Shown here: positions 1 to 64,000 of the stretch, piece after piece | Numbering within the stretch: the stretch's first letter is position 1 | Layout of the letters: every line of letters begins with the position of its first letter | NCBI GenBank assembly: GCA_964483625.1 | Contig: CAZABB010000001.1 | Coordinates: 67,222 to 131,221, forward strand | From: an uncultured Planctomycetia bacterium | GTDB taxonomy: Bacteria; Omnitrophota; Gorgyraeia; Duberdicusellales; 4484-171 | DNA: 64,000 nucleotides | Direction of reading: 5' to 3' | Translations under genes and position numbers: made by a program | Notes under the pieces: generated by a model | Databases searched by the model: none | The model's input: only the letters and a program-made list of their open reading frames with translations | Told to the model about the DNA's origin: nothing

Positions 1-661
1 CGACATACTGACCCCCATGCAATTGCCCCACATATAACACCAATTGTTTGTCGATTCTATATTTTTCACGTATCGGATTCCCCGAAACACCCGGATGGAA
101 AAGCATAAGGTCAGCTCCCACCGGCGCGTCGAAAATTCTTTCCGGAGGTATGCTGAGTCGTTCACATTCCAATTTCAGCCGCTGGCTGGCGCATGATACC
201 GTATCAACCAATCGCGGGATATTCCGCTCTAAGATATTTATAAAATGCCAAATCATAGTGCGCAGTATTCCCGGTTTGGTCGAAGCTTCGTATATTTTAA
301 CTTCCCAATCGTCCCAGTCATAATGGAGCGGTTTTTTTCTGAAAAATCCCGCGATAAGCGCCGGCAACACCGCATAATAAAAACATTTCTGAAAATGGAT
401 AATATCGGCAGCCCCGGCGATCCGATAGGTCTTTACGACATTGGCCAAAAGATGCCTTATCCCCAGCTTTCGGCATAAGGGAACCACGGTAAACCTTTCC
501 TGCGGTTGAAAAGACCGCTGATTTTTCCATTCCAGAGGAAAATAGATAAGCGTCACCTCTGAGCCGGTTTTCACGAATTCTCTGGCAAGCGACACGATAC
601 GGATAGTCCAGGGTTCCAAAGGGGAAAAAATATCGTGGGGATGGACCATCATTATATGCAT
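1..661 (-). CDS. Glycosyltransferase family 4 (GT4), 5'-complete and 3'-truncated by the window edge
   Basis: Reverse-complement translation from the ATG at 661 gives MHIMMVHPHDIFSPLEPWTIRIVSLAREFVKTGSEVTLIYFPLEWK..., a typical Glyco_trans_4 N-terminal domain. There is no stop before position 1. It is absent from the ORF track because it is truncated; the overlapping track ORF 318..668 is in a different frame. Confidence 0.65.
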   Translation of the reverse strand, partial: MHIMMVHPHDIFSPLEPWTIRIVSLAREFVKTGSEVTLIYFPLEWKNQRSFQPQERFTVVPLCRKLGIRHLLANVVKTYRIAGAADIIHFQKCFYYAVLPALIAGFFRKKPLHYDWDDWEVKIYEASTKPGILRTMIWHFINILERNIPRLVDTVSCASQRLKLECERLSIPPERIFDAPVGADLMLFHPGVSGNPIREKYRIDKQLVLYVGQLHGGQYV

Positions 662-770
662 TTCTCAACCTCCCGGGAATATCCGCGTCTTCTTTATTTT
701 TTTGACAGTCCAGAGAAGCGTATCCACCAGCATCGATAGAATTATCAAAAGGATTAAACGGCAGATTTTC

Positions 771-2471
771 TTAAAAGTAGCGATATAAATCATACAATTT
801 CAGTTCTTCAAGCGTCCGGATAATTGTTTGATGGTTGTCACAGTGATCGCAGTGCTCGTCATAGAGTACCTGTCCGTTAAGGAATTGAGCGTCCCGGTGA
901 CTTTTGAGATATTTTGCCTGACGCCGCCACTGCCAGTATTCGGGTGAATACCAGACTTCTTTAAAGGACTTCTTGTCCAGATATCCTACCGTACGCAGAT
1001 GACAGCAGAAACTCATGTCGTATTGAGCCGGAATAAGATTGAAATACCAGCCGATCGTACACCCGTGGTTTAAGAAGAAACCTTTTGACCAGGCTCCGGT
1101 CTGTTCATCATAATGGTTTAGTTGAAATTCAAAATTATCGACAAGTTCTATATTATGTTTCCGTAAGAGCCGAGTGATCTCCGGGATCATTTTTCTCATA
1201 GCATGGACTTCTTCCGGTTTTAACTGCAAGAATCGATTCATGACATCCAACCGGATCAGATAGAATCGTACCGCATCCGGCGCGATTTCAACATCCATCT
1301 TGGCCATCTCGACCAACTCATGATAGTTCATCGTATGGATCACATGGCTGACAATGAGGCGGGGATGCCGTCTCTCCTTTCGCCGGCGGATCCGCATTAA
1401 TCGTTTAAGGTTCTCTTTAATCGCATAAAACGTCTCCGCGGGTTGTGTGACACAGACCTCATGATACGTCCGGGCCGTACCGGCGGGGAAGCTACAGTAA
1501 ATCTCATTCACCCCTAGATCAATGATTTCCTCTGCTTTCGCCTTATCCAGAAGGATTCCGTTGGTAAAGAAGAGCACTCCCAGGTTTTTATTCCGGGCAT
1601 ACCGTAGCATCGGCATGAATTTCTCATACATCAACGGTTCTCCGTCACCCTGCAGGATGATTCCGTCAACCATCATGTCCGATGCGTCATCGATAATGGC
1701 TTTGAACCGTTCGAAATCAAACTTACGATTCAGGAACTCCTCCGGTTGCGTTACCGCCGGCGTATGCACCCAGCAATGCTGACAGCGGGAATTGCAGCGG
1801 TGAAAAGGATCGAAAACGATTGTCTGCGGCCCGATAAACACCTGTTCGGTAATGACGCCGAGCAACCGCAATAGATCTTTTTCTTTACCGGAATTACAGC
1901 GAGCATGCCGGGCTACTTTATCAATGATTTCTTCCAGTTGATCATCGCAGGATTCAATCTCGATGGGATACGATCGAATCGCATCCTGCATGCAAGCCAT
2001 ATATTCTCTGAAGTGTTCGGTCAAATCCTCTACGGGAAAAAGACGCAGAGAGGGAAGCCGTATCTCCCACGGCATCCCCAGAAGATCCAGGCAACACTTG
2101 ATAATCTTGGGAATACGGAAAAAATTGTATCTTGATACCCCGACTACAATACGTATCTCCCGATCTGTTTGCGAAGCGGCCCGGATTCTGTCGGTATTTC
2201 TTTGAAAGCTCCCGGTTTCTCCCGTTATCTTCTCATGGAGCTCAGCGAAATCTCCCCACAGATACACCTGAGAGCTGTCTTGAGCGGACGGGAGCACTCC
2301 TACCCCCTTGCTTTTTTGCCCGCACATACCTACCTTGCTATTTTTTCCGGTAATATTTTTAAGAAAAGCGGTTTTTTTGAATGAGTTAGGGAGCCACATC
2401 TTCATGCATTTCCTCCTTATAACAATTGACCATTCCCGCGCAGTTCTTTCGGCAGCGACGTATTCTCTCAC
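771..2471 (-). CDS. Radical SAM/SPASM-domain protein with a ~230-aa N-terminal extension; shorter paralog of the C-terminal ~560 aa of the 1056-aa protein at 21666..24836
   Basis: CNSRCQHCWVH cluster (C-x3-C-x2-C), GDGEPL, FFTNGILLD, C-terminal CCHLRT...CDHCDNHQ Cys-rich tail. The N-terminal region (VYLWGDF...IRIVVGVSRYNFFRIPKII...LRLFPVEDL) aligns to residues ~560-660 of the 1056-aa protein. The start is uncertain because of an 86-nt overlap with the upstream gene. Confidence 0.75.
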   Translation of the reverse strand: MREYVAAERTAREWSIVIRRKCMKMWLPNSFKKTAFLKNITGKNSKVGMCGQKSKGVGVLPSAQDSSQVYLWGDFAELHEKITGETGSFQRNTDRIRAASQTDREIRIVVGVSRYNFFRIPKIIKCCLDLLGMPWEIRLPSLRLFPVEDLTEHFREYMACMQDAIRSYPIEIESCDDQLEEIIDKVARHARCNSGKEKDLLRLLGVITEQVFIGPQTIVFDPFHRCNSRCQHCWVHTPAVTQPEEFLNRKFDFERFKAIIDDASDMMVDGIILQGDGEPLMYEKFMPMLRYARNKNLGVLFFTNGILLDKAKAEEIIDLGVNEIYCSFPAGTARTYHEVCVTQPAETFYAIKENLKRLMRIRRRKERRHPRLIVSHVIHTMNYHELVEMAKMDVEIAPDAVRFYLIRLDVMNRFLQLKPEEVHAMRKMIPEITRLLRKHNIELVDNFEFQLNHYDEQTGAWSKGFFLNHGCTIGWYFNLIPAQYDMSFCCHLRTVGYLDKKSFKEVWYSPEYWQWRRQAKYLKSHRDAQFLNGQVLYDEHCDHCDNHQTIIRTLEELKLYDLYRYF

Positions 2472-3450
2472 GGATGTCTTCGGCCTTTTCTGAATGCCAG
2501 AGGTCTCTTATGCTATCTTTTTTAACATTGCCTATTGATCCCATTTCACAACACAAATGAGCATCTCCTTGATGATTCACATTCAAAAATTTATCTCCTA
2601 AATAACAAGGGATATCTCTGACCGATTGCTGAGGGTTAGCGAAATATCGTTTGAACCGCTCAAGCTGGGCAATCGGGTTATCGATCCGATAGCCCGAATT
2701 TTTGCGGGCGATCAACGCGTCGATCACAGAATAAACCCGGGGAATATCCTTCGGCCAGAGGCTGTTGAACTCTTCCTTTCGATACCAAAACGGGTCGATA
2801 GGAACCATATTCGGCCGCATCAATGCCATAAATGATACGGAAATACCGTTGTCCTGAACCCATTCGGTCAGATCTAGGATACCTTCCAGATTCGGCCCCA
2901 TGATGATCGTCTGAAGATTAATATTTTTCAGTCTCCCCCGATAGTCATTCAAATAGCCGACTGCCTGTTTAGCACGAATACATGCCCCCTTTGTTCCCCG
3001 CAGGGTATCGTGTACGGTCTCATCCATACTATCGAGCGAAACGGGAAGAAAAGTCAATCCGGAATCGGCAACGCGCCGGGCGGCATCACGATCGAGAAGG
3101 AATCCATTGGTCACCATCGAGGAAAAGGGAAAGTCCTGTCTCCCGATAAATTCAATAAGTTCAAATATTCCCTGTCTCATCAGCGGCTCGCCTCCGGCGA
3201 TATTGATACCGAAAGAATCACTCGCCAACCCTTTTAGTTCCATGATAAACCGGGATAATTCCTCATTGCTCATTTCATTCCCGTGGCAGGAGCTTTTCCA
3301 GGTGTGGCACATCTTGCATCGAAACATACACCGTTGCGTTACTTCAATCACACAAAAATTCAATTTTTTCATTTCCCGTTTTAACATTTCTTTTTCAAAA
3401 CTTCGCCCTTTCCCGTTTAATCTTTTGGTTTCACTTTCAAGATATTCCAA
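2386..3450 (-). CDS. Radical SAM/SPASM-like protein, short tandem paralog (family A)
   Basis: CMFRCKMCHTW, GGEPLM, MVTNGFLLD, LDSMDETVHDTLRG, C-terminal CYLGD...HLCCEMGSIGNV...CRKNCAGMVNCY. Confidence 0.8.
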   Translation of the reverse strand: MEYLESETKRLNGKGRSFEKEMLKREMKKLNFCVIEVTQRCMFRCKMCHTWKSSCHGNEMSNEELSRFIMELKGLASDSFGINIAGGEPLMRQGIFELIEFIGRQDFPFSSMVTNGFLLDRDAARRVADSGLTFLPVSLDSMDETVHDTLRGTKGACIRAKQAVGYLNDYRGRLKNINLQTIIMGPNLEGILDLTEWVQDNGISVSFMALMRPNMVPIDPFWYRKEEFNSLWPKDIPRVYSVIDALIARKNSGYRIDNPIAQLERFKRYFANPQQSVRDIPCYLGDKFLNVNHQGDAHLCCEMGSIGNVKKDSIRDLWHSEKAEDIRERIRRCRKNCAGMVNCYKEEMHEDVAP

Positions 3451-5438
3451 AACCGTCCCATTTTATAAAAAAGACTGTTACGAATTTTATCATTATAATA
3501 TGCTGCTTCCTTCTGATTGCCGTCGATAGCCAATATGTCCCCGAAAACCTTCAGCGCTAATTCATAATTACGCTGACGGTAATATAGCTGCCCCAATCCC
3601 AGAAGGGATACCACGTCGTGAGGCACCTTTCCCAGAACATATTCGAACTCCTTCCTGGCCTCTCTCACACGGCCTTGAACCAGGAAACAAAGTCCGAGTC
3701 CTTGACGAGCATACACATTCTCATTCGTTATCCTTAATGCGTTCTGAAATGCCTGTACAGCCTCCGGAACCTGCTTCAACTCATAATAACAAACTCCCAA
3801 TTCCTGATGAATATGAGTATTCTCCGGTTCAAGATCGAGAGCCTTGCGGAACATTTCGATAGCCGGCCCGAATTGATTTTCCATCCGGTGGCATTTACCC
3901 AGCTCATAGTACGCCCAGCCGGCACAGGAAGGATTCCGAAGAACCTCATGATATTCCTGACGCGCCCGGGAGAGATCTCCTACCGCGGCATAACAAACCC
4001 CCAATTCCTGATGAATATGAGTATTCTCCGGTTCAAGATCGAGAGCCTTGCGGAACATTTCGATAGCCGGCCCGAATTGATTTTCCATCCGGTGGCATTT
4101 ACCCAGCTCATAGTACGCCCAGCCGGCACAGGGATTACTCTCCAGTATGAAACGATACTCCTGAGCTGCTTTCTCTAATTGATTTGTTGCCATATAACAA
4201 ATACCCAATTGGCGGCGCACTTCTTCACCCATACCGTTAAGAAGACTAAATTCCCTAATCGCCTTATCATGTTGTCCTAAGGCGGCGTAACACATCCCTG
4301 CATTTCTACGTACCTCTTGATTTCCCGGCTGGTTTTGCAGTATTTGCATAAACTCGCCGGCGGCGCGATCGAATTCCCTTCCCGCCATATAATATTCTCC
4401 CGAACGCAGATGGGAACGAAAATGATATTCATCCTCTTTTTCAAAGGCAACCATGAAGTTAATTACACAACATCGTCTTCCCGCCCCCCGCTGATTTATT
4501 TTGGCGCGAATCGCATCCGCTCTGGAAGAAAACCAGAGCGTCCGGAGATCATCCTTCTGAACATTCCCCAGTACATACCCACTGAGATAAATCGTACCTG
4601 TTTCATCCAAATCCAATATGTAATCGTGAATATGACAATCCGTTTCTTTCATAAAAACGTCCGGATCGACATAGTACTTTTTAAATGCTTCAAGCTGGGC
4701 GTAAGGATTCCAGATTTTAAAGCCTCTTTTCTTTAACATTATCAACTCGTCCATCACTCTGTGCAATGTAGCCGTATTTTGCGGCCACAGCTGATTATAC
4801 TCCGGCCTCCGGAACCAGTTGTTACGGGGATGAACAAGCCCGGTCTCCTGCAAAGCGAGGAAAGATATCTGTTCAAATGCGTCCTCGTTGTTTACCCAGT
4901 GTGTTAATTCAAGGATATCATCCAGATTCTTTTCCATGATAATGGTAAGGATCGTAAGCGCCAAATTATCTTTCCGGTTATGTTTATGCCTTTTAAGATA
5001 GTCTATAGCCCTCAGAACTTTCTCGAGAACGCCTTTTTCTCCCCTTAAGAAATCATGAACATGCGGTCGCAAACTTTCTAGAGAGATCGCCAACACATTC
5101 AACCGGGACGCGACGATACATTTGGCAAAATCTTCATCAATGAGGCAGGCATTTGTCGAGATAATCGACGTAAACCCTTTGTTGCCGATATAATCACAAA
5201 GATCAAGACACCAATCGATCAGAAACGGTTCCCCTCCCATAATATTTATTTCCAAAGAAGGATTTTCAACCAGATCCCGCAGTGAATCAATAAATCTTTT
5301 CGCCTGGTCAAAGGTGAGCCCGGGAGAATCCGAACCACATTTCCAAGCCGTACACATCTTACAATGCAACATGCAACGGTTGGACAACACAATATCACAG
5401 AATCTCGGGTAATGTATCGAAAACGAAACATCCTTCAT
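3417..5438 (-). CDS. Radical SAM (family A) fused to C-terminal TPR repeat domain
   Basis: N-terminal CMLHCKMCTAW, GGEPF, STNACLID, Cys-rich CVINFMVAF region. The C-terminal ~330 aa are TPR-like (YYELGKCHRMENQFGPAIEMFRKALDLEPEN, repeated exactly twice). Confidence 0.75.
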   Translation of the reverse strand: MKDVSFSIHYPRFCDIVLSNRCMLHCKMCTAWKCGSDSPGLTFDQAKRFIDSLRDLVENPSLEINIMGGEPFLIDWCLDLCDYIGNKGFTSIISTNACLIDEDFAKCIVASRLNVLAISLESLRPHVHDFLRGEKGVLEKVLRAIDYLKRHKHNRKDNLALTILTIIMEKNLDDILELTHWVNNEDAFEQISFLALQETGLVHPRNNWFRRPEYNQLWPQNTATLHRVMDELIMLKKRGFKIWNPYAQLEAFKKYYVDPDVFMKETDCHIHDYILDLDETGTIYLSGYVLGNVQKDDLRTLWFSSRADAIRAKINQRGAGRRCCVINFMVAFEKEDEYHFRSHLRSGEYYMAGREFDRAAGEFMQILQNQPGNQEVRRNAGMCYAALGQHDKAIREFSLLNGMGEEVRRQLGICYMATNQLEKAAQEYRFILESNPCAGWAYYELGKCHRMENQFGPAIEMFRKALDLEPENTHIHQELGVCYAAVGDLSRARQEYHEVLRNPSCAGWAYYELGKCHRMENQFGPAIEMFRKALDLEPENTHIHQELGVCYYELKQVPEAVQAFQNALRITNENVYARQGLGLCFLVQGRVREARKEFEYVLGKVPHDVVSLLGLGQLYYRQRNYELALKVFGDILAIDGNQKEAAYYNDKIRNSLFYKMGRFWNILKVKPKD
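3789..4132. repeat. Internal direct duplication (~140 bp identical copies at 3789..3928 and 3992..4132, 204-nt period) inside the TPR part of the rSAM-TPR gene
   Basis: Identical strings ...aacaaac(t/c)cccaattcctgatgaatatgagtattctccggttcaagatcgagagccttgcggaacatttcgatagccggcccgaattgattttccatccggtggcatttacccagctcatagtacgcccagccggcacagg occur twice. They encode an exact 49-aa protein repeat, a pair of TPR units. Confidence 0.9.
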
Positions 5439-5450
5439 TTCACACCTATT

Positions 5451-6455
5451 CTATCTAGATTCTTCTTCATACCAGCAATTGATAATATGATGGCAGTTCT
5501 TCGCACACCGGGCAATCTCCTCCCTTCGTTTTTCCGCCGCTGATGAATGCCAGATATCCTTAAAACCTGCCGTTTTTATATTGCCGATTCCCCCCATAAA
5601 CGGACACATATTGATTTCCCCTTCGGGATTGACTGAAAACGTTGTACCCTGGACCATATTACATACGTATCTTTTGATAAAATGGTCCGGATGTGAGAAA
5701 TATTCTTTAAAAACACTAAGCTGAGAAAGGGGATTTACAATTTTATACCCCTTTTCTTTCCGGCTGATAAGCTGATCAATCACTGAATCTGCCAATTCTG
5801 TGTCTTGCGGCCAAATCCAGCGATATTCTTCATCCTGATACCACCGTTCTCGAGGAGAAGTATGAAAAGGCTGCATGACTGCCTGTAAAAAAATATGGTG
5901 AATAGTGCCGTTCTGCTGTACCCAGTCGGTCAACGGCACGATATCCTCCATATTCGGCCCCATGATTACTGTATCGATGGCAACTTCAAGGTTTGTTTTA
6001 TGGCGTCTAAGCGACTCGATTGCTTCCATCACCCGCCGATAGCTTCCTTTTATTCCCCTCAAAAAATCATGAATTTGTGCGTCAGTACTGTATAACGTCA
6101 ATGCGATGTTGTTCAAGCCGGAATCACAAAGCTGTTTTGCTAATTCTTCGGTCAAATCATACGCACTGGTTGCCAAGGAGGTCCGGAAGCCCTGCCGGGC
6201 ACAATAACCAAGCAACTCAACAAGCATATCGGGTAATCGCAAAGGCTCTCCTCCTCCGAAGATTACACAGAAATCATCGTGAACATGCCCGGAGATGGAC
6301 TTCAAAAAGTCTTTCCATTGCTCAACCGACGGCCGGATAATGTTTTTCTCGTCGTTCTTCCATAGATGACACATCCGGCATCTTAATCCGCAACTTAATG
6401 TGAGTAACGCCACACAACTCTTTGGTTTCATACTTTTGACCGGACGAGAAATCAT
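5451..6455 (-). CDS. Radical SAM/SPASM-like protein, short tandem paralog (family A)
   Basis: CGLRCRMCHLW, GGGEPL, ATSAYDL, TLYSTDAQIHDFLRG, C-terminal CNMVQG...CPFMGGIGN...CAKNCHHIINCWY. Confidence 0.8.
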   Translation of the reverse strand: MISRPVKSMKPKSCVALLTLSCGLRCRMCHLWKNDEKNIIRPSVEQWKDFLKSISGHVHDDFCVIFGGGEPLRLPDMLVELLGYCARQGFRTSLATSAYDLTEELAKQLCDSGLNNIALTLYSTDAQIHDFLRGIKGSYRRVMEAIESLRRHKTNLEVAIDTVIMGPNMEDIVPLTDWVQQNGTIHHIFLQAVMQPFHTSPRERWYQDEEYRWIWPQDTELADSVIDQLISRKEKGYKIVNPLSQLSVFKEYFSHPDHFIKRYVCNMVQGTTFSVNPEGEINMCPFMGGIGNIKTAGFKDIWHSSAAEKRREEIARCAKNCHHIINCWYEEESR

Positions 6456-6477
6456 TTATCACCTCTGGTTGAAACTG

Positions 6478-7485
6478 TTATTCAGACGAAGCGACAGGAG
6501 GAAATGATTGTTCCTCTTGAAAAAAACAATTAACCATCGATTTACAATTACGTTTGCACTGGCGGATATGTTTACGAACATCTCTCGCTTTCTCCCCCAG
6601 CCACATATCTGGGAATCGATCGGAATGAATATTCCCAATCGGCGCAAGCGACTGGCATAAAAACACATCGCCGCGCGGGTTAATACTAAGAGAACTGTAC
6701 CCTAAATGACATTGACTACGTTTAATGGAACGTTCCGGATTATTAAAATAGGCCTTAAATGCCTTCAACTGTCCAATCGGATTGTTGATTTTAAACCGAG
6801 TTTCTCTTAAATTAATCAATTCATCAACAATCGAGTTTATTTTCTCAAAATTCTGCGGCCAGAGAAATTTAAATTCATCTTTTTGATGCCATTGATTGTC
6901 CGGTTCGGTATTAAAAGGCTGCATAACCGCCTGGAAACTGATCCCGTCAATCTCATTGCGGGAATCGACCCATCGGGCTAAATCAATGATCTCATCGAGA
7001 TTAGCCTCCATAATGGTCGTGACAATATTTATCTGAGGATATTCTCGTCTACACTGCGAAACAATTTCGATTGCCCGCAAAACTTGATCATGAAGTCCTT
7101 TTTTCCCACGCAAATCATCATGAATACGAGGATTAAGACTATCTAACGAAAAGACCAGCGTATTCAATCCTGAAGATATAATTTTTTCAGCTACAGTCCC
7201 ATCGACTAAAAATCCATTGGTCGTCATCGTAGTAGTAAACTCTTTCTCGGCAGCAAAATGGATAAGATCGAATATCCCTTCTTTTATAAGAGGCTCCCCT
7301 CCGACAAATTGTATTTGCACAGCACTACCGAAATATTCATACAGTTGCCGCAGAAATTCCTTCCATACGGCAGGCGGAGTAAATGATGAGTTATTCGGAA
7401 TCCTCCACATCCGACACATCTTGCAACGCAAAAAACAATTCTCGAGGAGGATAAGATCGCAATGTGTTAATTGTCGACTCCTCAT
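6478..7485 (-). CDS. Radical SAM/SPASM-like protein, short tandem paralog (family A)
   Basis: CFLRCKMCRMW, VGGEPL, MTTNGFLVD, SLDSLNPRIHDDLRG, C-terminal CHLGYS...FLCQSLAPIGN...CKRNCKSMVNCFF. Confidence 0.8.
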   Translation of the reverse strand: MRSRQLTHCDLILLENCFLRCKMCRMWRIPNNSSFTPPAVWKEFLRQLYEYFGSAVQIQFVGGEPLIKEGIFDLIHFAAEKEFTTTMTTNGFLVDGTVAEKIISSGLNTLVFSLDSLNPRIHDDLRGKKGLHDQVLRAIEIVSQCRREYPQINIVTTIMEANLDEIIDLARWVDSRNEIDGISFQAVMQPFNTEPDNQWHQKDEFKFLWPQNFEKINSIVDELINLRETRFKINNPIGQLKAFKAYFNNPERSIKRSQCHLGYSSLSINPRGDVFLCQSLAPIGNIHSDRFPDMWLGEKARDVRKHIRQCKRNCKSMVNCFFQEEQSFPPVASSE

Positions 7486-7492
7486 AATGATC

Positions 7493-8515
7493 TTACAGTA
7501 ATGTCTTATCGATAAAACAATTAATCCCGATGAGACAGATATGCCGGCAATGATAGATCTTCTCTCTCTGCAATTGCGCTTCTTTCGAATACCACAAGTC
7601 TTTTAGCTTTGCACTGCGCACATTACCCAAAGATGAGCCTTGGGAAGGACAGAGAAAAGCCTCCCCCGTAGGCCTTAGATATATGGAATAATTCCCCTGC
7701 CGACAACGTATTTTTTCCCCATACGTTTGAGGATTCTGGAAATAGTTTTTAAACATTTCCAATTGTTCCCGGGAATTCGCAATTTTATAACCAGCTTCCT
7801 TATATTTAATTAATGTGTCGATAATTTTCGCCATATCATCTTTATCATGCGGCCAGAGGTCACTCCATTGTTCTTTCTCATACCACTGAGCATCTCGAAC
7901 CGTGGCAATAGGCTGAGATACTGCCTGATAATAAATGGCACCTAAATATTTGTTATCCTGCATCCATTGAGCAAGCGGGATAAGGTCATCTTTATTTTTT
8001 TCCATGATGACCGTAAGAAGGCTGATACCCCGAGCCTTTACGGCGATCAGATAATCAAGAGCGCGCATAAGATGTTGATACGCTCCTTCTTTTCCTCTCA
8101 GTGAATCATGCGTGGACTCATTGAGGCTTTCTAGAGAAAGACTGATGACATCGAGCCCTGAAGCAACGATTTCCCGCGCTACGGACTTATCAATCAGAAA
8201 CCCATTGGTCACCATAGCCGTCGCGAATCTCTTCTTATGTGCATAGTGGACCAAATCGAAAATCCCCTCTTTGAGCAGAGGTTCGCCGCCGACGATATGA
8301 ATACGAATATTATCCGATCCGAACTCCTCGAGTGAGTCCACCACACGCATCCATTCTTCAATCGAGAGCTCTTCCTCGGCGGGCTCATTTTCCCAGAATC
8401 TACACATTTTACACCGGAAAAAGCAGCGTTCGGTTATTCCAATATCACAAAAAATCGGAGGTGTTATTTCCCCCTCGATACTATGTCTCTGAATTGATTG
8501 ATTTAAATCGCTCAT
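7493..8515 (-). CDS. Radical SAM/SPASM-like protein, short tandem paralog (family A)
   Basis: CFFRCKMCRFW, VGGEPL, MVTNGFLID, SLESLNESTHDSLRG, C-terminal CRQGNY...FLCPSQGSSLGN...CRHICLIGINCF. Confidence 0.8.
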   Translation of the reverse strand: MSDLNQSIQRHSIEGEITPPIFCDIGITERCFFRCKMCRFWENEPAEEELSIEEWMRVVDSLEEFGSDNIRIHIVGGEPLLKEGIFDLVHYAHKKRFATAMVTNGFLIDKSVAREIVASGLDVISLSLESLNESTHDSLRGKEGAYQHLMRALDYLIAVKARGISLLTVIMEKNKDDLIPLAQWMQDNKYLGAIYYQAVSQPIATVRDAQWYEKEQWSDLWPHDKDDMAKIIDTLIKYKEAGYKIANSREQLEMFKNYFQNPQTYGEKIRCRQGNYSIYLRPTGEAFLCPSQGSSLGNVRSAKLKDLWYSKEAQLQREKIYHCRHICLIGINCFIDKTLL

Positions 8516-9485
8516 CTTCCTGAAAAAAACAATTTACGATATTATGACAGGTCCGGGTACACGCGTACATCTCACATCGGGCCTTCTCTGCTGTCTCCGA
8601 AAACCATAATTCCTTTATGTCGTCCCGGATGACATTTCCGAGGGGCCGGCCGAAACAGCATAAGAAAATGTCTCCTTTATGATCGATATTCAAGACCGAA
8701 TCTCCCAGCCGGCATGTTTTATCGGAAACCCTTACACACGGGTTTTTAAAATACGCTTTAAATAATTCCAGCTGAGCCCGGGGATTGCTTACGACTCCGT
8801 ACATTTCTTTAAACCGGATAACCTCTTCAATAATCTCGCATAGTGTGGGGATATCGCCGGGCCAAAGAGAAGAAAATTCCGGCTGATGATACCAATCATC
8901 TTCGGTCGCGGTAAAAAAAGGACGCGCGATCGTCTGGAAATATACCGAATCCACATAAGGGGTATCTTTTACCCAACGGATATGCCGGAGAAGTTCACGA
9001 TAATTTTCTCCGGAGACGACCGTGATGATCTGAACGGGAAAATCCCGCCGGAATTGCTTGAGATATCGCAAACCGTTTACGGCACGGTCATACGCACCGG
9101 GTGTACCGCGCAGAGAATCGTGTGTTTGCCGGTCACAGGAATCAAGGGAGAGAGACACCTGGTCGACACCGGCAGCGACAATATCGCGAGCTTTTTTCTC
9201 ATCGAGAAGGAATCCGTTGGTGACCAGACCAACCTTAAATCCTTTCTTCTTGGCGGCAGAGATCAACTCGAACATCCCTGCCTCAAGTAACGGTTCGCCA
9301 CCGGTAAAAATGATCTCGCCTTGTCCGGACATCAGCCGGTTAAGATCGTCGATAACCTTAAGCCACGCTGAACCATCGAGACTTTCCGGATCGGGAGGAA
9401 GCTTCCACATATGACACATCTTACACCGCAGCATACAGCGGGTATGCAGTACGATCGAACAGGCGTTGGGAGCGTTCTTAACCAT
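8481..9485 (-). CDS. Radical SAM/SPASM-like protein, short tandem paralog (family A)
   Basis: CMLRCKMCHMW, TGGEPL, LVTNGFLLD, SLDSCDRQTHDSLRG, C-terminal CRLGDS...FLCCFGRPLGN...CTRTCHNIVNCFF. Confidence 0.8.
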   Translation of the reverse strand: MVKNAPNACSIVLHTRCMLRCKMCHMWKLPPDPESLDGSAWLKVIDDLNRLMSGQGEIIFTGGEPLLEAGMFELISAAKKKGFKVGLVTNGFLLDEKKARDIVAAGVDQVSLSLDSCDRQTHDSLRGTPGAYDRAVNGLRYLKQFRRDFPVQIITVVSGENYRELLRHIRWVKDTPYVDSVYFQTIARPFFTATEDDWYHQPEFSSLWPGDIPTLCEIIEEVIRFKEMYGVVSNPRAQLELFKAYFKNPCVRVSDKTCRLGDSVLNIDHKGDIFLCCFGRPLGNVIRDDIKELWFSETAEKARCEMYACTRTCHNIVNCFFQEDERFKSINSET

Positions 9486-9500
9486 AGACGGATTCTTTCT

Positions 9501-10483
9501 TCAAAATTCGTTCCTTCCCCGGAACCAGCAATTGATAATATTATTACAGTTACGCGAACACCGGTGCATCCGTTCGCGTACGGCCTGAGCCTGAGGCGAA
9601 TTCCAGATCTGTCCGATACTTTCCCGGTGGATATTTCCGACCGGCTCCATTCCCACACACAAAAATACCTCGCCCAGCGGGGTAACATTCATGATATATT
9701 CCCCGAAATTACAATATGACTGCCGGATGAGCGAATGAGGATCCCGGTAATATTGTTTAAATAACTCCAATTGGGCAATAGAATTGCCGATCTTATATTT
9801 TTCTTTTTTGAATCCGATCAACGTATCGAAAACGGCCCGGACTTTTCCTTCATCCTGAGGCCAGAGATCGCGGTATTCTTCGTTACGATACCAGTGTTCC
9901 TCGTAAGGAGTAAAAAAAGGCTGGGCGATCGCCTGGTATCCGATCCCGCCCAAAAGGCTATCCTGTTGTACCCATTCGGCCAGAGGGATAATACTGTCGA
10001 GATTCTTCCCCTTGATAATCGTATTCACATAGACCTCGCCCGGAAATTGATTTTCTTTACGGTATTCTATGGCGCGCATGAGGCGGCGATACGACCCAGA
10101 CATCCCCCGAAAATAGTCATGTAGCTGTTCATCCAAACTTGCGACCGAAAAGACCAGCTTACTCACCCCTGCTTCGGTAAGTCGCGCGATCGTTTCCTCA
10201 TCGAACAGCACCCATTGGTCGCAATAGATACCAAAAAACCTCTCATCCGGCACATACGGATAATATCAAAAATATCTTCTCGTAAAAGAAGTTCGCCGCC
10301 GCTTAAGTTTATTTCAAAATGACGTTGGCCCGTCAATTTTCTTAGTTGATCGAGAAATCGTTCGCAGGCATCCGGAGGAAATCGATTCTGGCTTCCGTCA
10401 CGCCACATGTAGCACATTTTACATCTGACATTACAACGTTCCAGGAGAACCAAATCGCAGGCGATAGCGCCTTTTTCTTCCAT
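9501..10483 (-). pseudogene. Family-A radical SAM paralog disrupted by a frameshift (two ORFs 10163..10483 and 9501..10253 in different frames)
   Basis: The N-terminal piece has CNVRCKMCYMW, SGGELL, IATNG. The C-terminal piece, in another frame, has the conserved downstream motifs (SLDEQLHDYFRG, WPQDEGKV, QLELFKQYY, CVGMEPVGN, CSRNCNNIINCWF). The frame change falls around 10225..10255. It could also be a sequencing or assembly indel. Confidence 0.55.
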
Positions 10484-10486
10484 ATC

Positions 10487-11527
10487 TTACGTCCCGCCTT
10501 CCTTTTCCGGCAGAAAAAAACAATTGACCATATTATGGCAGTTCCGTTCACATTGATACATCCGGGCTCTCTCTCTGTCGGCTTCCGAGGAGAACCATAA
10601 TTCCTGAATATTATCCCGGCGTACGTTTCCCAACCCCGGCTGGGCGCAACACAGCAAGACTTCCCCCGCGGGATTTATGTTCATCGTATAATCTCCCAGA
10701 TAACAACTCGCTTTCGTCACATAATGAAGCGGATTCTCAAAATAACGCTGGAATTTTTTCAGATGCCCGGCGGGATTGACAATAGGGAATCCCGCTCGCT
10801 TCAAGGAAATAAGCCGTTCGATAGCTTCAACGACTCTCTCTGGATCCTCAGGCCAGAGATGAGCGTATTCTTCGCTTTGGTACCAAGCTATGCCGGCAGC
10901 GGCGTAAAAAGGACTTACAATCGCCTGCAAATGCACTCCATCAATCAACCCTTCGTGTATCAACGTTTTAATCAATTCCTCAATTCCGGTGTAGGTAGGC
11001 CGGGAGATGACCGAAATAATGTTAATCTTGAAATCACGCCGGTACCGGTTCAGAAAGCGGATCGCCGCCATGGTTTTTTCGTAACTGCCCGGCATTCCCC
11101 GTAAAAGATCATGTGTGTGCGCCTGGAGACTGTCCAGAGAAAGATAAATCTCCTTAAGACCGGCATCGACGATCTGCCGGGCCATTGTTTCATCGATAAA
11201 AAAGCCGTTCGAACAGAGAACGGTGGTAAATCCTTTTTTACTCCCGTGACCGATAAGATCCAATATCCCCTTCTGAAGCAACGGCTCTCCTCCGGAGAAC
11301 GTAAGCTCCTTTCTGCCCTCCAGAAGCCCCGCCAGAGAATCGATAAATGATACCCACTCCTGAGGCGTAAGACGGTCTTTCTCCTGGCCGCTCTTCCAGA
11401 GATGGCACATTGTACAACGAAAATTGCAGTTGAGCGACGGGACGACACAACAGGAAACCGGACGCCGGATGTCTCCCGGACGATTTTCTTCGGCAGTATG
11501 GATTTTAAGGTTCTGTTTATCTTCCAC
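10487..11527 (-). CDS. Radical SAM/SPASM-like protein, short tandem paralog (family A)
   Basis: CNFRCTMCHLW, SGGEPL, LCSNGFFID, SLDSLQAHTHDLLRG, C-terminal CYLGDY...LLCCAQPGLGN...CERNCHNMVNCFF. Confidence 0.8.
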   Translation of the reverse strand: MEDKQNLKIHTAEENRPGDIRRPVSCCVVPSLNCNFRCTMCHLWKSGQEKDRLTPQEWVSFIDSLAGLLEGRKELTFSGGEPLLQKGILDLIGHGSKKGFTTVLCSNGFFIDETMARQIVDAGLKEIYLSLDSLQAHTHDLLRGMPGSYEKTMAAIRFLNRYRRDFKINIISVISRPTYTGIEELIKTLIHEGLIDGVHLQAIVSPFYAAAGIAWYQSEEYAHLWPEDPERVVEAIERLISLKRAGFPIVNPAGHLKKFQRYFENPLHYVTKASCYLGDYTMNINPAGEVLLCCAQPGLGNVRRDNIQELWFSSEADRERARMYQCERNCHNMVNCFFLPEKEGGT

Positions 11528-11544
11528 CGGCTATTTTTGTTCGT

Positions 11545-12564
11545 TCAATCTTCGTAATAACAATTTACGACCAGTTCGCAATTCTGACGGCATTGCCGCA
11601 TCTTGTGCCGAATCTGCCGGGCTTTCTGCGAATACCAGAGATCGACAATATTATCGGTACGGATATTCCCCAGTTTCTCCATGAAGAAACACAGATAAAT
11701 ATCTCCCAGGGCATTCACGTTAACCGCCTCATCGGAAAGATTACACCGGTGCATTTTCACAAACCGGTCTGGATCACGAAAATAGCTCTTAAACATATTC
11801 AACTGCCCCAGAGAGTTCTCGATCCTGCATCCGTCCTTCTTCAAATCGATCAGTTCATCTAATACCCCGCACACTTCAGAGGTATCCTGCGGCCAGAGTT
11901 CCCGGGCCGGTGAATTCTTATACCATTGCCAATCATAGGAAGAACCAAAAGGCCGCATCAAGGCCATAAAATATATTGATTCAAGCATGGGATGTTCTCG
12001 GACCCATCGGGCAAGCCGAGGTAGATCTTTCATATTGAGTGCGGTAATAATCGTGTTGATTGCCAGGCGCGGACTTTGAGATCTCATGGGTTCAAAATAA
12101 GAAATCGCCTTACATACGCGGCCGAAACAATCTTTCTGTCCCCGCAAGTAATCGTGGACTTCGGGATCAAGACTTTCCAGAGAAAAATTCAGCATACTGA
12201 GGCCGGAATCCACGATATCCCGTGCCGCACCGGGAGTAATCGGATAGCCACAGGAAGTCATCACCGTACGTCCCCGCCCCTGCCGGATACAACGGATGAG
12301 ATCGAAAATGCCTTCTTTGATCAGAGGTTCGCCGCCGATAAGGTGTACCTCAACAGGATCTCCCGCGAATCCGCCCAGCGAACGCACGAACTGTTTACCG
12401 TCATCGATAGATATTTCCTGCCCGGCAGTATCCAGACGCCAGAGATGACACATTCTGCAGTGCAGGACGCACTGGTTGGTCACGGTTAACAGGCACGTCC
12501 GCGGCGGCCGGACCGGATCGTTTTTCTTTTGGGCTTCGTACGTTTTCTTTTTCGAGAAAAACAT
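11545..12564 (-). CDS. Radical SAM/SPASM-like protein, short tandem paralog (family A)
   Basis: CVLHCRMCHLW, IGGEPL, SLESLDPEVHDYLRG, C-terminal CNLSDE...YLCFFMEKLGN...CRQNCELVVNCYY. Confidence 0.8.
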   Translation of the reverse strand: MFFSKKKTYEAQKKNDPVRPPRTCLLTVTNQCVLHCRMCHLWRLDTAGQEISIDDGKQFVRSLGGFAGDPVEVHLIGGEPLIKEGIFDLIRCIRQGRGRTVMTSCGYPITPGAARDIVDSGLSMLNFSLESLDPEVHDYLRGQKDCFGRVCKAISYFEPMRSQSPRLAINTIITALNMKDLPRLARWVREHPMLESIYFMALMRPFGSSYDWQWYKNSPARELWPQDTSEVCGVLDELIDLKKDGCRIENSLGQLNMFKSYFRDPDRFVKMHRCNLSDEAVNVNALGDIYLCFFMEKLGNIRTDNIVDLWYSQKARQIRHKMRQCRQNCELVVNCYYED

Positions 12565-12579
12565 TGCATTCTCTTTCGG

Positions 12580-13755
12580 TTATGTCGCGATATAATCGGT
12601 AATATTTTCTATCTTATAGAAACAGTTGACGACCACATCGCAATCTGTCCGACACGACTGTATCCGGGCTCTTACCGTCTGCATCTGCGGCGAAAACCAG
12701 ACTTCTGAAAACTTCCTATCGCGTATGTTCGCCACCGGCGGCATGGCAAAACACATGTTAATATCTCCGTAGGCGTTTATCTCCGGCGCCAGATCGCCCC
12801 GGGGACAACGGATCTTACTGTCATGGACGAACCGGTAAGGATTACGGAAATATTCTTTTACCAACCGTAATTGTTCGGGAGGATTACATATATTGTACCC
12901 TTTCTCCTTACGCTGAGCGAGTTCCTCGAGAATACCATGTGCTTTTTCTATATCCTGCGGCCAGATCTCGCTATTTCGGGTAAGCTTAAACCACTCTTTC
13001 TCCGGGCTTTCGCAGTCGAACGGCTGCAGGCAGGCGTTCACGAAAAAGTCGTCTATCTTTTCGTTGCGGTTAGCCCATTCGGCAACATCCAGTACTTCAT
13101 CCAGATTCTTCTCCATCAGCGTCATGGTGACCCCGATACTGAGCCGATCTTCTCCTTGAGATCCCCGGCAGGAATCAAGGAGTTCTATGGCCCGCATGAC
13201 CCGTTTATGGCTGCCCTGGATTCCCCGCAGGTAATCATGCGTATGCGGGTTCATCCCGTCAAGAGAAAGAAAGATACCGGTCAATCCGCTGGAGACCAGC
13301 CGCCGAGCCATCCGGCGGTCGATATAAAAACCGTTGGTCGTGATCGAACACCGGTAACCGTTCTTTCTGATATAAGAGAGGATCTCGATCAGGTCCTTTC
13401 TTAACAAAGCTTCCCCGCCGATAAGATGGATAAAAATCGGATCGGTCGTTACCTTTTTTAAGTCGTCGACAAAGCCTTTTATTTCTTCCAACGTCAATTC
13501 CTTGCGATCGATATCCCGTTCTTTATTTTTCCACATATTACACATCTTGCAGCGGAAGGTGCACTCTTTGGAAACAACGAGAAGACAAAAAGCGGGAAAC
13601 GCCTGGTTTGTCCGGTCATATTGCCCTCCCCTTTGTCTCCGTCGCCCTCCGGCTACGTTTGGTTTAATCTTTTTCAGTAAAGCCCTGAGCAGATTCTCCA
13701 TGCGTTGCCTCCTGCTTGTTGGCTCCAATTTCACTGGCCACCGTCTCATCCTCAT
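12580..13755 (-). CDS. Radical SAM/SPASM-like protein, family A paralog with Arg-rich ~60-aa N-terminal leader
   Basis: CTFRCKMCNMW, IGGEAL, ITTNGFYID, SLDGMNPHTHDYLRG, C-terminal CPRGD...NMCFAMPPVAN...CRTDCDVVVNCFY. The N-terminus (RRQRMENLLRALLKKIKPNVAGGRRRQRGG) is longer than in the other paralogs. The start is uncertain because of a 92-nt overlap with the upstream gene. Confidence 0.75.
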   Translation of the reverse strand: MRMRRWPVKLEPTSRRQRMENLLRALLKKIKPNVAGGRRRQRGGQYDRTNQAFPAFCLLVVSKECTFRCKMCNMWKNKERDIDRKELTLEEIKGFVDDLKKVTTDPIFIHLIGGEALLRKDLIEILSYIRKNGYRCSITTNGFYIDRRMARRLVSSGLTGIFLSLDGMNPHTHDYLRGIQGSHKRVMRAIELLDSCRGSQGEDRLSIGVTMTLMEKNLDEVLDVAEWANRNEKIDDFFVNACLQPFDCESPEKEWFKLTRNSEIWPQDIEKAHGILEELAQRKEKGYNICNPPEQLRLVKEYFRNPYRFVHDSKIRCPRGDLAPEINAYGDINMCFAMPPVANIRDRKFSEVWFSPQMQTVRARIQSCRTDCDVVVNCFYKIENITDYIAT

Positions 13756-14725
13756 AAAAACAGTTGATCATGATATGGCAGTTCCGTCGGCAACTGTACA
13801 CATCATTACGTACTTTTTCCGCTTGAGACGAATACCAGGCAGTATGAATATCGTCGGCCTTTATATTTCCGATGGGATGCATAAGGTTACAGAAGAATAT
13901 TTTTCCGTAAGGATCCACGTGAAATTCATAATCACCTAACGTACACTTAATCTTTTTCAAAAACATATTGGGATCCTGGAAATATTCCTTAAAATGCAAA
14001 AAATGATTGGGCTGATTGCCGATTTTATACCCATCGAGCCGCAATTGCCGCAACGTCGTCATAAGACGCGTCACCCCTTCGGTATTCTGTGGCCAGAGAA
14101 AATGATTCTTTTCCTTTTGAAACCAGAAAGGATCGGCCTCCTCGCATAAGGGCTGAGTCACCGCCTGAAAGCTAATCATTTCAATCCGAGCATCATTTTG
14201 CACCCATTCCACCAGAGGAATAATTTCGCCAAAATTGTATCCCATAAGAATCGTAAGGATAGAAATCACCGGTTTTCCGCCGACGCGAAACCCATCGATA
14301 TAATCTATCGCGTTTCTAATGTGCCGGTGACTCCCGGTGATACCGCGCAGGAAGTCGTGAGTTTCCGGCTTAATCCCATCCAGAGAAAAGGTAATGGTAT
14401 CCAATCCGGAATCAACGATCCGTTTTGCCACGGCTTCGTCGATAAAGAAACCGTTGGTAACCATATTGGTACGGTATCCCTGGCGACGAATAAAATCGAT
14501 GAGGTCAAACACCTCCCTGCTTGCCAAAGGTTCGCCGCCGGAAAGATGAAATTCAAATCCCGCGTCAACATTCCCTTTTAACGAACGAATGAATCTCTTT
14601 TTTTCCTCTAACGTCGTCTCCTTTTTGTCCGCCTCATGCACATTCCAGATAAAACACATCTTACAGCGCAACGGACAACGGTAATTGAGCACCCAACAGC
14701 TATAGCGAGGCTTTTCTGCTTTCAT
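13664..14725 (-). CDS. Radical SAM/SPASM-like protein, short tandem paralog (family A)
   Basis: CPLRCKMCFIW, SGGEPL, MVTNGFFID, SLDGIKPETHDFLRG, C-terminal CTLGDY...FFCNLMHPIGN...CRRNCHIMINCFY. Confidence 0.8.
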   Translation of the reverse strand: MKAEKPRYSCWVLNYRCPLRCKMCFIWNVHEADKKETTLEEKKRFIRSLKGNVDAGFEFHLSGGEPLASREVFDLIDFIRRQGYRTNMVTNGFFIDEAVAKRIVDSGLDTITFSLDGIKPETHDFLRGITGSHRHIRNAIDYIDGFRVGGKPVISILTILMGYNFGEIIPLVEWVQNDARIEMISFQAVTQPLCEEADPFWFQKEKNHFLWPQNTEGVTRLMTTLRQLRLDGYKIGNQPNHFLHFKEYFQDPNMFLKKIKCTLGDYEFHVDPYGKIFFCNLMHPIGNIKADDIHTAWYSSQAEKVRNDVYSCRRNCHIMINCFYEDETVASEIGANKQEATHGESAQGFTEKD

Positions 14726-14737
14726 TTGTAGACATTT

Positions 14738-15784
14738 TTATTTGGCAACCGAATAAAGCGACGGGTCATCTTCTATATAACAACAATTCAAGAGAAGATG
14801 ACAATTAGTTTTACACTCACTCACTCTTTTTCTTATCTCTTGAGCATCTTGAGAATACCACAGCTCTCTGATATCATCTTTGCGGATATTGCCGATAAAA
14901 TCCATGAAAAAACAAAGCTGAATAAATCCGTAGGTATTGATACTCAATGCCGCTCCGCCCACCATGCATTTAGCCCGGTTGACAAACTTTTTGGGATCGG
15001 CAAAGTAGGCTTTATACGCTCTTAAGTGTTCAAGACGATTACTGATCTTGGATCCTTTCTGCCGCATCTCGATCAAAGAATCAATAATACCTATAAGCTT
15101 GGGAATATCTTTCGGCCAGAGATAGTTATATTCTTGGTGCCACTGGCTGTCAAGCGCCCCGCTGTAATTAGGCTGGACCACAGCCATAAAATAAAGCCAA
15201 TCGACTCTTCGGTCCCGATCGGCTGTGTGAGCAAGTTTGATGAGATCATTCATGTTCTCATTCATAATAATACAGCACAATCCTTTTTTGGTATGCGGTG
15301 AATACTTCGTGAGATAGGAAAGCGCGTTCATCACCCGTTTATATACTCCTTTTACTCCCCGCATCCGGTCATGCACTCGCGCGTAGGGACTATCTAAAGA
15401 AAGACTTATGGCGTCGACTCCGGCAGCGGCGATTCTCTTTGCCATATCCTTGTTGATCAGATAACCGTTTGATGCCATCGTCGTACGGAATCCCTGTTCC
15501 TTGGCAAATTTCACCATCTCCAGTATCCCCGGCAGAGACAGCGCTTCCCCTCCCCCGAAATCCAATTCAAATCCTTCATCGACCAGCGCGCGGAATTGAG
15601 CAATAAACCGTTTCCACTCCTCAATCGTAGGGATCTCATCGGGATTCGGTATCCGTTCCCGCCATTTGTTGCACATTTTACAACGTAACATACAGTAATC
15701 GGTAGCGGCAATGCAACAAAATTTAGGCTTCATATTGAGAATCTGCATCCGGGACGGATTTTTCCTTTCACAAAAATTATCCAT
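14738..15784 (-). CDS. Radical SAM/SPASM-like protein, short tandem paralog (family A, subgroup with DFGGGEAL)
   Basis: CMLRCKMCNKW, GGGEAL, MASNGYLIN, SLDSPYARVHDRMRG, C-terminal CMVGGA...QLCFFMDFIGN...CKTNCHLLLNCCY. Confidence 0.8.
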   Translation of the reverse strand: MDNFCERKNPSRMQILNMKPKFCCIAATDYCMLRCKMCNKWRERIPNPDEIPTIEEWKRFIAQFRALVDEGFELDFGGGEALSLPGILEMVKFAKEQGFRTTMASNGYLINKDMAKRIAAAGVDAISLSLDSPYARVHDRMRGVKGVYKRVMNALSYLTKYSPHTKKGLCCIIMNENMNDLIKLAHTADRDRRVDWLYFMAVVQPNYSGALDSQWHQEYNYLWPKDIPKLIGIIDSLIEMRQKGSKISNRLEHLRAYKAYFADPKKFVNRAKCMVGGAALSINTYGFIQLCFFMDFIGNIRKDDIRELWYSQDAQEIRKRVSECKTNCHLLLNCCYIEDDPSLYSVAK

Positions 15785-16865
15785 AAAGCCCCTTTCTATT
15801 TTCTCTTTCGACTACAAACGGATAGTCACCTTCAAAAAAACAATTCAGAAGAAAATGACAATTATCGCCGCATGTCCTAATCTTCTCTCTGGCCCGTTCG
15901 GCTTTCTCCGACACCCAGAGCTTCCGTATGTCGTCCTCGGGATTGCGGATATTGCCCAGCTTCTCCCAACTGTAACACAAAAAGACATCCCCAATGGAAC
16001 TGATGTGCAGCGCCCGGTCAAGATTACACGGCCCTTTTTTGACAAACCGGTCGGGAGCCTCCAGATACTTCTTGTACGCCTCTAACTGCTGGGGAGTATT
16101 GCCGATTAACTGGCCCTCTTTGCGGCGGCGGATGATCTCATCGAGAATTCGATGGACCTTCTCTGTATTTTGGGGCCAGTAAAAACCGAATTCGGGGGTA
16201 CGATACCAATGCCGATCAAATTTTTCTTTTCCCCAATAGGTATTATTCGGCTGCATGGGAACCATATAATAAATGGATTTAAAGCGGGGGTCTTCATTGA
16301 CCCAGGTTCCCAACTCAAGCATGCCATCAACTGTATCGGCCATAATAATGCTGCACATACCGACATGCACGTCCGGCGCATATTTTGCCAGATTGTCTAG
16401 AGCGCGCATCACCCGGGCATGAACCCCTTTGACTCCCCGCCAATGATCATGAACTTTTTCATCCAGACTGTCCAGAGAAAGCACCAGACTGAACAGCCCG
16501 GAATCAGCGATCCGTTGTGCCATCTCTTTATCGATTAAATACCCGTTACTGGCAATGGTCATCTTGAACCCGATATCGGTACAGTAACGGATAAAATCCC
16601 AGAGCCAGTCGACAAGAAGAGCTTCTCCGCCGCCCACATCGATCTCAAACTTCTCATCGACAAGATCGCGTAGCTGCCGCGCCGCCCGCATCCATTCCTG
16701 AAGAGTTGGTTTGGTTTTACCGTAGGTACCTTTATCTTTATGCCATTTATCGCACATCTGACAGCGTAGCATGCAATCATCGGTAATCCCGGGACAGCAG
16801 AATCCCGGTTTCAATATGTTCTTCTCGGCCTGATTGAGCTGACTCTGCATCATATGTTTCTCCAT
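15777..16865 (-). CDS. Radical SAM/SPASM-like protein, short tandem paralog (family A, subgroup)
   Basis: CMLRCQMCDKW, GGGEAL, IASNGYLID, SLDSLDEKVHDHWRG, C-terminal CNLDRA...FLCYSWEKLGN...CGDNCHFLLNCFF. Confidence 0.8.
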   Translation of the reverse strand: MEKHMMQSQLNQAEKNILKPGFCCPGITDDCMLRCQMCDKWHKDKGTYGKTKPTLQEWMRAARQLRDLVDEKFEIDVGGGEALLVDWLWDFIRYCTDIGFKMTIASNGYLIDKEMAQRIADSGLFSLVLSLDSLDEKVHDHWRGVKGVHARVMRALDNLAKYAPDVHVGMCSIIMADTVDGMLELGTWVNEDPRFKSIYYMVPMQPNNTYWGKEKFDRHWYRTPEFGFYWPQNTEKVHRILDEIIRRRKEGQLIGNTPQQLEAYKKYLEAPDRFVKKGPCNLDRALHISSIGDVFLCYSWEKLGNIRNPEDDIRKLWVSEKAERAREKIRTCGDNCHFLLNCFFEGDYPFVVERENRKGLYG

Positions 16866-16867
16866 CG

Positions 16868-17938
16868 TTAAGGTTTAACCGTACTTAATTGAGAATCTAC
16901 CCGAAACGGATAGTCGCCTTCGAAATAGCAATTCAAAAGAAAATGACAGTTTTCCCGACAGTCCCGTATTGCGGCCCTTACGCGGTCGGCTTCGGAAGAA
17001 TACCAGAGCCAGGCCAGATCATCATGTTCGATATTCCCAAGCCGGTCATGCTGGTAACAGATAAAAATATCTCCCACGGCACTCACATGAACAGCCTGAT
17101 CCATATTGCAGGGATTCTTTTTCACGAAGCAGTCGGGATGACGGAAATACGATTTGAATGCTTCCAGTTGACACACCTGGTTCGAGATCTTCAACGGATT
17201 CTGTCTTTTCAGACGTATGATCTCCTCCAGAACCGATGCCGCTTTTTGAGCATCCTTGGGCCAGAGGAATCCGAATTCCTCGGAGCGATACCATGCCTGG
17301 GTAAAAGACGTATTGTTGGGTTGAACAATCACCATGAAATCGATCCAGTCCAACGACTTATTTTTCAATGCCCATGATGTCAGCGGAATAATATCTTCCA
17401 GGTTATACTCGGAAATAACCGTACAAATGCCTTTTTTGGTACGAGGGGCATACCGATCAAGATACTCGATAGCGTCCATCACCCGTTGATAGACCCCTTC
17501 GACGCCGCGTAAGAAATCATGTTTTTTTTCATCCAGTGTATCCAGGGAAAGATTGATAAGATGCAGGCCCGATCTTCCGATACGCCGGGCCAGCTCCTGA
17601 TCGATCAGGTACCCGTTTGAGGGGATATTGACGGTAAATCCCCGGCGGATCGCATAACGGGCAAGTTCCAAGATATCCGGTAAAAGGAATGCCTCACCGC
17701 CGCCGAGATGGAGATACAAGTCCTTCTCGGCAATCGACTCAAGCGATTTCACCGCCCGCTTCCATGCGGCCAAAGAAGCCGGTATGCCGTTTGCCGCAGC
17801 CATATCCGGTTTCCACTTATGGCACATCTTACAGCGCAGCATACATTGATCGGTAACTCCGAAACAACAAAACCGCACGCGGGGGGGAAATTCCCCCGGC
17901 GACCTTTCTTTCTTTTTCCCAAACAGACGTTTTATCAT
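16868..17938 (-). CDS. Radical SAM/SPASM-like protein, short tandem paralog (family A, subgroup)
   Basis: CMLRCKMCHKW, GGGEAF, IPSNGYLID, SLDTLDEKKHDFLRG, C-terminal CNMDQA...FICYQHDRLGN...CRENCHFLLNCYF. Confidence 0.8.
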   Translation of the reverse strand: MIKRLFGKKKERSPGEFPPRVRFCCFGVTDQCMLRCKMCHKWKPDMAAANGIPASLAAWKRAVKSLESIAEKDLYLHLGGGEAFLLPDILELARYAIRRGFTVNIPSNGYLIDQELARRIGRSGLHLINLSLDTLDEKKHDFLRGVEGVYQRVMDAIEYLDRYAPRTKKGICTVISEYNLEDIIPLTSWALKNKSLDWIDFMVIVQPNNTSFTQAWYRSEEFGFLWPKDAQKAASVLEEIIRLKRQNPLKISNQVCQLEAFKSYFRHPDCFVKKNPCNMDQAVHVSAVGDIFICYQHDRLGNIEHDDLAWLWYSSEADRVRAAIRDCRENCHFLLNCYFEGDYPFRVDSQLSTVKP

Positions 17939-17959
17939 CCTCTGACTACAATGGTTTCC

Positions 17960-18106
17960 TTACGAACGGCCGAATTGCTTCCAGTCGATCCCTCGCCGTT
18001 TACATTCCCGCCGCCACTGTATATATTTTACTCCGCGGTAAAAGGCATAAAAAAGCCCGTGCGCCCGACAGTGTTTACGGAATTTCCGCAAATATGTTTC
18101 CACCAT
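17960..18106 (-). CDS. Small basic hypothetical protein (48 aa) in the only sizeable gap inside the rSAM array; candidate precursor peptide or small regulator
   Basis: Minus-strand ATG at 18106 is preceded by a strong SD (AAGGAGGgggaaagATG). Translation: MVETYLRKFRKHCRAHGLFYAFYRGVKYIQWRRECKRRGIDWKQFGRS, stop at 17960-17962. It is below the track's 60-aa cut-off. No homology could be assessed. Confidence 0.35.
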   Translation of the reverse strand: MVETYLRKFRKHCRAHGLFYAFYRGVKYIQWRRECKRRGIDWKQFGRS

Positions 18107-18121
18107 CTTTCCCCCTCCTTC

Positions 18122-19468
18122 TTAGCGTATGCCGGCGTACCCAGCCGGCTGTCTCTCGCATGTATTTTTGATTTCCTTCTCTCCCAGCGGTTTTTCCCGA
18201 TCCCTTTTCCCACGCAGAAATTTCATCGTTTTTGCCAGAGAAACCAGTATTTTCTTCTGCCGGGGAGAAAGCGAAGCAATGCGGCCGTGCATATACCGGT
18301 TATGACCGAGATTATCGCAGCTTTTATAACATCCCATCCTGGCATCCCGATCGTTTCCGATCAGCGAAAAGAATTCATCCGCGGGATTCATATGAAGCGT
18401 TTTTTCCCGAAACTGCCTCTGCCGGGGGCCGTTCCATATCCGGGAGAACTTATCTTGGTGGATATTTCCCACGGGAAAACGGTGGGACTTCAGGCACGAA
18501 TTCACATTGCCGTCGGCCAGGATACGGACAAACACCCATCCGGCATAACAGGGAATTTCGTTAATCACATTGGAATCGTATTGGGCGCATTGAGAATCAC
18601 AGTTGGCAATCCGGCGCACAAAATCTTCAAATCCGAACAGAAAAGATATTTGGTTATTCTTCTCTCCCCAGCGGCGCCGGATCGATTCGCAACGATTCAA
18701 CAAATCTCCGCATTGCCTTTCATCGAGAAGCAACCGGTCGGTTTTGCCGGGAATCGTATCGATAACCGTGAATTCGACCATTTCCGAACCCGTTTGGCAG
18801 GCCAATTCAGCCATGCGTTCAATATCATGGTAATTCTCGGAAAAGATGACATGATATATTTTTACCCGGGGTAATTCGCGTTTGGTCCGATTCAAAAGAT
18901 CCAGCATGTCTTTGATACGATAAAACGTGCTCTTATCTTTATTGGGATGCGTAGCGGAATAAATCTCCGGCGTCCCCGCCCAGATACTCACCGTGAGCGA
19001 ATCAACGCCCAAGCGCACCAGCTCCTTTACTCTGAATTCATCAACGAGAGTAAAGTTCGTATTCACATAGCATTCAAATCCCCGTTTTTTAGTATATGCC
19101 AGGATATCCATAATGTCCGGGTGCATAAACGGTTCTCCGCCGCCGGCATAATATATCTGCCGGGTACCCATACGCGCCAGTTCATCAAGGAGTTTTATCA
19201 CCCGCCGGCGGGGAAGCATCTGCTTTTTTACCGATGGGGAGATCTTCTTTTCTCCCAGAAGCGGCGAGTTACACCAACAGCCGATGCAGTCGTTATTACA
19301 GTCGTTAGTTAAATCGATCTGCACAAAGTCGGGCCCTTTATAGGCATACGTCCCATCAATCACACCCAGAGCGTCAAGATAACAACCGCGCATCTTCCTC
19401 GCTACCGACCGTCCCCCTTCTTTTTTCCAGTGCGATAATACCTTGCTTACTGTCCTTTGATCGATCAT
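18122..19468 (-). CDS. Radical SAM protein (distinct family, 448 aa) with Cys-rich C-terminal region
   Basis: DLTNDCNNDCIGCWCN (C-x3-C-x2-C), YYAGGGEPFMHPD, NTNFTLVD. Further Cys motifs (CDSQCAQY, CYAGW, CLKSH, CYKSCDNLGHN) suggest auxiliary cluster(s). Confidence 0.75.
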   Translation of the reverse strand: MIDQRTVSKVLSHWKKEGGRSVARKMRGCYLDALGVIDGTYAYKGPDFVQIDLTNDCNNDCIGCWCNSPLLGEKKISPSVKKQMLPRRRVIKLLDELARMGTRQIYYAGGGEPFMHPDIMDILAYTKKRGFECYVNTNFTLVDEFRVKELVRLGVDSLTVSIWAGTPEIYSATHPNKDKSTFYRIKDMLDLLNRTKRELPRVKIYHVIFSENYHDIERMAELACQTGSEMVEFTVIDTIPGKTDRLLLDERQCGDLLNRCESIRRRWGEKNNQISFLFGFEDFVRRIANCDSQCAQYDSNVINEIPCYAGWVFVRILADGNVNSCLKSHRFPVGNIHQDKFSRIWNGPRQRQFREKTLHMNPADEFFSLIGNDRDARMGCYKSCDNLGHNRYMHGRIASLSPRQKKILVSLAKTMKFLRGKRDREKPLGEKEIKNTCERQPAGYAGIR

Positions 19469-21669
19469 TTCTTTCTATGAGACTTACGTTTTCGAAAGTC
19501 CTCCTCGACAATCTTCAGGTGTCCGGAGAAAAAGAAACAATCCTGCCGGACCTCTTTTTGATGACCGTTCGTTTTAACTCCCACCATACGTGCTCCCGGA
19601 TATACGGAAGCGTTATTGACATAGGAGGTATATTCATCGGATTTTTTCGTATATTCCAGTAATACCGTAGGTAGCTGGCCGCGCCACCTTTTCCTGCCTC
19701 GTAATCCTACAAACTCACTGCGGGGATTGCGTATTTTTACCTCGGTGAAATCATCAAGACCGGGGAATCCGCCTTCTCCCCAGGAATCCACCCATTGCCG
19801 GTATCGTTCCGAAAGGACAACCCCGATCTTACGTCCGGAAACCGGAAGCGGGAACTGAGTCTTCAGAGAAACCTTCCATTCTATCTGCTTCTCGTCGGGG
19901 ACATTAATTTTCCAAATCTCCTCTACGGGATGAAGGCCGTATTTAGTCTTTAAGATGACGCCGTTACTGCCTTGTCGCTCGAAATCCCAGCAGCCTAAAG
20001 AAGAGTGATGGAATTGACCGTTCTCCAAAGACACTTCGCTGACCAGACCCGCCCCTTGTGTCAATTTCATTCCACCCCAATAGATCTCGATTTCGTTATG
20101 TTCAAAGATGATCTCCAGTCTTCCGACCCTGATCCTCTTTTCCGGAGCAACGACACGCATCTTCCTGCGTTGATCCCACAACCTCTCTTTGGGAAGAATG
20201 ATCAGCCGCCGGAAAAAGAATCTCCCTGTCTTAAACAGAGCCATGAAGACACCGTCTTTTTTTAACGTCGACCAAATCAACTGAAGATAATAGTACACCC
20301 GATTGCCTTTCTTTGCCCGGTGCTGCCGGATATATTTCTTGACCCATCGGCCATAGGCATACCGTACCGCTTCGGTCAGATCTTTACTCGTTAATTCATC
20401 CAGATGGATGACACTCCGGTGATTTCCGTCATACTCCGACCAGCGCCGTGAACGTAACGCGCCTTTACGATCCATTTCCTTGTAGAAATCCGTACCCGGG
20501 AAAGGAGTCGCGATGGAAAACTGGACCGTTTCCGGATCCAACCGCAAGGCGAAATCGGTAGTATCCTGGATCGTCTGTCTGGTTTCTCCGGGCAGCCCGA
20601 AGGTAAAGGTAAGATGCGTTTTGATATCCAGCATCTTGGTAAACTTGATAATCTCTTCAGTACGTTTGATGTTCATATTCTTATCTATACCGTCGAGCAG
20701 CGCTTGCGACGACGATTCAACTCCGTATTTTACGGCATAGAGACCGGTTTCTTTCATATTTTGTAAGATCTCTTCATCCATAAGATCTGCTCTCGCCATG
20801 ATTGCCCATGGCACATCTAATTTTCGTTTCTTTATTTCGGCACAGAAGGCAAGCATGCGGTCTTTTCCGATATTGAACGTATCGTCATCGAAATAAATCG
20901 ACTTAAATTTCATCTCCTTGGTCAAGAACTCCATCTCATCAACAACATCGACGATATCCCTTGTGCGGTAATTATGTCCATGATACATAACCTGCGGCCA
21001 GAGACAGAACTTACAACGGAACGGACAACCGCGGGAAGCAAGCATCTGGGCTGAAGGCAAAGGAATGTCCCCCGGGCTGTCATTATAGCGGTACATCGGG
21101 AGACCCTCCCGCAACGGCCACGGCAAAGCGTTTAAATCCGTCAACGAACGTAACGGTGTACGATGAATTCCTTCCCGATTCCGATAGATCAATCCCGCCA
21201 CAGAAGCCAAATCCCGGCCGGCACGAAGGGCTTTCACCAGTTCAAGCAGAGTAAATTCATATTCCCCCACAAGCACGTAACGAACAAAGGGATATTGTTT
21301 CAGAAACGATTCACTGCGGATATTTACATCCGGGCCACACAAAACAAGATGAATACGCGTTCCCAGACGGCTTAACAATCGCAGATCATGCTCGAGAGTA
21401 ACGGTGGAAACCTCACATACCAGAAGATCCGGCTTCAATGTGCGCATTGAGTGCAGGAACGACCGGTAAGAAATCCTCTGAGCGATCGCATCGATTAAGG
21501 TCACCTTAAAATCATGCTTCTTAAGCAATGCCGCCGCATAGGCCAGAAAAAACGGAAAGGGAAGGTAGTCGGTCTCGGTGGGCCCTTTCAAATGCGGCCA
21601 GCGTGAACCGGCTCGCACTCCCTGCTTGCCGGATTGCCTCCACGGTAGATTTGCTAAAACGATCTTCAT
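19465..21669 (-). CDS. B12-binding domain/radical SAM (class B) protein with ~300-aa C-terminal extension carrying one copy of the W-rich module
   Basis: N-terminal MKIVLANLPW...FLAYAAALLKKHDFKVTLIDA (cobalamin-binding Rossmann-like), then CPFRCKFCLWPQV radical SAM cluster. C-terminal IEIYWGGMKLTQGAGL...WKINVPDEKQIEWKVSL...SERYRQWVDSWGEGGFP. Confidence 0.8.
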   Translation of the reverse strand: MKIVLANLPWRQSGKQGVRAGSRWPHLKGPTETDYLPFPFFLAYAAALLKKHDFKVTLIDAIAQRISYRSFLHSMRTLKPDLLVCEVSTVTLEHDLRLLSRLGTRIHLVLCGPDVNIRSESFLKQYPFVRYVLVGEYEFTLLELVKALRAGRDLASVAGLIYRNREGIHRTPLRSLTDLNALPWPLREGLPMYRYNDSPGDIPLPSAQMLASRGCPFRCKFCLWPQVMYHGHNYRTRDIVDVVDEMEFLTKEMKFKSIYFDDDTFNIGKDRMLAFCAEIKKRKLDVPWAIMARADLMDEEILQNMKETGLYAVKYGVESSSQALLDGIDKNMNIKRTEEIIKFTKMLDIKTHLTFTFGLPGETRQTIQDTTDFALRLDPETVQFSIATPFPGTDFYKEMDRKGALRSRRWSEYDGNHRSVIHLDELTSKDLTEAVRYAYGRWVKKYIRQHRAKKGNRVYYYLQLIWSTLKKDGVFMALFKTGRFFFRRLIILPKERLWDQRRKMRVVAPEKRIRVGRLEIIFEHNEIEIYWGGMKLTQGAGLVSEVSLENGQFHHSSLGCWDFERQGSNGVILKTKYGLHPVEEIWKINVPDEKQIEWKVSLKTQFPLPVSGRKIGVVLSERYRQWVDSWGEGGFPGLDDFTEVKIRNPRSEFVGLRGRKRWRGQLPTVLLEYTKKSDEYTSYVNNASVYPGARMVGVKTNGHQKEVRQDCFFFSGHLKIVEEDFRKRKSHRKK

Positions 21670-24600
21670 GTCCTCATGAATTTCTCTAAACCATATTCCT
21701 TCATATTTTCATGGATACGGAGAATAACCTGATGCGTATCGCAATTATTACAGAACTCGTCATAGAGCCTAACTCCGTTTTTCAGCACGACATTTTTATT
21801 GTGCGTAAGATCTTTTGCCTGGATCCTCAGCTGGTTATATTCGGGAGAATTCCAGATCTCTTCCAATGATCTTCCGTTGATCGAATCAATCACGCGCAGA
21901 TGACAGCACATACTTACTTCTCCCTTAGCCAGCACCAGACAGAAAAACCATCCTACCGGACACCCCAGTTTTAAAAAGGCGTTTTCCGACCAATATCCCG
22001 TACGGGAATCGTAATGTTTCAACTGAAACGATAAATTGTCTTCGATCTTTCTTTCCTGTTCATTGAGATAACAACTCACCTTTTTTATCGAATCTCTCAT
22101 TTGTTCGATGTGTTGAGACTGCAACTTAAGATTTTTGATGTTTTGATCTATACGGGCAAGATAAAACCGTATCTTATCCGCGCCTACAGCGACATCTGTC
22201 CTGGCCATCTCTTCCAATTCATGATAGTTGAGCGCATGGATCACATGAGTCATCTGTACCAAAGGCATCCGTTTCCCCAAAGCATTACGTAGAGAAATAA
22301 GGTTGGAAAGATTTTTCGTAATGACACCAAAGATATCTTTTGACTGCTTTGAATTAATCAAAGCATAGGTCTGCGCCGTCCCGGCGGGAAGACTGCAGAA
22401 AATTTCATTAATCTCAAGCTCAAGCAAAATCTTGGCTTTTTTTTCGTCAAGCAAGATCCCATTGGTAAAAAATAACACTTTCAATCCTTTGTTCCGGGCG
22501 TAACGAACCATATCGATAAAACGGGTATCCAGAAGCGGCTCACCGTCACCCTGAATGATAATCTCATCACAAAGAAGTTCAGCCGCATCGTCGATAATGC
22601 GCCGGTAGAGATTGTCGTCCATCTTTAACTCTTCATCCTGCCGGGACGAGACACGCTTTGGATTATGGATCCAGCAATGGATGCAATCGGTATTGCACGA
22701 ATGGAACGTATCCAGAACAATGGTCTGGGGACCGATAAAGGCGTGCTCGCATATCACTCCCAGAAGGCGCAATAGATCTTTTTCATTGTGTTGATCGGCC
22801 GAAGTAGAAACCAGCGAAAGCAACTCCAGCAGATCGTGGTCTTTTAAAAAAAGCTCGATACCCGTATGTTGTATACGCGTATTCAATTCGCGCAGGTATT
22901 CAATAAAATACGCCAGAAGATTGCGCACCGGGAAGAGCGACAGAGAGAGTGAACGCAGATCGATACGCTGATTCATCAGCGTCGAGGCATATTGGACAAT
23001 CTCAGCCAGCCGGAAAAAATTAAACTTGGTGACGCCGATGCGGAGATTGGTATCTCCGGGAGATATATTTTTGATCCTTTCCTGGATGCGGAGAAACTCC
23101 TCAGACTGATCACCCGCTTTATCGTGCAACACAGCGTTATCACCGTAAAGATATATCGCATTTTTCTTGTTTTTATCGTCCGGCCGGGTTTCGACAAACA
23201 CGTTTTCTTTTTTCAGACGCGCGGCAAGTTCTTCTATCCTTTCTGCGCACGCACGCTTGTCCGAGAGACGTTGAAATTCCTCCTGTCGTCTTTTTCTCTC
23301 CTTTTCTCTACGCTGTCTGAGCCGGGCAACAACTGCCTGCAACCGTTCTCTCCGAGGATAAAACCGAATAATACCTCTGAGCGTCACGATCGTACCCGCC
23401 TGCGGGGATCCCATTGTTTCTTCTCCCGACGCCTCCAAGATACATGCCGAAGAATCGATATCGCCATGATATACCGACAAAGAGGAGAATTTTGTGTGCT
23501 CATTTTGAAACGTAAAACCGGGGATGTTTTCTTTTTGTGGCAATACGCCGATAAAGGCGGGCGGAGCATCGCCGGGCTGATTCATGGGGACCCAATGGGT
23601 ATCGAACCGTGCCGGGAAAGAACCGGAATCCGGACCGGCGACCCATTCACGATATCCTTTGGAAACAAACAAAGAAGCCTTAACGTAATCTATCAGCAAA
23701 GGCTGACGGCATTCTATGTCGACATTCCAGATAAGAGCATCCTCTTGAGAGAAAGTCAAATACCATTTCTGTACGAGGGGCAGATGATGTAATCTAAAAT
23801 AAATGATCATTTCTTTCGCCGATGGTCGTTCTACCGTTACGGTCGAATCCCTCGAGCTGTACCATCGCCCTCCCGTCAGGCAGACCACTCGGAAACCGTC
23901 TCCTTTGGTAATTTCATGTTCACCGTGATACATATATATCTGATTGGCAGGGTCAAGATAAAGCCTGTAAGCCCCCCGGGACAGGGTACATCGCTGTTCC
24001 TCTTCTTTCTTCTCTCTTAGAATACGCTGCTGTTCCTGTCTCTCCCGATCTGAAATATGTTTTTCCAGCAAACTCCGGCTGGGATCGATCTGAAATTCTC
24101 CCGTGCCGCAAAGATATTCACCCGGAAGGAAAGATTCGTCTTTCCGGCAAAAACGGAATTCAAAGATGCGGCAGGATAAAGTGAGATCGCTGGTATAAAG
24201 ATGGGAAACGGCCGGGTGAGGATAAAACGAATGGAAAAGCAGCGTGGGATATTCCTCCTGCGAAGAAAGCGCGCCAAACTGATCTGAAGTATCCCGGGAT
24301 AACTCGACCGGTGATACATACGTGTCGGAAAACGAAGGGAAACATCCCCGGCGGCGGGAATCGCTCCAGCTATCATAAAACCGAGAGACATAAAACTGAA
24401 CATGCACCTCATCCAGACGCAATGGCACGCTGGTATTCACATACATTTCCCATCGTATGTTCTTATCCGGCGTGATGTTCATTTTCCACCTTTGCGTAAA
24501 AGAAGATTTAGCAGCCTGCGAAACGATCTCCATTTCGACGGGAGAAATTTTACGTATGCCCAGCCGGCCATCACAAAAATGATGCCATTGAGCTTCGGAT

Positions 24601-24836
24601 AACACTCTGGTGCTCAAACCATGATATTTTGTAATCTCGGTCTCTCCCCAAAATATCCTCAAACGGTTATCCTCGTCAAACCATACCCGGCATTCACTAT
24701 CTCCGATGGTTCTTTCAGTAATACGTTCCTGCGCTTCCAACATTTGGAACTTTTTGATTCGTTTTCTAAACATTTCTCTTAGTGCGCGCATAACACCCGA
24801 TTTTTCTTCGGCACACATCGGAAGAAAAACGGACAA
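21666..24836 (-). CDS. Large (1056 aa) multidomain radical SAM/SPASM protein: two N-terminal W-rich modules, middle domain, then C-terminal rSAM
   Basis: C-terminal CNTDCIHCWIHNP, GDGEPLLD, FFTNGILLD, CCHLRVIDS...CNNCDTHQ (as in ORF 771..2471). N-terminal LRIFWGETEITKYHGL...WKMNITPDKNIRWEMYV...SRFYDSWSDSRRRGCFP and IYMYHGEHEITKGDGF...WYLTFSQEDALIWNVDI...SKGYREWVAGPDSGSFP. Confidence 0.8.
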   Translation of the reverse strand: MSVFLPMCAEEKSGVMRALREMFRKRIKKFQMLEAQERITERTIGDSECRVWFDEDNRLRIFWGETEITKYHGLSTRVLSEAQWHHFCDGRLGIRKISPVEMEIVSQAAKSSFTQRWKMNITPDKNIRWEMYVNTSVPLRLDEVHVQFYVSRFYDSWSDSRRRGCFPSFSDTYVSPVELSRDTSDQFGALSSQEEYPTLLFHSFYPHPAVSHLYTSDLTLSCRIFEFRFCRKDESFLPGEYLCGTGEFQIDPSRSLLEKHISDRERQEQQRILREKKEEEQRCTLSRGAYRLYLDPANQIYMYHGEHEITKGDGFRVVCLTGGRWYSSRDSTVTVERPSAKEMIIYFRLHHLPLVQKWYLTFSQEDALIWNVDIECRQPLLIDYVKASLFVSKGYREWVAGPDSGSFPARFDTHWVPMNQPGDAPPAFIGVLPQKENIPGFTFQNEHTKFSSLSVYHGDIDSSACILEASGEETMGSPQAGTIVTLRGIIRFYPRRERLQAVVARLRQRREKERKRRQEEFQRLSDKRACAERIEELAARLKKENVFVETRPDDKNKKNAIYLYGDNAVLHDKAGDQSEEFLRIQERIKNISPGDTNLRIGVTKFNFFRLAEIVQYASTLMNQRIDLRSLSLSLFPVRNLLAYFIEYLRELNTRIQHTGIELFLKDHDLLELLSLVSTSADQHNEKDLLRLLGVICEHAFIGPQTIVLDTFHSCNTDCIHCWIHNPKRVSSRQDEELKMDDNLYRRIIDDAAELLCDEIIIQGDGEPLLDTRFIDMVRYARNKGLKVLFFTNGILLDEKKAKILLELEINEIFCSLPAGTAQTYALINSKQSKDIFGVITKNLSNLISLRNALGKRMPLVQMTHVIHALNYHELEEMARTDVAVGADKIRFYLARIDQNIKNLKLQSQHIEQMRDSIKKVSCYLNEQERKIEDNLSFQLKHYDSRTGYWSENAFLKLGCPVGWFFCLVLAKGEVSMCCHLRVIDSINGRSLEEIWNSPEYNQLRIQAKDLTHNKNVVLKNGVRLYDEFCNNCDTHQVILRIHENMKEYGLEKFMRT

Positions 24837-24851
24837 TTTTCTCCCGGCCGC

Positions 24852-25904
24852 CTAGGCGTTCCTTTCCGAATCTCCGTCGAACGAACAATTAAAACGAAAA
24901 TGACAAAATTCGCGGCATTCCCGTATGTTCTGCCGCACGCAATGAGCCTTTTGGGAAAACCACATCTTTTCTATACTTTCTTCCCTCACGTTTCCCAGGG
25001 ACTCTTTTACAAAACAAAGGTAGACTTCACCCGAAGGATTAATATTCAAATCTCGATCACCAATCGTACAGGGAAGGCGAGGAACCCCTTCCCGCGGATC
25101 TGTAAAATAGGCCCGATAGGCACGCAATTGCTCAACCGAATTAGCAATTTTCGCGTTGGACGCTTTCGCCGCCAGCACAGCCTGGATGTTCCTTTCCGAT
25201 TCGCGGGAATCATCAGGCCAGAGCACACCGTATTCTTCACTTTTACGCCAGGACTCATCCTGCCCCGAGCCAAAAGGGCACACAATTGCCTGAAAATAAA
25301 TATAATCGATCCGGTCATCCCGCCTTACCCATTCCGTCAGAGGCAAAAGCTCTGTGATATTCTGCTTCATAATCACCGTCTGAATATTAATCCCCACGCC
25401 GGGAGCGTAACGGCGAAGATAATCGATCCCCCGCATCACGCGCATAAACGCCCCTTGAACTCCCCGCAACCTATCGTACACCTCCTCCTTCAGACTGTCT
25501 AAAGAAATACAGACTCTCCACACACCCGCATCGCTTATTCTTTTGGCGAGATCTCTATCGATAAGATAGGCATTCGTGTCAATAGACACTTTATATCCAC
25601 GCCGGGAAGTCACATAGGCCATATCCAATATATCCTGCTTTAAAAAAGGCTCGCCGCCGGAAAATATAATGTCGTGCTGAGGATTATAAAAGTTTCTCAG
25701 GCTCTCAACAACCCTGCTCCACTGGATAACCGTAAGTTCGTCCAAAAAACTCGTTTCCTCCCGCCAGATACGGCACATGCGGCAGCGAAACATACACCGT
25801 AACGTTGCCACAAAACAACAGTAGGATGGCAGTAAACCCGATGGGGATCCCTCCGGACATAAAAACCTATCTGTTTTCTTGTTTGTATCCATAGGCGTCG
25901 ACAT
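24852..25904 (-). CDS. Radical SAM/SPASM-like protein, family A paralog (first rSAM of the operon)
   Basis: CMFRCRMCRIW, SGGEPF, IDTNAYLID, SLDSLKEEVYDRLRG, C-terminal CTIGDR...YLCFVKESLGN...CREFCHFRFNCSF. Confidence 0.8.
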   Translation of the reverse strand: MSTPMDTNKKTDRFLCPEGSPSGLLPSYCCFVATLRCMFRCRMCRIWREETSFLDELTVIQWSRVVESLRNFYNPQHDIIFSGGEPFLKQDILDMAYVTSRRGYKVSIDTNAYLIDRDLAKRISDAGVWRVCISLDSLKEEVYDRLRGVQGAFMRVMRGIDYLRRYAPGVGINIQTVIMKQNITELLPLTEWVRRDDRIDYIYFQAIVCPFGSGQDESWRKSEEYGVLWPDDSRESERNIQAVLAAKASNAKIANSVEQLRAYRAYFTDPREGVPRLPCTIGDRDLNINPSGEVYLCFVKESLGNVREESIEKMWFSQKAHCVRQNIRECREFCHFRFNCSFDGDSERNA

Positions 25905-28723
25905 TAGGGAGCAATGTTAATACATCCCTCAATACATCTTTCTCTGCCAGACAGCTCGCGAGGAAAGAGCGGTGATTGACATTGAAGGATCCGGGCTTGA
26001 AATAAATCGTCGGCGTTTTCGACAAGTGTCTCATATCCTCCATCATGGGAATAACAATGCAAGGTAACCGCAGGAATATATTGTCGTTCCAGAAGACCGG
26101 ATCTCATTTTGACTTTTTTCACTCCAATACGTGCCGATGCGTCTCCGCTCCATAATTGATCCCACCTCTTACCGTCGTGATGATTGAATCGATCAGGGAA
26201 TCGCTTATATGTTCCCCCCGGAGCAAACCATTCTTTATATTTATCCGAGAGCATAATATTCACCTGTTCTCTTTCTACTTCCGCTGTCCCTTCTCTCGTA
26301 TCCCATACCATACTTCTGACTTTCCACAAAATAGAATGTTCATCAACCACATGAATTTCCCATATCTGGCGGAGAGAAAGCCTCGGCCAATATCCTTGAG
26401 CCTCTATCCTGTTGTCGTTTTCGGATCTCACCTGCCACCGGGCATGAGACGAATCATTCCAAAACCCTCTTATAAAAAACGATGTGTAGAAACCGAGCCC
26501 TTTGGTACACTCTATACCGTTCCAGAAAATCTTTCCTTTCCCTGAAGCAAGGGCAAAACGTAATCTACCCACCTCTGCCGATACATCCTGCTTCGCTTGT
26601 TCGGGATTATGGGAAGAAATGTTTTCTTTCCGAAAAACTGGTGTACCGGCGCGGGAACTCACGTGTAATTTCCCTCGGAAAAAGCGATATCCACCGACCT
26701 GAGCATCAGGAAAATCGATGCCGATATACTGTAATTTTACCTTAGGTTCGGTTCCCCGATACGTATAAATGTAAGCGGCACATAAGGCGGCATCATCGCA
26801 GAGAAACGTCACGTTCGGCATCCGGAGATATTTCCCGGCTTCAGTTCCTCCTACTCCAATAAACGTATCCACATATTTATCTAATATCACCGAGCTCCGA
26901 TTCCCTCCCGTCAGATTTTTAAAATCGCCGCGCTGAGTCTCGCTAAACCATTCTCGATATTCATGACTGAGGATTACTTCCGCGATCTCCTCTTTTATCG
27001 ACAGCGATGTCTCTGATTGCATTGTTACTTCCCAGATAAGATCCTCCTCACTTTCCAGATAGAAACGCCATACCTGAGCAACTCCGGGAAGATTACGCCA
27101 GGAAACAGTAATACGCAACGTTGTCTCATCCTCTTTTTGCGCGTTCCATATAACGTGCTCTGGACTCCCTTCGATATCGTAGTGAATGCCATCGGAACGG
27201 AATACCGTATTAAAACCTGCCCCGGCAGTACACAAGATGTCCTGCCAGTAAAGCCGCAAGAGGAAACCGCTCCACACAAGGCAGAGTGGTCCTTTTTTTA
27301 TTGATAAAAAATCCTGATTGGTTTTCCGAGCCCGAAGGTAACGATCTAATTTTACCCGTTCTCCCTGAGAAAAAACTGAAATATTACCTTTGAAAATAGT
27401 CTTCTGTTCCAAAAAATGATCTTGAGGAAAATATTCATACAGCACCCCACGCCCTTTGAGTTCGGAACCCCGATTACAGATATGACACATCATCTCTGGT
27501 CCATCATCCACTCTTTCCCAGAGAATCGCCAGCGGCACTTTACCAACCTTCTCTTCGGCACTGAATCCCACGGCCTCATCGCGCACGTTCTCGGTCCGAA
27601 CGTCTTCCCATTCGACCGGATGCGGAGAAATCATCGGAAACGCTCCTTCTCCGGTATTGGTCATCCACCGTTTATATTCGTCGACAAATATAGCGGTAAT
27701 CTCGATCTTCTCTATCGGTGTCGGCGCGGCACATTGGATAATGACCTCCCAGAGAAACCTGTTTTCGGAGGATACTGTTATTTTCCATATTTGCACCAGG
27801 GGTAAATCCGGCCACTTCCCCGTCACGACTACTGTCGAGGAGTCCTCCGGAGACGGCTGTACTTCCCAGCGCGCCGTCATCGAAAGGTACTGACGTCCTT
27901 TGCTTATCAGCTTAACATACCCTGCCGGATAAGGAGTAAGCGTACGATCGTGCCATCTCAAGATAAGTCTTCCGTTATTCACCACAATGCCAAGATCGCC
28001 ATCCTGCCGACAAACGATACCCCCCTTATCCCCTATGGTCTCCGTATAATAATTACACACGCTCTCTATCGGACCATCTTTAATCAGCCGACCTTCTCTT
28101 AAGAAAATACCGCGGGCACATAATCTTTTAACCATTGCCAGATCATGCATTATAAAAAGAATCGTCTTACCCATCTCCTTTAACTGAAAAAGTTTATCGA
28201 TACATTTACGTTGCGCATAAAGATCTCCCACCATAAACGCATCGTCAACGAGTAAGATATCCGGATCCACGTGAATCGCGATAGCAAAAGCCAGACGCAG
28301 GGACATACCCTGAGAATAATTTCTGACCGACGCGTTGATGAACCGTCCCACCTCGGCAAAGCGAATAATATCCTCATACCGGACATCTATCTGTGACTTG
28401 GTCAGTCCGAATAGCGATGCGGTAAGATATACATTCTCTTTGCCCGTCAACTCTGACTGAAATCCCGCACCGATCTCCATGAGCGTTGAGACCGACCCTT
28501 TAACATCAATCTTACCTTTATCCGGCTTAAACATGCCGGAAATAAGTTTAAGCAGCGTGGTCTTGCCGGCGCCGTTCTCACCGATAATACCAACTGCCTC
28601 ACCCCGGTGCATATCGAAACTCACATCTCTCAGAGCCCAGAACATTTCCTTACTCACCTTGCCGGATTCTTTATACTCGACCCTGTATCCCAACCACACA
28701 TTTTTGAGAGAAATAACTTCCAT
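25904..28723 (-). CDS. ABC transporter ATP-binding protein, Wzt/TagH/KpsT-like, with ~700-aa C-terminal extension containing three W-rich repeat modules
   Basis: Walker A GENGAGKTTLLKLISG, signature YSQGMSLRLAFA, Walker B ILLVDDAF, H-loop IMHDL. The extension has three repeats (LILRWHDRTLT...WKITVSSENRFLWEVII...EYKRWMTNTGEGAFP; LRLYWQDILCTAGAGF...WRFYLESEEDLIWEVTM...EYREWFSETQRGDF; KIFWNGIECTKGLGF...WEIHVVDEHSILWKVRS...KYKEWFAPGGTYKRFP). Confidence 0.85.
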   Translation of the reverse strand: MEVISLKNVWLGYRVEYKESGKVSKEMFWALRDVSFDMHRGEAVGIIGENGAGKTTLLKLISGMFKPDKGKIDVKGSVSTLMEIGAGFQSELTGKENVYLTASLFGLTKSQIDVRYEDIIRFAEVGRFINASVRNYSQGMSLRLAFAIAIHVDPDILLVDDAFMVGDLYAQRKCIDKLFQLKEMGKTILFIMHDLAMVKRLCARGIFLREGRLIKDGPIESVCNYYTETIGDKGGIVCRQDGDLGIVVNNGRLILRWHDRTLTPYPAGYVKLISKGRQYLSMTARWEVQPSPEDSSTVVVTGKWPDLPLVQIWKITVSSENRFLWEVIIQCAAPTPIEKIEITAIFVDEYKRWMTNTGEGAFPMISPHPVEWEDVRTENVRDEAVGFSAEEKVGKVPLAILWERVDDGPEMMCHICNRGSELKGRGVLYEYFPQDHFLEQKTIFKGNISVFSQGERVKLDRYLRARKTNQDFLSIKKGPLCLVWSGFLLRLYWQDILCTAGAGFNTVFRSDGIHYDIEGSPEHVIWNAQKEDETTLRITVSWRNLPGVAQVWRFYLESEEDLIWEVTMQSETSLSIKEEIAEVILSHEYREWFSETQRGDFKNLTGGNRSSVILDKYVDTFIGVGGTEAGKYLRMPNVTFLCDDAALCAAYIYTYRGTEPKVKLQYIGIDFPDAQVGGYRFFRGKLHVSSRAGTPVFRKENISSHNPEQAKQDVSAEVGRLRFALASGKGKIFWNGIECTKGLGFYTSFFIRGFWNDSSHARWQVRSENDNRIEAQGYWPRLSLRQIWEIHVVDEHSILWKVRSMVWDTREGTAEVEREQVNIMLSDKYKEWFAPGGTYKRFPDRFNHHDGKRWDQLWSGDASARIGVKKVKMRSGLLERQYIPAVTLHCYSHDGGYETLVENADDLFQARILQCQSPLFPRELSGRERCIEGCINIAP

Positions 28724-28733
28724 AGCCTATCGT

Positions 28734-29507
28734 TTACAGGTATTTCACAAGATCTTTCTCTTTGCGAATAAATACGGTCGCTCCCACGGTAAAACTCAGA
28801 ACGGCAAAGCCAAAAGCGAGAAGCCACATGAAAAAGGACCCCGGCTGAGAATGAAAAAGTAAGGATCGGAAAAGGACGATATAGCACGTACCCGGGTTTG
28901 CAACAAGGAGCCAGCGATAGGCCGAAGGGACCATCTCCAGAGGATAAAAAATAGGGGTCATCCAGAACCAGAACATAATACCTACGTTCAACATCTGGGC
29001 GAGGTCTCGGAAATATACGTCAATCACACTGAAAAGAAGAGATACCCCTAAAGCAAACATCAGGTAACATAAAAGAAGGAGCGGGAGATAAAATACACAT
29101 TTTACGATGGCGGGCGAAGCTAAAATGAATACCGGTAAAAGCACGATGAATCCGAAGAAAAAATTCATGAAATGCGCCATGACCACCGAAAGCGGAATGA
29201 TTTCCCGGGGAAGAACGAACTGCTTGATCAAATTGCTGTTTTGCCGCAGCGAGCCGGTGCTTTCACATATCGAATTTACAAAGAAAAACCAGGGTAAAAG
29301 CGCGCTGAGGACAAAAAGAGGAAACCTCTCGATCTGCATCTTGATGATGTGAGTGAACACAAAGGCGACAACCATCATAATTAACAAAGGGGTAAGCAAT
29401 GCCCAGGAAATACCCAGAAAAGAACCACAGTACTTATCACTAAGGTTCTTAATGATCATGCTTTTAATAATATCCCGGCGCGCTATGAGTGTTTTAATAC
29501 GATTCAT
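28734..29507 (-). CDS. ABC-2 type transporter permease (Wzm/TagG-like)
   Basis: 257 aa, six predicted TM helices, typical ABC-2 organisation. It lies immediately downstream of and is co-oriented with the Wzt-like ATPase (10-nt gap). Confidence 0.75.
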   Translation of the reverse strand: MNRIKTLIARRDIIKSMIIKNLSDKYCGSFLGISWALLTPLLIMMVVAFVFTHIIKMQIERFPLFVLSALLPWFFFVNSICESTGSLRQNSNLIKQFVLPREIIPLSVVMAHFMNFFFGFIVLLPVFILASPAIVKCVFYLPLLLLCYLMFALGVSLLFSVIDVYFRDLAQMLNVGIMFWFWMTPIFYPLEMVPSAYRWLLVANPGTCYIVLFRSLLFHSQPGSFFMWLLAFGFAVLSFTVGATVFIRKEKDLVKYL

Positions 29508-30864
29508 AGATAGCTTCTCGTTCGGATATTTCTTGAGCCAGGGCTCGGCTCTCAGAGATCACATCCTCCATCGACATATACCGCCAGCTCCCGTATCGTC
29601 CGCAGCAGCTGATATTATATTCTCTCAAGAAAGAAACGATCTTCTCCCGGGCCTGTCGGTAATTCATGTCATACAGAGGGTACCCGTACCGGATATCGTG
29701 GGTGTTTGAGACAACCACGCGGTCTTTTTCTTTCAATATCCCCACTCGTTTTAAATCGTCCATCACCTGCCGTACAATCGTACGTTTATTAATCGGCTTA
29801 TGACGAGAATAGGAAACTTCAACGTACATCGAAGACGCACCGGGCGGAACAAGCGAAGGAGAAAAATTGTGAAAGAACCCTGCCCGGAAGAAACAAATAT
29901 CTCTTGCCGGAAAATAAATCCAGTGGCAATGAGGCTGCATCGTGGGTTCAATGCCAATATTAATATTGAAAATCGAAACCCACCGGAGCTGACGGCCATA
30001 TCTTTTCATATCGCGGGGAACGTGACGGATCATTTTGAGCAGTTCCGGCAAAGGTAGGGTAGAAGCAAGATGATTGAATTTCATCATCCTCCCATCTTTA
30101 AACCGAACCGTCTTCTTGATGAGGTCTATTTCAGTCACCTCGCTCTTTACGGAGACGGAAGGAAGGGATCGGGAAAAAGTTTTGACTAATGTTTCTATGC
30201 CTCCCTGCCGAGGATACCAAAAAGACGCATTATATCCTAAATTCCGCCTGCTTTCATCAACGGTTCCCTCTACCACTTGGCGATACGTAGGAATAATCAC
30301 TAAGCCTTCGGCCCATTCATGAGAAAGATCTTCCAGCTTTACGTTCCAGAACTTCTCATTATATGGGCGCATGAAGTATTCGGTAACACCCTCACCAAAG
30401 TTTTTATGACTCCACTCGAAGAAATTACGGGGGATCAGATACTTAATCCCATTCGTATGAACCCGGATAAAATCAGTAAGACATTTTTTTATCACCGGGT
30501 GAGGCAATCCGTGGAGGTTAACCTGAAACGGATAGCGATGGATCCTGTCAAACGAATAGATGTAAGCATTCCGCTTGTGTTCGATTAGATTATCACCCAG
30601 AAGCTCTCTGATAAGGGCGAACGTATTCTTGTGCTTAAAATGAAGTAAATGACCACAGCAATCGAAGGTAAATCCACCAACGCGTTTCGATCGGCACAGG
30701 CCTCCTAGACGAGATTCTTTCTCAAATAGCTCATAGGAAACTCTTTTGTTCCGGAGGAAATACGCCAGGGAAACTCCGGCAAGGCCTCCGCCTAAAATAG
30801 TAACATCTGGATGCGCGTTAAAATCTGCTCTTCCCATGAGTTTTTTCTCTTTAAGAACCGGCAA
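29494..30864 (-). CDS. NAD(P)/FAD-dependent oxidoreductase, UDP-galactopyranose mutase-like (Glf/amine-oxidase superfamily)
   Basis: N-terminal dinucleotide-binding motif VTILGGGLAGVSLAYFL...EKESRLGG, FTFDCCGHLL motif. Size and motifs are consistent with the UGM-like flavoenzyme family. The specific substrate is not determinable. Confidence 0.55.
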   Translation of the reverse strand: MPVLKEKKLMGRADFNAHPDVTILGGGLAGVSLAYFLRNKRVSYELFEKESRLGGLCRSKRVGGFTFDCCGHLLHFKHKNTFALIRELLGDNLIEHKRNAYIYSFDRIHRYPFQVNLHGLPHPVIKKCLTDFIRVHTNGIKYLIPRNFFEWSHKNFGEGVTEYFMRPYNEKFWNVKLEDLSHEWAEGLVIIPTYRQVVEGTVDESRRNLGYNASFWYPRQGGIETLVKTFSRSLPSVSVKSEVTEIDLIKKTVRFKDGRMMKFNHLASTLPLPELLKMIRHVPRDMKRYGRQLRWVSIFNINIGIEPTMQPHCHWIYFPARDICFFRAGFFHNFSPSLVPPGASSMYVEVSYSRHKPINKRTIVRQVMDDLKRVGILKEKDRVVVSNTHDIRYGYPLYDMNYRQAREKIVSFLREYNISCCGRYGSWRYMSMEDVISESRALAQEISEREAIYESY

Positions 30865-31549
30865 AAAGATCCACCGTACCTTTTATTTTCGGCCTTCCCC
30901 GCGGTAAGGGATACAGTCTCCTCCCCGATTCTTCTTCCAGTTTTTTCACAAATTCTCGCGCCCCAAGCGGACGGCCGGTGAGGGTACATTTTCTGAGATC
31001 ATCGATGACCTTGGGATCTGTGTTATATTTAAGATATTGGCTCCACCCTTCACAGGACTCCCCAAGAAACGAAGAAAGATTTTGCAATTCGACTCCCGCG
31101 TTATTATCCTCACCGCTATGAACGCCGGCACTTGACCATTTCCAATGCCAGGGTTTTTCGACGATCTGCGCCCGCACCGGGTTTCTCTCAATATGCCTTA
31201 TAACCTCCCGGAGGTGCTTCTTATCGACAACACACGAATTAAATCGCCCCTGCCAGAGATGTCCTTTCGCTTTGATCCTTTTATGGAAATATTGAGAATA
31301 CCGCATATGGGTAGCATTGAACATCTTTCCTAACGAATTTTTTTCTCGAGGAATCAGAACAAAATGAACATGATTGGGCATTAAACAATAGGCGAGGAAA
31401 GAAACGCCGAATTTTTCACTATATTCCCGAACCCATAAAAGATACCGTTCCCGGTCGGCGTCGTCAAGAAATACATTTTGATTATAGTTCCCGCGCTGGG
31501 TAACATGGTGGGGAGATCCGACTTTTATGACTCTGGCAATACGGGGCAT
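30851..31549 (-). CDS. IS200/IS605-family Y1 (HUH) transposase, RAYT-like (COG1943); no recognisable IS ends, so possibly domesticated
   Basis: MPRIARVIKVGSPHHVTQRGNYNQNVF...CLMPNHVHFVLIP (HuH motif), followed by a Tyr-containing C-terminal region. No obvious terminal hairpins or REP array seen nearby. Confidence 0.7.
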   Translation of the reverse strand: MPRIARVIKVGSPHHVTQRGNYNQNVFLDDADRERYLLWVREYSEKFGVSFLAYCLMPNHVHFVLIPREKNSLGKMFNATHMRYSQYFHKRIKAKGHLWQGRFNSCVVDKKHLREVIRHIERNPVRAQIVEKPWHWKWSSAGVHSGEDNNAGVELQNLSSFLGESCEGWSQYLKYNTDPKVIDDLRKCTLTGRPLGAREFVKKLEEESGRRLYPLPRGRPKIKGTVDLFAGS

Positions 31550-31788
31550 AGATATCGAACGATGGAGCTAAGAATTGATAAGACAAGCGACAGCCCTCTT
31601 CAAGACATAGATTTAGTATATAATAAATGCTAAGTGTGTCAACAATATTAATGGTACCTGTCCCTATTTATTAAAAGGGTTTTCCTATTATTATATGTTA
31701 ATAGTACAGGGAAGAAGGATGTCATGGATATCAGAAAAAGCGGAATTTATAAATTTGAACCGCAACTAAAAAATACTATAATAAACCT

Positions 31789-32886
31789 ATGAATATAGTC
31801 TTTGTCACCCGGGAAGGATATCAACAACCCGGAGCGCGTATCCGTTGTTACGGATTCGCCGGAGAGCTGCAGAAAAGAGGATTCCCGGCGGAAGTATTTT
31901 CCTTTGTCGACCATGCAGGGGGAAACCCTGAAACGGACAGATTCCATCTCGGCTTACGAGAGAAACTATCTCTTCTGGTCCGGGGATGGCAGGAACTCGC
32001 CAAAAAACATCGAACTGTTTTTGTCGTAAACCGGTTCAACTACCACACCTTCGTTCCGTGGGGACAAAGCCTGCTCCGGAAGATCCCGTATGTGTTCGAT
32101 ATGGACGACTGGGAAGCACGTCAGGATACAGGATATCACTTTCATCTAATTCCCCGATCGAAGGCAGATTATATGACGCGTATTTTTGCCCGGGGAAGTC
32201 TTTTTTGTCTGGCGGCCAGTCATTATTTGAAGAACTATTTAAGCCGGTCTCACAAAAAAGTATACTACGTTCCCAGCGGCGTAGACACTCGGCTTTTTAC
32301 CCCTTCCCGGGGGACGAAAAACCGGGGGAAAATTATTTTTTCCTGGCACGGTATGATCAACCGACGGGAAACCGTCGATAATTTAGAATTTCTTATTGAG
32401 TGTTTTGACGTGATACATAAAAAACACCCTGCCGCCGAACTGTGGATTAAAGGGGGCGGCATATTGGCGGATCGGCTGAAGGAGAAGCTCAATGCAGCCG
32501 TAACATATTTTCCCTGGAGCGTGATGCAAACTATCCCTCACCATCTCGATTCGATCGACATCGGGATCGTTCCCCTTCGGGAAAATAACCGGTTTCATCG
32601 CGCCAAGAGTCCGACCAAAATATTTGAATATATGGCAAAAGGCAAACCGGTTATTGCCTCACCCTTGGGAGAAGCAGAGCATATTATCCGTCACAGGCAT
32701 AACGGTCTCCTGGCGCAAGATAAAGACTCGTTCGTCGCCGCAATGGAGGCACTTATACGTGAATCGCACCTGCGGGTTCGTTTGGGAGAAAATGCGGTAA
32801 AAACCATAGAAGATACCTATTCTATGACTGCCTTGGGAGAAAGATTAGCGAAAATCTTTAAAGAAAATAACCTGAAAGAAAAATGA
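31789..32886 (+). CDS. Glycosyltransferase family 4 (GT4, retaining GT-B)
   Basis: 365 aa. C-terminal GT-B motifs (HGMINRRE...VIASPLGEAEHIIRHRHNGLL, EX7E-like). First gene of the plus-strand GT operon. Confidence 0.7.
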   Translation: MNIVFVTREGYQQPGARIRCYGFAGELQKRGFPAEVFSFVDHAGGNPETDRFHLGLREKLSLLVRGWQELAKKHRTVFVVNRFNYHTFVPWGQSLLRKIPYVFDMDDWEARQDTGYHFHLIPRSKADYMTRIFARGSLFCLAASHYLKNYLSRSHKKVYYVPSGVDTRLFTPSRGTKNRGKIIFSWHGMINRRETVDNLEFLIECFDVIHKKHPAAELWIKGGGILADRLKEKLNAAVTYFPWSVMQTIPHHLDSIDIGIVPLRENNRFHRAKSPTKIFEYMAKGKPVIASPLGEAEHIIRHRHNGLLAQDKDSFVAAMEALIRESHLRVRLGENAVKTIEDTYSMTALGERLAKIFKENNLKEK

Positions 32887-33755
32887 TCTCGATTATTATC
32901 CCTACGTATAACAGCAAAGATTATATTGCGGCGGCACTGCGTTCTTTCGGTGCTCACAGGCAAAACGGTTGCGAAATCGTAGTAATCGATAACGGTTCCC
33001 AAGACGGGACGGCAGAGCGGATCGAACAGGATTTCCCTTTAGTGAAAGTCCTCCGTAACCAAAAGAATAAGGGTGCCAGTTTTGCCCGAAACCAGGGGAT
33101 AGCCCACGCTCGGGGCGAATGGATCCTGTTTGCCGACTGTGACATAGAATTTTCGCACGATTTTCTCCAACAACTCTCTGCCATCATACATGATCTGTCC
33201 CAAGATATCGCGGCGATTTCCCCGCAGATTCTCGACGCTTCTTCACGTAAAATATTTTCCTGCGGACTCTTCATCTCCCGCCTCTATCGCACCTACGACA
33301 TGAAAAAAGGCCGTACTCAATTAACCGCCGGAGAACCATTCTCCATCCATGGCCCCAACAGCTGCTGTGCCGTCGTACGCCGCCGGATCCTGGAGCAGAT
33401 TAAAGAAAGGAACTACTTTGACGAAGACTTCTTTTTTCTGGGAGAAGATGCCGATGTCGCCCTCCGGCTTAAACACGGCGGCCACAAATGCCTCTGTATC
33501 CCGAACCTTGTGGGTTTTCATCACGGGTCAAGTTCGGACTTTTCCCCGCAGAGAAGAAGATATTTTTCCTTCCGCAACCGGATATACATGATCATCAAAC
33601 ATCATTCGACCAAAGACATCATTCTTTTCTTTTTGCGCAGCTTTATCTACGATATTCCCCGCAGTATACATTTTTTTCTTACGAACCGATACGCAAAGGA
33701 TATCATGAACGATATCCGCCGGAAGTGGAAACATGAAAAAACTCATCCTATTTAA
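32883..33755 (+). CDS. Glycosyltransferase family 2
   Basis: MISIIIPTYNSKDYIAAAL...VIDNGSQDGT...FADCDIEF, the classic GT2 DXD-containing N-terminal fold. Start overlaps the previous stop (ATGA). Confidence 0.8.
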   Translation: MISIIIPTYNSKDYIAAALRSFGAHRQNGCEIVVIDNGSQDGTAERIEQDFPLVKVLRNQKNKGASFARNQGIAHARGEWILFADCDIEFSHDFLQQLSAIIHDLSQDIAAISPQILDASSRKIFSCGLFISRLYRTYDMKKGRTQLTAGEPFSIHGPNSCCAVVRRRILEQIKERNYFDEDFFFLGEDADVALRLKHGGHKCLCIPNLVGFHHGSSSDFSPQRRRYFSFRNRIYMIIKHHSTKDIILFFLRSFIYDIPRSIHFFLTNRYAKDIMNDIRRKWKHEKTHPI

Positions 33756-34842
33756 TCCCGGATCCGGCCTCTACGGAGCCGAACAGGGTATGCTCAATAT
33801 CCTGAAAGCCCTCCGGGACGACTATGCGATTACGGTGGTACTTCCCGAGAGAGGGCCGGTGGAGCAAATGATACGGGAAACAGCGCCGTCTACCGAAATC
33901 ATTCGTTTTCCTCTGGCCTTGTTCCGGCGTTCTTTTTCTCCCCTTTACTATCTTTCCCTGCCGTTTATTTTTCTGACCGGTATTATCTATTTCCAGCGAT
34001 ATATCCGGCGCAGAAAGATTGATATTATCTGCACCAATAGCCTTCTCATCATGTTTCCGGCAATAATCGCCGCGGTAACCGGGAAAAAACATATCTGGTA
34101 TATCCGGGAGATGTTTTCCTCAAAAAGATTGAACAAACTGTGTTCCCGACTGCTCCGGGATATCCCCGGGAAAATCATCTGTGTCTCAGTCGCCATCAAA
34201 GAAAGCCTTTTCCTTCCCGAAAATATACCGGTAATCTATGACCCGATCGACTCACAGCGCCATACGCGTTTTGATACCGGACGTGCCCGCAAAGAACTTT
34301 CCCTGCCTCTTTCGGCCACAATCATCTCCTGCATTTCCCGTATCCACCCCAGCAAAGGCCAGTATGAGCTCTTAATCAGTCTTTATCCGGCATTAAAAAC
34401 CCGCCCAGACGTTCTTATGCTCTTTGTCGGCGACATATCTCTTGGTACCTTGAGGGTTAGACGTTATCGGAAGAAGATAAAAACATTCATCCGTACCCAC
34501 AGTCTGGACAATGTCCTTTTCTGGGGGCTTCGCCGCGACATCGATAAGATCCTTTCGGCCAGCGACATCTGCGTATTCCCATTCCGCCGGGCAGAACCGT
34601 TCGGGATTGCCATCGCCGAGGCGCTCAGTTTCGGCAAAACTACTTTTTTCCCCCGTTGCGGCGGCACGAAAGAAATTGCCGCAATCTTCCGACGGGGAGA
34701 AGAATTTTCCATAGACGATATCATGACCGCACTCGATCGGCCGCGGAAGGACACCGCGGCGGCCGAAGAACTTTATATCCCTGAGGAACTTTCCTTTTCC
34801 CGTTATGCAGAAGAAATACGGAGTATTTTTCATGACAGATGA
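33733..34842 (+). CDS. Glycosyltransferase family 4
   Basis: 369 aa. GT-B C-terminal domain (FPFRRAEPFGIAIAEALSFGK). Overlaps neighbours, so part of the operon. Confidence 0.65.
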   Translation: MKKLILFNPGSGLYGAEQGMLNILKALRDDYAITVVLPERGPVEQMIRETAPSTEIIRFPLALFRRSFSPLYYLSLPFIFLTGIIYFQRYIRRRKIDIICTNSLLIMFPAIIAAVTGKKHIWYIREMFSSKRLNKLCSRLLRDIPGKIICVSVAIKESLFLPENIPVIYDPIDSQRHTRFDTGRARKELSLPLSATIISCISRIHPSKGQYELLISLYPALKTRPDVLMLFVGDISLGTLRVRRYRKKIKTFIRTHSLDNVLFWGLRRDIDKILSASDICVFPFRRAEPFGIAIAEALSFGKTTFFPRCGGTKEIAAIFRRGEEFSIDDIMTALDRPRKDTAAAEELYIPEELSFSRYAEEIRSIFHDR

Positions 34843-35977
34843 GAGGAAAAAAATCCTTTTTGTTATTACGCATCTTGCTCTTGGCGGCGCCCAGAAGCAT
34901 CTTCTGGGGTTGATGAAAAGCCTGGACCCGAAAGAATATTGCCTTCATCTTATCACCTCCCGCGGCGGCTACATGGAAAAAGAATTCTCTCAAATCACCG
35001 GTCTTACCGTTTACGGTGTGCCTCAACTACAGCGGGCGCTCAATCCGATTCGTGATTGTATCGCCTTTGCCAAGATCTTCCGGTACATAAAAAAACACCG
35101 GTTCGACATTGTTCACACTCATTCTCCCAAAGCTTCGTTGTTAAGCCGCTGGGCGGCATATGCTGCCGGAGTAAAAACGATATTCTATACCGTCCACGGC
35201 TGGCCGTTCCATCGCTGGATGAATTGCGTGGGGTATACATGCTACCTGTTTCTGGAAAAATTAAGCGCGCCGGTAACGACCCGGATCATTACCGTCTCCC
35301 GTGCCGATTTCAAGACCGGGCTCACAAAAAAAATCGCCGCGCCTCCCAAATTGACGCTTATTCATTGCGGTGTAGACGTCGATTTCTGCAATACGGTATT
35401 TTCGCAAAGAACGCAGGAGAAGTTTTCCTCTCCGGTAATTATTACCGTCGCCTCGCTAAAGAAACAAAAAGGACTGTTCCTCTTTATTGCGATGGCCAAA
35501 GAAGTTATACAATCATTCCCTGAAACCACATTCTACATTATCGGAGAAGGCCCCCTGCGGGGAAAAATAACCCGCAAAATAAAAAAATGCCATCTGGAAA
35601 GAAATGTGTTTCTGACCGGCTGGCAGGACGATCTTTCTTTTTTCTACCGGATCGCATCGGTAGTGGTGCTCACCTCCCGCTGGGAGGGCCTGCCTCTTGC
35701 CTTAATCGAAGCGGTCCTGTGCGGGATACCGGTACTCATCACCGATACCGGCGGCGTCCATGATATCGTAAGGAATAACGAACAGGGAAAAATCATCTCT
35801 CTAAAAGATACCGGCCATATAGGAAAGGAGTGCACAGACATGTTGCGTGATCTGGCGCAGTGGAATATAATGGTTGAAGAAAACCGGAAGAATATTCGAA
35901 GTGACGATTTTTCCGAAACACATTCATATGCTTATATCAGAAAAATTTACGAAACCATAGCCTCATGTTCTATCTGA
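34805..35977 (+). CDS. Glycosyltransferase family 4
   Basis: N-terminal ILFVITHLALGGAQKHLLGL (Glyco_trans_4-like), C-terminal SRWEGLPLALIEAVLCGIPVLITDTGG (GT1/GT4 motif). Confidence 0.75.
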   Translation: MQKKYGVFFMTDERKKILFVITHLALGGAQKHLLGLMKSLDPKEYCLHLITSRGGYMEKEFSQITGLTVYGVPQLQRALNPIRDCIAFAKIFRYIKKHRFDIVHTHSPKASLLSRWAAYAAGVKTIFYTVHGWPFHRWMNCVGYTCYLFLEKLSAPVTTRIITVSRADFKTGLTKKIAAPPKLTLIHCGVDVDFCNTVFSQRTQEKFSSPVIITVASLKKQKGLFLFIAMAKEVIQSFPETTFYIIGEGPLRGKITRKIKKCHLERNVFLTGWQDDLSFFYRIASVVVLTSRWEGLPLALIEAVLCGIPVLITDTGGVHDIVRNNEQGKIISLKDTGHIGKECTDMLRDLAQWNIMVEENRKNIRSDDFSETHSYAYIRKIYETIASCSI

Positions 35978-36942
35978 TCAACCCCTTTATCGCCTGCGCT
36001 TGCACCCTGGTCACGCTTCTTATATTTAAAAAGATCTTTGCCTTCAGCTCGCTCCTGAAAGACAACGGCATTCCCACTCTGGGGGGGATTGGTTTCTTTA
36101 TTTCTTTTCTTTTGGTTTTCTCCGGCCATACTCTGTTACAAAAAATATCAGCCCCCCCTCAACTCATCCATATCCTGTTATTTTCCTATATCATTCTCCT
36201 GGTAGGTATTTTCGATGATATCCGAGAACTCTCTTTTCTTAAAAAACTGCTCATCCAGCTGGTATTAATTACGTTTTTCTTTTTGAACGCGAAAAAAGCG
36301 CAAATATATTTCCTTCCCGATTGGTTAAATTACCTTATTTCTTTTCTGTGGATTGCGGGCATTACCAATGCGTTCAATCTTCTCGATATAAAAGACGGCC
36401 TTTGCAGCGGCGTAAGCCTGTTGATTTCTGCATCGTTCGCCGTTATTGCCTTTTTGTGCGGCAGCATCCTGGTCGCTCACATATTTCTTATTCTAAGCGG
36501 ATGCCTTCTGGCCTTCTATATCCTGAATATCCCTCCGGCAAAAATGTACATGGGAAATTCCGGCAGCCATTTTCTCGGATTCCTCTTTGCGGCTCTCAGT
36601 TTCTACCTTGATTACACGGTGACAAAAAAAGTGTACACCATTTTTGCCCCGCTGCTTGTATTAGCTTTCCCGATTATCGATACCTTCTTTTTAATCATCG
36701 TCCGGGCCAAAAAAGGGATTCTCCCGCTGCGCAAAAGTGACGATCATATTTTTCTCCGCCTGATCGCCAACGGCACCTCGCACCGTAATGCGTTAATTAT
36801 CATTTATTGCACAACGGTAACCTGGAGCCTGACCGCGATATTGGTGGTACTGGGGAAAGGACCGTTTATCCTGGGGTCCCTCGCCCTGGCGTCCATTCTC
36901 ACGATAACGGCAATTACCAAGGCAATCTATCATAGAGAATAA
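35965..36942 (+). CDS. Polyprenyl-phosphate N-acetylhexosamine-1-phosphate transferase (MraY/WecA/WbpL family); likely initiating glycosyltransferase
   Basis: Polytopic membrane protein with IFDDIRELS (DDxxD-like) and NAFNLLDIKDGLCSG (NAxNxxDGxDGL) motifs characteristic of the MraY/WecA superfamily. Confidence 0.75.
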   Translation: MFYLINPFIACACTLVTLLIFKKIFAFSSLLKDNGIPTLGGIGFFISFLLVFSGHTLLQKISAPPQLIHILLFSYIILLVGIFDDIRELSFLKKLLIQLVLITFFFLNAKKAQIYFLPDWLNYLISFLWIAGITNAFNLLDIKDGLCSGVSLLISASFAVIAFLCGSILVAHIFLILSGCLLAFYILNIPPAKMYMGNSGSHFLGFLFAALSFYLDYTVTKKVYTIFAPLLVLAFPIIDTFFLIIVRAKKGILPLRKSDDHIFLRLIANGTSHRNALIIIYCTTVTWSLTAILVVLGKGPFILGSLALASILTITAITKAIYHRE

Positions 36943-37014
36943 ATTCTTTACCAACCCGTTCGACTTCACTCAAAAATAGCATTTGAGCGACGCCGGAATA
37001 CCAGTGAGTCTACG

Positions 37015-37779
37015 ATGGCAAAAATTACGTTCTTAGGAACCGCAGCGAGTGTTTCTTCCCGCGCCCGGGACAACACCTCATTGCTTTTCTCGGCAGACAA
37101 AAAATACGTTCTCATCGACTGCCCCGGCTCGATTGTCCATAAACTGGAAAAGATCGGCATTGATTTCCGCGCTCTCAAAAAGGTCGTCATCACCCATCCC
37201 CATATCGACCATTATTACGGACTATTTCATCTTATTCACGCCCAAAGCTATTTGAACAAACATATAACCATTTATGCCCGCCGGCCGACGATCCGGATCT
37301 TGAAGAAGCTCGTTTCCGACATGAAACTGAAAAAATCACATTATCCTCGTATCACATTCGATGAGGTGACCTTCAGACGTCCCTTCCTGAGGCGGCACAA
37401 GATAACGTTACGGGCAATTCCTAACAATCACACCGAAGGCTCCTTCGGCATACAATTCTCTTCCGGCGCAAAAAAAGTCCTCTATTCTTGCGATACCGCC
37501 CTTTCGGATTCGATCATTTCCGCCGCAAAAAGATGTGATTATCTTATCCATGACTGCACCGCATCTTCCCGCTACTTCAAAAAACATCCTCAATTATTCA
37601 GAGTACATACCAATGCCCGCGATCTGGCCGCGTTGGTCCGCAAGACGCGCGTAAAGAAACTCATCCCCGTTCATTTCCTTCTCCTGGAAAAAAACGAGAT
37701 GCGCCGCATCCGGGGCGAACTCATCCCCCTGGGAAAAAGAGTCCGAATTCCTTCTGATTTTGACCGTCTGATATTTTAG
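37015..37779 (+). CDS. MBL-fold metallo-hydrolase (RNase Z/ElaC-like)
   Basis: VVITHPHIDHYYGL (HxHxDH motif), TFLGTAAS N-terminus. Confidence 0.65.
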   Translation: MAKITFLGTAASVSSRARDNTSLLFSADKKYVLIDCPGSIVHKLEKIGIDFRALKKVVITHPHIDHYYGLFHLIHAQSYLNKHITIYARRPTIRILKKLVSDMKLKKSHYPRITFDEVTFRRPFLRRHKITLRAIPNNHTEGSFGIQFSSGAKKVLYSCDTALSDSIISAAKRCDYLIHDCTASSRYFKKHPQLFRVHTNARDLAALVRKTRVKKLIPVHFLLLEKNEMRRIRGELIPLGKRVRIPSDFDRLIF

Positions 37780-37797
37780 AAAGGGAAGGATTGATCC

Positions 37798-38463
37798 CTA
37801 TGTTGCCAGAATATTCTGCGCAGCTGTCAGGGGATCTTTATGTTGAATGATCGGCCGGCCTACGACAATAAAATCTGCTTGTGCTTGTATCGCCTCGCTC
37901 ACCGTTGCGGTTCTTTTCTGATCGTCTTTTTGCGCATTACGTATTCCGGGACAAACGGTTATCAGACCGAACTCTCCTTTTATCTGACGGGCCTCACGTA
38001 CACTGCACACGACCGCCTCCAGGCCCGATTCGGCGGCTACCTTCGCCCCGATACGGACTTTTTTTAGCGAGGCGCTTTGTGACGTCAGCTCGGTAACGGC
38101 GATAATCAGCGGTTTTTTGATCTGTTTGCTGCGTGTGTATTGCCTCAATTGCTCATTGAGGGTACGTAATGTCGGCCGGCCGGCTTTGGCATGAACGGTA
38201 AGTCCCCAGACCCCCATATCGGCCATTACCTTGGCCGTCTCGGTCATCGTGTGGGGAATATCAAAAAGCTTCAGGTCCAGAAAAACTTCGCCGCCCTGTT
38301 TTTTGATCCAGGAGATGATCCGCGGACCAAAACGCGTATATCCGATCAAACCGATCTTAAATTTCTTCACCCGCGGGGTAAGTATTGTGACGATCTTTTT
38401 TAGTTTCTTTTCCGAAGACACATCCAGAGCGACGATAAGTTTCTCCCAGGCTAATTTATTCAT
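37798..38463 (-). CDS. pyrF: Orotidine-5'-phosphate decarboxylase
   Basis: LIVALDV, KIGL, FLDLKLFDIPHTM, FIVVGRPI motifs. 221 aa. Confidence 0.85.
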   Translation of the reverse strand: MNKLAWEKLIVALDVSSEKKLKKIVTILTPRVKKFKIGLIGYTRFGPRIISWIKKQGGEVFLDLKLFDIPHTMTETAKVMADMGVWGLTVHAKAGRPTLRTLNEQLRQYTRSKQIKKPLIIAVTELTSQSASLKKVRIGAKVAAESGLEAVVCSVREARQIKGEFGLITVCPGIRNAQKDDQKRTATVSEAIQAQADFIVVGRPIIQHKDPLTAAQNILAT

Positions 38464-39379
38464 GCATACTCCCGATCATGGTTTTAAGTTTGTTTATCTT
38501 TCTTTTCTTCATATAACGCTTAAGCCCCGAAACAATATCCTTTGCTGCATTCGGTTGCACAAAAGTATACGTCCCGATGCTGACCGCATTGGCGCCGGCC
38601 AGGAAGAATTCAATCGCATCGGCCCCGGAGCTTATCCCGCCGCCGCCGATCACCGCGATATCGACTGAGCGAGATACTTTCCATACGCGGTACAGAGCCA
38701 GAGGTTTGATGGCACATCCTGAATAACCACCATAGATATTACCGAGATACGGCCGCCGGGTCTGGATGTTTATCGCCATACCCAGAAACGTATTCACCAG
38801 AGAAAGGGCATCGGCCCCTCCCCTTTTTGCCGCGGCGGCTACTTTTGTGATATCATCGACCTCAGGCGTAAGTTTCGCGATAAGTGTCCGGCGGGTAAGA
38901 GACCGTAAAGACTTGATATACCGGTACGTAGCGGATGGATCCTGGGAAATCATTTTCTTTAATTGCAGGTTGGGACAGGAAAGGTTTATCTCATAAGCAG
39001 CAACAGTTTTAATCGACTCGAGTTTTTTCAGTACCTGACGATACTCATCGATATTCATTCCGCCGATACTGACGATACACCTTGCCGGTATCTTTTTGAT
39101 CTGAGGGATATACTCTGAGATAAAAGAATCGACCCCCGGATTCTCCAGGCCGATAGAATTAAGCACACCCGCCCCGGTTTCGAAAATACGCGGCGGTTTA
39201 TTGCCCCGGCGCTCTTGGAGCGTAATTGTCTTGGTGATAAATGCACCCAGACAGGAATAATCGGTTAAATTTCGCAGCTCGACCCCATATCCGAATGTTC
39301 CCGAAGCACAGACGACGGGCGTCTTAAGCCGTAACGTTCCGATTTTTGTGCGTATATCCGGTTTTATAGGCATACTCAA
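38456..39379 (-). CDS. pyrD: Dihydroorotate dehydrogenase catalytic subunit (class 1B)
   Basis: ASGTFGYG, NSIGLENPG, EINLSCPN, GGGISSGADA motifs. Adjacent to pyrK. Confidence 0.85.
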   Translation of the reverse strand: MSMPIKPDIRTKIGTLRLKTPVVCASGTFGYGVELRNLTDYSCLGAFITKTITLQERRGNKPPRIFETGAGVLNSIGLENPGVDSFISEYIPQIKKIPARCIVSIGGMNIDEYRQVLKKLESIKTVAAYEINLSCPNLQLKKMISQDPSATYRYIKSLRSLTRRTLIAKLTPEVDDITKVAAAAKRGGADALSLVNTFLGMAINIQTRRPYLGNIYGGYSGCAIKPLALYRVWKVSRSVDIAVIGGGGISSGADAIEFFLAGANAVSIGTYTFVQPNAAKDIVSGLKRYMKKRKINKLKTMIGSMHE

Positions 39380-39381
39380 AT

Positions 39382-39741
39382 TTACTTCCCGATAATCATC
39401 TTTAACGAAACGACAAGCAAAAATATTCCAAATACTTTTTTGAGAAGCGGCGCGCTCAATTTATGAGCGAATTCCGCCCCGAGATATCCGCCGAGGAAGA
39501 AACCGATGCATACAAAAGCCGCCAGAGATATCTTTACATTCCCTTGAGTATAATACCGCATCGCCGCAAGAAGCCCGATCGGGGGGATCATGAGCGCCAG
39601 TGTTGTTCCTTGCGCCTGATGCTGGGTCAGTCCAAACAGAAAAATGAACGCAGGAATCAGTATCGTTCCTCCCCCGATACCCAGAAATCCACTGGCAACT
39701 CCGGCAATCAGCCCTAATATGATATACAGGACAATATGCAT
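39382..39741 (-). CDS. Small TauE/SafE (DUF81)-family membrane protein
   Basis: 119 aa, GFLGIGGGTILIPAFIFLFG motif, four hydrophobic segments. Confidence 0.5.
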   Translation of the reverse strand: MHIVLYIILGLIAGVASGFLGIGGGTILIPAFIFLFGLTQHQAQGTTLALMIPPIGLLAAMRYYTQGNVKISLAAFVCIGFFLGGYLGAEFAHKLSAPLLKKVFGIFLLVVSLKMIIGK

Positions 39742-39807
39742 TCTCTCCTCCTCACCTAGTCTCTGGTTTTCCGTCTATTCGCTAACCGCTATACGCTCGC
39801 CGCTATT

Positions 39808-40959
39808 TTAAAAGCTCGGTTCCACGCAGAAAGTTTTGTATACCCGGGAGCCTTTCAAACCTCCGATAATAAATTTCAAATTGGTCAAGTATTTCATCTT
39901 GGCGAATTCGCGCCATTTATAGTACGGCTGGATGTTGAAACACGTCTTGAAGTATTGGAAAGCCGTATAGAGCATTCCCGCTGCGCTTATCCAACTGGCA
40001 ATACGCAATCCGACCGAATCGAGAAACGCCCATTGCAGAAGGAACGTGGCCAAGAATATGACGGCATACAGATGCATAAGATGAAAATTGCCGATAAACA
40101 TGAACCCTTTGACGGGAAAAGGAAACCTTATCAGGGGATGCCGCGGATACTGGCCGATAAACTGAAAAATGATCTCCATGAAATTCGCCGCATGTTCCCG
40201 TAACAGCGGCGGATGCGCCTGACCGTATGACTGCCATACTTTAAGAAGCGCCTTTAAATCGGCGCGGTGCATATGTTCGACACCGGCTTGGGGCAGAAAA
40301 TAAAACTTCCACCCCTTTTTTCTCACCCGCAGCCCGAAATCCATATCTTCTCCCGTCGGCAATTCCCAGAACCGGCGTTCGGCATCTTCTATTGCCTGTC
40401 GGCGATAGGCAACGTTGGCCGTAACAAAAAAGTAGGCCTGATGGCCGCAGATTTCGGTGGGAACGCATCCATCCAGTTGGGGGAAATACCCTTCCTGCAG
40501 ATTGCCGTATCGCCAGGCAACCCGGTTGAAACCGAATGCTTCACAGTAGATTTCCACCAGGTTTTCCGGATCGACACGCAATGTATATATTTCTCCGCCT
40601 ATCGCGCCGATCTTTTCATCTTTTCGGAATACATCGAGCGTTTTATGGATCCAGTCCCGGCAGGGAGCGCAGTCCCCATCGGTAAAAAAGACATATTCTC
40701 CCTCGGCGTGCCGCAGGGCCTGAGTCCGGGCATATCCGGGAGAAGGACAATCCTGTATTTCGATTAATTTGATAAACGGGTTTTCATTCTGATAATTTCT
40801 GATAATCGGAATGGTATTGTCGGTGCTTCCGCCGTCGGCGAAAACGATCTCCCAGCGGTCACGCGGATAATCCACGTTCATCAGGTATTCAAACGTCTTA
40901 CCAATGGTTCGTTCCATATTTCTTACCGGGACGATAATCGATACAAAGGGAGCATCCAT
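39808..40959 (-). CDS. Glycosyltransferase family 2 with C-terminal membrane domain, embedded in the pyrK-pyrD-pyrF gene string
   Basis: VSIIVPVRNMERTI...FADGGSTDNT...FFTDGDCAP (GT2 DxD), C-terminal TM segments. Confidence 0.75.
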   Translation of the reverse strand: MDAPFVSIIVPVRNMERTIGKTFEYLMNVDYPRDRWEIVFADGGSTDNTIPIIRNYQNENPFIKLIEIQDCPSPGYARTQALRHAEGEYVFFTDGDCAPCRDWIHKTLDVFRKDEKIGAIGGEIYTLRVDPENLVEIYCEAFGFNRVAWRYGNLQEGYFPQLDGCVPTEICGHQAYFFVTANVAYRRQAIEDAERRFWELPTGEDMDFGLRVRKKGWKFYFLPQAGVEHMHRADLKALLKVWQSYGQAHPPLLREHAANFMEIIFQFIGQYPRHPLIRFPFPVKGFMFIGNFHLMHLYAVIFLATFLLQWAFLDSVGLRIASWISAAGMLYTAFQYFKTCFNIQPYYKWREFAKMKYLTNLKFIIGGLKGSRVYKTFCVEPSF

Positions 40960-41153
40960 ACCTTATCCTCCTTTAATGACCCCGATGCCCATCGGGGGAA
41001 TTAAACCCCGCCCTCTAAGCTGACATCTCGAGCGAAGTCTCCCAAAAACCTCTATCTTTGATTTCACCCCGCTTTCTATAATGCTATACTGCATAGAGGG
41101 CGGGGTCAAATTCGACTATGGATTTTTTCACCTACGCTTTAAAAATCCAAGTC

Positions 41154-41960
41154 TTATTTGAAAATTTCTTTTATATCAAATACGGGACCGTCTTTACAAA
41201 CCCTTTTATACCCCCGGGGAGTGTCAATGACGCACCCCAGGCAAATACCTATCCCGCAGCCCATAAACTGTTCAAAAGAAACTTCGCATTCACAAAACGG
41301 GTATGCTTTCAAAAAACTCGCACATTCGCGAAACATTTCTGCCGGACCGCAGGCATATATTTTCACCCGCGGCTTTTTCTTCTTTATCTTCTCAAGCTCG
41401 GCTTCTAACGCGGTCAACGCCGTACCCCGGAGTCCGAGCGTACCGTCTTCGGTGGCAACGGCAACCTTGAACGAATTCTTTACGAACTCCTGCCGGCAAA
41501 GCACATCTTTTTTTGTCCTGGCCCCCAGAAACGCTTTTTGTATCGCCCGGCGCGACGCTGCCTTCCGCGCGATCGCAGACGATAAAAATACAAGCGGCGC
41601 GACGCCCATACCGCCGGCCACCAGAAAAACATGAGAATAAGATCCCGACCCGTCTAAAGAAAAACCCCTTCCTAACGGGCCGATGATATCCAGATTCTCA
41701 CCGCGCCGGTATTGCGCCAGAAGCTCAGTCCCCCGTCCTACGACCTTAAACAAGACAGACACGTCTTTTCCTTTTATTTTATGGATACTGAACGGCCGGC
41801 GTAAGAGGCTCCCCTTCCCGATATGGAGATGAATAAACTGCCCCGGACGGGCTCTTTTGGCTAATGCCGGGGCCGAGAAAGAAAGCAGATAGGTCTGAGG
41901 CGCGATCTTTTTGACCGTTTTGGTCGGGCAATGAATATTTTTTGCCTTCATCGTGGCCAT
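41154..41960 (-). CDS. pyrK: Dihydroorotate dehydrogenase electron-transfer subunit
   Basis: FAD/NAD-binding ferredoxin-reductase-like fold, C-terminal 2Fe-2S ligands CECE...CGIGICLGC. Confidence 0.8.
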   Translation of the reverse strand: MATMKAKNIHCPTKTVKKIAPQTYLLSFSAPALAKRARPGQFIHLHIGKGSLLRRPFSIHKIKGKDVSVLFKVVGRGTELLAQYRRGENLDIIGPLGRGFSLDGSGSYSHVFLVAGGMGVAPLVFLSSAIARKAASRRAIQKAFLGARTKKDVLCRQEFVKNSFKVAVATEDGTLGLRGTALTALEAELEKIKKKKPRVKIYACGPAEMFRECASFLKAYPFCECEVSFEQFMGCGIGICLGCVIDTPRGYKRVCKDGPVFDIKEIFK

Positions 41961-42039
41961 ACCCTTTCTATTCTTTTCGAGAAGAGATGTTTATGTTTAT
42001 CGAGTATTGATTCCATTGTAACGGAGGGGATTTGACTTC

Positions 42040-43923
42040 TCAAACATTTTTTTCCGCATACCGGGCCGGCAGAGATTCGACCCGGGCCTCAAGTAACCCT
42101 CGCACCGAATTGCCTACATACATCGCATCGGCATCAAGAAGGTCCCTGCGGGTAAGTATTTTTTCCTCGACACGCGATTGCCGCAGGAATTCTTCCCGTA
42201 ATACGCCGGGAAGCAGACCGCATTTCACCGGAGGTGTAAAGAGTCTGCCGTGTTTCTTAAGAAAAATATTGGTCATGGCCCCTTCGGTCAGCTCCCCCTT
42301 TTGATTAAAAAATATGACTTCGAAAAAGCCGCGGCGACGAGCCCGGGCCTGTTCGGATTCATACATCTGCCGACAGGTCGTTTTGTGATAAAGAAAACCT
42401 GAGCGGGGATCGACCATCGTCGAGCTGATCGAAACCTTAACCGGCTCACCCGTCTCTTCTAAAATATCATAGGTAACAATCGCTTTTCCCGAAAGTTTCC
42501 AGAGCAGGCGCACTTTATAGGCCTTATGAGGCGAGAAGTTTTCGGCAGCCTGATGTAAACGCGTGATAATCCGTTCCCGGTCATAGAGCCGGCCGAACCA
42601 GGCACAGGAATTGCTCAGACGGTTCAAATGAAGATCGAGAAACCGGTAGCCGTTGTGATCCCAACGGATCGTCTCGATCAGAGAGAATTCCTGATGTGGG
42701 TTCAAGAAAAACTGGGCTTTCAGCATCGCCTCTTCAAATTCCTGCTGATCTATCGAGTCATAGACAATCCCGCCCCCGGTCCCGATCTCACACGTTTTCT
42801 TTGATGTATTGACCGCGAGCGTCCGGATGGCGACATTGAAACAGGCTTGCCCGCCGGGAGAAATATAACCGATCGAACCGGTATAAATACCCCGCGGTTC
42901 TTTCTCCAGTTGACGGATAATCTGCATGGTCCGCACTTTCGGCGCTCCGGTTACCGATCCGGAGGGGAAAAGCGCGTTCAATACATCGGGGGTATCGCAC
43001 CGTGGGGAAAGCCGCGCCCGGACCGATGAAGTCATCTGATAAAGCGTCGGGTATTCCTCTATGGTAAAAAGTTCATCGACTCCGACCTTTTTCACTCCGG
43101 CGATCCTGCCCAGATCATTTCTCAGCAGGTCGACAATCATCACGTTTTCCGCCTGTATTTTCGCATCATGCGCAAACCGCAGTTTATACCGGAGATCTTC
43201 TTCCGGACACCTGCCCCGCCGAATCGTACCTTTCATCGGCCGCGTATCAATACGGTCCCGATCCCGGCGGAAAAAGAGTTCCGGGGAAAACGAAAGAAAA
43301 TCTTCGTTCCCGGTATGGATATACGCGCTGTAAGCCGTCGGCTGTTTTTTACGCAAAGAAAGGTAAAGTTTCCCGGCATCACAGACGAATTGTTCGGATT
43401 TTAATTTAAACGTATAATTCACCTGATAGGTTTCCCCGTTTTCGAGATGATTCTTAATCCGGCCGATGGCCTCCACGTAATCCCTATGGGTAATGTTGGG
43501 GAAAACATGAAAGGAGAGAGGATCGTCAACGGAGTCATCCGGTTTATCCGGTTTAAGCCGCCGGTGATCGAACACAACCGGTTTCCTACAAACCCCCAGC
43601 CAGGCGAGAGGGTAAGGCAATTCATCCGGGATCAGACTGGCGAGCTTCTTCTCAAGAAGATATCCGAACTCATAGCTGAAAAAACCGCACAGCCAGTTTC
43701 CTTGGCGAAGGCATCTCCGGATATCTTTAAAAAAACCATCGAGAGAATCTCCCGGGCGGAATGTAATGATCTCCTGAAACCGAGAGAAAAGAAACGAACG
43801 GTAATTGCGGGCATCAGGCTTTGCTGTTTCTAAAAACACAAACGGCTCATGACGCGGAACCTTAAGGATCTCCGCGACTTTCTGCCGTGACAACGGGTAG
43901 GTAGTTTTTCGCTTTATTCTCAT
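42040..43923 (-). CDS. pabB: Fused aminodeoxychorismate synthase component I (PabB) / aminodeoxychorismate lyase (PabC, class IV aminotransferase fold)
   Basis: Chorismate-binding core (SGSVTGAPKVRTMQIIRQLEKEPRGIYTGSIGYISPGG) in residues ~1-450. C-terminal ~170 aa show class-IV PLP fold motifs (EVIFFNQKGELTEGAMTNIF, LLPGVLRE). Confidence 0.7.
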   Translation of the reverse strand: MRIKRKTTYPLSRQKVAEILKVPRHEPFVFLETAKPDARNYRSFLFSRFQEIITFRPGDSLDGFFKDIRRCLRQGNWLCGFFSYEFGYLLEKKLASLIPDELPYPLAWLGVCRKPVVFDHRRLKPDKPDDSVDDPLSFHVFPNITHRDYVEAIGRIKNHLENGETYQVNYTFKLKSEQFVCDAGKLYLSLRKKQPTAYSAYIHTGNEDFLSFSPELFFRRDRDRIDTRPMKGTIRRGRCPEEDLRYKLRFAHDAKIQAENVMIVDLLRNDLGRIAGVKKVGVDELFTIEEYPTLYQMTSSVRARLSPRCDTPDVLNALFPSGSVTGAPKVRTMQIIRQLEKEPRGIYTGSIGYISPGGQACFNVAIRTLAVNTSKKTCEIGTGGGIVYDSIDQQEFEEAMLKAQFFLNPHQEFSLIETIRWDHNGYRFLDLHLNRLSNSCAWFGRLYDRERIITRLHQAAENFSPHKAYKVRLLWKLSGKAIVTYDILEETGEPVKVSISSTMVDPRSGFLYHKTTCRQMYESEQARARRRGFFEVIFFNQKGELTEGAMTNIFLKKHGRLFTPPVKCGLLPGVLREEFLRQSRVEEKILTRRDLLDADAMYVGNSVRGLLEARVESLPARYAEKNV

Positions 43924-43926
43924 AGG

Positions 43927-44730
43927 TTACCTTTGACAACCCGGGCAGAAGCATGTCCCCCGGCCGCCGATAACGGTTTTTACGATCTTTCTCTTACACC
44001 GCCGACACCGTTGTCCGCGCCGCTGATAGACACAGAGATGCCGGACATATTCACCCCCTGATCCATCCGTCTGACGATAGGTCCGGGCCGTTGTCCCGCA
44101 TTTTTTAATTGACCGGGTTAAAATCGATCGCAGGCATCGTCTTAAGTTTTTCAGTTCCTTTTGGTTCAATGAATCCGCCCGACGTTCAGGATGAATACCG
44201 GCGCGAAATAAAGCTTCCTGGGCATAAATGTTACCGATGCCGGCAAGAAGCGATTGATCCATTAACAGCGGTTTGATCTTACCTGATCTGGTTTGAAATA
44301 TATTCATGAACTCTTTTGCCGATACCTCCAGCGGTTCCGGGCCCATACGACGGATGAGCGATACCTCATCCAGAGTACGCACCAAACGCACCTCACCGAG
44401 AACACGCGAGTCGCAGAACTGGATCATCTCCGCGCCCGCTGCGTGCAGACAGAGCCGGGCGTAACGGTCTACGGTATCATCCTGCACAATCCACCCGCTT
44501 ATCCGTAAATGGATAACAAGAAACCCGCGGGAAGAAAGCTCGAGAATAATCAATTTACCCCGGCGAACGACCGACTGAATAGTTTTCCCTTTAAGCCCGC
44601 GGACCAATGCCTCTATCGCCACGCCCTTGACAATGCGGGGATCAAGGATATCGATTTTCGTAATCTTTAACGGGACAGCGCTCACGGCAAGCTGGCGGCA
44701 GACGGTTTCTACTTCTGGTAACTCCGGCAT
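43927..44730 (-). CDS. mutM: Formamidopyrimidine-DNA glycosylase
   Basis: MPELPEVETV N-terminus, C-terminal zinc finger CRRCKRKI...CPGCQ. Confidence 0.9.
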   Translation of the reverse strand: MPELPEVETVCRQLAVSAVPLKITKIDILDPRIVKGVAIEALVRGLKGKTIQSVVRRGKLIILELSSRGFLVIHLRISGWIVQDDTVDRYARLCLHAAGAEMIQFCDSRVLGEVRLVRTLDEVSLIRRMGPEPLEVSAKEFMNIFQTRSGKIKPLLMDQSLLAGIGNIYAQEALFRAGIHPERRADSLNQKELKNLRRCLRSILTRSIKKCGTTARTYRQTDGSGGEYVRHLCVYQRRGQRCRRCKRKIVKTVIGGRGTCFCPGCQR

Positions 44731-44739
44731 ATTGTTTCG

Positions 44740-45150
44740 TTATGTATTACGGATGATCTGAACCCACACGGTTCTCGAACGCGGGCCGTCGAACTCACAA
44801 AAATATACCCCCTGCCACGTCCCCAGCCGTAAAGTTCCCCCTTGAACGATAACCTGCAGAGAATTCCCCAGTAAAGAGGATTTAATATGAGCATCGGAGT
44901 TCCCCTCTCGGTGCGTATACGCCTGGCTTTGGGGAACAAGTTTTCGCAGGTATGAGATCATGTCCCGGCGTACGCACGCATCGGCATCTTCGTTTATCGT
45001 CAAAGCCGCAGTCGTATGAGGGCAGAAAACAAAACACACTCCGTTTTCAACCTTTTCTTTATGCACCGCCTCCGCCACAAGCTGGGTAATATCAATGAAT
45101 TCTTCCCGGGACCGGGTTGTAACAGGAAATTGCATCATACCGTTACCCAA
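44740..45150 (-). CDS. yjbQ: YjbQ/UPF0047 family protein (secondary thiamine-phosphate synthase-like)
   Basis: 136 aa, CFVFCPHTTAALTINEDAD motif typical of the family. Confidence 0.7.
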   Translation of the reverse strand: MGNGMMQFPVTTRSREEFIDITQLVAEAVHKEKVENGVCFVFCPHTTAALTINEDADACVRRDMISYLRKLVPQSQAYTHREGNSDAHIKSSLLGNSLQVIVQGGTLRLGTWQGVYFCEFDGPRSRTVWVQIIRNT

Positions 45151-45409
45151 AACGCTGGAGAGACCACAAAACGAATAACGCCATGACCAGAAGGATCAAT
45201 CCCCATTTTAATACCGGATGCCTCCTGCGACTGCGATCCACATTGCGGCCGCAATAATAACAGGTAATCGCGTCGCGGGGAATAGGCTGTGCGCAATGAG
45301 GACAGGGTTTCATGGTATTGTAATCGTTCGCTTCGGGAAATTCTTCGGCCGAAGAAAACTGGAAAGAATCATTTTCCATGCTCGACTCCGAAGTTCTGAT
45401 ATATCCCAT
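45143..45409 (-). CDS. Small zinc-ribbon membrane protein (hypothetical)
   Basis: CPHCAQPI...CYYCGR zinc ribbon followed by a single TM helix (WGLILLVMALFVLW). Overlaps the dcd 3' end by 40 nt. Coding status is uncertain. Confidence 0.4.
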   Translation of the reverse strand: MGYIRTSESSMENDSFQFSSAEEFPEANDYNTMKPCPHCAQPIPRDAITCYYCGRNVDRSRRRHPVLKWGLILLVMALFVLWSLQRFG

Positions 45410-45896
45410 TATACGCTCTGGTTGCCTCGATCGGAATGAATACGAGCTGGATGAGCCGGGCGTTCTGTTTTATATCTATTCCCGCTTCATTTGCGACAAC
45501 CAGTAAAAACTCGCTCCTGCCGCAGAATCCCGCGTCCCACACTCCGTTCTGAGCAAAAGCCCCCATGCGTAACAGCGACGTCCGGGAAAAGGCCCAGGCG
45601 ATCATGTTCACCGGCATATGCACCGTTTCGTTGGTACGAACTTTATACGTTCCTGGGGACAGATGCCACCAGCCGAATGGATCATCGGGATTCTTTTTCT
45701 TACACGTCACCACCTGGCCCGGGGGGATAACTCTTTCCGAATTGGAAAAATCAAGAGAGCCTTTTCGGTTCAAGGAGAATATCTCTGCGGCCGTAAGGTC
45801 GAATCCGTTAGGAGTAATCTGCTTATCAAGATGAATATATCCTTCGATCAGATTCTCTTTTTCGATAAGCTTTTTAATCTGTTCCCTGTTGAGCAT
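45369..45896 (-). CDS. dcd: dCTP deaminase / dUTPase-fold protein
   Basis: 175 aa, beta-barrel dUTPase-like fold (ITPNGFDLTAAEIF, SRTSLLRMGAF). Confidence 0.6.
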   Translation of the reverse strand: MLNREQIKKLIEKENLIEGYIHLDKQITPNGFDLTAAEIFSLNRKGSLDFSNSERVIPPGQVVTCKKKNPDDPFGWWHLSPGTYKVRTNETVHMPVNMIAWAFSRTSLLRMGAFAQNGVWDAGFCGRSEFLLVVANEAGIDIKQNARLIQLVFIPIEATRAYNGIYQNFGVEHGK

Positions 45897-45918
45897 GGTA
45901 TTAATTTTGTGCGAGTTC

Positions 45919-48900
45919 TTACGAACGAACAGCGCGCTCTATTTCCCGATGGTAATTCTGAATGCTTTTTACTTTCAGATCTTCTTTGTGCAACATCTCA
46001 ATCGCCGTCGTCGACGCGATTGCTCCGGCGACCGTTGTTACCACGGGGATATTGTATAAAACCGTCGCGCTGCGTATGGTTATCTCATCTTTACGCGGGA
46101 TCCTTCCCGAAGGGGTATTAATAATCAACTGGACATCCCGGTTTTTTATGTAATCCAGGATGTTCGGCCGTCCCTCGGAAAGTTTGGGTAACACCTCTAC
46201 CTCCAATCCATGATCTCGCAAGGCACGCCCGGTCCCTTCGGTGCTGAGAATCTGAAAATTAAGATTCTTAAGTCGTTTGGCTATCGGGAGAATTGCCGGT
46301 TTATCCTTTTCTTTCACCGAGATAAATACTTTACCTTCTTTAGGAAGAAATTGTGATGCCGCCAGCTGGCTTTTCAGGTAGGCGTACCCGAAATCGCTGT
46401 CGATTCCCATAACCTCGCCCGTCGAACGCATCTCCGGCCCCAGAATAATGTCCACGCCAAAAAAACGGTTAAAGGGAAACACCGATTCTTTTATGCACCG
46501 GTAGGGAGGGACTATTTCTTTGGTAAACCCGACCTCTTGCAAGGTCTTGCCGGCCATCACCTTGGCGGCGAACTTCGCCAGAGGGATTCCTACCGCTTTG
46601 GAAATAAACGGCACCGTACGCGAGGCGCGGGGATTGACTTCAATGACATAAAGATGATTATCTTTAACGGCAAACTGAATATTCATCAACCCGACGATAC
46701 GGAGTTCTCGAGCCAGGGCATAACTTGCCTCTCTGACTTTTTCCAGCATTTCTTGCGACAGGCTGAAGGTCGGCAGACACATTGCGCTGTCGCCGGAATG
46801 AATGCCTGCTTCTTCGATATGCTCGAGGATCCCCCCGATAACAAAGGTTGTCCCGTCACCGATAAGATCGACATCAACCTCAATGGCATCTTCCAGGAAC
46901 GTATCGATGAGGATTGTCTGATTCATCGAAGAACGCAGGGCGTTATTGACGAAACTTTCCAGCGATTCGGCGTCATAGACGATTTCCATCGCCCGGCCGC
47001 CCAGCACGTAGGAAGGCCTTACCAGGACCGGATACCCAAGCTTCCGGGCGAACCTTTTGGCTTCTTTGATTGAATGCGCGATGCCGCTTGCCGGCTGCCT
47101 GAGTTCCAGCTTGAGTAACATTTCCCGGAATTTATCGCGGTCTTCGGCACGATCAATATGTTTGGCCTTTGTCCCCAGAATCGAAACGCCTTCCTTCTCC
47201 AGGCCCAACGCTAAGTTGAGCGGGGTCTGCCCTCCGAATTGCAGAATCACCCCGGAAGGATTTTCCTTCTGTACGATATTCATCACGTCTTCTAACGTGA
47301 TCGGTTCAAAGTAGAGCTTATCGGAGGTATCATAGTCGGTCGATACGGTTTCGGGGTTACAGTTAACCATGATAACCTCGATGTTCTCCTCCTTCAGAGA
47401 GAAGGCCGCATGCACACAGCAATAGTCGAACTCGATACCTTGTCCGATACGGTTGGGTCCGCCGCCTAAAATCATCACTTTTTTTCTTTGAGAAGAACGG
47501 ACTTCGCATTCGGTCTCGTATGTAGAGTAATAGTACGGGGTCCGGGCATGAAATTCCGCAGCACAGGTATCGACAAGTTTATACGTTGTTTGAACGCGAT
47601 GCTTCTTGCGTAACCGGCGTATTTTCTTCTCCGGTACGCCGGTCAGCTTTCCCAGGTATGCATCCGAAAATCCGTATTGCTTAGCCTGACGCAAAGAATG
47701 TGCGGTCACTTTTTTCGCCGCGCGCAAAAACTGTTCCCTATCGATAATTTCCTTCATATTATGCAAAAACCAGGTGTCGATTTTAGTCAGCGCGTAGATC
47801 TCATTGACGGTATATCCGGCACGGAACGCGTCGGCAATAGCAAACAGCCGTTTTTCGTTGGGGACAACCAGATATTCCTTTATCTTATCCTTTACGTGCT
47901 GCTCTGCCATATCTCTCTGCTCGAACAAAGAGCCGAATCCGCACTCTCCGATCTCTAAGGCCCGAACGCCTTTCTGGAGCGCTTCCTTAAACGTACGCCC
48001 GATAGCCATTACTTCTCCCACCGACTTCATCGACGTCGTAAGGGTAGGATTAGCGCCGGGAAACTTCTCGAACGTAAACCGGGGGATCTTTACCACGCAA
48101 TAATCCAGTGCCGGCTCAAAAGACGCCGGGGTCTCTCCGGTAATATCGTTGGGAATTTCATCCAGCGTATACCCCACCGCAAGCTTCGCCGCGATCTTGG
48201 CGATAGGGAACCCCGTAGCCTTGGAAGCCAGAGCCGAAGAACGCGACACCCGCGGATTCATCTCGATAATTACCATCCGGCCGTCGGCGGGATTGACAGC
48301 AAACTGAACATTACTCCCTCCAGTCTCAACGCCGATAGCCCGAATGGTTTTTATCGTTGCCGTTCTCATTTTTTGATATTGAATATCGGTCAGCGTCTGC
48401 ACCGGGGCAACCGTGATGGAATCACCGGTATGCACCCCCATCGGGTCGAAATTCTCTATCGAGCAGACGATAACAACATTGTCTTTTTTATCCCGCATGA
48501 CCTCAAGTTCGAATTCCTTCCAGCCCAGAAGGCTTTCCTCGATAAGCACCTCCCGGATGAGGCTTAAATCCACCCCGCGCGTAACCAATTCCTTGAATTC
48601 TTCCTTGTTATAGGCAATCCCGCCCCCGGTACCTCCCAGAGTAAATGCGGGACGGATCACACAGGGTAATCCGATATACTCAAGGACTTCCTCGGCTTCT
48701 TGCAAGGAATAGACTGTTTTGGACCGGGGAAGATCAATCCCCGCTTTATACATTGTTTCCTTAAAAAGCTCGCGGTCCTCAGCCCGGGCAATAACGTCCT
48801 CATTGGCTCCAATAAGCTCAACATTATGTCTTTTGAATACCCCCTGTTTGGACGCCTCAAAAGCGACATTGAGCGCCGTTTGCCCCCCTAATGTCGGCAG

Positions 48901-49158
48901 GCAGGCGTCGGGTTTTTCCTCAATGATAATTTTCTCCAGGACCTCGACCGTAATCGGCTCAATGTAGGTAGCGTCGGCGAATTCAGGATCGGTCATAATC
49001 GTCGCCGGATTGGAATTCAATAACACAACTTTATACCCTTCCTGGCGGAGAGCTTTACAGGCCTGCGCTCCCGAATAATCAAATTCGCACGCCTGGCTGA
49101 TAATGATCGGGCCGGAGCCGATAATAAGAATCTTTTCCAAATCATTCCGTTTCCCCAT
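45919..49158 (-). CDS. carB: Carbamoyl-phosphate synthase large subunit
   Basis: 1079 aa, duplicated ATP-grasp halves and MGS-like C-terminus. Upstream of carA, as in the canonical carAB arrangement. Confidence 0.95.
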
Positions 49159-49175
49159 AGTCGATTTTTCCTTTC

Positions 49176-50312
49176 TTACGCCAAAGAGATTACCATCTTC
49201 TTAAATCTGCCGAATATATACCGGGCGTCGAACGGACCGGGCCCGGCCTCCGGATGAAACTGTACACTGAAGATCGGCAGTTTCTTATGTTTTAAACCTT
49301 CCAGAGTATTGTCATATAAATTCACGTGTGTAGGAATAAGATCGTTTTCGGGAATCGTATATTCGGGAACGATAAAATTATGGTTTTGAGAAGTAATATC
49401 TATCCTCCCGGTTTCCAGATCCTTTACCGGATGATTCCCGCCATGATGCCCGAATTTCAACTTTTCCGCCCGCCCGCCGAAGGCAAGGCCGATAATCTGA
49501 TGCCCCAGACAGATCCCCGCCAAGGCCATATTATTGAGTTCTTTGCGCTTCATTTTCTGAATGATTTCCCTGGCCACTTCTATCACATACCGTACCGGCT
49601 CAGGATCTCCCGGGCCGTTGGAAATAAGAATACCGTCTGGTTTAAGCTTAAGGATTTCCCGCAAGGATGTCGCGGCCGGGACAACAATCACCCGCTGAAA
49701 TTCCTCTTTTAAGTTTCTTAAAATATTGAGTTTGACCCCGCAATCGATGACAACAACGGTTTTTGACTTCTTCCGGATCGGCTCGATCATCCGCGCGGTC
49801 AGATCTTCTTCCCATTGGTAAATATCCGGACAGGTGACCGTCTTGACTAAATCTCTGCCGATGATTGGGGGAGACGCTTTCAGCTTCTCGCGCAGGCGCC
49901 GCATGTTGTATTCACCTGTCGCAATAATTCCTTTCATCGCTCCCTTTTCCCTGAGGCGTTTGGTAATCATCCGTGTGTCGATCTGTTCAATCCCGACGAC
50001 ATTATTTTCACTCAGGTATTCATCCAGGCCGCTTTGAGCCTGCCAGTTTGACGTAATACGGCTTCGTTCTTTCACAATAAATCCCTCTACCTGTACCTGA
50101 GCCGATTCGGTATCCTGAGCGTTAATCCCGTAGTTACCGATCAACGGATATGTCATGCAGACAATCTGTCCCCGATAGGAAGGATCGGTAAGGATTTCCT
50201 GATATCCGACCATCGCCGTATTAAAAACAACTTCCCCGATCGTTTCCTGCTTGGCGCCGAAGGCGCTTCCCTCCAGACGCAATCCATCTTCCAAAAGAAG
50301 AACTGCCTTCAT
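49176..50312 (-). CDS. carA: Carbamoyl-phosphate synthase small subunit (glutamine amidotransferase)
   Basis: 378 aa, class-I GATase catalytic triad region (GICLGHQ...HPE). Confidence 0.9.
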
Positions 50313-50313
50313 T

Positions 50314-50778
50314 TCAAGCTCCTATCTTTTCCTTGATATATCTAATAGCTTCCTGCGGAGTATGTACTTTATGTACCCCGGGGATATCCCACGTGTCAAT
50401 ACCGACAACCGGTTTCTCTTCGTTACAGGCAAAGGCAATTTCCGAAAGCGTCCCGTATTTCCCGTTAAGAGCTATCAAAGCCTGGGATGCCCGTACCACC
50501 AGAATATTACGGGCGTAACCGAGCCCGGTAGGTATTTTTACCGCAAGATATCGATTGGCCGAACTCTCATCCGATGTCGGCAGTATTCCCACGGTACATC
50601 CTCCCGCCGCCGCAGCGCCCCGGCAAACCGCTTCCATCACGCCGCCTCCCCCGCCGCACACCAGGATCCACTGCTGGGCCGCAATGAGTTTTCCCACTTC
50701 CTGGGCAATCTCATAGGTCTTCTCTGTACACTCGCATCCGCCGATTACACCGATATTCATAACCACGTCGCACGGCAC
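50314..50778 (-). CDS. LOG-family / TIGR00725-like Rossmann-fold nucleotide-binding protein
   Basis: VCGGGGGVMEAV (GGGxGxMG) and NGKYGTLSE (PGGxGTxxE-like) motifs. 154 aa. Confidence 0.65.
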   Translation of the reverse strand: MPCDVVMNIGVIGGCECTEKTYEIAQEVGKLIAAQQWILVCGGGGGVMEAVCRGAAAAGGCTVGILPTSDESSANRYLAVKIPTGLGYARNILVVRASQALIALNGKYGTLSEIAFACNEEKPVVGIDTWDIPGVHKVHTPQEAIRYIKEKIGA

Positions 50779-50875
50779 ATAGACACATAGTCACACGTAT
50801 CTAATGAACCTCTCTTCCTCATGTATTTGCCAAAATCACATGTGTTCTTGTGACATGTGACTTGTGACTTCAATA
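50779..50875 (-). promoter_or_regulatory. Leader region with three tandem (A/T)GTCACA heptamers and ACATGT palindromes between tRNA-Arg and the LOG-carA-carB operon
   Basis: Minus strand reads AAGTCACAAGTCACATGTCACAAGAACACATGTGATTTTGG. The plus strand shows tcacatgtg...gtgacatgtgacttgtgactt. Function unknown; a candidate operator. Confidence 0.3.
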
Positions 50876-50947
50876 TGTCCCCGGGCAGAATCGAACTGCC
50901 ATTCCAGGCTCCGGAGGCCTGTGCCTTATCCGTTAGGCCACAGGGAC
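50876..50947 (-). tRNA. tRNA-Arg (anticodon CCG)
   Basis: Reverse complement GTCCCTGTGGCCTAACGGATAAGGCACAGGCCTCCGGAGCCTGGAATGGCAGTTCGATTCTGCCCGGGGACA. 7-bp acceptor stem, GTTCGATTC T-loop, anticodon loop CUCCGGA, so anticodon CCG. No encoded CCA. Confidence 0.85.
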
Positions 50948-51068
50948 AAAATAAATACAGTCGATAGTCGTCCGTCGATAGTCGATCGTGTTCATTGCGA
51001 TACCCGGCACCCTGTACCCGATACCCGTAAAAATAACTATAGACCGTAGACTAAAGACTAGATACTTT

Positions 51069-52301
51069 TCAAAACAGCGTCATTTGCGATTTCTCGGATT
51101 TTTTTTCTTTATCAAAAATCTTAATCGTTCCGTACTCCCCATCGAACCCGGGTTCGATATGGACCTGCTTCTGCCGAACCCGGCGGATCCCTTCCACGAT
51201 CTTGGTATCCATCGCCGAGGAGAACTCTTCTGCAGGAACATTGACGAGGATATTGAATTCCGAGCCGAATTCCTGTACTAATTGCAAATACTCTTTTTCA
51301 ACCGCTTTACTGGTCCGGCTTACGCCCTTGGCTTCACCGATAATCTCATCAAGCGGAATTAAGCTCTTATACGCAATCCCCGAAGGAGGGACATATCCCA
51401 TCTCCCGATCGGCTAATTCATCGACCCGGGAAAGAACACCCCGGGTCAATTGCTTGCGACACACCGGACAAACGTTTCGATGCTGTCGGGTCTGATGAGG
51501 ATCAAACCGGATCTGACAGTTACGATGCCCGTCATAATGGTATTTACCTTCCTCGGGAAAGAATTCGACCGTATACAGAAATTTACTTTTATCCTTTTTC
51601 TTCAAGGCATTGCGTATTTCCCAGTAGTTTACCTCACAGTCAAAAACATTCGCCTCTCTTCCGATGCGTTGCGGCGAATGAGAATCGGAATTCGAGATAA
51701 GACTGAACTCATCCAGTTTCGATAGCCGCCAGTTCATTGCCGGATCACTGGACAACCCCGTTTCCAGAGCCGCAATGGTGCCGGTATATTTGCCGAAGGC
51801 TTCCTCCAGAAAGTTAAATCCCGATTTCGAACCGAACACACTGAACCAGGGAGTCCAGATATGGGCGGGAACGAGCATAATATCTTCGGATATCTTTGCC
51901 AGTTCCGCCGCAAGAGTCCGGCAGCTCATCCCCAGAATAGGCCTCCCGTCGGAAGCAAGGTTCCCGTAATGACTCAAACAGCGGTTCACCTCCCGCGCCA
52001 GAGCCAGGGAAGGAACCATAATAATATTATGTACCCGGTATCCTTTCCCGTTCTGGGAGTAGATATTCGATATTTCTCCCGAAAGGATAAAAGAAACCCC
52101 GTCGCCAACTAATATGCCGTTTTTTTCATCGGCTTGGAGAGCCTGCTGTATCTCCTGCAGCCAGAGATGATGCGTAAAATCGCCCGTACCTAAAAGCTGG
52201 ATACCTTTATACTTCGCCCAGCGGGTCAGTTCCGGGACACTCATATTCTTGGATGTCGCCCGGGAATATTTCGAATGGATATGGAAATCTGCTACGAACA
52301 T
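51069..52301 (-). CDS. Endonuclease Q-like PHP-domain nuclease (TIGR00375 family)
   Basis: MFVADFHIHSKYSRATSK...LLGTGDFTHHLW PHP N-terminus, SNSDSHSPQRIGREANVF, zinc finger CQIRF...CPVCRKQLTRGV, C-terminal IEPGFDGEYGTIKIF. Collinear with archaeal EndoQ. Confidence 0.8.
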   Translation of the reverse strand: MFVADFHIHSKYSRATSKNMSVPELTRWAKYKGIQLLGTGDFTHHLWLQEIQQALQADEKNGILVGDGVSFILSGEISNIYSQNGKGYRVHNIIMVPSLALAREVNRCLSHYGNLASDGRPILGMSCRTLAAELAKISEDIMLVPAHIWTPWFSVFGSKSGFNFLEEAFGKYTGTIAALETGLSSDPAMNWRLSKLDEFSLISNSDSHSPQRIGREANVFDCEVNYWEIRNALKKKDKSKFLYTVEFFPEEGKYHYDGHRNCQIRFDPHQTRQHRNVCPVCRKQLTRGVLSRVDELADREMGYVPPSGIAYKSLIPLDEIIGEAKGVSRTSKAVEKEYLQLVQEFGSEFNILVNVPAEEFSSAMDTKIVEGIRRVRQKQVHIEPGFDGEYGTIKIFDKEKKSEKSQMTLF

Positions 52302-52428
52302 CGCGTCTTTCTCATATTTTAAGACAGAAACAGACCCAACATAACCCTGCTTTTAAGAGATTTTATTATACTGCAATATTTATTTATTACTATATAAAAC
52401 ATAGCTTTCGGAAAGGCTCGCTTTTTCG

Positions 52429-53706
52429 TTAGGTCTGGCGATAGACAACCTTACCTTTATGAATCGTATACAACACTTTACCCTGAACGTCTTCTTCCCG
52501 AAAAGGAGTATTGGCCGATTTCGATATGATAGCTTCGACCGCGATTCGCCACGATGTCTCGAGATCGACGACAACCAGATCGGCACGAGAACCTTCAATG
52601 AGATACCCCCTTCCGGCAAGCCCCATGATCCGGGCAGGATTGAAGCACATTTTTTCAACAAGCTGCGGCAATGTCAGTATGTTTTTTTTCACCAAATGCG
52701 TATAGCCTAAAGAGAAGGCCCATTCCAGCCCGATAAACCCGCAGGGAGCCTCTTCAAAGGGGAGATTTTTTTCTTCCTGAGAATGAGGCGCGTGATCGGT
52801 CGCAATACAGTCAATCACTCCGGTTTTTAATCCCTGACGTACCGCCTCAATATCCCGGTCATCTCCCAGAGGAGGATTCACCTTCCAATTCCCGTGAAAA
52901 TTGTTACGTTCGACGTCGCCCTCGGTTAAAGAAAAATAATGCGGGGCGGTTTCACAGGTTACCCGGATGCCGTCCTGTTTAGCCCGGGCGATAATGTCAA
53001 TGCTCTGCCGGGTACTGATGTGCGCCAGATGGATCCGGGTATTGAGATACCGGGCCAGTTCGATATCCCGAAACACGACAAGGCTTTCGCTCAACGGACA
53101 GATTCCAGCCATCCCGTATTGAGAAGAAATAACTCCTTCACGCATCACGCCCGGTCCGGATAACGCGGCATCTTCGCAATGAGAGACCAGAAGCAAATCA
53201 AACATCTTTGCGTACTCCAGGGCTCGCCGCAACAGAGAGGTAGTTCCAACCGAATCGCCATCATCACTTAAGGCCCGGCACCCTGCTTTTTTAAGACTGC
53301 CGAATTCGGTGAGCTCTCTCCCCTTACGCCCTTTACTTATCGCTCCCACCGGAAAAATATCAATCAGTCCTTGTTGTTGAGACTGTTCAATGATCCATCG
53401 GATGAGCCCTTCATTATCCAGCGCGGGATCGGTATTTGGCATACAAAAGATGGTAGTGAATCCTCCTTTAGCCGCCGCGGCCGAACCGGAGGAAAGATCT
53501 TCCTCATCTTCCCGCCCGGGAGTTCTCAGGTGGGTATGCAGATCAATAAACCCGGGGAGAACATATTTACCCGCGGCATCAATCTCTTCATCGACGGGAC
53601 CGTTAATCTTCCCGATCTTTATGATGCGGCCGGCCTCGATAAGGATATCACCGGATATTTCTGCGTCATGGTTAACAATACGCCCGTTTCTAATCGCTAA
53701 TTTCAT
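52429..53706 (-). CDS. pyrC: Dihydroorotase
   Basis: FIDLHTHLRTPGREDEEDL, DHAPH metal-binding motifs. 425 aa. Confidence 0.9.
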   Translation of the reverse strand: MKLAIRNGRIVNHDAEISGDILIEAGRIIKIGKINGPVDEEIDAAGKYVLPGFIDLHTHLRTPGREDEEDLSSGSAAAAKGGFTTIFCMPNTDPALDNEGLIRWIIEQSQQQGLIDIFPVGAISKGRKGRELTEFGSLKKAGCRALSDDGDSVGTTSLLRRALEYAKMFDLLLVSHCEDAALSGPGVMREGVISSQYGMAGICPLSESLVVFRDIELARYLNTRIHLAHISTRQSIDIIARAKQDGIRVTCETAPHYFSLTEGDVERNNFHGNWKVNPPLGDDRDIEAVRQGLKTGVIDCIATDHAPHSQEEKNLPFEEAPCGFIGLEWAFSLGYTHLVKKNILTLPQLVEKMCFNPARIMGLAGRGYLIEGSRADLVVVDLETSWRIAVEAIISKSANTPFREEDVQGKVLYTIHKGKVVYRQT

Positions 53707-54634
53707 ATTCTCGTTTCCTTGTTCCTACCAGGTATAATACCGCCATACGGATCGCCAACCCATTTTCCACCTGCTTAAGAATCAGAGGATGAAGCCTTTC
53801 TTTCAAACACGAAGAAATTTCGACATCCCAATTAATCGGACCGGGGTGGAGAATAAGACAATCTTTCTTTATGTTCTTCAACCGGGATGCATTGAGAGAA
53901 AAATTTTCCACATACTCCCGGATACTGGGGAAGAACGAATGCACCTGCCGTTCTTTCTGAATCCGTAACATGATAATGACGTCGGCATCCGGCAGCGCTT
54001 CATTCAGGTCATAATAAACCTTTACGCCGATTTGAGAGAACTCATACGGGATCAAAGTAGGCGGAGCACAGACGCTTACCTGAGCGCCAAACTGCTGAAA
54101 GCCGAAGATGTTGGACCGGGCCACACGCGAATGCATGATATCCCCGACAATGAGAATATGCAACCCCTCCAGCATACCCTTGGCCTGATGTACGGTGAAC
54201 ATATCGAGCAAAGCCTGCGTAGGGTGCTCATTCGAACCGTCACCGGCGTTGACGATGCTGGCGGAGGTATACCGGGAAAGATTGGGCAGAATATGTGAAT
54301 ATCCTATGCGGATCACAAAAATATCGGGATGGTATGATTCCAGGTTTTTAATCGTGTCGATGATCGTCTCCCCCTTATTCAAGCTGCTCATCGAAGCGGA
54401 GAAATTCAGCACATCGGCACTGAGACGTTTTCCGGCCAGCTCAAAGGAGATTTTCGTACGGGTCGAATTTTCGAAGAAAAGGTTCACGATCGTTTTCCCC
54501 CGCAGGGCGGGAGCTTTCTTGACTTGACGATGCGAGAGCTCTTTAAATGCCCCGGCCAGCCGGAAGATAGTCTCCATTTCCTCCCGGCTCAACTCCTTAA
54601 TCCCCAAGATATGCTTTTTTTGCCAGGCTTCCAT
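53690..54634 (-). CDS. pyrB: Aspartate carbamoyltransferase catalytic subunit
   Basis: STRTKISFELAGKRLSADV (STRTR motif region), HPTQALLD, HPGP motifs. Confidence 0.9.
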   Translation of the reverse strand: MEAWQKKHILGIKELSREEMETIFRLAGAFKELSHRQVKKAPALRGKTIVNLFFENSTRTKISFELAGKRLSADVLNFSASMSSLNKGETIIDTIKNLESYHPDIFVIRIGYSHILPNLSRYTSASIVNAGDGSNEHPTQALLDMFTVHQAKGMLEGLHILIVGDIMHSRVARSNIFGFQQFGAQVSVCAPPTLIPYEFSQIGVKVYYDLNEALPDADVIIMLRIQKERQVHSFFPSIREYVENFSLNASRLKNIKKDCLILHPGPINWDVEISSCLKERLHPLILKQVENGLAIRMAVLYLVGTRKREYEISD

Positions 54635-55186
54635 TTAGTCTTTTTTCTCCAAAACTACCGCTTCTTCGGTTCCATCAACCTCGACCAGACGAATCTCGAC
54701 CATTTCTTTCTTCGCCGTGGGAATATTCTTGCCGACGAAATCGGCCCGGATCGGTAACTCACGATGACCGCGGTCAATCAAAACCAGGAGCTCAATGCGC
54801 CGCGGCCGGCCGAAATCCATAATTTCATCCAAAGCGGCCCGGATTGTTCTTCCGGTAAATAACACATCATCAATAAGTACGACGATTTTATCCTTGAGGT
54901 CGAACGGAATGTTTGTTTCTTTTACCAGAGGCAGTTCACTGATAGTCGTCAGATCGTCCCGGTATAACGTAATATCGAGTATCCCCAACGGAACCTCTAT
55001 TCCTTCCAATTCCCTGACGATATTCTGCAGGCGGCGGGCAATATGCACGCCCCGGGTCTGGATGCCAACAAATACCAGCTTGCGGGCATCGGTATTCTTT
55101 TCCAGAACCTGATGCGCCAGACGTAACAGGATACGTTTAATATCGGCGGCTGAGAGAATCTTTGTTTTCTCCCGATAGGTATCCAT
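54635..55186 (-). CDS. pyrR: Bifunctional pyr operon regulator / uracil phosphoribosyltransferase PyrR
   Basis: 183 aa, PRTase motif VVLIDDVLFTGRTIRAA. Directly upstream of pyrB and preceded by an attenuator. Confidence 0.9.
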   Translation of the reverse strand: MDTYREKTKILSAADIKRILLRLAHQVLEKNTDARKLVFVGIQTRGVHIARRLQNIVRELEGIEVPLGILDITLYRDDLTTISELPLVKETNIPFDLKDKIVVLIDDVLFTGRTIRAALDEIMDFGRPRRIELLVLIDRGHRELPIRADFVGKNIPTAKKEMVEIRLVEVDGTEEAVVLEKKD

Positions 55187-55210
55187 ACCCCTCCTTTTTA
55201 TACGGCGAAT

Positions 55211-55239
55211 AAAAAGAAAAAACCCACCGGATCAGTGGG
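55211..55239 (-). terminator. Intrinsic terminator (pyr attenuator terminator) in the pyrR leader
   Basis: Minus strand: CCCACUGAUCCGGUGGG hairpin followed by UUUUUUCUUUUU, about 25 nt upstream of the pyrR RBS (AAAAAGGAGGGGUAUG). Confidence 0.7.
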
Positions 55240-55278
55240 TTTCTTGTTGTCTCAGCAATGATTTCCTTCATATACACT

Positions 55279-55307
55279 CCTTGCCAGCCTCACTGGACCA
55301 GCTTAAA
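55279..55307 (-). promoter_or_regulatory. PyrR-binding loop (anti-antiterminator) RNA element
   Basis: Minus-strand transcript UUUAAGCUGGUCCAGUGAGGCUGGCAAGG matches the PyrR binding consensus (UUUAA...RUCCNGNGAGGYU...GCAAGG). Confidence 0.65.
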
Positions 55308-55316
55308 GGTTATTTG

Positions 55317-55345
55317 AGTATAACTTATACTGCGGGCTTTGTCAA
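55317..55345 (-). promoter_or_regulatory. Sigma-70-type promoter of the pyrR-pyrB-pyrC operon
   Basis: Minus strand TTGACA (55345..55340), 17-nt spacer, TATACT (55322..55317). The predicted TSS sits immediately before the PyrR-binding loop. Confidence 0.6.
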
Positions 55346-55629
55346 TACTTCCTTTTAAGGAGCTGTCGAGAGGAAAATCCGGCTCCCTCTGGGGACTTAA
55401 CCCTATCTCAATCTCCTTATTGACAACCTGCGAGGTTGGAATGAAGCGGTAAGTCTATTATTATAGGGAAAAACAAAATATCCTTTGGCAGTTGTAGCGA
55501 TTCCGGGAACTGCCAGAGAGAAGCAAAGGGGAATTTGCCCGTCTCTTTCTTCCTATATGTTACAAAAGAGGCCAGACCTAAAATGTAACATTTGGCCGTT
55601 TGGCAATCCCGGAGGTTATTACGGTGTAA

Positions 55630-56769
55630 TTACTTTCTTTCCAGAAAGGTTAAACACTCGACATGCGGGGTATGAGGAAAGAAGTCGAAGGGCTCGACAA
55701 ATTGGACTCGATATGATTCGCTTAAATCTTTCAGGTCATCACATAAACTCTGAGGGTTGCAGGATGAATAGAAAATACGGGGAGGCTTAAGCCTTAGAAC
55801 TTTACGTTTGATCTTTTTTGACAGCCCGCACCGCGGTGGATTTAAGACCATAATATCAATCCCGGAGATATCACAGTCGCCCAAAAACCGACGCACATCG
55901 GTACAGATAAACGAGATGTTATCGATATTGTTGATCTCGGCGTTCACTTTGGCGTTTTCAACGATTTCCTGCTTTAATTCGACTCCCCAGACATACTGGA
56001 CATCCCGGGCTAAAAACAGTCCGATAGAGCCGACGCCGCAATATAAATCAAGAATCTTCTCGGTGCCGTTTAAGCCGGCATAGTGTCGTATCTTTTCATA
56101 CAGAATCTTGATCCCCTGAGGGTTGACCTGAAAAAAAGAATCGATATATATGCGAAAATCCAGATCCCCCAGCCGCTCGGTAATAAAAGATTCCCCGGCC
56201 AAGAGTTCCTTCTTTTGAAATGTTACCGCATCTCCCAGCGAATCATTCGTAATCCAGTATAAAGAATTGATCTGAACATCGTTATCCAGAGCACTCAGCA
56301 TCTTCCGCAACCCCTCACTATCAAGTTCTCCCTGGCTTGAAGTCACAAGCCCCAGCATAAGCTGGTTGGTAAAATGCGTCCGGCGGACGATAAGATGACG
56401 CAAAAACCCTTGGTGACTGAATTTATCGTACGCTTTCTGGCCGGCGAGGGAAATACGCAGGCAATCAAGCAGCATCCCCGTATGGGGAGAAAAGATCAGG
56501 CATTCGGTGGCATTGAACACCTTCCGCTTCTGAGTTTTAAGATGCAGACCGCACACCAGATCCCCGGACTCATCATGAGAAAACGTAAACTCCATCTTGT
56601 TCCGGTAATACCACGGCTCGAAATGATTGATTTCTTTCAGCTCGGTATCAATACCCGCTTCATCCAAAAACGCCCGGATTTTCTTTTGCTTATCGGCCAG
56701 CTGCTGGGAATAGGAAACATCCTGGAACCGACAGCCGCCGCATGAGGGGAAATGCTTGCAGATATTCAT
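55630..56769 (-). CDS. rlmD: 23S rRNA (uracil-C5)-methyltransferase, RlmD/RumA family
   Basis: N-terminal Fe-S Cys cluster CKHFPSCGGCRFQ, SAM-binding DLYCGVGSIG, C-terminal catalytic Cys region (YSSCNP). Confidence 0.75.
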   Translation of the reverse strand: MNICKHFPSCGGCRFQDVSYSQQLADKQKKIRAFLDEAGIDTELKEINHFEPWYYRNKMEFTFSHDESGDLVCGLHLKTQKRKVFNATECLIFSPHTGMLLDCLRISLAGQKAYDKFSHQGFLRHLIVRRTHFTNQLMLGLVTSSQGELDSEGLRKMLSALDNDVQINSLYWITNDSLGDAVTFQKKELLAGESFITERLGDLDFRIYIDSFFQVNPQGIKILYEKIRHYAGLNGTEKILDLYCGVGSIGLFLARDVQYVWGVELKQEIVENAKVNAEINNIDNISFICTDVRRFLGDCDISGIDIMVLNPPRCGLSKKIKRKVLRLKPPRIFYSSCNPQSLCDDLKDLSESYRVQFVEPFDFFPHTPHVECLTFLERK

Positions 56770-57254
56770 GGTTTATCGATCAGCGTTTTTAACGGCCGGC
56801 GCCGGCCGGATTGTACGGTTCGAGCGGGGACACCCAAGGCAATACACCCGAAGAATTCTTTTCGCTTGGGAACTCTCAGCCGCTGCTGGATACGTCCCTT
56901 CTGATTGAGGATCTCGCCCAGCCAGCAGGCTCCCAGTTTCTGCTGGTGAATATACAGCAGCATATTCTGGATACATGCCCCCAGCGCCATCAAATCTTTT
57001 TCGTAGTTATAACTTTTTTCCCTATCCAAAAAAACCAGAATCAGTTTATCGCAGCCTTGAACGATCCGGCTGTAATGGGTGAACTGCGCCAGGGCATCTT
57101 TTTTCTCTTTTTCTAAAACCATAAACCGCCACGGTTGATTGTTCAACCCCGAAGGGGCCCATCGTCCCGCCTCTAAGATGCAACGGATTATGTCCTTTGG
57201 AATGCTCTCTTTCTTAAACTCGCGGACCGAGCGGCGCTGTTTAATTGCGTTCAT
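56766..57254 (-). CDS. Nitroreductase family protein (probable true start at MNAIKQRRSVREF; the track ORF extends to 57359 through a Lys-rich low-complexity tract)
   Basis: SVREFKKESIPKDIIRCILEAGRWAPSGLNNQPWRFMV, the canonical nitroreductase N-terminus. The upstream 35 codons (MRKRNQKSKAKSQKEKNQRKRKS...) derive from an A-rich repetitive tract and are probably non-coding. Confidence 0.7.
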   Translation of the reverse strand: MNAIKQRRSVREFKKESIPKDIIRCILEAGRWAPSGLNNQPWRFMVLEKEKKDALAQFTHYSRIVQGCDKLILVFLDREKSYNYEKDLMALGACIQNMLLYIHQQKLGACWLGEILNQKGRIQQRLRVPKRKEFFGCIALGVPARTVQSGRRRPLKTLIDKP

Positions 57255-57437
57255 AATAATCTTCGCTCCTGCGGCCGATCTGTTTGTGCGGCTTTTTCTT
57301 TTTCGCTGGTTCTTTTCTTTTTGACTCTTAGCTTTTGATTTTTGATTTCTTTTTCTCATTTTTGCTTTTTGATCTTTCTTTCCCGTTTCTCTTTTTTACT
57401 ATTTCGTTTTTGATTTTTGATATCTCATTTTTAATTT

Positions 57438-58373
57438 TTAACAGTACCCCAGCTCCTGCAGAATGCGGGGTTTACTCTGCCAATCCTTCAACACCCGTAC
57501 GTGAAGCTGAAGATACACCTTCTTCTTTAGAATCCCTTCAACCTCCCTGCGGGCGGCTATACCGACGTTCTTAATAAAAGCTCCTTTTTTACCGATAATA
57601 ATCTGCTTCTGGGAATTCCTGTTTACGTAAATCGCCGCGAAAACACAGACAACTTTTTCCTTATCTTCGATCTCCTCAACCTCAACGGCGATTGAATGCG
57701 GCAGTTCCTCAGTCAATGATTCAAAAATCTTCTCCCGGATAATGTCGGCGATCCTCAAAGGCAAAGGGAAATCGGTCGTGGTTTGAGGACCATAGAACGG
57801 CGGCCCCTCCGGGAGCAGAGAGACGATCGCTTCGGTCAACTCGTCAATATTGGTCGCTTTTTGAGCCGAAACCGGGATATAATAGGCAACGGGATCTTCC
57901 CGCTTACCGACGATATCCTTCCACCCTTCTATATAATCATTCACGTATTTCTTCCCCTTATCTATTTTATTTAATACCATAATGATCGGTATCTTCTGTT
58001 TCACCAGGGCCATCATAACTTTTTGTTCCTCCGGGCCCGGGCGCCTGGTGACATCGACAACATAAAGAATGACTTCGGTATCTTCGATACTGCGCCGCGC
58101 CAGGGTATTTAAATGGTTTGCCAGTTTATGCCGGAAGCGATGGATCCCGGGGGTATCGACGAAAACGATCTGCGCTCGTCTTAAGTGCGCGATCCCGCGA
58201 ATCTGATGGCGTGTCGTCTGCGGAATACCAGACACAATGCTGATCTTATTGCCCAAAAACACATTCAGAAGCGTAGACTTACCCACATTGGGCCGGCCGA
58301 TGAGAGCGACAAATCCTGTTCTAAATCCTGCCTGAGGGTTACTGTCCATCCCGATCTCCATCCAGTTCTGCAA
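57438..58373 (-). CDS. era: GTPase Era
   Basis: GRPNVGKSTLLN (G1), DTPG, NKID (G4), C-terminal KH domain (VNRNSQKQIIIGKKG). Confidence 0.9.
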   Translation of the reverse strand: MQNWMEIGMDSNPQAGFRTGFVALIGRPNVGKSTLLNVFLGNKISIVSGIPQTTRHQIRGIAHLRRAQIVFVDTPGIHRFRHKLANHLNTLARRSIEDTEVILYVVDVTRRPGPEEQKVMMALVKQKIPIIMVLNKIDKGKKYVNDYIEGWKDIVGKREDPVAYYIPVSAQKATNIDELTEAIVSLLPEGPPFYGPQTTTDFPLPLRIADIIREKIFESLTEELPHSIAVEVEEIEDKEKVVCVFAAIYVNRNSQKQIIIGKKGAFIKNVGIAARREVEGILKKKVYLQLHVRVLKDWQSKPRILQELGYC

Positions 58374-59493
58374 GGTACCCCTCTAAAACGTCCACCCCTT
58401 TGACGAGATTGGAAACCTTCACGTATTCATTGACACTATGAGCGCAGCCGCTTGACCCGAATCCGAAAGCGAACGAATCAATACCCCGGTCGGTTAAAAA
58501 CGTCAGCACCGTCGCTCCGAAGCTGGGCTTGCACCGGGCGGGGATCTTTTTCTTCTTCAGCACTTTCTTCATCTTCCGTACGAGGAAATGTCCCGGTTTA
58601 ATTTCAACCGGGCACTGATGCGCTAACACCGCGATCTTATACCGGGACGTCTGACGCCTGATGGTCTTTATGATTTCAGAGATGATCCGATCTTTCTTCA
58701 GCGGCGGAACATACCGGATATCCACCTCGCACATACACCGTCCGGCGACGATATTTACTTTGTCACCGCCTTCTATCCGGCCGACATTGAGCGTTGCCTT
58801 TTTTAAAAAAGGGTGTTTCCCCTCAAGCCAGCGGCCCTTACGCATTTCCGTCAGTATCCGCGTTGTCTGCTCGATGGCATTCATTCCGCGGTCGGGATAC
58901 GCTCCGTGCGCTTCTTTTCCGAAAATATCGATCCGCAAATGAAGCAACCCTTTCTGGGCCACGATCATATTAAACTCGTTGCTATCGAGCACCAGGCCAT
59001 AATCGATATCACCCAGACGACCCAGTAACGGCCGCAACCCGTAGTCGCTTCCGGTTTCCTCATCGCAGGTAAACGCGAAAACCAAATCGACATTGTTCAG
59101 CTTTCTTTTTTTTCTAACGAGCTCTCTGATGACATACAGCGCCACCGCGACATTAGCCTTATCATCGGTCGCTCCCCGGCCGTAGATCTTTCCTCCCGCC
59201 AGCCTCCCGGAAAAGGGCGGATACCGCCACCTTCCCGTTGCCGGGACAACATCAATGTGAGGCGTTATCAATATCCTCTTCTTTTTCTGCTTCGACGCGA
59301 GCGTGCAGACGATATTCGGTCTGTTTGGTTTAAACTCGTATGTTTTCGTTTTCACGCCGAGGTCGCCCAGGTAGGTACGGATAAAATCCGCAGCACCCTT
59401 CTCCTTCCCCGGAGGGTTGGAAGAATCCCTTCTAACGAGTTCCTGCGTCAGCGCGATAATCTGATCCTTCATATATACTCCGTAAAGAAACAT
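58339..59493 (-). CDS. M20-family metallopeptidase (ArgE/DapE-like deacylase)
   Basis: ITPHIDVVP, GRGATDDK, ...EE metal-ligand motifs. 384 aa. Confidence 0.75.
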   Translation of the reverse strand: MFLYGVYMKDQIIALTQELVRRDSSNPPGKEKGAADFIRTYLGDLGVKTKTYEFKPNRPNIVCTLASKQKKKRILITPHIDVVPATGRWRYPPFSGRLAGGKIYGRGATDDKANVAVALYVIRELVRKKRKLNNVDLVFAFTCDEETGSDYGLRPLLGRLGDIDYGLVLDSNEFNMIVAQKGLLHLRIDIFGKEAHGAYPDRGMNAIEQTTRILTEMRKGRWLEGKHPFLKKATLNVGRIEGGDKVNIVAGRCMCEVDIRYVPPLKKDRIISEIIKTIRRQTSRYKIAVLAHQCPVEIKPGHFLVRKMKKVLKKKKIPARCKPSFGATVLTFLTDRGIDSFAFGFGSSGCAHSVNEYVKVSNLVKGVDVLEGYLAELDGDRDGQ

Positions 59494-61459
59494 CCAGGAA
59501 ACCTCCTCCTAACGGATTAAACCCTCGATAGGAGATCAAAAAATACGCGGTTGCCGCGAGTGATCCCACCCGGTCTCCTTCGGGAGTGCGCCAGCCGTGC
59601 CCGGTATCGGCGAAGCTCTGTGACGCATAGGGTAATGTCGGATACGCCTTGCCGACGGCCGAGGGCGAATTAATGACCATCTTCTGCAGTTCTTCGAAAT
59701 AGAACCGGGCCCGTTCGAAATAAAACCGAGCCTTCGTTGTGTCCCGCGGGCGGTAATCATCGGCCAGAATCTGGAGAGCGAGAATCATCTGAGCTGTCCA
59801 TTCTCCCGAAACAACCCCGCCCCGGGCGATATGCTGCGCTTTGGCAAAATCAAAGCCGGTCACCGCGACGGCATCGTCCCCACGGCGAAACGTTACGTCT
59901 ACCTCACAATGCTTCACTGCGAATTCAATGATTTCTTCCGGATCCATATTATATTCCCGCAACGTTTCCGGCCCCAGAGCGGTAATTGACCAGGTATAGG
60001 TATCGGTTGCGATCGTCGCGTCACCGCGGCCCCGGTTAATCGGAACCGGGTGATGAGTATATGCGTATCGATCAAGCCACTTATCGACACGACGGCCGTA
60101 TCGATTGTACCGCTGGTCCCCGGTAACACGGGCCAACAGCTTGAAAAATGCCGAAGCATCGAGATTGTGTTCGGTAGAATACCAGGTAACGTCCGGCCCG
60201 CCTTTAATTCCGCCTTCGGAATCCATCAAATCCAGCAAAAGCCGGGAGACTTCTTCGGCGATTTTCAGATACCGCGTGTCTCCGGTCAGTTCGACATAGT
60301 GCAGCGCCGCCAGTCCAACCCAGGCATTGGGGCCGGCATGGATCACATATTCAAATACATCTCCGTTGGTATAATACGCGTTATATATATTTTGATTCTG
60401 TCCGATACGATCCAGATAAAAAGCGAGGATCCTCTCTGTTCGTTCCGGCTCTCCCGATATCAGAAACGTGATCGCCGCCAGGGCCTGATCATAACTGAAG
60501 GCAACCCGGGTCAAACTCTCATCTCCTTCATAACTTAGCACCAGGCCGGTACGCAGATCCTGGCGGGAAGATATCCACTGATACATTCCCGAAATAATCC
60601 GGCTCGTATAATACTGTTTTTGACGTTCTTTAGCCTCGATGTCTTGTGAAAGACGGGTCGTAAGCTTTTCCTTTTCAAGAAGCCGGCTTTTCAGTGCTTC
60701 ATTATCATGGGACAACGTCTGAATCCTTTTCTGTAAACCTTCGATTTTGGCCTGCAGTTGAGATTGGATATCGGGCTGCAGAACAGCCACTTCTTTCTGG
60801 GAACGTATCTGTTCATACTTGCCCTCCCAGACAACGAGCTGTTGATTCAATTCCCGCAATTTTCCTTCGAGATCTTGTTGCTGTTGCTGAAAGTACTCCA
60901 GAAGCTTTTTCTCGGCATCTAACGCGTTTTTGAGCGAAGAGCCTTCTTTGACTACCCGGAAATACTGAGAGAGGATCCTTTTATTTTCCCGCGCCAGACG
61001 GGTTTGCTGAATAAAAAGGAAGCTACTTGTGGCAAAGAGAGCAATAATACATATTCCCGTAACGAGAGGAACGCCTTTCTTCCATAACGCGTAACGGAAG
61101 AGAGAGCGTTTTTGCTTTTTTTCGATTCCGATAAACTCCAAACCGCAGAGACAACGGCTGAAATGTTCTCTCCGTTCCCTTTTGCGCCATACAATCTGCG
61201 CTGTGGCTGTAATGTCTTTTTTGCGTAAAGGAACTTGAAGCGTTATCTTAACATTCATCCCCAGACGCAACCGATCCCAGAAACCCCACCAGAGATCGTT
61301 GACCTCAAGACAAATACCGCCTTTACCGATATTACTTGTAAACCCCTGGAGCCAGGGAGTGATTTTTTGACCTTGGTCGTCAATCAGGACGAACTCGACA
61401 GGGAAGACCGTGGAAATCCGAAGGTATTTTCTGCGTTCGTTGCCTTGTGAATGTTTCAT
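59432..61459 (-). CDS. PilZ-domain protein with TM segment, coiled coil and C-terminal (alpha/alpha)-barrel-like glycan-processing-like domain
   Basis: N-terminal RRKYLRIS...TSNIGKGG (RxxxR and D/NxSxxG c-di-GMP-binding motifs), hydrophobic segment VPLVTGICIIALFATSSFLF, heptad-rich region, then a ~350-aa C-terminal domain rich in aromatic residues. Confidence 0.65.
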   Translation of the reverse strand: MKHSQGNERRKYLRISTVFPVEFVLIDDQGQKITPWLQGFTSNIGKGGICLEVNDLWWGFWDRLRLGMNVKITLQVPLRKKDITATAQIVWRKRERREHFSRCLCGLEFIGIEKKQKRSLFRYALWKKGVPLVTGICIIALFATSSFLFIQQTRLARENKRILSQYFRVVKEGSSLKNALDAEKKLLEYFQQQQQDLEGKLRELNQQLVVWEGKYEQIRSQKEVAVLQPDIQSQLQAKIEGLQKRIQTLSHDNEALKSRLLEKEKLTTRLSQDIEAKERQKQYYTSRIISGMYQWISSRQDLRTGLVLSYEGDESLTRVAFSYDQALAAITFLISGEPERTERILAFYLDRIGQNQNIYNAYYTNGDVFEYVIHAGPNAWVGLAALHYVELTGDTRYLKIAEEVSRLLLDLMDSEGGIKGGPDVTWYSTEHNLDASAFFKLLARVTGDQRYNRYGRRVDKWLDRYAYTHHPVPINRGRGDATIATDTYTWSITALGPETLREYNMDPEEIIEFAVKHCEVDVTFRRGDDAVAVTGFDFAKAQHIARGGVVSGEWTAQMILALQILADDYRPRDTTKARFYFERARFYFEELQKMVINSPSAVGKAYPTLPYASQSFADTGHGWRTPEGDRVGSLAATAYFLISYRGFNPLGGGFLDVSLRSIYEGSDYRADAGTR

Positions 61460-61503
61460 ACACTGACGGCTGATCCATATAAATTAAAAGGAAACCGCCT
61501 CCC

Positions 61504-61887
61504 TTACACGGCAGACACGTTTATCCGTTTGATCTTACGAAAGAACTCTTTAAACTGCGGACTCTGCCGCACGGTGGCCAGATCGGGATCGGTAAGGATA
61601 TAGGAAAAATCGTCGTACCCCAGAAGTACCGCTTTTTTTAATTTCTGCAAGGCGTTATCTCCTTCGCCTAAAAGAGCCAGGCTGCAGGCAAGGTTATAAT
61701 GCACAATGGGATCTTCCGGCTTCAATTGTGCGAGCTTTTTGTCTATTTCCAGCCCTTCACGATAAAAGCCTTTCCGCGTATAGGCGTCCCCCAGACAGGA
61801 AAGCGCCTGAATAAAATTAGGACGGTCTTCGAGCAGCTTTTCGTAAAAGAGGATCTCGAATGTCTTTCGTTTCGATCGTCTTTTCAT
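61504..61887 (-). CDS. TPR-repeat protein (127 aa)
   Basis: TPR-like helical repeats (ALSCLGDAYTRKGFYREGLEIDKKLAQLKPEDP...). Confidence 0.55.
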   Translation of the reverse strand: MKRRSKRKTFEILFYEKLLEDRPNFIQALSCLGDAYTRKGFYREGLEIDKKLAQLKPEDPIVHYNLACSLALLGEGDNALQKLKKAVLLGYDDFSYILTDPDLATVRQSPQFKEFFRKIKRINVSAV

Positions 61888-61891
61888 CAGG

Positions 61892-63931
61892 TTATCCTTT
61901 CACTTTTTCCAAAATAATCTCTTCTTTGAGTAAATAAAATACTTCTTTTAACTGGCGGCGAAATTCCCTGTATTCTTTTTCGGAAACGAATCGTTTCTTT
62001 ATAACAAACTTCTGGGAAAAATCAAGAGAATTCCTCGCCCGGGCATACGTAAGGAAGAAATCGAACCATTTTGTTCGCAGCGTTGTGTTCTGAGGAAGAT
62101 GTTTAATGCGCAGATTTCCGGGGAGTGCTATCGTAACCTGCGCTTCCTTGGTAAACAGCCCCAGAAGGTCGACGGGGAAAATACGTTCTTTCTTGGCGAT
62201 GATGGACGATTTCAAATCGATCTCATTTAATACCGGAACGACACGCATGGTTTTGGCGGGATTAAGAAATTTTTCCGTACGGAACGTGTAGGATAATTCC
62301 GGAGACGCATCGAAGTTGTCGACATTGTCAATATGATATTCGATCAGTTCCGAAAAAGGAGAGATCTTCACCATTTTGCTTTCGATATCCTCCCGGATCG
62401 TATCGGGATGGGTATATTTCAGATACCACCGGTGATAGGACGTATAGGCTCCTTCGGTCGTCACCGTCCGTCTAATCTCCGCATTCTCCTGGTTATCCAG
62501 CGCTATATCCATATCATAAGAAATACGGCTGTTGGTGAGCTGGGGCGTCCGGCTTATGGTATATCCCTGGTCGGAAAAAATCATGACCGTACGATCCTGA
62601 TCAGCAATCGGCAAATCTTCGAATGAAGTAGTTTCCGCCGTAGGGTCCATGAAAACAAACGTATTACCTAAGCGAACCGCGGCAATCGCGTGGTTAAAAT
62701 TCACCGAAGGGAATTTTTCTTCGATCGGATACACATCTTCGGTGGGGATGAGTACCGGGCGAGCATCGAGCCCTGCTTCTTTCAGCATCGCCACCAGAAG
62801 GATTGCCTGATCCTTACAATCACCGTACCGGTTCAAAAAAACTTCCCGGGCATGATGGGGCTCATGCCCGCTTTCTCCGTACTCAACGGCGACATACCGG
62901 ATATTCCTGGCCACATAATTGGCGATTGCTTTTGCCTTGCGGCGCGGATCCTTGACTCCTGAGGTAAGAGAGACGACCACCTGTTCAATCTCCGGTGACA
63001 CCCCCAGCTTATCCCGGTACAAAGCATACCACCAGCGGTAAATATCCTCCCAGCTTTCAAACGAAGAAATCAACATCGCCGGATTTACGAAGGAAAGCGG
63101 AGGCATGTGCTCCTCAGGAACAATGGGCATGACGTTGCTGAAATTCCAGGCATAGGTTTTTTTATTCTCTTTCACGGTAACGACCGGATCCACATCGATC
63201 CCCTGCGCATGCTCGATGTTGAAAAATTTCACCCGGGCATCGCGGTCCTCCGGGATTGTCAGGCGAAACCCTGCTTTATAAATAGGGTGGTTTTCCCTTA
63301 GCCGGTAAAGAAAGGAAAAATCTTTGTCATTCATTAATTTTGCCGAGAAGATTTTCACTTTATATTCAATGATTGCTCCCACATCCACCGAAGGCATCGA
63401 AATAATACGGGCCCGGGCATTGCTGTACAGCGGGTAATTTAAGTACTTACTTACATCCCGGATGTTCTCTTCGCCCACATAGACGATGTTTCCTTCCGAG
63501 GTGATCGTACGAGCCGATTCCAGTTCTACCCGTTCATAGGTAGAATCGTATCCGATCTGCACTTCCGCCAATCTCTTGCCTCTTTCTTTCAACACCATCT
63601 CCACAACATGTACCGTGGAAATCGCCGTATGAGAAGAGGTGATTTCTGTTTCTTCCTGTATGGAAAGAATGATCGCGGCTTCATTGCTGACTTTTTCCAA
63701 AAACGGCGCCGCTCCCTCTTTCAGCTCCCCGATATATTCGGGGATTTCGGTTTCGATACTGACCTTGATGGCCTCGCGGCGCTCTTTCGCCCGGAGCGCA
63801 TAGGGAGGACCTACTTTAGCATAGACCTTCATCGCCTGAGGATAGAGATTTTTCTCTTCCAGTACATTCGCGTACAGAAAAAGCCCTTCCGGATCCGTTA
63901 TGTCGTCTTTGATTTGGCTAAAGACCTCCAT
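61892..63931 (-). CDS. Transglutaminase-like cysteine protease domain protein with DUF3857-like N-terminal domain; the true start may lie beyond the window end
   Basis: RYGDCKDQAILLVAMLKEAG (transglutaminase core Cys), ...HA.. downstream. The reading frame stays open upstream of Met-63931 to the window end (…LARGNQFTRAMEVFSQ). Confidence 0.7.
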   Translation of the reverse strand: MEVFSQIKDDITDPEGLFLYANVLEEKNLYPQAMKVYAKVGPPYALRAKERREAIKVSIETEIPEYIGELKEGAAPFLEKVSNEAAIILSIQEETEITSSHTAISTVHVVEMVLKERGKRLAEVQIGYDSTYERVELESARTITSEGNIVYVGEENIRDVSKYLNYPLYSNARARIISMPSVDVGAIIEYKVKIFSAKLMNDKDFSFLYRLRENHPIYKAGFRLTIPEDRDARVKFFNIEHAQGIDVDPVVTVKENKKTYAWNFSNVMPIVPEEHMPPLSFVNPAMLISSFESWEDIYRWWYALYRDKLGVSPEIEQVVVSLTSGVKDPRRKAKAIANYVARNIRYVAVEYGESGHEPHHAREVFLNRYGDCKDQAILLVAMLKEAGLDARPVLIPTEDVYPIEEKFPSVNFNHAIAAVRLGNTFVFMDPTAETTSFEDLPIADQDRTVMIFSDQGYTISRTPQLTNSRISYDMDIALDNQENAEIRRTVTTEGAYTSYHRWYLKYTHPDTIREDIESKMVKISPFSELIEYHIDNVDNFDASPELSYTFRTEKFLNPAKTMRVVPVLNEIDLKSSIIAKKERIFPVDLLGLFTKEAQVTIALPGNLRIKHLPQNTTLRTKWFDFFLTYARARNSLDFSQKFVIKKRFVSEKEYREFRRQLKEVFYLLKEEIILEKVKG

Positions 63932-64000
63932 CGCCCGGGTAAACTGGTTACCTCTGGCCAGCGCCTTGGCCAGAAGCAGCTGTTCATCGCTGCCGGCGGG

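Follow-up and report, generated by a model that had tools for sequence, protein, structure and literature searches.

Organisation of the locus

The window, a stretch of 64,000 nucleotides of DNA from an uncultured Omnitrophota bacterium, holds a 38 kb cluster in which genes for the assembly and export of a sugar polymer are combined with 19 genes for radical SAM (rSAM) enzymes. Twenty-five genes lie on the minus strand, encoding a Y1 transposase, a UDP-galactopyranose mutase (UGM) homologue, Wzm, a Wzt of 939 aa, the 19 rSAM enzymes, a 48-aa protein (small48) and a terminal glycosyltransferase (GT) of family GT4. The divergent plus-strand operon reads GT4-GT2-GT4-GT4-WecA-like, with an MBL gene behind it. 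The features are as follows.

1..661, minus: terminal GT4, 5′ part only (220-aa fragment; the gene leaves the window at its start)
771..2471, minus: family-B rSAM/SPASM, 566 aa, without domain X (PF04055; SPASM weak, under cut-off; motif CNSRCQHC)
2386..17938, minus: array of 14 family-A rSAM/SPASM-twitch genes (PF04055 and PF13186), starting at 2386, 3417, 5451, 6478, 7493, 8481, 9501 (9501-10483), 10487, 11545, 12580, 13664, 14738, 15777 and 16868
17960..18106, minus: small48, conserved 48-aa basic protein (ribosome-binding site and homologues)
18122..19468, minus: family-C rSAM/SPASM, 448 aa (domain match)
19465..21669, minus: B12-binding rSAM, 734 aa, with C-terminal domain X at 19480-20136 (domain match)
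21666..24836, minus: family-B rSAM/SPASM, 1056 aa, with two N-terminal X domains at 24078-24695 and 23307-23990
24852..25904, minus: fifteenth family-A rSAM, between Wzt and the large rSAM (domain match)
25904..28723, minus: Wzt-type ABC ATPase, 939 aa, NBD and three X domains at 27320-28015, 26624-27301 and 25907-26578 (domain and PDB matches)
28734..29507, minus: Wzm ABC-2 permease (PF01061; top NCBIfam match a galactan export permease, under cut-off)
29494..30864, minus: UGM-like FAD enzyme (PDB 4dsg, E 2e-55)
30851..31549, minus: Y1 transposase of IS200/REP-associated type, first gene of the minus operon (PF01797; NF047646 at 63 bits, cut-off 80)
31550..31788: divergent intergenic region, with the two top promoter-like matches of the 18.5-kb stretch 20001-38500
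31789-32886, plus: GT4, first gene of the GT operon 31789..36942
32883-33755, plus: GT2 of the same operon
33733-34842, plus: GT4 of the same operon
34805-35977, plus: GT4 of the same operon
35965-36942, plus: WecA/MraY-family polyprenyl-phosphate sugar-1-P transferase (Glycos_transf_4, PF00953, E 6e-30)
37015..37779, plus: MBL-fold (RNase Z-like) hydrolase (domain match)

Every element of the divergent gene pair that a sequence-only reading had placed around 31.6 kb is present in the window, and all the genes in its inventory were recovered, although the Y1 transposase at 30851-31549 had been overlooked. This transposase is absent from the other, homologous loci and is probably an insertion outside the pathway. 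The promoter-like matches, which are matches to consensus only, lie at 31642-31615 on the minus strand (11/12) and at 31755-31782 on the plus strand (10/12). Minus-strand genes overlap or are separated by at most 22 nt (10 nt between Wzm and Wzt), the exception being a gap of about 110 nt ahead of the terminal GT4. Chance arrangement is excluded, since the minus-strand genes are so tightly packed and the layout recurs in many genomes.

Glycan assembly and export genes

The NCBIfam WecA match of the putative initiating transferase is 70 bits, under the equivalog cut-off, and the WecA/MraY assignment therefore holds at family level only. The locus encodes five or six cytoplasmic GTs (GT4s and one GT2, the terminal GT4 included). 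Orthologues of the GT operon flank the exporter and rSAM block at other loci, and the terminal GT4 fragment is 47-55% identical to the GT4 directly after the rSAM block in L016, L030, L029, L042, L050 and L079. The UGM homologue has full-length homology to UDP-galactopyranose mutases of eukaryote type, which are its top PDB matches (T. cruzi UGM 4dsg over residues 19-430; A. fumigatus UGM, E 1.6e-42), and it scores far under the cut-off of the bacterial UGM model TIGR00031. It adjoins Wzm also in L001, L005, L006, L088, L089 and L090.

The NBD of Wzt matches Aquifex Wzt 8dku best (E 2e-60), with TagH at E 5e-54. Its C-terminal extension is not of the O9a-type fold and consists of a mutarotase-like supersandwich, here named domain X, repeated three times. 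Wzx flippase and Wzy polymerase domains were not found among the window genes scanned; nor were a ligase, polymerase or chain terminator found in the window, or a WbdD-like kinase or methyltransferase terminator in the locus. Locus L089 has genes for Wzy_C (WaaL-like) and PMT_2 on its upstream side. The MBL hydrolase, earlier counted as a pathway member, probably lies outside the system because it is RNase Z-like and its gene is absent from homologous exporter/rSAM loci. In L087, the nearest relative, a conserved GT4-GT4-WecA-MBL block adjoins pyrF.

The radical SAM enzymes

The claim of about 20 embedded rSAMs on the minus strand agrees with the count of 19 genes (20 ORFs, one gene being frameshifted) between 771 and 25904, all with CxxxCxxC and PF04055: 15 of family A, two of family B, one of family C and one B12-binding. 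This number, which had been called unprecedented, is at the high end of the family but not unique, as other loci hold at least 12-14 rSAM domains in a 22-kb view.

Family-A enzymes are about 340 aa long and 29-47% identical to one another. They have an invariant CxxxCxMC motif, beginning at residues 17-65, and five invariant C-terminal Cys, fewer than the seven of a canonical SPASM domain. PF13186 is above cut-off in the family-A genes except 3417-5438, which encodes 673 aa with C-terminal TPR repeats; it is also above cut-off in 18122 and 21666, and weak in 771. The gene at 9501-10483 is the one split by a frameshift. In L008, L009, L011, L013, L031 and L047, orthologues of the first seven genes of the array (16868 down to 10487) stand in collinear order; they are 43-78% identical, against 29-47% within the paralogue set, and these seven paralogues therefore look like distinct conserved steps. 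The best orthologue of the fifteenth gene (47%) is found among three family-A genes that lie between Wzt and the X-bearing rSAM in L008. Among solved structures, a family-A model comes nearest to BlsE, an rSAM of equal size that acts on a sugar; the twitch domain of BtrN fits the C-terminus, DesII is also near, and family A resembles peptide-modifying SPASM enzymes (SkfB, SuiB, CteB, anSME) about as well as sugar-modifying ones.

The smaller family-B enzyme (771-2471) is 44% identical to the C-terminal 497 aa of the larger (21666-24836), and the position of the family-C rSAM between the B12-rSAM and small48 is kept at other loci.

Domain X and fusion proteins

Domain X was found three times in Wzt, twice in the 1056-aa rSAM (E 9e-26 and 7e-28) and once in the B12-rSAM (E 8e-38); the 1056-aa rSAM and the Wzt C-terminus match each other by BLAST at E 1e-13. 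Its galactose-mutarotase-like supersandwich fold matches aldose-1-epimerases and accessory domains of glycoside hydrolases, and the supersandwich occurs also in a few proteins for which no part in sugar biology is known, among them the YidC P1 domain, PnsB2 and a PBCV-1 capsid protein. Among 1.84 billion protein clusters, domain X is restricted to about 600, and the proteins concerned have 2-9 copies. In L079 a single ORF of 1915 codons carries the fusion WztNBD-X-B12-X-C, and GT2-rSAM fusions were found in L006 and L089. By this common domain of carbohydrate-binding fold and by these fusion proteins the exporter and the rSAM enzymes are physically tied.

Conservation across loci

A recurring Omnitrophota gene order, GT4-WecA-UGM-Wzm-long Wzt-rSAMs-GT4-GT4-GT2, was found in all six complete Wzt-anchored loci (L001, L003, L005, L006, L088 and L089), and the truncated locus L090 is compatible with it. 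Large B12-rSAM-anchored loci (at least 20 kb, n = 33) contained Wzm and Wzt in 28 cases, GTs in 25 and domain X in 23. The comparison with the loci of relatives, suggested as a check by the sequence-only reading, thus finds rSAM and glycan genes linked in 6/6 Wzt-anchored and 28/33 B12-rSAM-anchored loci; neither unlinked genes in relatives nor a clear precursor peptide, the outcomes it had named as counting against a joint pathway, was found.

The gene order of the window itself departs from the canonical one. The nearest relative, L087 (CarB 85% identical), keeps the GT-WecA block, and neither for this Wzt nor for GT4a did the search give a close orthologue, so the exporter and rSAM block may be variable.

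A proposed pathway and its alternatives

Synteny, the common domain X and the fusions support the earlier proposal of a glycan pathway of Wzm/Wzt type in which rSAM tailoring enzymes are embedded, and the locus probably encodes an ABC-transporter-dependent cell-surface glycan pathway with remodelling by rSAM enzymes before export. From the gene content, the synteny, the common domain with its fold, the fusions and the orthology of the paralogues, all of which are observed, we infer that the rSAMs act on the glycan, when they do so relative to export, and by which types of reaction. The WecA-family enzyme would start the chain on polyprenyl phosphate, and five or six cytoplasmic GTs would lengthen it, the UGM homologue probably supplying a furanose sugar. 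The glycan, most likely still lipid-linked at the inner membrane face, would then be remodelled by the fifteen paralogues of twitch/SPASM type together with three larger SPASM enzymes and a B12-dependent one. Candidate reactions are C-methylation by the B12 enzyme and oxidation, epimerisation, deoxygenation, decarboxylation or cross-linking by the others. The two largest rSAMs may hold the glycan via domain X, and Wzt may select the finished, modified product via the same domain, like the carbohydrate-binding module of O9a-type Wzt.

A different substrate is conceivable, if unlikely: the rSAMs, above all those of family A, could act on soluble nucleotide sugars to give unusual donors, only the X-bearing enzymes touching the polymer. 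Family A lacks domain X, its nearest solved relatives include BlsE and DesII, whose substrates are nucleotide or nucleoside sugars, and the GT2-rSAM fusions would fit the channelling of a modified donor to a GT. Fifteen serial rSAMs are however many for only 5-6 GTs, and besides the UGM homologue the domain scan of the locus found none of the usual nucleotide-sugar tailoring genes (dehydratases, aminotransferases, reductases). Domains of glycan-binding type are moreover present on enzymes and exporter alike, and Wzt-rSAM fusions put rSAM chemistry at the exporter.

Rather improbable is a lipid target, either the polyprenyl carrier or a glycolipid tail, undergoing methylation, cyclisation or C-C coupling, with export of the modified glycolipid. 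The top NCBIfam match of the B12-rSAM is HpnJ (248 bits, cut-off 577.6), the lipid B12-rSAM family TIGR04072 is matched too, and the tetraether synthase GDGT-MAS is listed among the PDB matches of family A, but such matches are far under family cut-offs and no better than those to unrelated rSAMs. GDSL lipase genes occur at some loci. Genes for isoprenoid or fatty-acid synthesis are absent from the locus, and the module common to enzymes and exporter has a carbohydrate-binding, not a lipid-binding, fold.

The other product considered by the sequence-only reading was an rSAM-modified peptide, with the small ORF at 17960..18106 as sole precursor candidate. In such a RiPP system the rSAM/SPASM enzymes would modify the 48-aa or another peptide, the ABC-2 transporter would export it and the GTs would glycosylate it. 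The ORF is real, having a ribosome-binding site and being conserved in nine other loci (stand-alone homologues in L001, L005, L007, L008, L011, L012, L013 and L088, with L002 a second copy of the L001 contig). It lies among SPASM enzymes, which are typical RiPP maturases, and co-occurs with the family-C rSAM in window-type loci. Residues 1-34 are nevertheless uniformly conserved, without leader/core organisation; in L088 the tail is replaced together with its single conserved Cys, and small48 is missing from L003, L006, L009, L010 and L089. The transporter is of the Wzt/TagH class, and no protease or peptidase-type exporter is present in the locus. Since in more than 20 loci the N-terminal motif of about 30 aa is also found N-terminally fused to X-B12 enzymes, and since no RRE/PqqD domain was found (the 20 rSAM ORFs gave no such Pfam match at E < 0.01), we regard a peptide product as very unlikely. 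Within the proposed glycan pathway, small48 would be the free-standing form of a cationic amphipathic helix that enzymes at other loci carry as a fused part, and it is probably a docking or membrane-surface element.

That a glycan locus and an unrelated rSAM array adjoin by chance or transposition, as the Y1 transposase gene at the junction and the departure from canonical order might suggest, is hardly credible given linkage in dozens of divergent genomes, a domain common to both parts and the fusion proteins.

Significance

Dozens of related genomes share the layout, which appears to be undescribed so far; no description of this glycan/rSAM system was found in the literature searched. To our knowledge, rSAM carbohydrate chemistry consists of single enzymes on small molecules and not of a multi-enzyme system tied to a polysaccharide exporter. 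The chances are about even that Omnitrophota and some other ultra-small or uncultured lineages make a new class of surface glycan, in which simple lipid-linked chains are rewritten by rSAMs, up to about 19 of them in an ordered series, and the mutarotase-like module serves both as enzyme tether and as the exporter's editing check. Such post-assembly editing, if true, would do for carbohydrates what RiPP maturation does for peptides. Provided that the glycan is indeed the substrate, the locus family, with at least 120 Wzt clusters and about 600 domain-X proteins, would open a new route to glycan diversity by post-assembly radical editing. It would also give access to numerous rSAM activities whose tractable substrate pathway is encoded alongside, reveal a new domain for carbohydrate recognition on an ABC exporter, and offer a clue to the cell surface of the Omnitrophota, a phylum of very small and poorly understood bacteria. 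Stepwise reconstitution is testable because the order of the paralogues is conserved.

Comparison with known systems

RiPP clusters (sactipeptides, ranthipeptides, streptide, PQQ) likewise combine several SPASM enzymes with a conserved small ORF and an ABC transporter. The present locus differs in having no RRE, leader/core precursor or protease, in its Wzm/Wzt exporter, in being kept with WecA, UGM and GTs, and in its far larger number of rSAMs. HpnJ, which belongs to hopanoid cyclitol-ether synthesis and is believed to rearrange an aminosugar carried on a lipid, shares the B12-binding and rSAM architecture; an assignment of the B12-rSAM as HpnJ equivalog was rejected on its score of 248 against 577.6 bits and the lack of hpn (hopanoid) genes in the window, and the enzyme has an extra C-terminal domain X. 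With BlsE, BtrN and DesII, carbohydrate-acting rSAMs of twitch/SPASM type, family A (about 340 aa) shares a compact build, a Cys-rich auxiliary-cluster domain at the C-terminus and the lack of an RRE, but identity is only 16-20%, and they are single enzymes on small molecules rather than 15 ordered paralogues beside a polymer exporter.

Also close are the galactofuranose Wzm/Wzt pathways of Klebsiella O1/O2 D-galactan I and mycobacterial galactan, in which WecA, UGM/Glf, cytoplasmic GTs and Wzm-Wzt complete assembly before export. We know of no rSAM enzymes in them, and the locus differs further in its eukaryote-type UGM, in a Wzt with three mutarotase-like domains and in having no ligase or terminator in the window; it shares with them the WecA-family initiator, UGM homologue, cytoplasmic GTs, ABC-2 permease and Wzt-class NBD. 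In the Wzt of E. coli O9a, Raoultella and Aquifex a C-terminal carbohydrate-binding module recognises the capped chain end, and the present Wzt resembles these in that its NBD is followed by a C-terminal all-beta domain plausibly choosing the finished glycan for export.

Results

The genes of the locus were mapped by ORF listing and Pfam scans, and the map agrees on both strands with the one drawn in the sequence-only reading. On the minus strand its series of UGM-like enzyme, Wzm, Wzt, radical SAM (rSAM) genes and GT4 stands, but it had omitted the Y1 transposase gene.

Genes of the locus in the window (ORF listing and Pfam scans, unless noted)
31789-32886, plus strand, GT4 (GT4a, first gene of the operon)
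32883-33755, plus strand, GT2
33733-34842, plus strand, GT4
34805-35977, plus strand, GT4
35965-36942, plus strand, Glycos_transf_4 protein (WecA/MraY family)
37015-37779, plus strand, MBL-fold protein, RNase Z-like
30851-31549, minus strand, Y1/IS200-like transposase (REP-associated type), heading the operon
29494-30864, minus strand, FAD protein with amine-oxidase fold, UGM-like
28734-29507, minus strand, ABC-2 permease (Wzm)
25904-28723, minus strand, ABC ATPase (Wzt), 939 aa
below Wzt down to 771, minus strand, rSAM genes
from 661 and past the window start, minus strand, terminal GT4 (ORF listing and BLAST)

Neighbouring genes on the minus strand overlap or are separated by at most 22 nt, with a single exception, the roughly 110 nt that precede the terminal GT4, and the sole sizeable gap, 31550-31788, lies between the divergent operons. 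Within the 18.5 kb from 20001 to 38500, the top two promoter-like sites, which are consensus matches only, both fall in this gap, one per strand. The totals of the promoter and terminator scans were at chance level, and it is only the placement of these two sites that is suggestive. The transposase gene overlaps the start of the UGM-like gene by 14 nt. Overlaps of 92 nt (13664-13755) and 86 nt (2386-2471) were also seen, and 12580-13755 and 771-2471 probably begin at a start codon downstream of the first one listed. Past 37798 follow pyrimidine-biosynthesis and other housekeeping genes. A 383-aa membrane GT2 (39808-40959, minus strand) between pyrK and a TauE-like gene was considered as a member of the system and rejected, its similarity to GTs of homologous loci being a generic 24-29%; L087, a locus of the nearest relative, has no gene there.

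The sequence-only reading had placed the glycan genes and the rSAM array in one composite locus, and this linkage recurs in relatives, in all six complete Wzt-anchored loci examined (L001, L003, L005, L006, L088 and L089) and in 28 of the 33 loci that are anchored on the B12-binding rSAM and span 20 kb or more. Full-length relatives of Wzt occur in at least 120 distinct 90% clusters, mostly Omnitrophota MAGs, the nearest to the window Wzt other than itself being 43% identical. Each of the six loci encodes Wzm and a long Wzt together with several rSAMs, with WecA-like and UGM-like genes directly upstream in all except L003. Another locus, L090, ends one gene further on, and that gene has two copies of domain X, the mutarotase-like domain described below. 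Scanning species-representative genomes with the B12-rSAM alignment as anchor gave 80 loci, which were annotated by BLAST against the window proteins; among the 33 longer ones, Wzm and Wzt were found in the 28 mentioned, GTs in 25, domain X in 23, the UGM-like gene in 17 and WecA in 10. The recurrent gene order elsewhere is GT4-WecA-UGM-Wzm-Wzt-rSAMs-GT4-GT4-GT2, and the terminal GT4 of the window is orthologous (47-55% identity) to the GT4 found after the rSAM block in other loci. The GT4-WecA part of the window instead belongs to the divergent operon, and the Y1 transposase gene sits just where the canonical order breaks, which suggests a local rearrangement or inversion at this point. The MBL gene, listed with the plus-strand set, is present in the window but without a counterpart in the homologous loci compared.

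Most homologous loci are from Omnitrophota, and the catalytic part of the B12 enzyme was also found in loci of Woesearchaeota, Margulisiibacteriota, Deltaproteobacteria and Heliobacterium mobile. Such catalytic-domain homologues (L024, L033, L040, L076 and others; 44-56% identity) have neighbouring SPASM rSAMs and come from Woesearchaeota and other archaeal MAGs and from the cultured H. mobile DSM 6151, some of them without Wzt or domain X. Accessory genes differ by locus (L001/L005 6984-9193; L003, L006, L088), some loci having a carbamoyltransferase and an SxtJ-like protein between UGM and Wzm and others GDSL lipase/esterase genes inside the rSAM block. In L089 (3004-5718, 12714-14849), genes for PMT_2 (ArnT-like) and for Wzy_C, a WaaL-like ligase, lie upstream, and Wzt is immediately followed by a GH44 gene; these genes hint at ways in which the exported glycan might be attached or trimmed.

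The best named matches of the window CarB were all Candidatus Omnitrophota, the nearest being 85% identical (GCA_016935525.1). In the corresponding locus L087 (19936-23234), seen over 10 kb to within the GT operon, pyrF adjoins MBL, WecA, GT4 and GT4 as in the window, all four on the strand opposite to pyrF. Queries of the protein collection with Wzt and GT4a gave no match above 55% identity, and close relatives may vary in their exporter and rSAM block.

The array, read earlier as about 20 rSAMs, holds 19 genes, all with an intact CxxxCxxC motif. This number is not unique: other loci have at least 12-14 rSAM domains in a 22-kb view, which places the window in the upper range of a trait that the family shares. 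All-against-all BLAST resolved four groups. Family A comprises 15 paralogues of about 340 aa (29-47% identity among themselves) with an invariant CxxxCxMC motif and five invariant C-terminal cysteines; the member 3417-5438 carries a C-terminal TPR domain, and in 9501-10483 (minus strand) one frameshift at about codon 92 leaves the two ORFs 10163-10483 and 9501-10253, which points to either a pseudogene or a sequencing error. Family B consists of 771-2471 and the C-terminal part of a 1056-aa protein (21666-24836), which are 44% identical, and family C (18122-19468) and the B12-binding rSAM (19465-21669) are represented once each. A named NCBIfam family was ruled out for the ten rSAMs scanned, all matches being far below the cut-offs; the nearest model to the B12 enzyme was HpnJ, with 248 bits against a cut-off of 577.6. 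Seven family-A paralogues, starting at 16868, 15777, 14738, 13664, 12580, 11545 and 10487, have orthologues in L008, L009, L011, L013, L031 and L047 in the same gene order, and since these are 43-78% identical, compared with 29-47% between the window paralogues, the seven appear to be distinct, conserved steps; 14738-15784 is the most conserved of the paralogues. For the distal paralogues (2386 to 9501) and for 24852, matches elsewhere reach just 39-53%, and these genes look lineage-specific. In a second locus type, family A gives way to X-B12(-B12) proteins together with three or four units of family C, often as fusion proteins some 1430 aa long.

Wzt has a C-terminal extension of 700 aa that is homologous to the N-terminal 560 aa of the 1056-aa rSAM (BLAST E 1e-13), and a profile of this galactose-mutarotase-like supersandwich domain (domain X), built from the Wzt repeats, matched six times among the window proteins: three times in Wzt (E 1e-58, 2e-48 and 4e-64), twice in the 1056-aa rSAM (E 9e-26 and 7e-28) and once at the C-terminus of the B12-rSAM (E 8e-38). 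Neither domain X nor these rSAM families are represented by a model in Pfam or NCBIfam. As X occurs in 594 of the 1.84 billion representative proteins searched (487 at E <= 1e-10), it is narrow and system-specific; among the approximately 140 best matches listed, a protein has 2-9 copies. In L079 a single 1915-codon ORF (upstream of 15959) encodes WztNBD-X-B12 rSAM-X-rSAM (family C), and GT2-rSAM fusions of about 640 aa were found in L006 (13934-15862) and L089 (14800-16725). Like the shared X, these fusion proteins tie exporter and enzymes together.

The nucleotide-binding domain of Wzt matched best the O-antigen Wzt of Aquifex aeolicus (E 2e-60), followed by TagH/TarH and mycobacterial RfbE. 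The FAD protein is homologous over its full length to UDP-galactopyranose mutases of the eukaryote type (T. cruzi 4dsg, E 2e-55), so its earlier label of UGM-like is upheld and the product may plausibly contain a furanose sugar.

Discussion

The best supported model, which we consider probable, is that the Wzm/Wzt pathway would build a polyprenyl-linked, probably furanose-containing glycan that, prior to its export, the rSAM enzymes would heavily tailor on the cytoplasmic side. Domain X would hold the large rSAMs on the glycan, and the X domains of Wzt would recognise the finished product for export. C-methylation, oxidation, epimerisation, deoxygenation, decarboxylation and cross-linking are candidate reactions, solely by analogy with the known chemistry of the enzyme classes.

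The substrate of family A was approached by searching the PDB with a profile and by comparing the fold of an AF2 model (pLDDT 85.8) with known structures. The top structural neighbour was BlsE, a cytosylglucuronate decarboxylase, closely followed by SkfB, SuiB, MoaA, CteB, anSME and DesII, all at 15-21% identity. This is compatible with an action on sugar and is no proof of it; neither search separated sugar, peptide and lipid substrates. The main alternative, that the X-less family-A enzymes act on nucleotide sugars, is weighed by us as unlikely though appreciable, and modification of the lipid by the rSAM chemistry as clearly less likely again.

A RiPP system is slightly more doubtful still and was rejected as the main model. 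The small ORF 17960-18106, formerly the one precursor candidate, is indeed a conserved gene, preceded by a ribosome-binding site and with stand-alone homologues in eight other distinct loci. The conservation of its 48-aa product is however confined to residues 1-34, and in L088, where the gene lies between Wzt and the first rSAM, the tail is replaced together with the sole conserved cysteine. In more than 20 loci a motif of about 30 aa from this protein stands at the very N-terminus of X-B12 fusion enzymes, and it also occurs close to where some B12 domains end on the C-terminal side. Furthermore, the protein was not found in L003, L006, L009, L010 and L089, and the Pfam scans of the window locus gave no RRE/PqqD domain, protease or peptidase-type exporter. 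Being strongly basic (14 K+R against 3 D+E), with a high helical hydrophobic moment in residues 12-33, it is read here as a putative unfused copy of a helix that would serve docking or lie at the membrane surface. Chance juxtaposition of the glycan genes and the rSAM array is, with the linkage recurring as described, the least probable explanation.

Full-text literature searches found no description of the system. Its pathway scaffold is of an already known kind; what is new is that a battery of rSAMs is integrated into it, that exporter and enzymes share a mutarotase-like module, and that the two occur as fusions.

Follow-up and report, generated by a model that had tools for sequence, protein, structure and literature searches.

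The locus described here raises the question of which substrate a bacterium would process with a long array of radical SAM (rSAM) genes placed directly behind an ABC-type exporter. In the window, that is, the whole stretch of 64,000 nucleotides that was analysed, positions 771-25904 of the minus strand carry 19 rSAM genes, of which 18 are intact and one has a 1-nt frameshift. According to the ORF listing they belong to a minus-strand gene run that extends without a break from 31549 down to 771, with genes either 2–24 nt apart or overlapping. A single operon is plausible, judged from gene spacing only. All 19 genes exceed the Pfam gathering threshold of PF04055, which bears out the array and the rSAM identity inferred in an earlier note on this DNA; its count of about 20 has to be lowered to 19. 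None of the 19 proteins reaches an NCBIfam family cut-off, and their chemistry is therefore not assignable. The locus is best explained as a conserved chromosomal cluster for glycan biosynthesis and export in a Candidatus Omnitrophota-like bacterium, an affiliation inferred solely from the labels of homologs.

Fifteen of the rSAM genes form one family of ~340-aa rSAM/SPASM proteins (fam340), and the other four encode proteins of 566, 448, 734 (class B) and 1056 aa. The 15 paralogs of the earlier note are reached only if a TPR fusion is included, the family comprising 13 intact stand-alone members, this fusion and the frameshifted copy. PF13186, which the note had proposed as a check, passes its threshold in 14 family members, the TPR fusion being the one without a match; the 566-aa protein narrowly misses this threshold. 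One paralog (24852..25904) lies directly downstream of the Wzt gene. A contiguous run starts with 16868..17938 and continues with 15777..16865, 14738..15784 (orthologs 69–76% identical), 13664..14725, 12580..13755 (orthologs 49–73%, up to 75% in locus L008; real start probably near 13596), 11545..12564, 10487..11527, the frameshifted 9501..10483, 8481..9485, 7493..8515, 6478..7485, 5451..6455 (reciprocal-best orthologs 46–55%), the fusion 3417..5438 and 2386..3450 (~330 aa counted from an internal Met; PF04055 70.9, PF13186 38.8, family HMM 466 bits). Assignments rest on Pfam, complemented by alignment for 3417..5438 and 5451..6455 and by ortholog comparison for 7493..8515, 8481..9485, 10487..11527, 11545..12564, 13664..14725, 15777..16865 and 16868..17938.

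In the alignment, CxxxCxxC (beginning near residue 17) and GGE are invariant, and the motifs listed in the earlier note were recovered, namely CxxxCxxC...W, GGE, HDxLRG, WP and a C-terminal Cx12Gx4C...Cx3Cx5C with five conserved cysteines. Pairwise amino-acid identity among the 15 paralogs is 29–45% (median 34%). At the DNA level, matches of 60–87% are limited to motif stretches of 30–60 nt, and no two paralogs share a long repeat of nearly identical sequence. Together, these data rule out both a recent duplication and an assembly collapse.

Related loci occur in metagenome-assembled genomes, mostly of Candidatus Omnitrophota. In four of them (L010, L011, L005, L017) 10–12 of the 15 fam340 genes have reciprocal-best orthologs whose order matches that of the window, and 12–13 have one when L013 and L016 are counted too. 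Ortholog identity (39–78%) exceeds that between paralogs for most members. The gene 2386..3450 has reciprocal-best orthologs in L002, L012 and L013, and the ortholog of 24852..25904 in L016 (52%, reciprocal-best) holds the same place after Wzt. Hence the array is an ancient conserved cassette, in agreement with the old expansion postulated from the window alone. The suggested neighbourhood comparison gave a recurring cluster of maintained order and variable array size, with 2–12 family members within ±10 kb. We found no literature on such rSAM arrays.

Variable copy number, together with the fusions, the single frameshift and the transposase-like gene nearby, might be taken as a sign of conflict or antigenic variation, in which fast turnover of paralog number and sequence would vary a surface structure. 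However, orthogroups are one-to-one and collinear across distant genomes, most members resemble their orthologs more than their paralogs, and near-identical DNA repeats are absent, so that this model is largely refuted and hardly tenable. One-to-one conservation points instead to fixed, distinct roles; the iterative or combinatorial tailoring of one substrate put forward in the earlier note is an inference, and its combinatorial form is the less favoured. Each of the 15 paralogs may be a separate catalyst responsible for a site or step of its own, none of them redundant.

Two family members deviate from the rest. In 9501..10483 (ORFs 9501-10253 and 10163-10483) one base is missing near 10205-10215 and the frame is otherwise intact; reciprocal-best orthologs (39–42%) are present in L010, L011, L005 and L017. 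The gene is either a recent pseudogene or affected by a sequence error. The 673-aa protein encoded by 3417..5438 has an intact rSAM core, lacks several cysteines of the C-terminal auxiliary cluster and ends in a TPR tail. L010 and L011 encode a fam340-fam340 double protein, and the window protein matches the first half of it. The fusion gene also contains an internal 204-bp tandem duplication (3786-3960 / 3990-4164).

The accessory rSAM proteins, described previously as a class-B enzyme, two large SPASM proteins extended by additional domains, and the TPR fusion, were all confirmed. The final gene of the array (771..2471; PF04055 58.9 bits) encodes the 566-aa rSAM/SPASM protein, whose true start probably lies downstream of the listed GTG. 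It has an additional N-terminal domain of ~145 aa (Ndom566), 39% identical to residues 561–700 of the 1056-aa protein, and its orthologs likewise terminate the arrays of L010, L011, L012 and L013. The 448-aa rSAM/SPASM protein (18122..19468; PF04055 76.2, PF13186 42 bits) has orthologs flanking the arrays in L005, L006, L010, L017, L019 and L021; in P0186 and L002 it is fused with the class-B enzyme into one protein. The 734-aa class-B-like (B12-binding) rSAM (19465..21669) best matches the NCBIfam model HpnJ (248 bits, cut-off 578), and AprD4 is its nearest solved structure (E=1e-28). In the 1056-aa rSAM/SPASM protein (21666..24836) two copies of a supersandwich domain (~41–270 and 283–505) are followed by Ndom566 and the rSAM core; orthologs of 1057 and 1095 aa occupy the same relative position in L019 and L021.

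This supersandwich domain of ~225 aa connects the array with the exporter. It is present three times at the C-terminus of the Wzt-type ABC ATPase (~238–465, 467–706, 712–939), twice in the 1056-aa protein and once in the class-B enzyme (~516–734). Its fold is galactose-mutarotase-like at 5–12% identity, and sugar binding is inferred from this fold alone. An exhaustive HMM search yielded 611 cluster representatives. Among the best 150, 85 consist of Wzt plus two to five domain copies and nothing else, two (P0136, P0248) fuse Wzt, the domain and an rSAM directly, and in a further 11 the domain is joined to a 566-type or class-B rSAM. Homologs of the commonest architectures have two to five copies, and one protein contains up to nine matched stretches. 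Elsewhere, the domain is fused to a PMT_2 GT-C enzyme (L013), and L020 encodes a GT2-rSAM fusion.

The exporter genes precede the array on the same strand. The 939-aa Wzt (25904..28723; PF00005) best matches the NCBIfam models TagH and galactan Wzt, and the Wzm-type ABC-2 permease (28734..29507; PF01061) the galactan Wzm/RfbD model, all under cut-off. At E<=1e-30, Wzt has 387 homologs, mostly from Omnitrophota among those with a named source. Next to Wzm lies a gene (29494..30864; PF01593, PF13450) for a FAD protein, a eukaryote-type homolog of UDP-galactopyranose mutase (UGM; phmmer against PDB 4dsg, E=2e-55, residues 19–430). The minus-strand run opens with a gene (30851..31549; PF01797; NF047646 63 bits, below the cut-off of 80) that resembles an IS200/REP-associated Y1 transposase; it is missing from this position in L016, L020 and L021 and is probably an insertion outside the system. 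On the plus strand, 31789..36942 is a glycan-assembly operon (GT4, GT2, GT4, GT4 and a WecA/MraY-family phosphoglycosyltransferase, assigned by Pfam), the last gene of which (35965-36942) has its best NCBIfam match, under cut-off, in WecA. Pfam detects five to six glycosyltransferases at the locus. The order UGM-like, Wzm, Wzt, rSAM was found in five of five context look-ups (L016, L019, L020, L021, L022), all started from Wzt homologs or the Wzt-adjacent fam340 paralog. In L020, L021 and L022 the UGM homolog immediately precedes Wzm, and the same block recurs in L016. A PF00953 gene and a GT4 gene directly precede the block in L020 and L021. L023, reached via a different fam340 paralog, has GT2, Wzm, Wzt and rSAM genes and no UGM-like gene.

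We consider it somewhat better than even (roughly 55%) that, ahead of ABC export, the rSAM battery tailors a lipid-linked glycan which probably contains galactofuranose. The data establish what the genes are, their paralogy and ancient collinear orthology, the shared domain with its fold, the fusions and the conserved surroundings; substrate class, pre-export timing and activity of all paralogs are inferred. According to this model, the UGM homolog probably supplies UDP-galactofuranose, and the ~19 rSAM enzymes would remodel the glycan by hydrogen-atom abstraction before Wzm/Wzt ABC-2 export; candidate reactions are oxidation, epimerisation, dehydration or deoxygenation, decarboxylation and C-C or C-O cross-linking. 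The galactose-mutarotase-like domain may serve as a glycan-recognition module which, being present on Wzt, the 1056-aa protein and the class-B enzyme, could keep enzymes and exporter on the same polymer. AprD4 and HpnJ, the nearest characterised relatives of the class-B enzyme, are both sugar-acting. On this model, a surface glycan would probably be remodelled by a chemistry without precedent in the literature; biochemical data are lacking and the product is not known.

An exported glycan and a peptide had both been considered as substrate in the earlier note. The former is now favoured because a domain with a sugar-binding fold is common to Wzt and two rSAM proteins, because Wzt-rSAM and GT2-rSAM fusions exist, because the UGM/Wzm/Wzt block is conserved with a phosphoglycosyltransferase and glycosyltransferases adjoining, and because no RiPP recognition element (RRE) was found. 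Modification of a ribosomal peptide and its release by the ABC transporter would fit with SPASM rSAM proteins being typical RiPP maturases (SkfB, SuiB and CteB are among the top fam340 matches) and with pep48 (17963..18106, minus strand), a basic 48-aa ORF with a strong Shine-Dalgarno sequence (AAGGAGG) in the sole larger gap of the gene run (17938-18122). A pep48 homolog (53% identical) has the same position in L010, and L013 has a partial copy. However, tblastn or HMM searches did not detect pep48 in L002-L009, L011, L012 or L014-L018, and it is conserved along its whole length, unlike typical leader-core precursors. Moreover, an N-terminal RRE is absent from fam340 (alignment, model), Pfam found no RRE/PqqD-like domain in any of the rSAM proteins, there is neither a leader peptidase nor a C39-type exporter, the exporter being a Wzm/Wzt ABC-2 type with sugar-fold domains, and the glycan-gene context is kept across genomes. 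A peptide substrate is thus very improbable.

Structural comparison brings up a different possibility. Foldseek searches with an AlphaFold2 model of the paralog 6478..7485 (pLDDT 93.7) gave the RiPP maturase SkfB as best match, followed by BlsE (TM 0.70/0.72, the second-best full-length match), at ~17–19% identity; SuiB, DesII, BtrN, MoaA and viperin were also retrieved. Sugar or nucleotide enzymes therefore stand alongside RiPP maturases among the matches. Since the stand-alone fam340 proteins lack the shared supersandwich domain, they might use a nucleotide sugar or some other substrate in place of the polymer. In this reading they would work, like DesII, BlsE and viperin, on nucleotide sugars in solution or on small lipid-linked monosaccharides, and the resulting unusual monosaccharides would be polymerised by glycosyltransferases without any tailoring of the polymer. 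The UGM homolog and an NAD-dependent epimerase/dehydratase gene in related loci are evidence of nucleotide-sugar chemistry in the cluster. Yet 15 distinct rSAM steps on nucleotide sugars would far outnumber the glycosyltransferases present, at least three other rSAM proteins are tied to polymer or exporter via the shared domain or a Wzt fusion, and the fam340-fam340 and fam340-TPR fusions suggest complexes on a large substrate. We regard chemistry at the precursor level as possible though unlikely.

Less likely still is a lipid product, whereby the rSAM enzymes would cyclise, cross-link or methylate a membrane lipid or a polyprenyl- or hopanoid-like glycolipid that is flipped or exported by the ABC-2 transporter. 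The class-B enzyme matches, besides HpnJ, the 'lipid biosynthesis B12-binding/radical SAM' model TIGR04072, the fam340 profile matches the tetraether synthase GDGT-MAS (E=6e-19), related arrays contain scattered GDSL/SGNH 'lipase'-family genes, and 'ladderane-like' clusters have been reported from Omnitrophota by antiSMASH-type surveys (PMC9902471). The rSAM matches, however, are without exception generic and far under family cut-offs. The module common to exporter and enzymes has a carbohydrate-associated fold, the conserved partner is a UGM homolog, with phosphoglycosyltransferase, GT4/GT2, GT9 or GT-C genes adjoining in several loci, and neither the window nor the related loci examined showed any fatty-acid, isoprenoid or squalene-cyclase genes.

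The preferred reading, tailoring of an exported glycan, can be placed next to known systems. Examples of Wzm/Wzt pathways are those for Klebsiella O1/O2 D-galactan I, for mycobacterial galactan and for E. coli O9a, whose Wzt has a carbohydrate-binding domain. The window shares with them the ABC-2 permease, the Wzt-like ATPase with a C-terminal extension, a WecA-family initiating transferase, GT4/GT2 enzymes and a UGM homolog. By contrast, its Wzt extension consists of three tandem galactose-mutarotase-like domains and not, according to Pfam, of the PF14524 (Wzt_C) jelly-roll, and its transporter matches all remain below curated cut-offs. We know of no Wzm/Wzt cluster with a battery of ~19 rSAM genes.

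With the sugar-acting enzymes BlsE, DesII, BtrN, AprD4 and HpnJ, the last pair nearest to the class-B protein, the window enzymes have in common an rSAM core with or without a twitch/SPASM auxiliary domain, at only 12–20% identity and with no family cut-off reached. Those enzymes act singly or in twos or threes on small molecules, whereas the window combines 15 ancient paralogs with four other types, some of them equipped with glycan-binding-fold domains. The RiPP maturases SkfB, SuiB, CteB, PqqE and MftC, which lead the matches in sequence and structure, also consist of rSAM and C-terminal Fe-S domains, but fam340 lacks their N-terminal RRE and has five conserved C-terminal cysteines in place of the 7-Cys SPASM motif, and the cluster has a glycan-gene context and no universal precursor gene. 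Azotobacter vinelandii possesses seven paralogous AlgE mannuronan C5-epimerases, which leave differing patterns on the same polysaccharide. It is tempting to see a conceptual parallel in several paralogs patterning a single polymer; AlgE enzymes are secreted, Ca2+-dependent and non-radical, whereas those of the window are cytoplasmic Fe-S/SAM enzymes encoded, plausibly, in the same operon as the exporter.

The uninterrupted run of minus-strand genes that extends from position 31549 down to 771, with spacings of 2–24 nt or short overlaps, begins in transcription order with a Y1 (IS200/REP-associated) transposase-like gene (30851–31549), followed by genes for an FAD protein resembling UDP-galactopyranose mutase (UGM; 29494–30864), an ABC-2 permease (Wzm; 28734–29507) and a 939-aa ABC ATPase (Wzt; 25904–28723). 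Nineteen radical SAM (rSAM) genes, likewise on the minus strand, then occupy the region from 25904 down to 771. The earlier note had listed about 20 such genes and had named HMM searches as a check; all nineteen passed the gathering threshold of PF04055 (32.7–97.3 bits; cut-off 29.5), which upholds their identity, although the total is nineteen. Its fifteen paralogs of about 340 aa (fam340) are reached only if a fusion with a TPR tail (3417–5438) is included with the 13 intact stand-alone genes and one copy split by a single missing base. For the product of 24852–25904, the version in the database is P0003, of 346 aa, which probably has another start. The remaining genes encode rSAM/SPASM proteins of 1056 aa (21666–24836), 448 aa (18122–19468) and 566 aa (771–2471) and a class-B-like rSAM enzyme of 734 aa (19465–21669). 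Pairwise identity within fam340 is 29–45% (median 34%) and similarity at the DNA level is confined to motif stretches of 30–60 nt; the paralogs are diverged as had been claimed, and recent duplication or assembly collapse is excluded. The array is a real feature, beyond chance.

Only the spacing of the genes supports the view that the array constitutes a single operon. Scans of window positions 1–20000 yielded 36 promoter sites (32 in shuffled sequence) and 19 terminator sites (22 in shuffled sequence), hence no excess of either, and say nothing on operon structure. An Rfam search revealed no riboswitch, its sole match being a tRNA-Arg. The Y1 transposase-like gene overlaps the start of the UGM-like gene by 14 nt and is missing at the equivalent position in three related loci from other genomes or metagenome contigs (L016, L020, L021), and is thus probably a lineage-specific insertion. 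The split fam340 copy (9501–10483, minus strand) carries a single-base deletion at about 10205–10215 (context GGGTG^CTG); the rest of this paralog is intact and its orthologs are conserved, and either the gene became a pseudogene very recently or the deletion is an error of sequencing. Within the TPR tail of the fusion protein a 204-bp tandem duplication (3786–3960 and 3990–4164; 91% identical) copies about two TPR units and is the only recent-looking repeat of the region.

In an alignment of 117 fam340 members, the three cysteines of the CxxxCxxC motif and the SAM-binding GGE motif are invariant, and a further, near-invariant cysteine (C9) lies 8 residues ahead of the cluster motif. The C-terminal Fe–S region contains five conserved cysteines arranged as Cx12Gx4C...Cx3Cx5C (C259, C277, C310, C314 and C320 in the paralog encoded at 6478–7485). 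SPASM (PF13186) was recognized at 22.1–42 bits (cut-off 21.5) in 14 of the 15 fam340 proteins and in the 448-aa and 1056-aa proteins; it did not exceed the threshold in the TPR fusion (no match), the class-B enzyme and the 566-aa protein (19.1 bits, just below). None of the nineteen rSAM proteins reached a curated NCBIfam cut-off. The best scores, approximately 80–110 bits against cut-offs of 265–650, were obtained with models for NirJ/AhbD, MoaA, GeoRSP, PqqE and the tungsten-cofactor maturase, and membership of the NirJ/AhbD, MoaA, PqqE, GeoRSP and HpnJ families is rejected because the scores are far under the cut-offs. A confident AlphaFold2 model of the 6478–7485 paralog (pLDDT 93.7) has its nearest solved structures, at 12–20% identity, in SkfB, BlsE (TM 0.70/0.72), SuiB, CteB, DesII, anSME and MoaA. 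The fam340 family is uncharacterised, and the reactions of the rSAM enzymes of this locus cannot be assigned from sequence.

A profile search retrieved hundreds of fam340 members, and the few named sources were mostly Candidatus Omnitrophota/Omnitrophica. Tandem fam340 arrays were present in 13 of 13 GTDB loci recovered with an alignment of one paralog's orthologs and also on several metagenome contigs, with up to 12 copies per locus within ±10 kb. Four loci (L005, L010, L011, L017) contain reciprocal-best orthologs of 10–12 of the 15 paralogs, at identities (39–78%) exceeding those to any paralog within the window; L013 and L016 add such orthologs for three further paralogs. The order of the orthologs matches that of the window genes, and reciprocal-best orthologs exist for the frameshifted copy, too. 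L010 and L011 encode a double fam340–fam340 protein as the counterpart of the TPR fusion plus its neighbour. On a 1.26-Mb contig of GCA_028707125.1 the overlapping loci L019 and L017 together comprise at least 18 rSAM genes downstream of Wzm–Wzt, and proteins of 1057, 734 and 439 aa follow the order of the 1056-, 734- and 448-aa proteins. This collinear reciprocal-best orthology implies that the expansion is older than the split of these lineages and that each paralog was individually kept, which speaks for separate roles without redundancy and against combinatorial or fast-evolving ones. It likewise contradicts the idea of a fast-evolving array that serves to generate variation, which is essentially excluded. 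Judged from sequence comparison, the fam340 array is a cassette of ancient origin that has been conserved. Its assignment to Omnitrophota relies solely on synteny and the labels of homologs, and a small number of homologous loci bear the labels Planctomycetes, Patescibacteria, Deltaproteobacteria or Margulisiibacteriota; these labels may reflect binning errors or gene transfer. The window locus itself is chromosomal, and a mobile-element or plasmid origin is ruled out by the flanking genes pyrF, pyrD, carB and pabB to the right of the cluster.

The genes adjoining the array point to glycan export. Wzm and Wzt matched PF01061 (49.3 bits) and PF00005 (79.2 bits), respectively, and the best NCBIfam models for the transporter were TagH and galactan Wzt/Wzm, all under their equivalog cut-offs. 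On the divergent operon (31789–36942), a PF00953 phosphoglycosyltransferase (104.8 bits) is encoded together with three GT4 and one GT2 glycosyltransferases. Another GT2 glycosyltransferase gene (39808–40959, minus strand) is located among pyrimidine-biosynthesis genes about 3 kb past this operon; its best match is MftF/EpsD-like and sub-threshold, and it is possibly, though not necessarily, part of the same pathway. In look-ups that started from Wzt homologs or a Wzt-adjacent paralog, not from the main array, the order UGM-like FAD protein, Wzm, Wzt, rSAM genes was the same in five of five loci (L016, L019, L020, L021, L022). Directly upstream of this block are a PF00953 phosphoglycosyltransferase and a GT4 enzyme in L020 and L021; L016 carries a GT9 enzyme in their place. 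In L023, which was found with a different fam340 paralog and is labelled Margulisiibacteriota, the order is GT2, Wzm, Wzt, rSAM genes, without a UGM-like gene. Related arrays also hold genes for an NAD-dependent sugar epimerase/dehydratase, GDSL/SGNH proteins and an asparagine-synthase-type amidotransferase. In L019 (positions 1–8470; GCA_028707125.1) the gene of a Peptidase_S74-domain protein exceeding 3000 aa lies close upstream of the Wzm–Wzt–rSAM block, with just a small 23S_rRNA_IVP gene in between; the protein may be one of the large surface proteins typical of Omnitrophota.

The FAD protein matched the Trypanosoma cruzi UGM (4dsg) over residues 19–430 (phmmer E=2e-55) and Aspergillus UGMs (E~1e-42); it is a homolog of eukaryote-type UGMs by sequence, and its activity is inferred. 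The class-B enzyme scored 247.7 bits with HpnJ (TIGR03471; equivalog cut-off 577.6) and 27.1 bits with the B12-binding domain PF02310 (cut-off 32.1), and is related to HpnJ without being a member. The characterised enzymes closest to it, AprD4 and HpnJ, both have sugar moieties as substrates. Lipid or glycolipid tailoring, an alternative in which the rSAM enzymes would modify a membrane lipid or glycolipid, is possible but appears improbable to us.

A link between the enzymes and the exporter is an all-β domain of about 225 aa, identified by BLAST and alignment. The Wzt ATPase contains three copies in its C-terminal two-thirds, the 1056-aa rSAM protein two at its N-terminus and the class-B enzyme one at its C-terminus. 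The domain has no Pfam model and structurally matches the galactose mutarotase-like supersandwich fold. The columns invariant among the six copies (T, W, W, Y, W, F, P, G) are mostly aromatic; the catalytic His/Glu of aldose-1-epimerases are missing, and no His, Glu or Asp is invariant, which suggests a binding module rather than an epimerase or other catalytic unit, binding of sugar being inferred. Since a word-indexed homolog search gave only 3 matches, an exhaustive HMM search was used instead and returned 611 cluster representatives. Among the best 150 of these, 85 comprise only a Wzt-type ATPase and, behind it, 2–5 domain copies, two directly fuse a Wzt ATPase, domain copies and a 566-type rSAM (P0136, 1856 aa; P0248, 1217 aa), and 11 more join the domain to a 566-type or class-B rSAM. 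Further fusions include a GT2–rSAM protein in L020 (13934–15862), a PMT_2 (GT-C) glycosyltransferase with the domain at its C-terminus in L013 (17301–19622), and proteins with the order class B, shared domain, 448-type rSAM, shared domain (P0186 and a protein of L002). A second extra domain, of about 145 aa and without a Pfam match, directly precedes the rSAM core of the 566-aa (residues ~60–215) and 1056-aa (~561–700) proteins; it is 39% identical between the two and kept in orthologs of other loci.

The earlier note had left open whether the substrate is a glycan or a peptide. A ribosomally synthesized, post-translationally modified peptide (RiPP) finds slight support in pep48, a basic 48-aa ORF (MVETYLRKFRKHCRAHGLFYAFYRGVKYIQWRRECKRRGIDWKQFGRS; 17963–18106, minus strand) located between the 448-aa rSAM gene and the first fam340 gene. 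It has a strong ribosome-binding site (AAGGAGG), a 53% identical homolog at the same position in L010 (614–754) and a partial copy in L013 (3–59). It was not detected in the remaining loci searched, however, and is present in just 2–3 of those examined. A RiPP maturase would be expected with an RRE/PqqD-like domain and an adjacent precursor gene; this is not met, pep48 being the sole candidate peptide. No PqqD/RRE Pfam match was found in any protein of the locus, and fam340 proteins have no room for a RiPP recognition element because only about 17 residues precede their CxxxCxxC motif. We therefore consider a RiPP product possible but very improbable. The shared domain, the fusions, the neighbourhood and the UGM homolog support the overall interpretation of the earlier note and narrow the choice towards a glycan. 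We rate the locus as a glycan cluster of the ABC-transporter-dependent kind, distinguished by an ancient rSAM battery of unusual size and by a new recognition domain common to exporter and enzymes.

Based on these data we propose, as the most likely though wholly inferred mechanism, that the rSAM enzymes, necessarily cytoplasmic, modify the glycan by 5'-deoxyadenosyl-radical hydrogen abstraction. The supersandwich domains of the 1056-aa protein, the class-B enzyme and Wzt would recognise one polymer, and this common recognition would couple tailoring with export. The bare fam340 enzymes may work on the polymer as well, and the TPR proteins and tandem fusions could assemble them into a complex. 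The main rival places the fam340 enzymes at the level of nucleotide-sugar precursors; we regard such precursor-level sugar chemistry as possible but unlikely. We give a probability of roughly 0.3 to the idea that the backbone of an Omnitrophota surface polysaccharide, once assembled, undergoes extensive rewriting by some 19 radical enzymes dedicated to it, which would be recruited through a new glycan-recognition domain that they have in common with the exporter; that the product represents new polymer chemistry is a similarly tentative proposition. If backbone rewriting is correct, it is tempting to speculate that a glycan is here treated by a RiPP-like logic, which would introduce site-specific epimerisations, deoxygenations, or C–C or C–O cross-links between residues. 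The cell-envelope polymer would then form a new chemical class, and the rSAM enzymes a new functional clade. It would also be, to our knowledge, by far the densest concentration of rSAM enzymes for one glycan pathway. No description of such arrays was found in the literature, with incomplete journal coverage.

Omnitrophota are a largely uncultured phylum of ultra-small, probably host-dependent bacteria. The array is conserved phylum-wide and takes up more than 25 kb, even on the 1.26-Mb contig of another Omnitrophota assembly. We predict that these bacteria bear a chemically unusual, probably galactofuranose-containing envelope polymer that may matter in attachment to prey or hosts. Across window positions 1–64000 every 2-kb bin has a negative GC skew and the minus strand carries almost all genes, which fits the strong per-replichore strand bias reported for complete Omnitrophota genomes (bioRxiv 10.1101/2023.11.21.568195). 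A 675-aa ORF elsewhere in the window (59432–61459, minus strand) had no NCBIfam match at E≤1e-10.

The locus defines a new rSAM/SPASM family, made up of some 15 orthogroups of ancient origin, and its paralogs represent a natural series for studying how rSAM active sites diversify on one scaffold. While canonical SPASM domains possess seven cysteines, which hold two auxiliary [4Fe-4S] clusters, fam340 proteins have only the five conserved ones at the C-terminus. The exporter, too, differs from known systems. Classical Wzt proteins carry the carbohydrate-binding domain PF14524 (Wzt_C), which had no match in the window Wzt at E≤0.01; by contrast, the latter possesses three galactose mutarotase-like domains, and a new, putative sugar-fold recognition domain takes the place of the classical one and physically links enzymes to exporter.

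Follow-up and report, generated by a model that had tools for sequence, protein, structure and literature searches.

A candidate glycan-recognition module shared by a Wzt-like exporter ATPase and two radical SAM enzymes of an uncultured Omnitrophota bacterium

Gene content of the locus

The window analyzed here (64,000 nucleotides of contig CAZABB010000001.1) contains an ABC exporter gene pair, an operon with 19 radical SAM (rSAM) genes, and a divergent group of glycan-assembly genes. The genes are tightly packed, with spacings of -4 to +15 nt. The features are listed in Table 1, in which the positions and the minus-strand orientation of the three module-bearing open reading frames (ORFs) were confirmed.

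Table 1. Features of the exporter, rSAM, and glycan-assembly region (window positions).
Feature	Position	Strand	Evidence
Divergent glycan-assembly genes: GT4, GT2, GT4, GT4, WecA/MraY-family polyprenyl-phosphate sugar-1-phosphate transferase	31789..36942	+	Pfam
Amine-oxidase-like flavoprotein, directly upstream of Wzm	29494..30864	-	Pfam Amino_oxidase, NAD_binding_8
Wzm-like ABC-2 permease	28734..29507	-	Pfam ABC2_membrane 5.6e-13
Wzt-like ABC ATPase, 939 aa	25904..28723	-	
NBD of Wzt-like ATPase, aa 1-232	28028..28723	-	Pfam ABC_tran 5.9e-22
Module copy 1 on Wzt, aa 240-457	27353..28006	-	150.0 bits
Module copy 2 on Wzt, aa 474-690	26654..27304	-	136.1 bits
Module copy 3 on Wzt, aa 718-938, C-terminal	25910..26572	-	179.2 bits
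Small rSAM/SPASM, 350 aa, without module, between Wzt and large rSAM	24852..25904	-	Pfam Radical_SAM, SPASM
Large rSAM/SPASM, 1056 aa	21666..24836	-	
Module copy 1 on large rSAM, aa 43-263	24048..24710	-	134.6 bits
Module copy 2 on large rSAM, aa 284-504	23325..23987	-	141.3 bits
Conserved middle region of large rSAM, aa 525-695	22752..23264	-	No Pfam match
rSAM/SPASM core of large rSAM, aa 696-1056	21666..22751	-	Pfam Radical_SAM 2.3e-12, SPASM 9.1e-10
B12-rSAM, 734 aa	19465..21669	-	
B12-binding and radical SAM core of B12-rSAM, aa 1-470	20260..21669	-	Pfam B12-binding, Radical_SAM
Module on B12-rSAM, aa 513-723, C-terminal	19501..20133	-	142.2 bits
Downstream array, 16 further rSAM genes	771..19468	-	Pfam

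A TagH/Wzt-like NBD, an adjoining ABC-2 permease, and the glycan-assembly setting identify the transporter as a Wzm/Wzt-type polysaccharide exporter. The Pfam match of the NBD covers aa 31-163, and in NCBIfam the NBD scores highest with TagH (208.9 bits) and galactan Wzt/RfbE (151.5 bits). The permease, encoded 10 nt upstream of the ATPase gene, is closest to the galactan Wzm/RfbD permease, with KpsM also among its best matches. All of these scores lie below the equivalog cut-offs, and both proteins are therefore assigned at the family level only. The modules begin at aa 240 and directly follow the NBD in a Wzt paired with a Wzm, at the position of the canonical carbohydrate-binding domain (CBD).

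The divergent genes match Glycos_transf_1, Glycos_transf_2, and Glycos_transf_4 in Pfam, and the WecA-like transferase reaches 70.5 bits with the NCBIfam WecA model, below its cut-off. The flavoprotein resembles the PRK07208-like 'hypothetical' model and scores only 33.9 bits with UDP-Galp mutase. A similar amine-oxidase-like gene also precedes Wzm in locus L002 and in 12 of 33 metagenome loci, making it a conserved synteny partner.

The gene of the small rSAM/SPASM enzyme (CxxxCxxC at aa 37) overlaps the Wzt stop codon by 1 nt. The 1056-aa protein is an rSAM/SPASM enzyme by its Radical_SAM (aa 711-878) and SPASM (aa 959-1032) domains and a CNTDCIHC motif at aa 714; its core reaches no curated NCBIfam cut-off (best match 109 bits, cut-off 380). 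Each of its module copies is followed by a linker, ER/K-rich and 85% charged after copy 1 (aa 264-283), charged and helical after copy 2 (aa 505-560). The conserved middle region is present in all BIG-type homologues, where it again precedes the rSAM/SPASM core (phmmer E 1e-17 to 1e-22). The 734-aa protein is a class B rSAM enzyme with an N-terminal B12-binding domain (27.1 bits, below the Pfam gathering score of 32.1), a Radical_SAM domain (61.7 bits), and CPFRCKFC at aa 215. Its nearest NCBIfam model is the hopanoid-associated B12-rSAM HpnJ, an identity that was rejected because its 247.7 bits fall short of the cut-off of 577.6. No transmembrane segment was found in any of the three module-bearing proteins.

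The downstream array is comprised of 13 small rSAM/SPASM paralogues, a 448-aa rSAM/SPASM protein, a TPR-rSAM fusion, and a 566-aa rSAM protein, with paralogue identities of 29-47%. None of these 16 genes contains a module detectable by the profile described below.

A repeated module of about 220 residues

A profile HMM was built from 54 family members from outside the window, with no window sequence in the profile, and was run against all six-frame ORFs. It recovers six copies and no more, each scoring 134-179 bits (i-E 1e-41 to 1e-55), whereas the next-best ORF scores 4.7 bits; the repeats are highly significant in this profile comparison. The Wzt-like ATPase accounts for three copies, the 1056-aa rSAM/SPASM enzyme for two, and the B12-rSAM for the remaining one, the very number and placement proposed in the first-pass annotation. 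In addition, pairwise BLASTP matches among the non-catalytic regions of the three ORFs score 44-65 bits, with E of 1e-8 to 1e-16 in a small database.

The size and character of the unit had to be revised. The repeat was originally described as a W-rich module of about 125 aa, but that stretch runs from the first conserved Trp to a G-x-F-P motif and makes up the N-terminal ~55-60% of the domain. The true unit is ~215-225 aa (HMM positions 2-228), and the median start-to-start spacing is 228 aa (n = 284 tandem pairs). The overall enrichment in Trp is modest (3.0% versus 1.39% in the other long ORFs of the window), with five Trp positions conserved at 69-91% across 203 modules. Besides these Trp residues, the same 203 modules conserve Tyr, Phe, Thr, Ser, Gln, Asn, Asp, and Arg; they contain no conserved His column and no conserved acid pair, the only acidic columns being E at 60% and D at 64%.

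The window copies are old. They share 20-30% identity with one another, and each finds its best matches among same-position modules in other proteins of the same class. Wzt copy 1 is closest to position-1 modules of other proteins with an NBD and three modules, copy 2 to position-2 modules, and copy 3, the most canonical, to last-position modules (36-42% identity).

Predicted fold and database relatives

At the sequence level, the suggested novelty of the module is supported: no Pfam, NCBIfam, or PDB sequence match was obtained, database names of family members are generic, and no well-known unrelated domain accounts for the repeat. The Wzt_C profile does not match the full ATPase at E<=0.1 or the excised modules at E<=10, and it is also absent from seven further family members.

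A structure model of Wzt module copy 1 (pLDDT 93.7) predicts a galactose-mutarotase-like beta-supersandwich of ~220 aa, with similarity extending across the whole domain. The module is predicted to be all-beta, in line with the beta-rich character expected earlier; the ~150-aa Wzt jelly-roll was not recovered. Structural neighbours share 5-14% identity with the module, so that homology to any sugar-binding family is unproven. The supersandwich fold does not imply sugar binding in every case, as the structural hits also include the YidC P1 domain, PBCV-1 capsid protein P19, and a chloroplast NDH subunit.

Distribution, fusions, and gene neighbourhoods

A threshold of E<=1e-3 gives a family of 589 protein clusters, and E<=1e-30 gives 206; individual proteins carry 1-9 copies. 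Among the top 150, the partner domains are the Wzt NBD (~85), BIG-type rSAM/SPASM, B12-rSAM (module on either side), GT-C/PMT_2, and sulfatase, all of which are glycan-handling. The occurrence on GT-C glycosyltransferases and a sulfatase indicates a general targeting module with no specificity for rSAM enzymes or Wzt. The sulfatase fusion, located in a GT/CysDN/sulfatase cluster, carries an N-terminal signal/anchor, from which its modules are probably extracytoplasmic; the ligand would then occur on each side of the membrane, which fits an exported glycan.

Co-occurrence with rSAM enzymes was evident in the 33 metagenome loci located via the module: rSAM genes were present in 25, module-bearing Wzt in 22, module-fused rSAM enzymes in 12, and both kinds of module-bearing protein in 8. 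The recurrent gene order is WecA, amine-oxidase-like gene, Wzm, Wzt with a variable number of modules, and B12-rSAM with or without a module. On two contigs, the NBD, the modules (five in P0012, two in P0136), and an rSAM/SPASM domain are fused in one ORF next to Wzm. On the other hand, module-bearing Wzt is accompanied by module-less rSAM enzymes or by none in loci L009, L010, L014, L016, L018, L033-L035, and L040, the last being a full 20-kb locus with a three-module Wzt and no rSAM gene. GT-C and sulfatase modules occur without rSAM neighbours in L019, L020, and L005.

Interpretation

We interpret the module as an unannotated, autonomous supersandwich domain family that serves as a non-catalytic glycan-recognition module common to the exporter and its tailoring enzymes, with a probability of roughly 0.58. 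The shared module would probably allow these proteins to hold the same sugar chain. This agrees with the original proposal of a common substrate-recognition domain, glycan being the putative ligand. The further suggestion that modification is coupled to export gains support from the single-ORF fusions on two independent contigs.

In the proposed mechanism, a three-module, position-specialized tandem array would replace the canonical jelly-roll CBD on Wzt and recruit a cytoplasmic polyprenol-linked polysaccharide, made by the neighbouring WecA-like transferase and the GT2/GT4 enzymes, to the Wzm/Wzt channel. Modules on the B12-rSAM and the large rSAM/SPASM enzyme would tether these enzymes to the same polymer or keep them beside the exporter, and radical tailoring may act on the finished or growing chain shortly before export. 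SPASM enzymes classically modify peptides, proteins, or cofactors, which counts against their action on a glycan.

The modules could instead be protein-protein docking or oligomerization domains that join Wzt and the rSAM enzymes in a cytoplasmic complex without binding glycan. We consider this rather unlikely. It would fit the presence of one module on exporter and enzymes, the fused proteins, the non-carbohydrate structural roles of other supersandwich domains, and the ER/K-rich spacer helices of the large rSAM enzyme. However, the module-bearing Wzt often lacks a module-bearing rSAM partner, the modules of the signal-anchored sulfatase and the GT-C enzymes lie away from the cytoplasmic NBD, and on Wzt the module sits where a known ligand-binding domain sits.

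A catalytic role on the polymer, for example mutarotase/epimerase-like or lyase/hydrolase-like, is very improbable. Galactose mutarotases (GalM) need a conserved His and a Glu/Asp pair, neither of which is conserved here; membership in the aldose 1-epimerase/galactose mutarotase family was rejected on the lack of a Pfam or NCBIfam match and the non-conservation of the catalytic His/His/Asp/Glu. None of the Pfam models for epimerases or glycoside hydrolases matches the modules, and tandem arrays of 2-9 copies on unrelated catalytic domains are typical of binding modules and not of enzymes. That the modules are themselves protein substrates, cross-linked or otherwise modified by the rSAM/SPASM enzymes, is hardly credible despite the classical preference of SPASM enzymes for peptides and proteins, the many rSAM genes, and the conserved Trp and Tyr positions, since the modules are large folded domains unlike leader-core peptides, occur on GT-C proteins and sulfatases without rSAM neighbours, and accompany a transporter and genes of glycan type.

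Under the glycan-recognition reading, the fold, the domain contexts, and the missing catalytic residues point to a candidate CAZy-type carbohydrate-binding module. A more speculative and on balance doubtful extension is that the Wzt array acts as a multi-site checkpoint, in which each module would read a different rSAM-installed mark along the lipid-linked polysaccharide and only fully tailored chains would be exported. The rSAM, GT-C, and sulfatase enzymes that bear modules would travel on the same polymer as a radical tailoring assembly line, which some organisms would have fused into a single polypeptide. Omnitrophota and related uncultivated bacteria would then possess an undescribed type of pathway, the products of which would be heavily C-modified glycans.

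Significance and comparison with known systems

To our knowledge, the jelly-roll CBD is the only domain type for which it is understood how O-antigen-type ABC exporters recognize their substrates. The present family, in which glycan recognition is predicted, would be a second, unrelated, multi-copy solution, and it covers hundreds of unannotated protein clusters from uncultivated bacteria. The shared module and the exporter-rSAM fusions offer a handle on the coordination between export and the post-assembly tailoring of lipid-linked polysaccharides, and on the role of the very large arrays of rSAM genes in Omnitrophota. If the rSAM enzymes act on glycan, their products would be unusual radical-modified polysaccharides. 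The module would in that case be a useful marker for finding these clusters in genomes, and a candidate for a new family of carbohydrate-binding modules.

The galactose-mutarotase-like fold predicted for the module is that of domains in glycoside hydrolases, polysaccharide lyases, glycan phosphorylases, and aldose 1-epimerases, but their sequence similarity to the module is undetectable and the mutarotase catalytic residues are missing here. They also carry it as a single domain within a hydrolase, lyase, or epimerase, in contrast to the tandem arrays on an ABC ATPase or rSAM enzyme. An analogy may be drawn with the RRE, a ~90-aa winged helix that binds the leader peptide and is common to several RiPP tailoring enzymes, including rSAM/SPASM enzymes: one small recognition domain, N- or C-terminal, on different enzymes of a cluster that engage one substrate.

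The canonical Wzt CBD is a strand-swapped dimer and binds the cap at the non-reducing end of the glycan. As exemplified by E. coli O9a, R. terrigena, and A. aeolicus (Pfam Wzt_C), it is likewise all-beta and fused C-terminally to the NBD, but it is a single ~150-aa jelly-roll instead of three ~220-aa modules of predicted supersandwich fold. In the description given in PMC9445017, this C-terminal domain is expected to recruit the lipid-linked glycan to the transporter. In E. coli O9a, the terminator/capping enzyme WbdD and the exporter Wzt read the same chain end. Chain modification is there functionally coupled to export in an ABC-transporter-dependent pathway (PMC9445017). No rSAM enzymes belong to that system as described, and its coupling runs through a chemical cap, whereas a shared protein domain would provide it here.

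Six copies of the module in the window

The first-pass annotation had described a W-rich module of ~125 aa, with three copies on the Wzt-like ABC ATPase (Wzt), two on the 1056-aa radical SAM (rSAM)/SPASM enzyme, and one on the B12-binding rSAM enzyme (B12-rSAM). All three open reading frames (ORFs) were recovered on the minus strand with unchanged coordinates (see table), and none of the proteins has a transmembrane segment. Outside the catalytic domains neither Pfam nor NCBIfam assigns anything, which leaves ~700 (Wzt), ~260 (B12-rSAM), and ~700 (1056-aa enzyme) residues without annotation. These regions match each other in BLASTP with 44-65 bits and reveal a ~240-aa period in the Wzt tail; cutting at this period yields six segments alignable over ~200 columns, in which T, W, W, Y, W, F, and P are invariant. 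An HMM built from 54 family members outside the window, run against all six-frame stop-to-stop window ORFs, detects exactly six domains, each spanning HMM positions ~2-228, and the best ORF after them scores 4.7 bits. The proposed copy number and placement were thus right, the unit being ~220 aa rather than ~125 aa; Trp enrichment is modest (3.0% in the modules versus 1.39% in other window proteins). A seventh copy in the 566-aa rSAM protein, whose ~220 N-terminal residues match neither Pfam nor the module, or in other rSAM proteins was rejected, as the HMM gave no match.

Identity among the window modules is only 20-30%, whereas each finds its best matches, at 27-42%, among modules with its own ordinal position in other proteins of its class. 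Judged from these identities, the array on Wzt is ancient and position-specialised. Given such low identities (20-30%) and copies that are orthologous by position, recent repeats and low complexity were rejected as explanations.

The start codon of the 1056-aa enzyme is uncertain: the ORF list uses TTG at 24836, and in databases the protein starts further in, at ATGs giving 1050 and 1025 aa; this leaves the modules unchanged. Each of its modules is followed by a highly charged ER/K-type helical linker, and homologues have longer versions, ~60-90 aa made up of EEALRKEEQERKRQ-like repeats, a pattern suggestive of stiff spacers that differ in length.

Features of the window and of related loci (L numbers); module scores are from the HMM built outside the window
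Feature	Position (nt)	Strand	Region (aa)	Remarks
Wzt-like ABC ATPase	25904-28723	-	31-163 (ABC_tran)	939 aa
Wzt module 1			240-457	150 bits
Wzt module 2			474-690	136 bits
Wzt module 3			718-938	179 bits
rSAM/SPASM enzyme	21666-24836	-	711-1032 (Radical_SAM, SPASM)	1056 aa
rSAM/SPASM module 1			43-263	135 bits
Linker after module 1	23988-24047		264-283	85% E/K/R/Q/D
rSAM/SPASM module 2			284-504	141 bits
Linker after module 2	23157-23324		505-560	62% E/K/R/Q/D
B12-rSAM enzyme	19465-21669	-	40-374 (B12-binding, Radical_SAM)	734 aa
B12-rSAM module			513-723	142 bits
rSAM gene array	771-25904	-		19 genes in 25 kb
Small rSAM/SPASM paralogues	24852-25904, 18122-19468, 8481-9485			maturase check
Paralogue ORF	9501-10253	-		250 aa, without CxxxCxxC
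CNVRCKMC-encoding stretch	within 10254-10487			gap just upstream of 9501-10253
rSAM-TPR protein	3417-5438	-		673 aa
566-aa rSAM protein	771-2471	-		
Amine-oxidase-like flavoprotein	29494-30864	-		PRK07208-like "hypothetical"; directly upstream of Wzm
IS200/REP-associated tyrosine transposase-like (IS200/RAYT-like) gene	30851-31549	-		cluster edge, flavoprotein to divergent GT genes
Pyrimidine/arginine-precursor genes	37798-54634	-		with fpg, pabB-like fusion
Module-only ORF	L014 4959-5747			complete gene, 256 aa
Giant multi-rSAM polypeptides	L010 22339-22979 onwards; L007 4893-9215, 14111-18100			
rSAM-TPR protein	L012 19803-22325			module-containing cluster
Y1_Tnp gene	L010/L011 9263-9976			between Wzm and Wzt

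The sequence family

When 1.84 billion representative proteins were searched exhaustively with HMMER, the module family came to 589 clusters at E<=1e-3, of which 478 remained at E<=1e-10 and 206 at E<=1e-30. Family proteins carry 1-9 copies, with a median spacing of 228 aa between successive module starts, and bear generic names ("ABC transporter ATP-binding protein", "radical SAM protein", "hypothetical protein"). Nearly all named source organisms are Candidatus Omnitrophota, the exceptions in the labels being two genome loci from Planctomycetes-class MAGs and one Patescibacteria protein. The closest named homologues suggest that the window, too, stems from Omnitrophota. Pfam at E<=10 on the excised modules gave only sub-threshold noise (DUF3145, DUF4838, Synapsin_C), and PDB sequence searches gave only noise with one profile (A1; yktB, E 0.095) and nothing with a deeper one (A2). 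Genome scans gave no relatives when seeded with the tail from the window and 3 genome loci when seeded with a further module alignment (A4). Full-text literature searches aimed at the module or its context turned up no description of it.

Gene neighbourhoods

From the ABC-2 permease gene (Wzm) to the 448-aa rSAM gene, gaps between genes are -4 to +15 nt. Downstream of the B12-rSAM gene lie 16 more rSAM genes, giving a co-directional array of 19, of which 14 encode ~340-aa rSAM/SPASM paralogues (pairwise identity 29-47%, median 35.5%); no rSAM gene scanned reached a curated NCBIfam cut-off. Most related loci have comparable arrays. For the three small paralogues checked, a role as anaerobic sulfatase maturases was rejected, no such model being among the best 25 NCBIfam matches listed. 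One paralogue looks frameshifted or interrupted, since its CNVRCKMC-encoding stretch lies outside the called ORF, and it looks like a pseudogene or an assembly error. Another array member joins a radical SAM domain to a long C-terminal TPR array, an architecture that recurs in another module-containing cluster.

The upstream, divergent side comprises the flavoprotein and IS200/RAYT-like genes, followed by GT4, GT2, GT4, and GT4 genes and a WecA/MraY-family transferase gene. The flavoprotein is a conserved synteny partner, found in one further locus (L002) and in 12 of 33 metagenome loci; by score it is not a UDP-galactopyranose mutase. An unrelated metagenome locus likewise has a transposase gene, there separating Wzm from Wzt. 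The flanking housekeeping genes (pyrF, pyrD with its electron-transfer subunit, carA, carB, and a dihydroorotase-like gene) indicate that the cluster is chromosomal.

In the 14 loci reached via individual proteins and genome scans, rSAM genes follow every module-bearing Wzt. Co-occurrence of the module with rSAM and Wzt was also seen in a metagenome scan seeded on the module alone, which returned 33 loci: rSAM ORFs are present in 25 (median 2, maximum 8) and module-bearing Wzt in 22, the latter together with rSAM genes within the fetched stretch in 17. An rSAM-module fusion, usually a B12-rSAM with N-terminal module right after Wzt, occurs in 12 loci, and both fused forms in 8. The eight loci without rSAM comprise five short contigs ending near Wzt, two loci of GT-C-module proteins, and one full 20-kb locus (L040). 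The window's order, WecA-like/amine-oxidase-like/Wzm/module-bearing Wzt/rSAM, is recurrent.

It is unlikely that the modules serve purely in protein docking: module-bearing Wzt is often paired in the metagenome loci with rSAM proteins lacking the module, which argues that the module is not merely half of a Wzt-rSAM docking pair.

Architectures and fusions

Among the top 150 family proteins, ~85 consist of a Wzt nucleotide-binding domain (NBD) followed by 2-7 modules, ~9 of 1-4 modules, a conserved middle region, and an rSAM/SPASM core, and ~6 of a B12-rSAM with modules on either side. The proteins whose long N-terminus was unassigned proved to be GT-C/PMT_2 membrane glycosyltransferases, which carry 2-3 modules at the C-terminus, plus one sulfatase with two modules. 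The signal/anchor at the N-terminus of this sulfatase, and its cluster of glycosyltransferases, CysD/CysN-like genes, and other sulfatases, probably place the module also outside the cytoplasm. NBD, modules, middle region, and rSAM/SPASM are united in a single ORF in P0012 (1856 aa) and P0136 (1217 aa), each of which adjoins a Wzm gene; their metagenome contigs are independent. These fusions indicate that exporter and rSAM enzyme may act in one complex.

Module-only ORFs lie directly downstream of Wzt in five loci (L014, L022, L028, L031, and L045); some of those outside L014 are probably N-termini of module-B12-rSAM proteins cut at contig ends. Related clusters also encode giant multi-rSAM polypeptides, among them a 1781-aa product with three Radical_SAM matches and ORFs with 3-4 tandem rSAM cores.

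Predicted fold and conserved residues

A first AlphaFold model from six sequences, of moderate confidence (pLDDT 66.6), was superseded by a 60-sequence model, a predicted galactose-mutarotase-like beta-supersandwich. Its structural matches include the GH174 endo-1,3-fucanase 8jd7_B (score 17.2, 211 residues), the alpha-galactosaminidase 9awt_A (17.2), and the putative aldose 1-epimerase 3ty1_A (17.0, 221 residues, 3.0 A), followed at 13-16 by GH38, GH97, GH36, GH2, GH15, GH63, and GH94 enzymes, PL families, OpgG, and cyclic beta-1,2-glucan synthase. The matches also include some proteins unconnected with carbohydrates (YidC P1, PBCV-1 P19, and an NDH subunit), so sugar binding cannot be concluded from the fold alone.

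The alignment of 203 modules shows conservation of T (94%), S (86%), five W (69-91%), Q (80%), Y (90%), F (96%), P (95%), N (81%), D (64%), and R (87%). The same alignment contains neither a conserved His nor an acid pair, and the mutarotase catalytic set is therefore absent; that the modules are catalytic is improbable. That they are protein substrates of the rSAM enzymes is more improbable still.

Interpretation and comparison with the canonical Wzt domain

The best-supported reading, to which we assign a probability of roughly 0.58, is that the modules form a new family that recognises glycans and has no catalytic role. The analysis demonstrates the sequence family, a predicted fold, the architectures and fusions, and the synteny; for the module ligand, the rSAM substrate, and physical coupling, we infer a scheme in which the Wzt modules would take over from the jelly-roll carbohydrate-binding domain (CBD) and recruit a cytoplasmic lipid-linked polysaccharide, and modules on rSAM, GT-C, and sulfatase enzymes would tether each enzyme to that same polymer. 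The original observation is confirmed with corrected boundaries, and its interpretation as shared substrate recognition is supported. Both the fold and the concept of a substrate-binding domain on Wzt are already known. What appears to be undescribed is the sequence family itself, the tandem and position-specialised arrangement on Wzt, the occurrence of one module on rSAM, GT-C, and sulfatase enzymes alike, and the exporter-rSAM fusions.

In characterised Wzt proteins, the CBD is one jelly-roll fused to the NBD C-terminus, which forms a strand-swapped dimer, binds the non-reducing-end cap, and recruits the lipid-linked glycan (PMC9445017). The module array occupies the same place at the NBD C-terminus but falls outside the Wzt CBD family by sequence and by predicted fold. 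No family member tested has Wzt_C alongside the modules, which, at the level of domain content, makes the array a replacement of the Wzt_C-type CBD rather than an addition to it.
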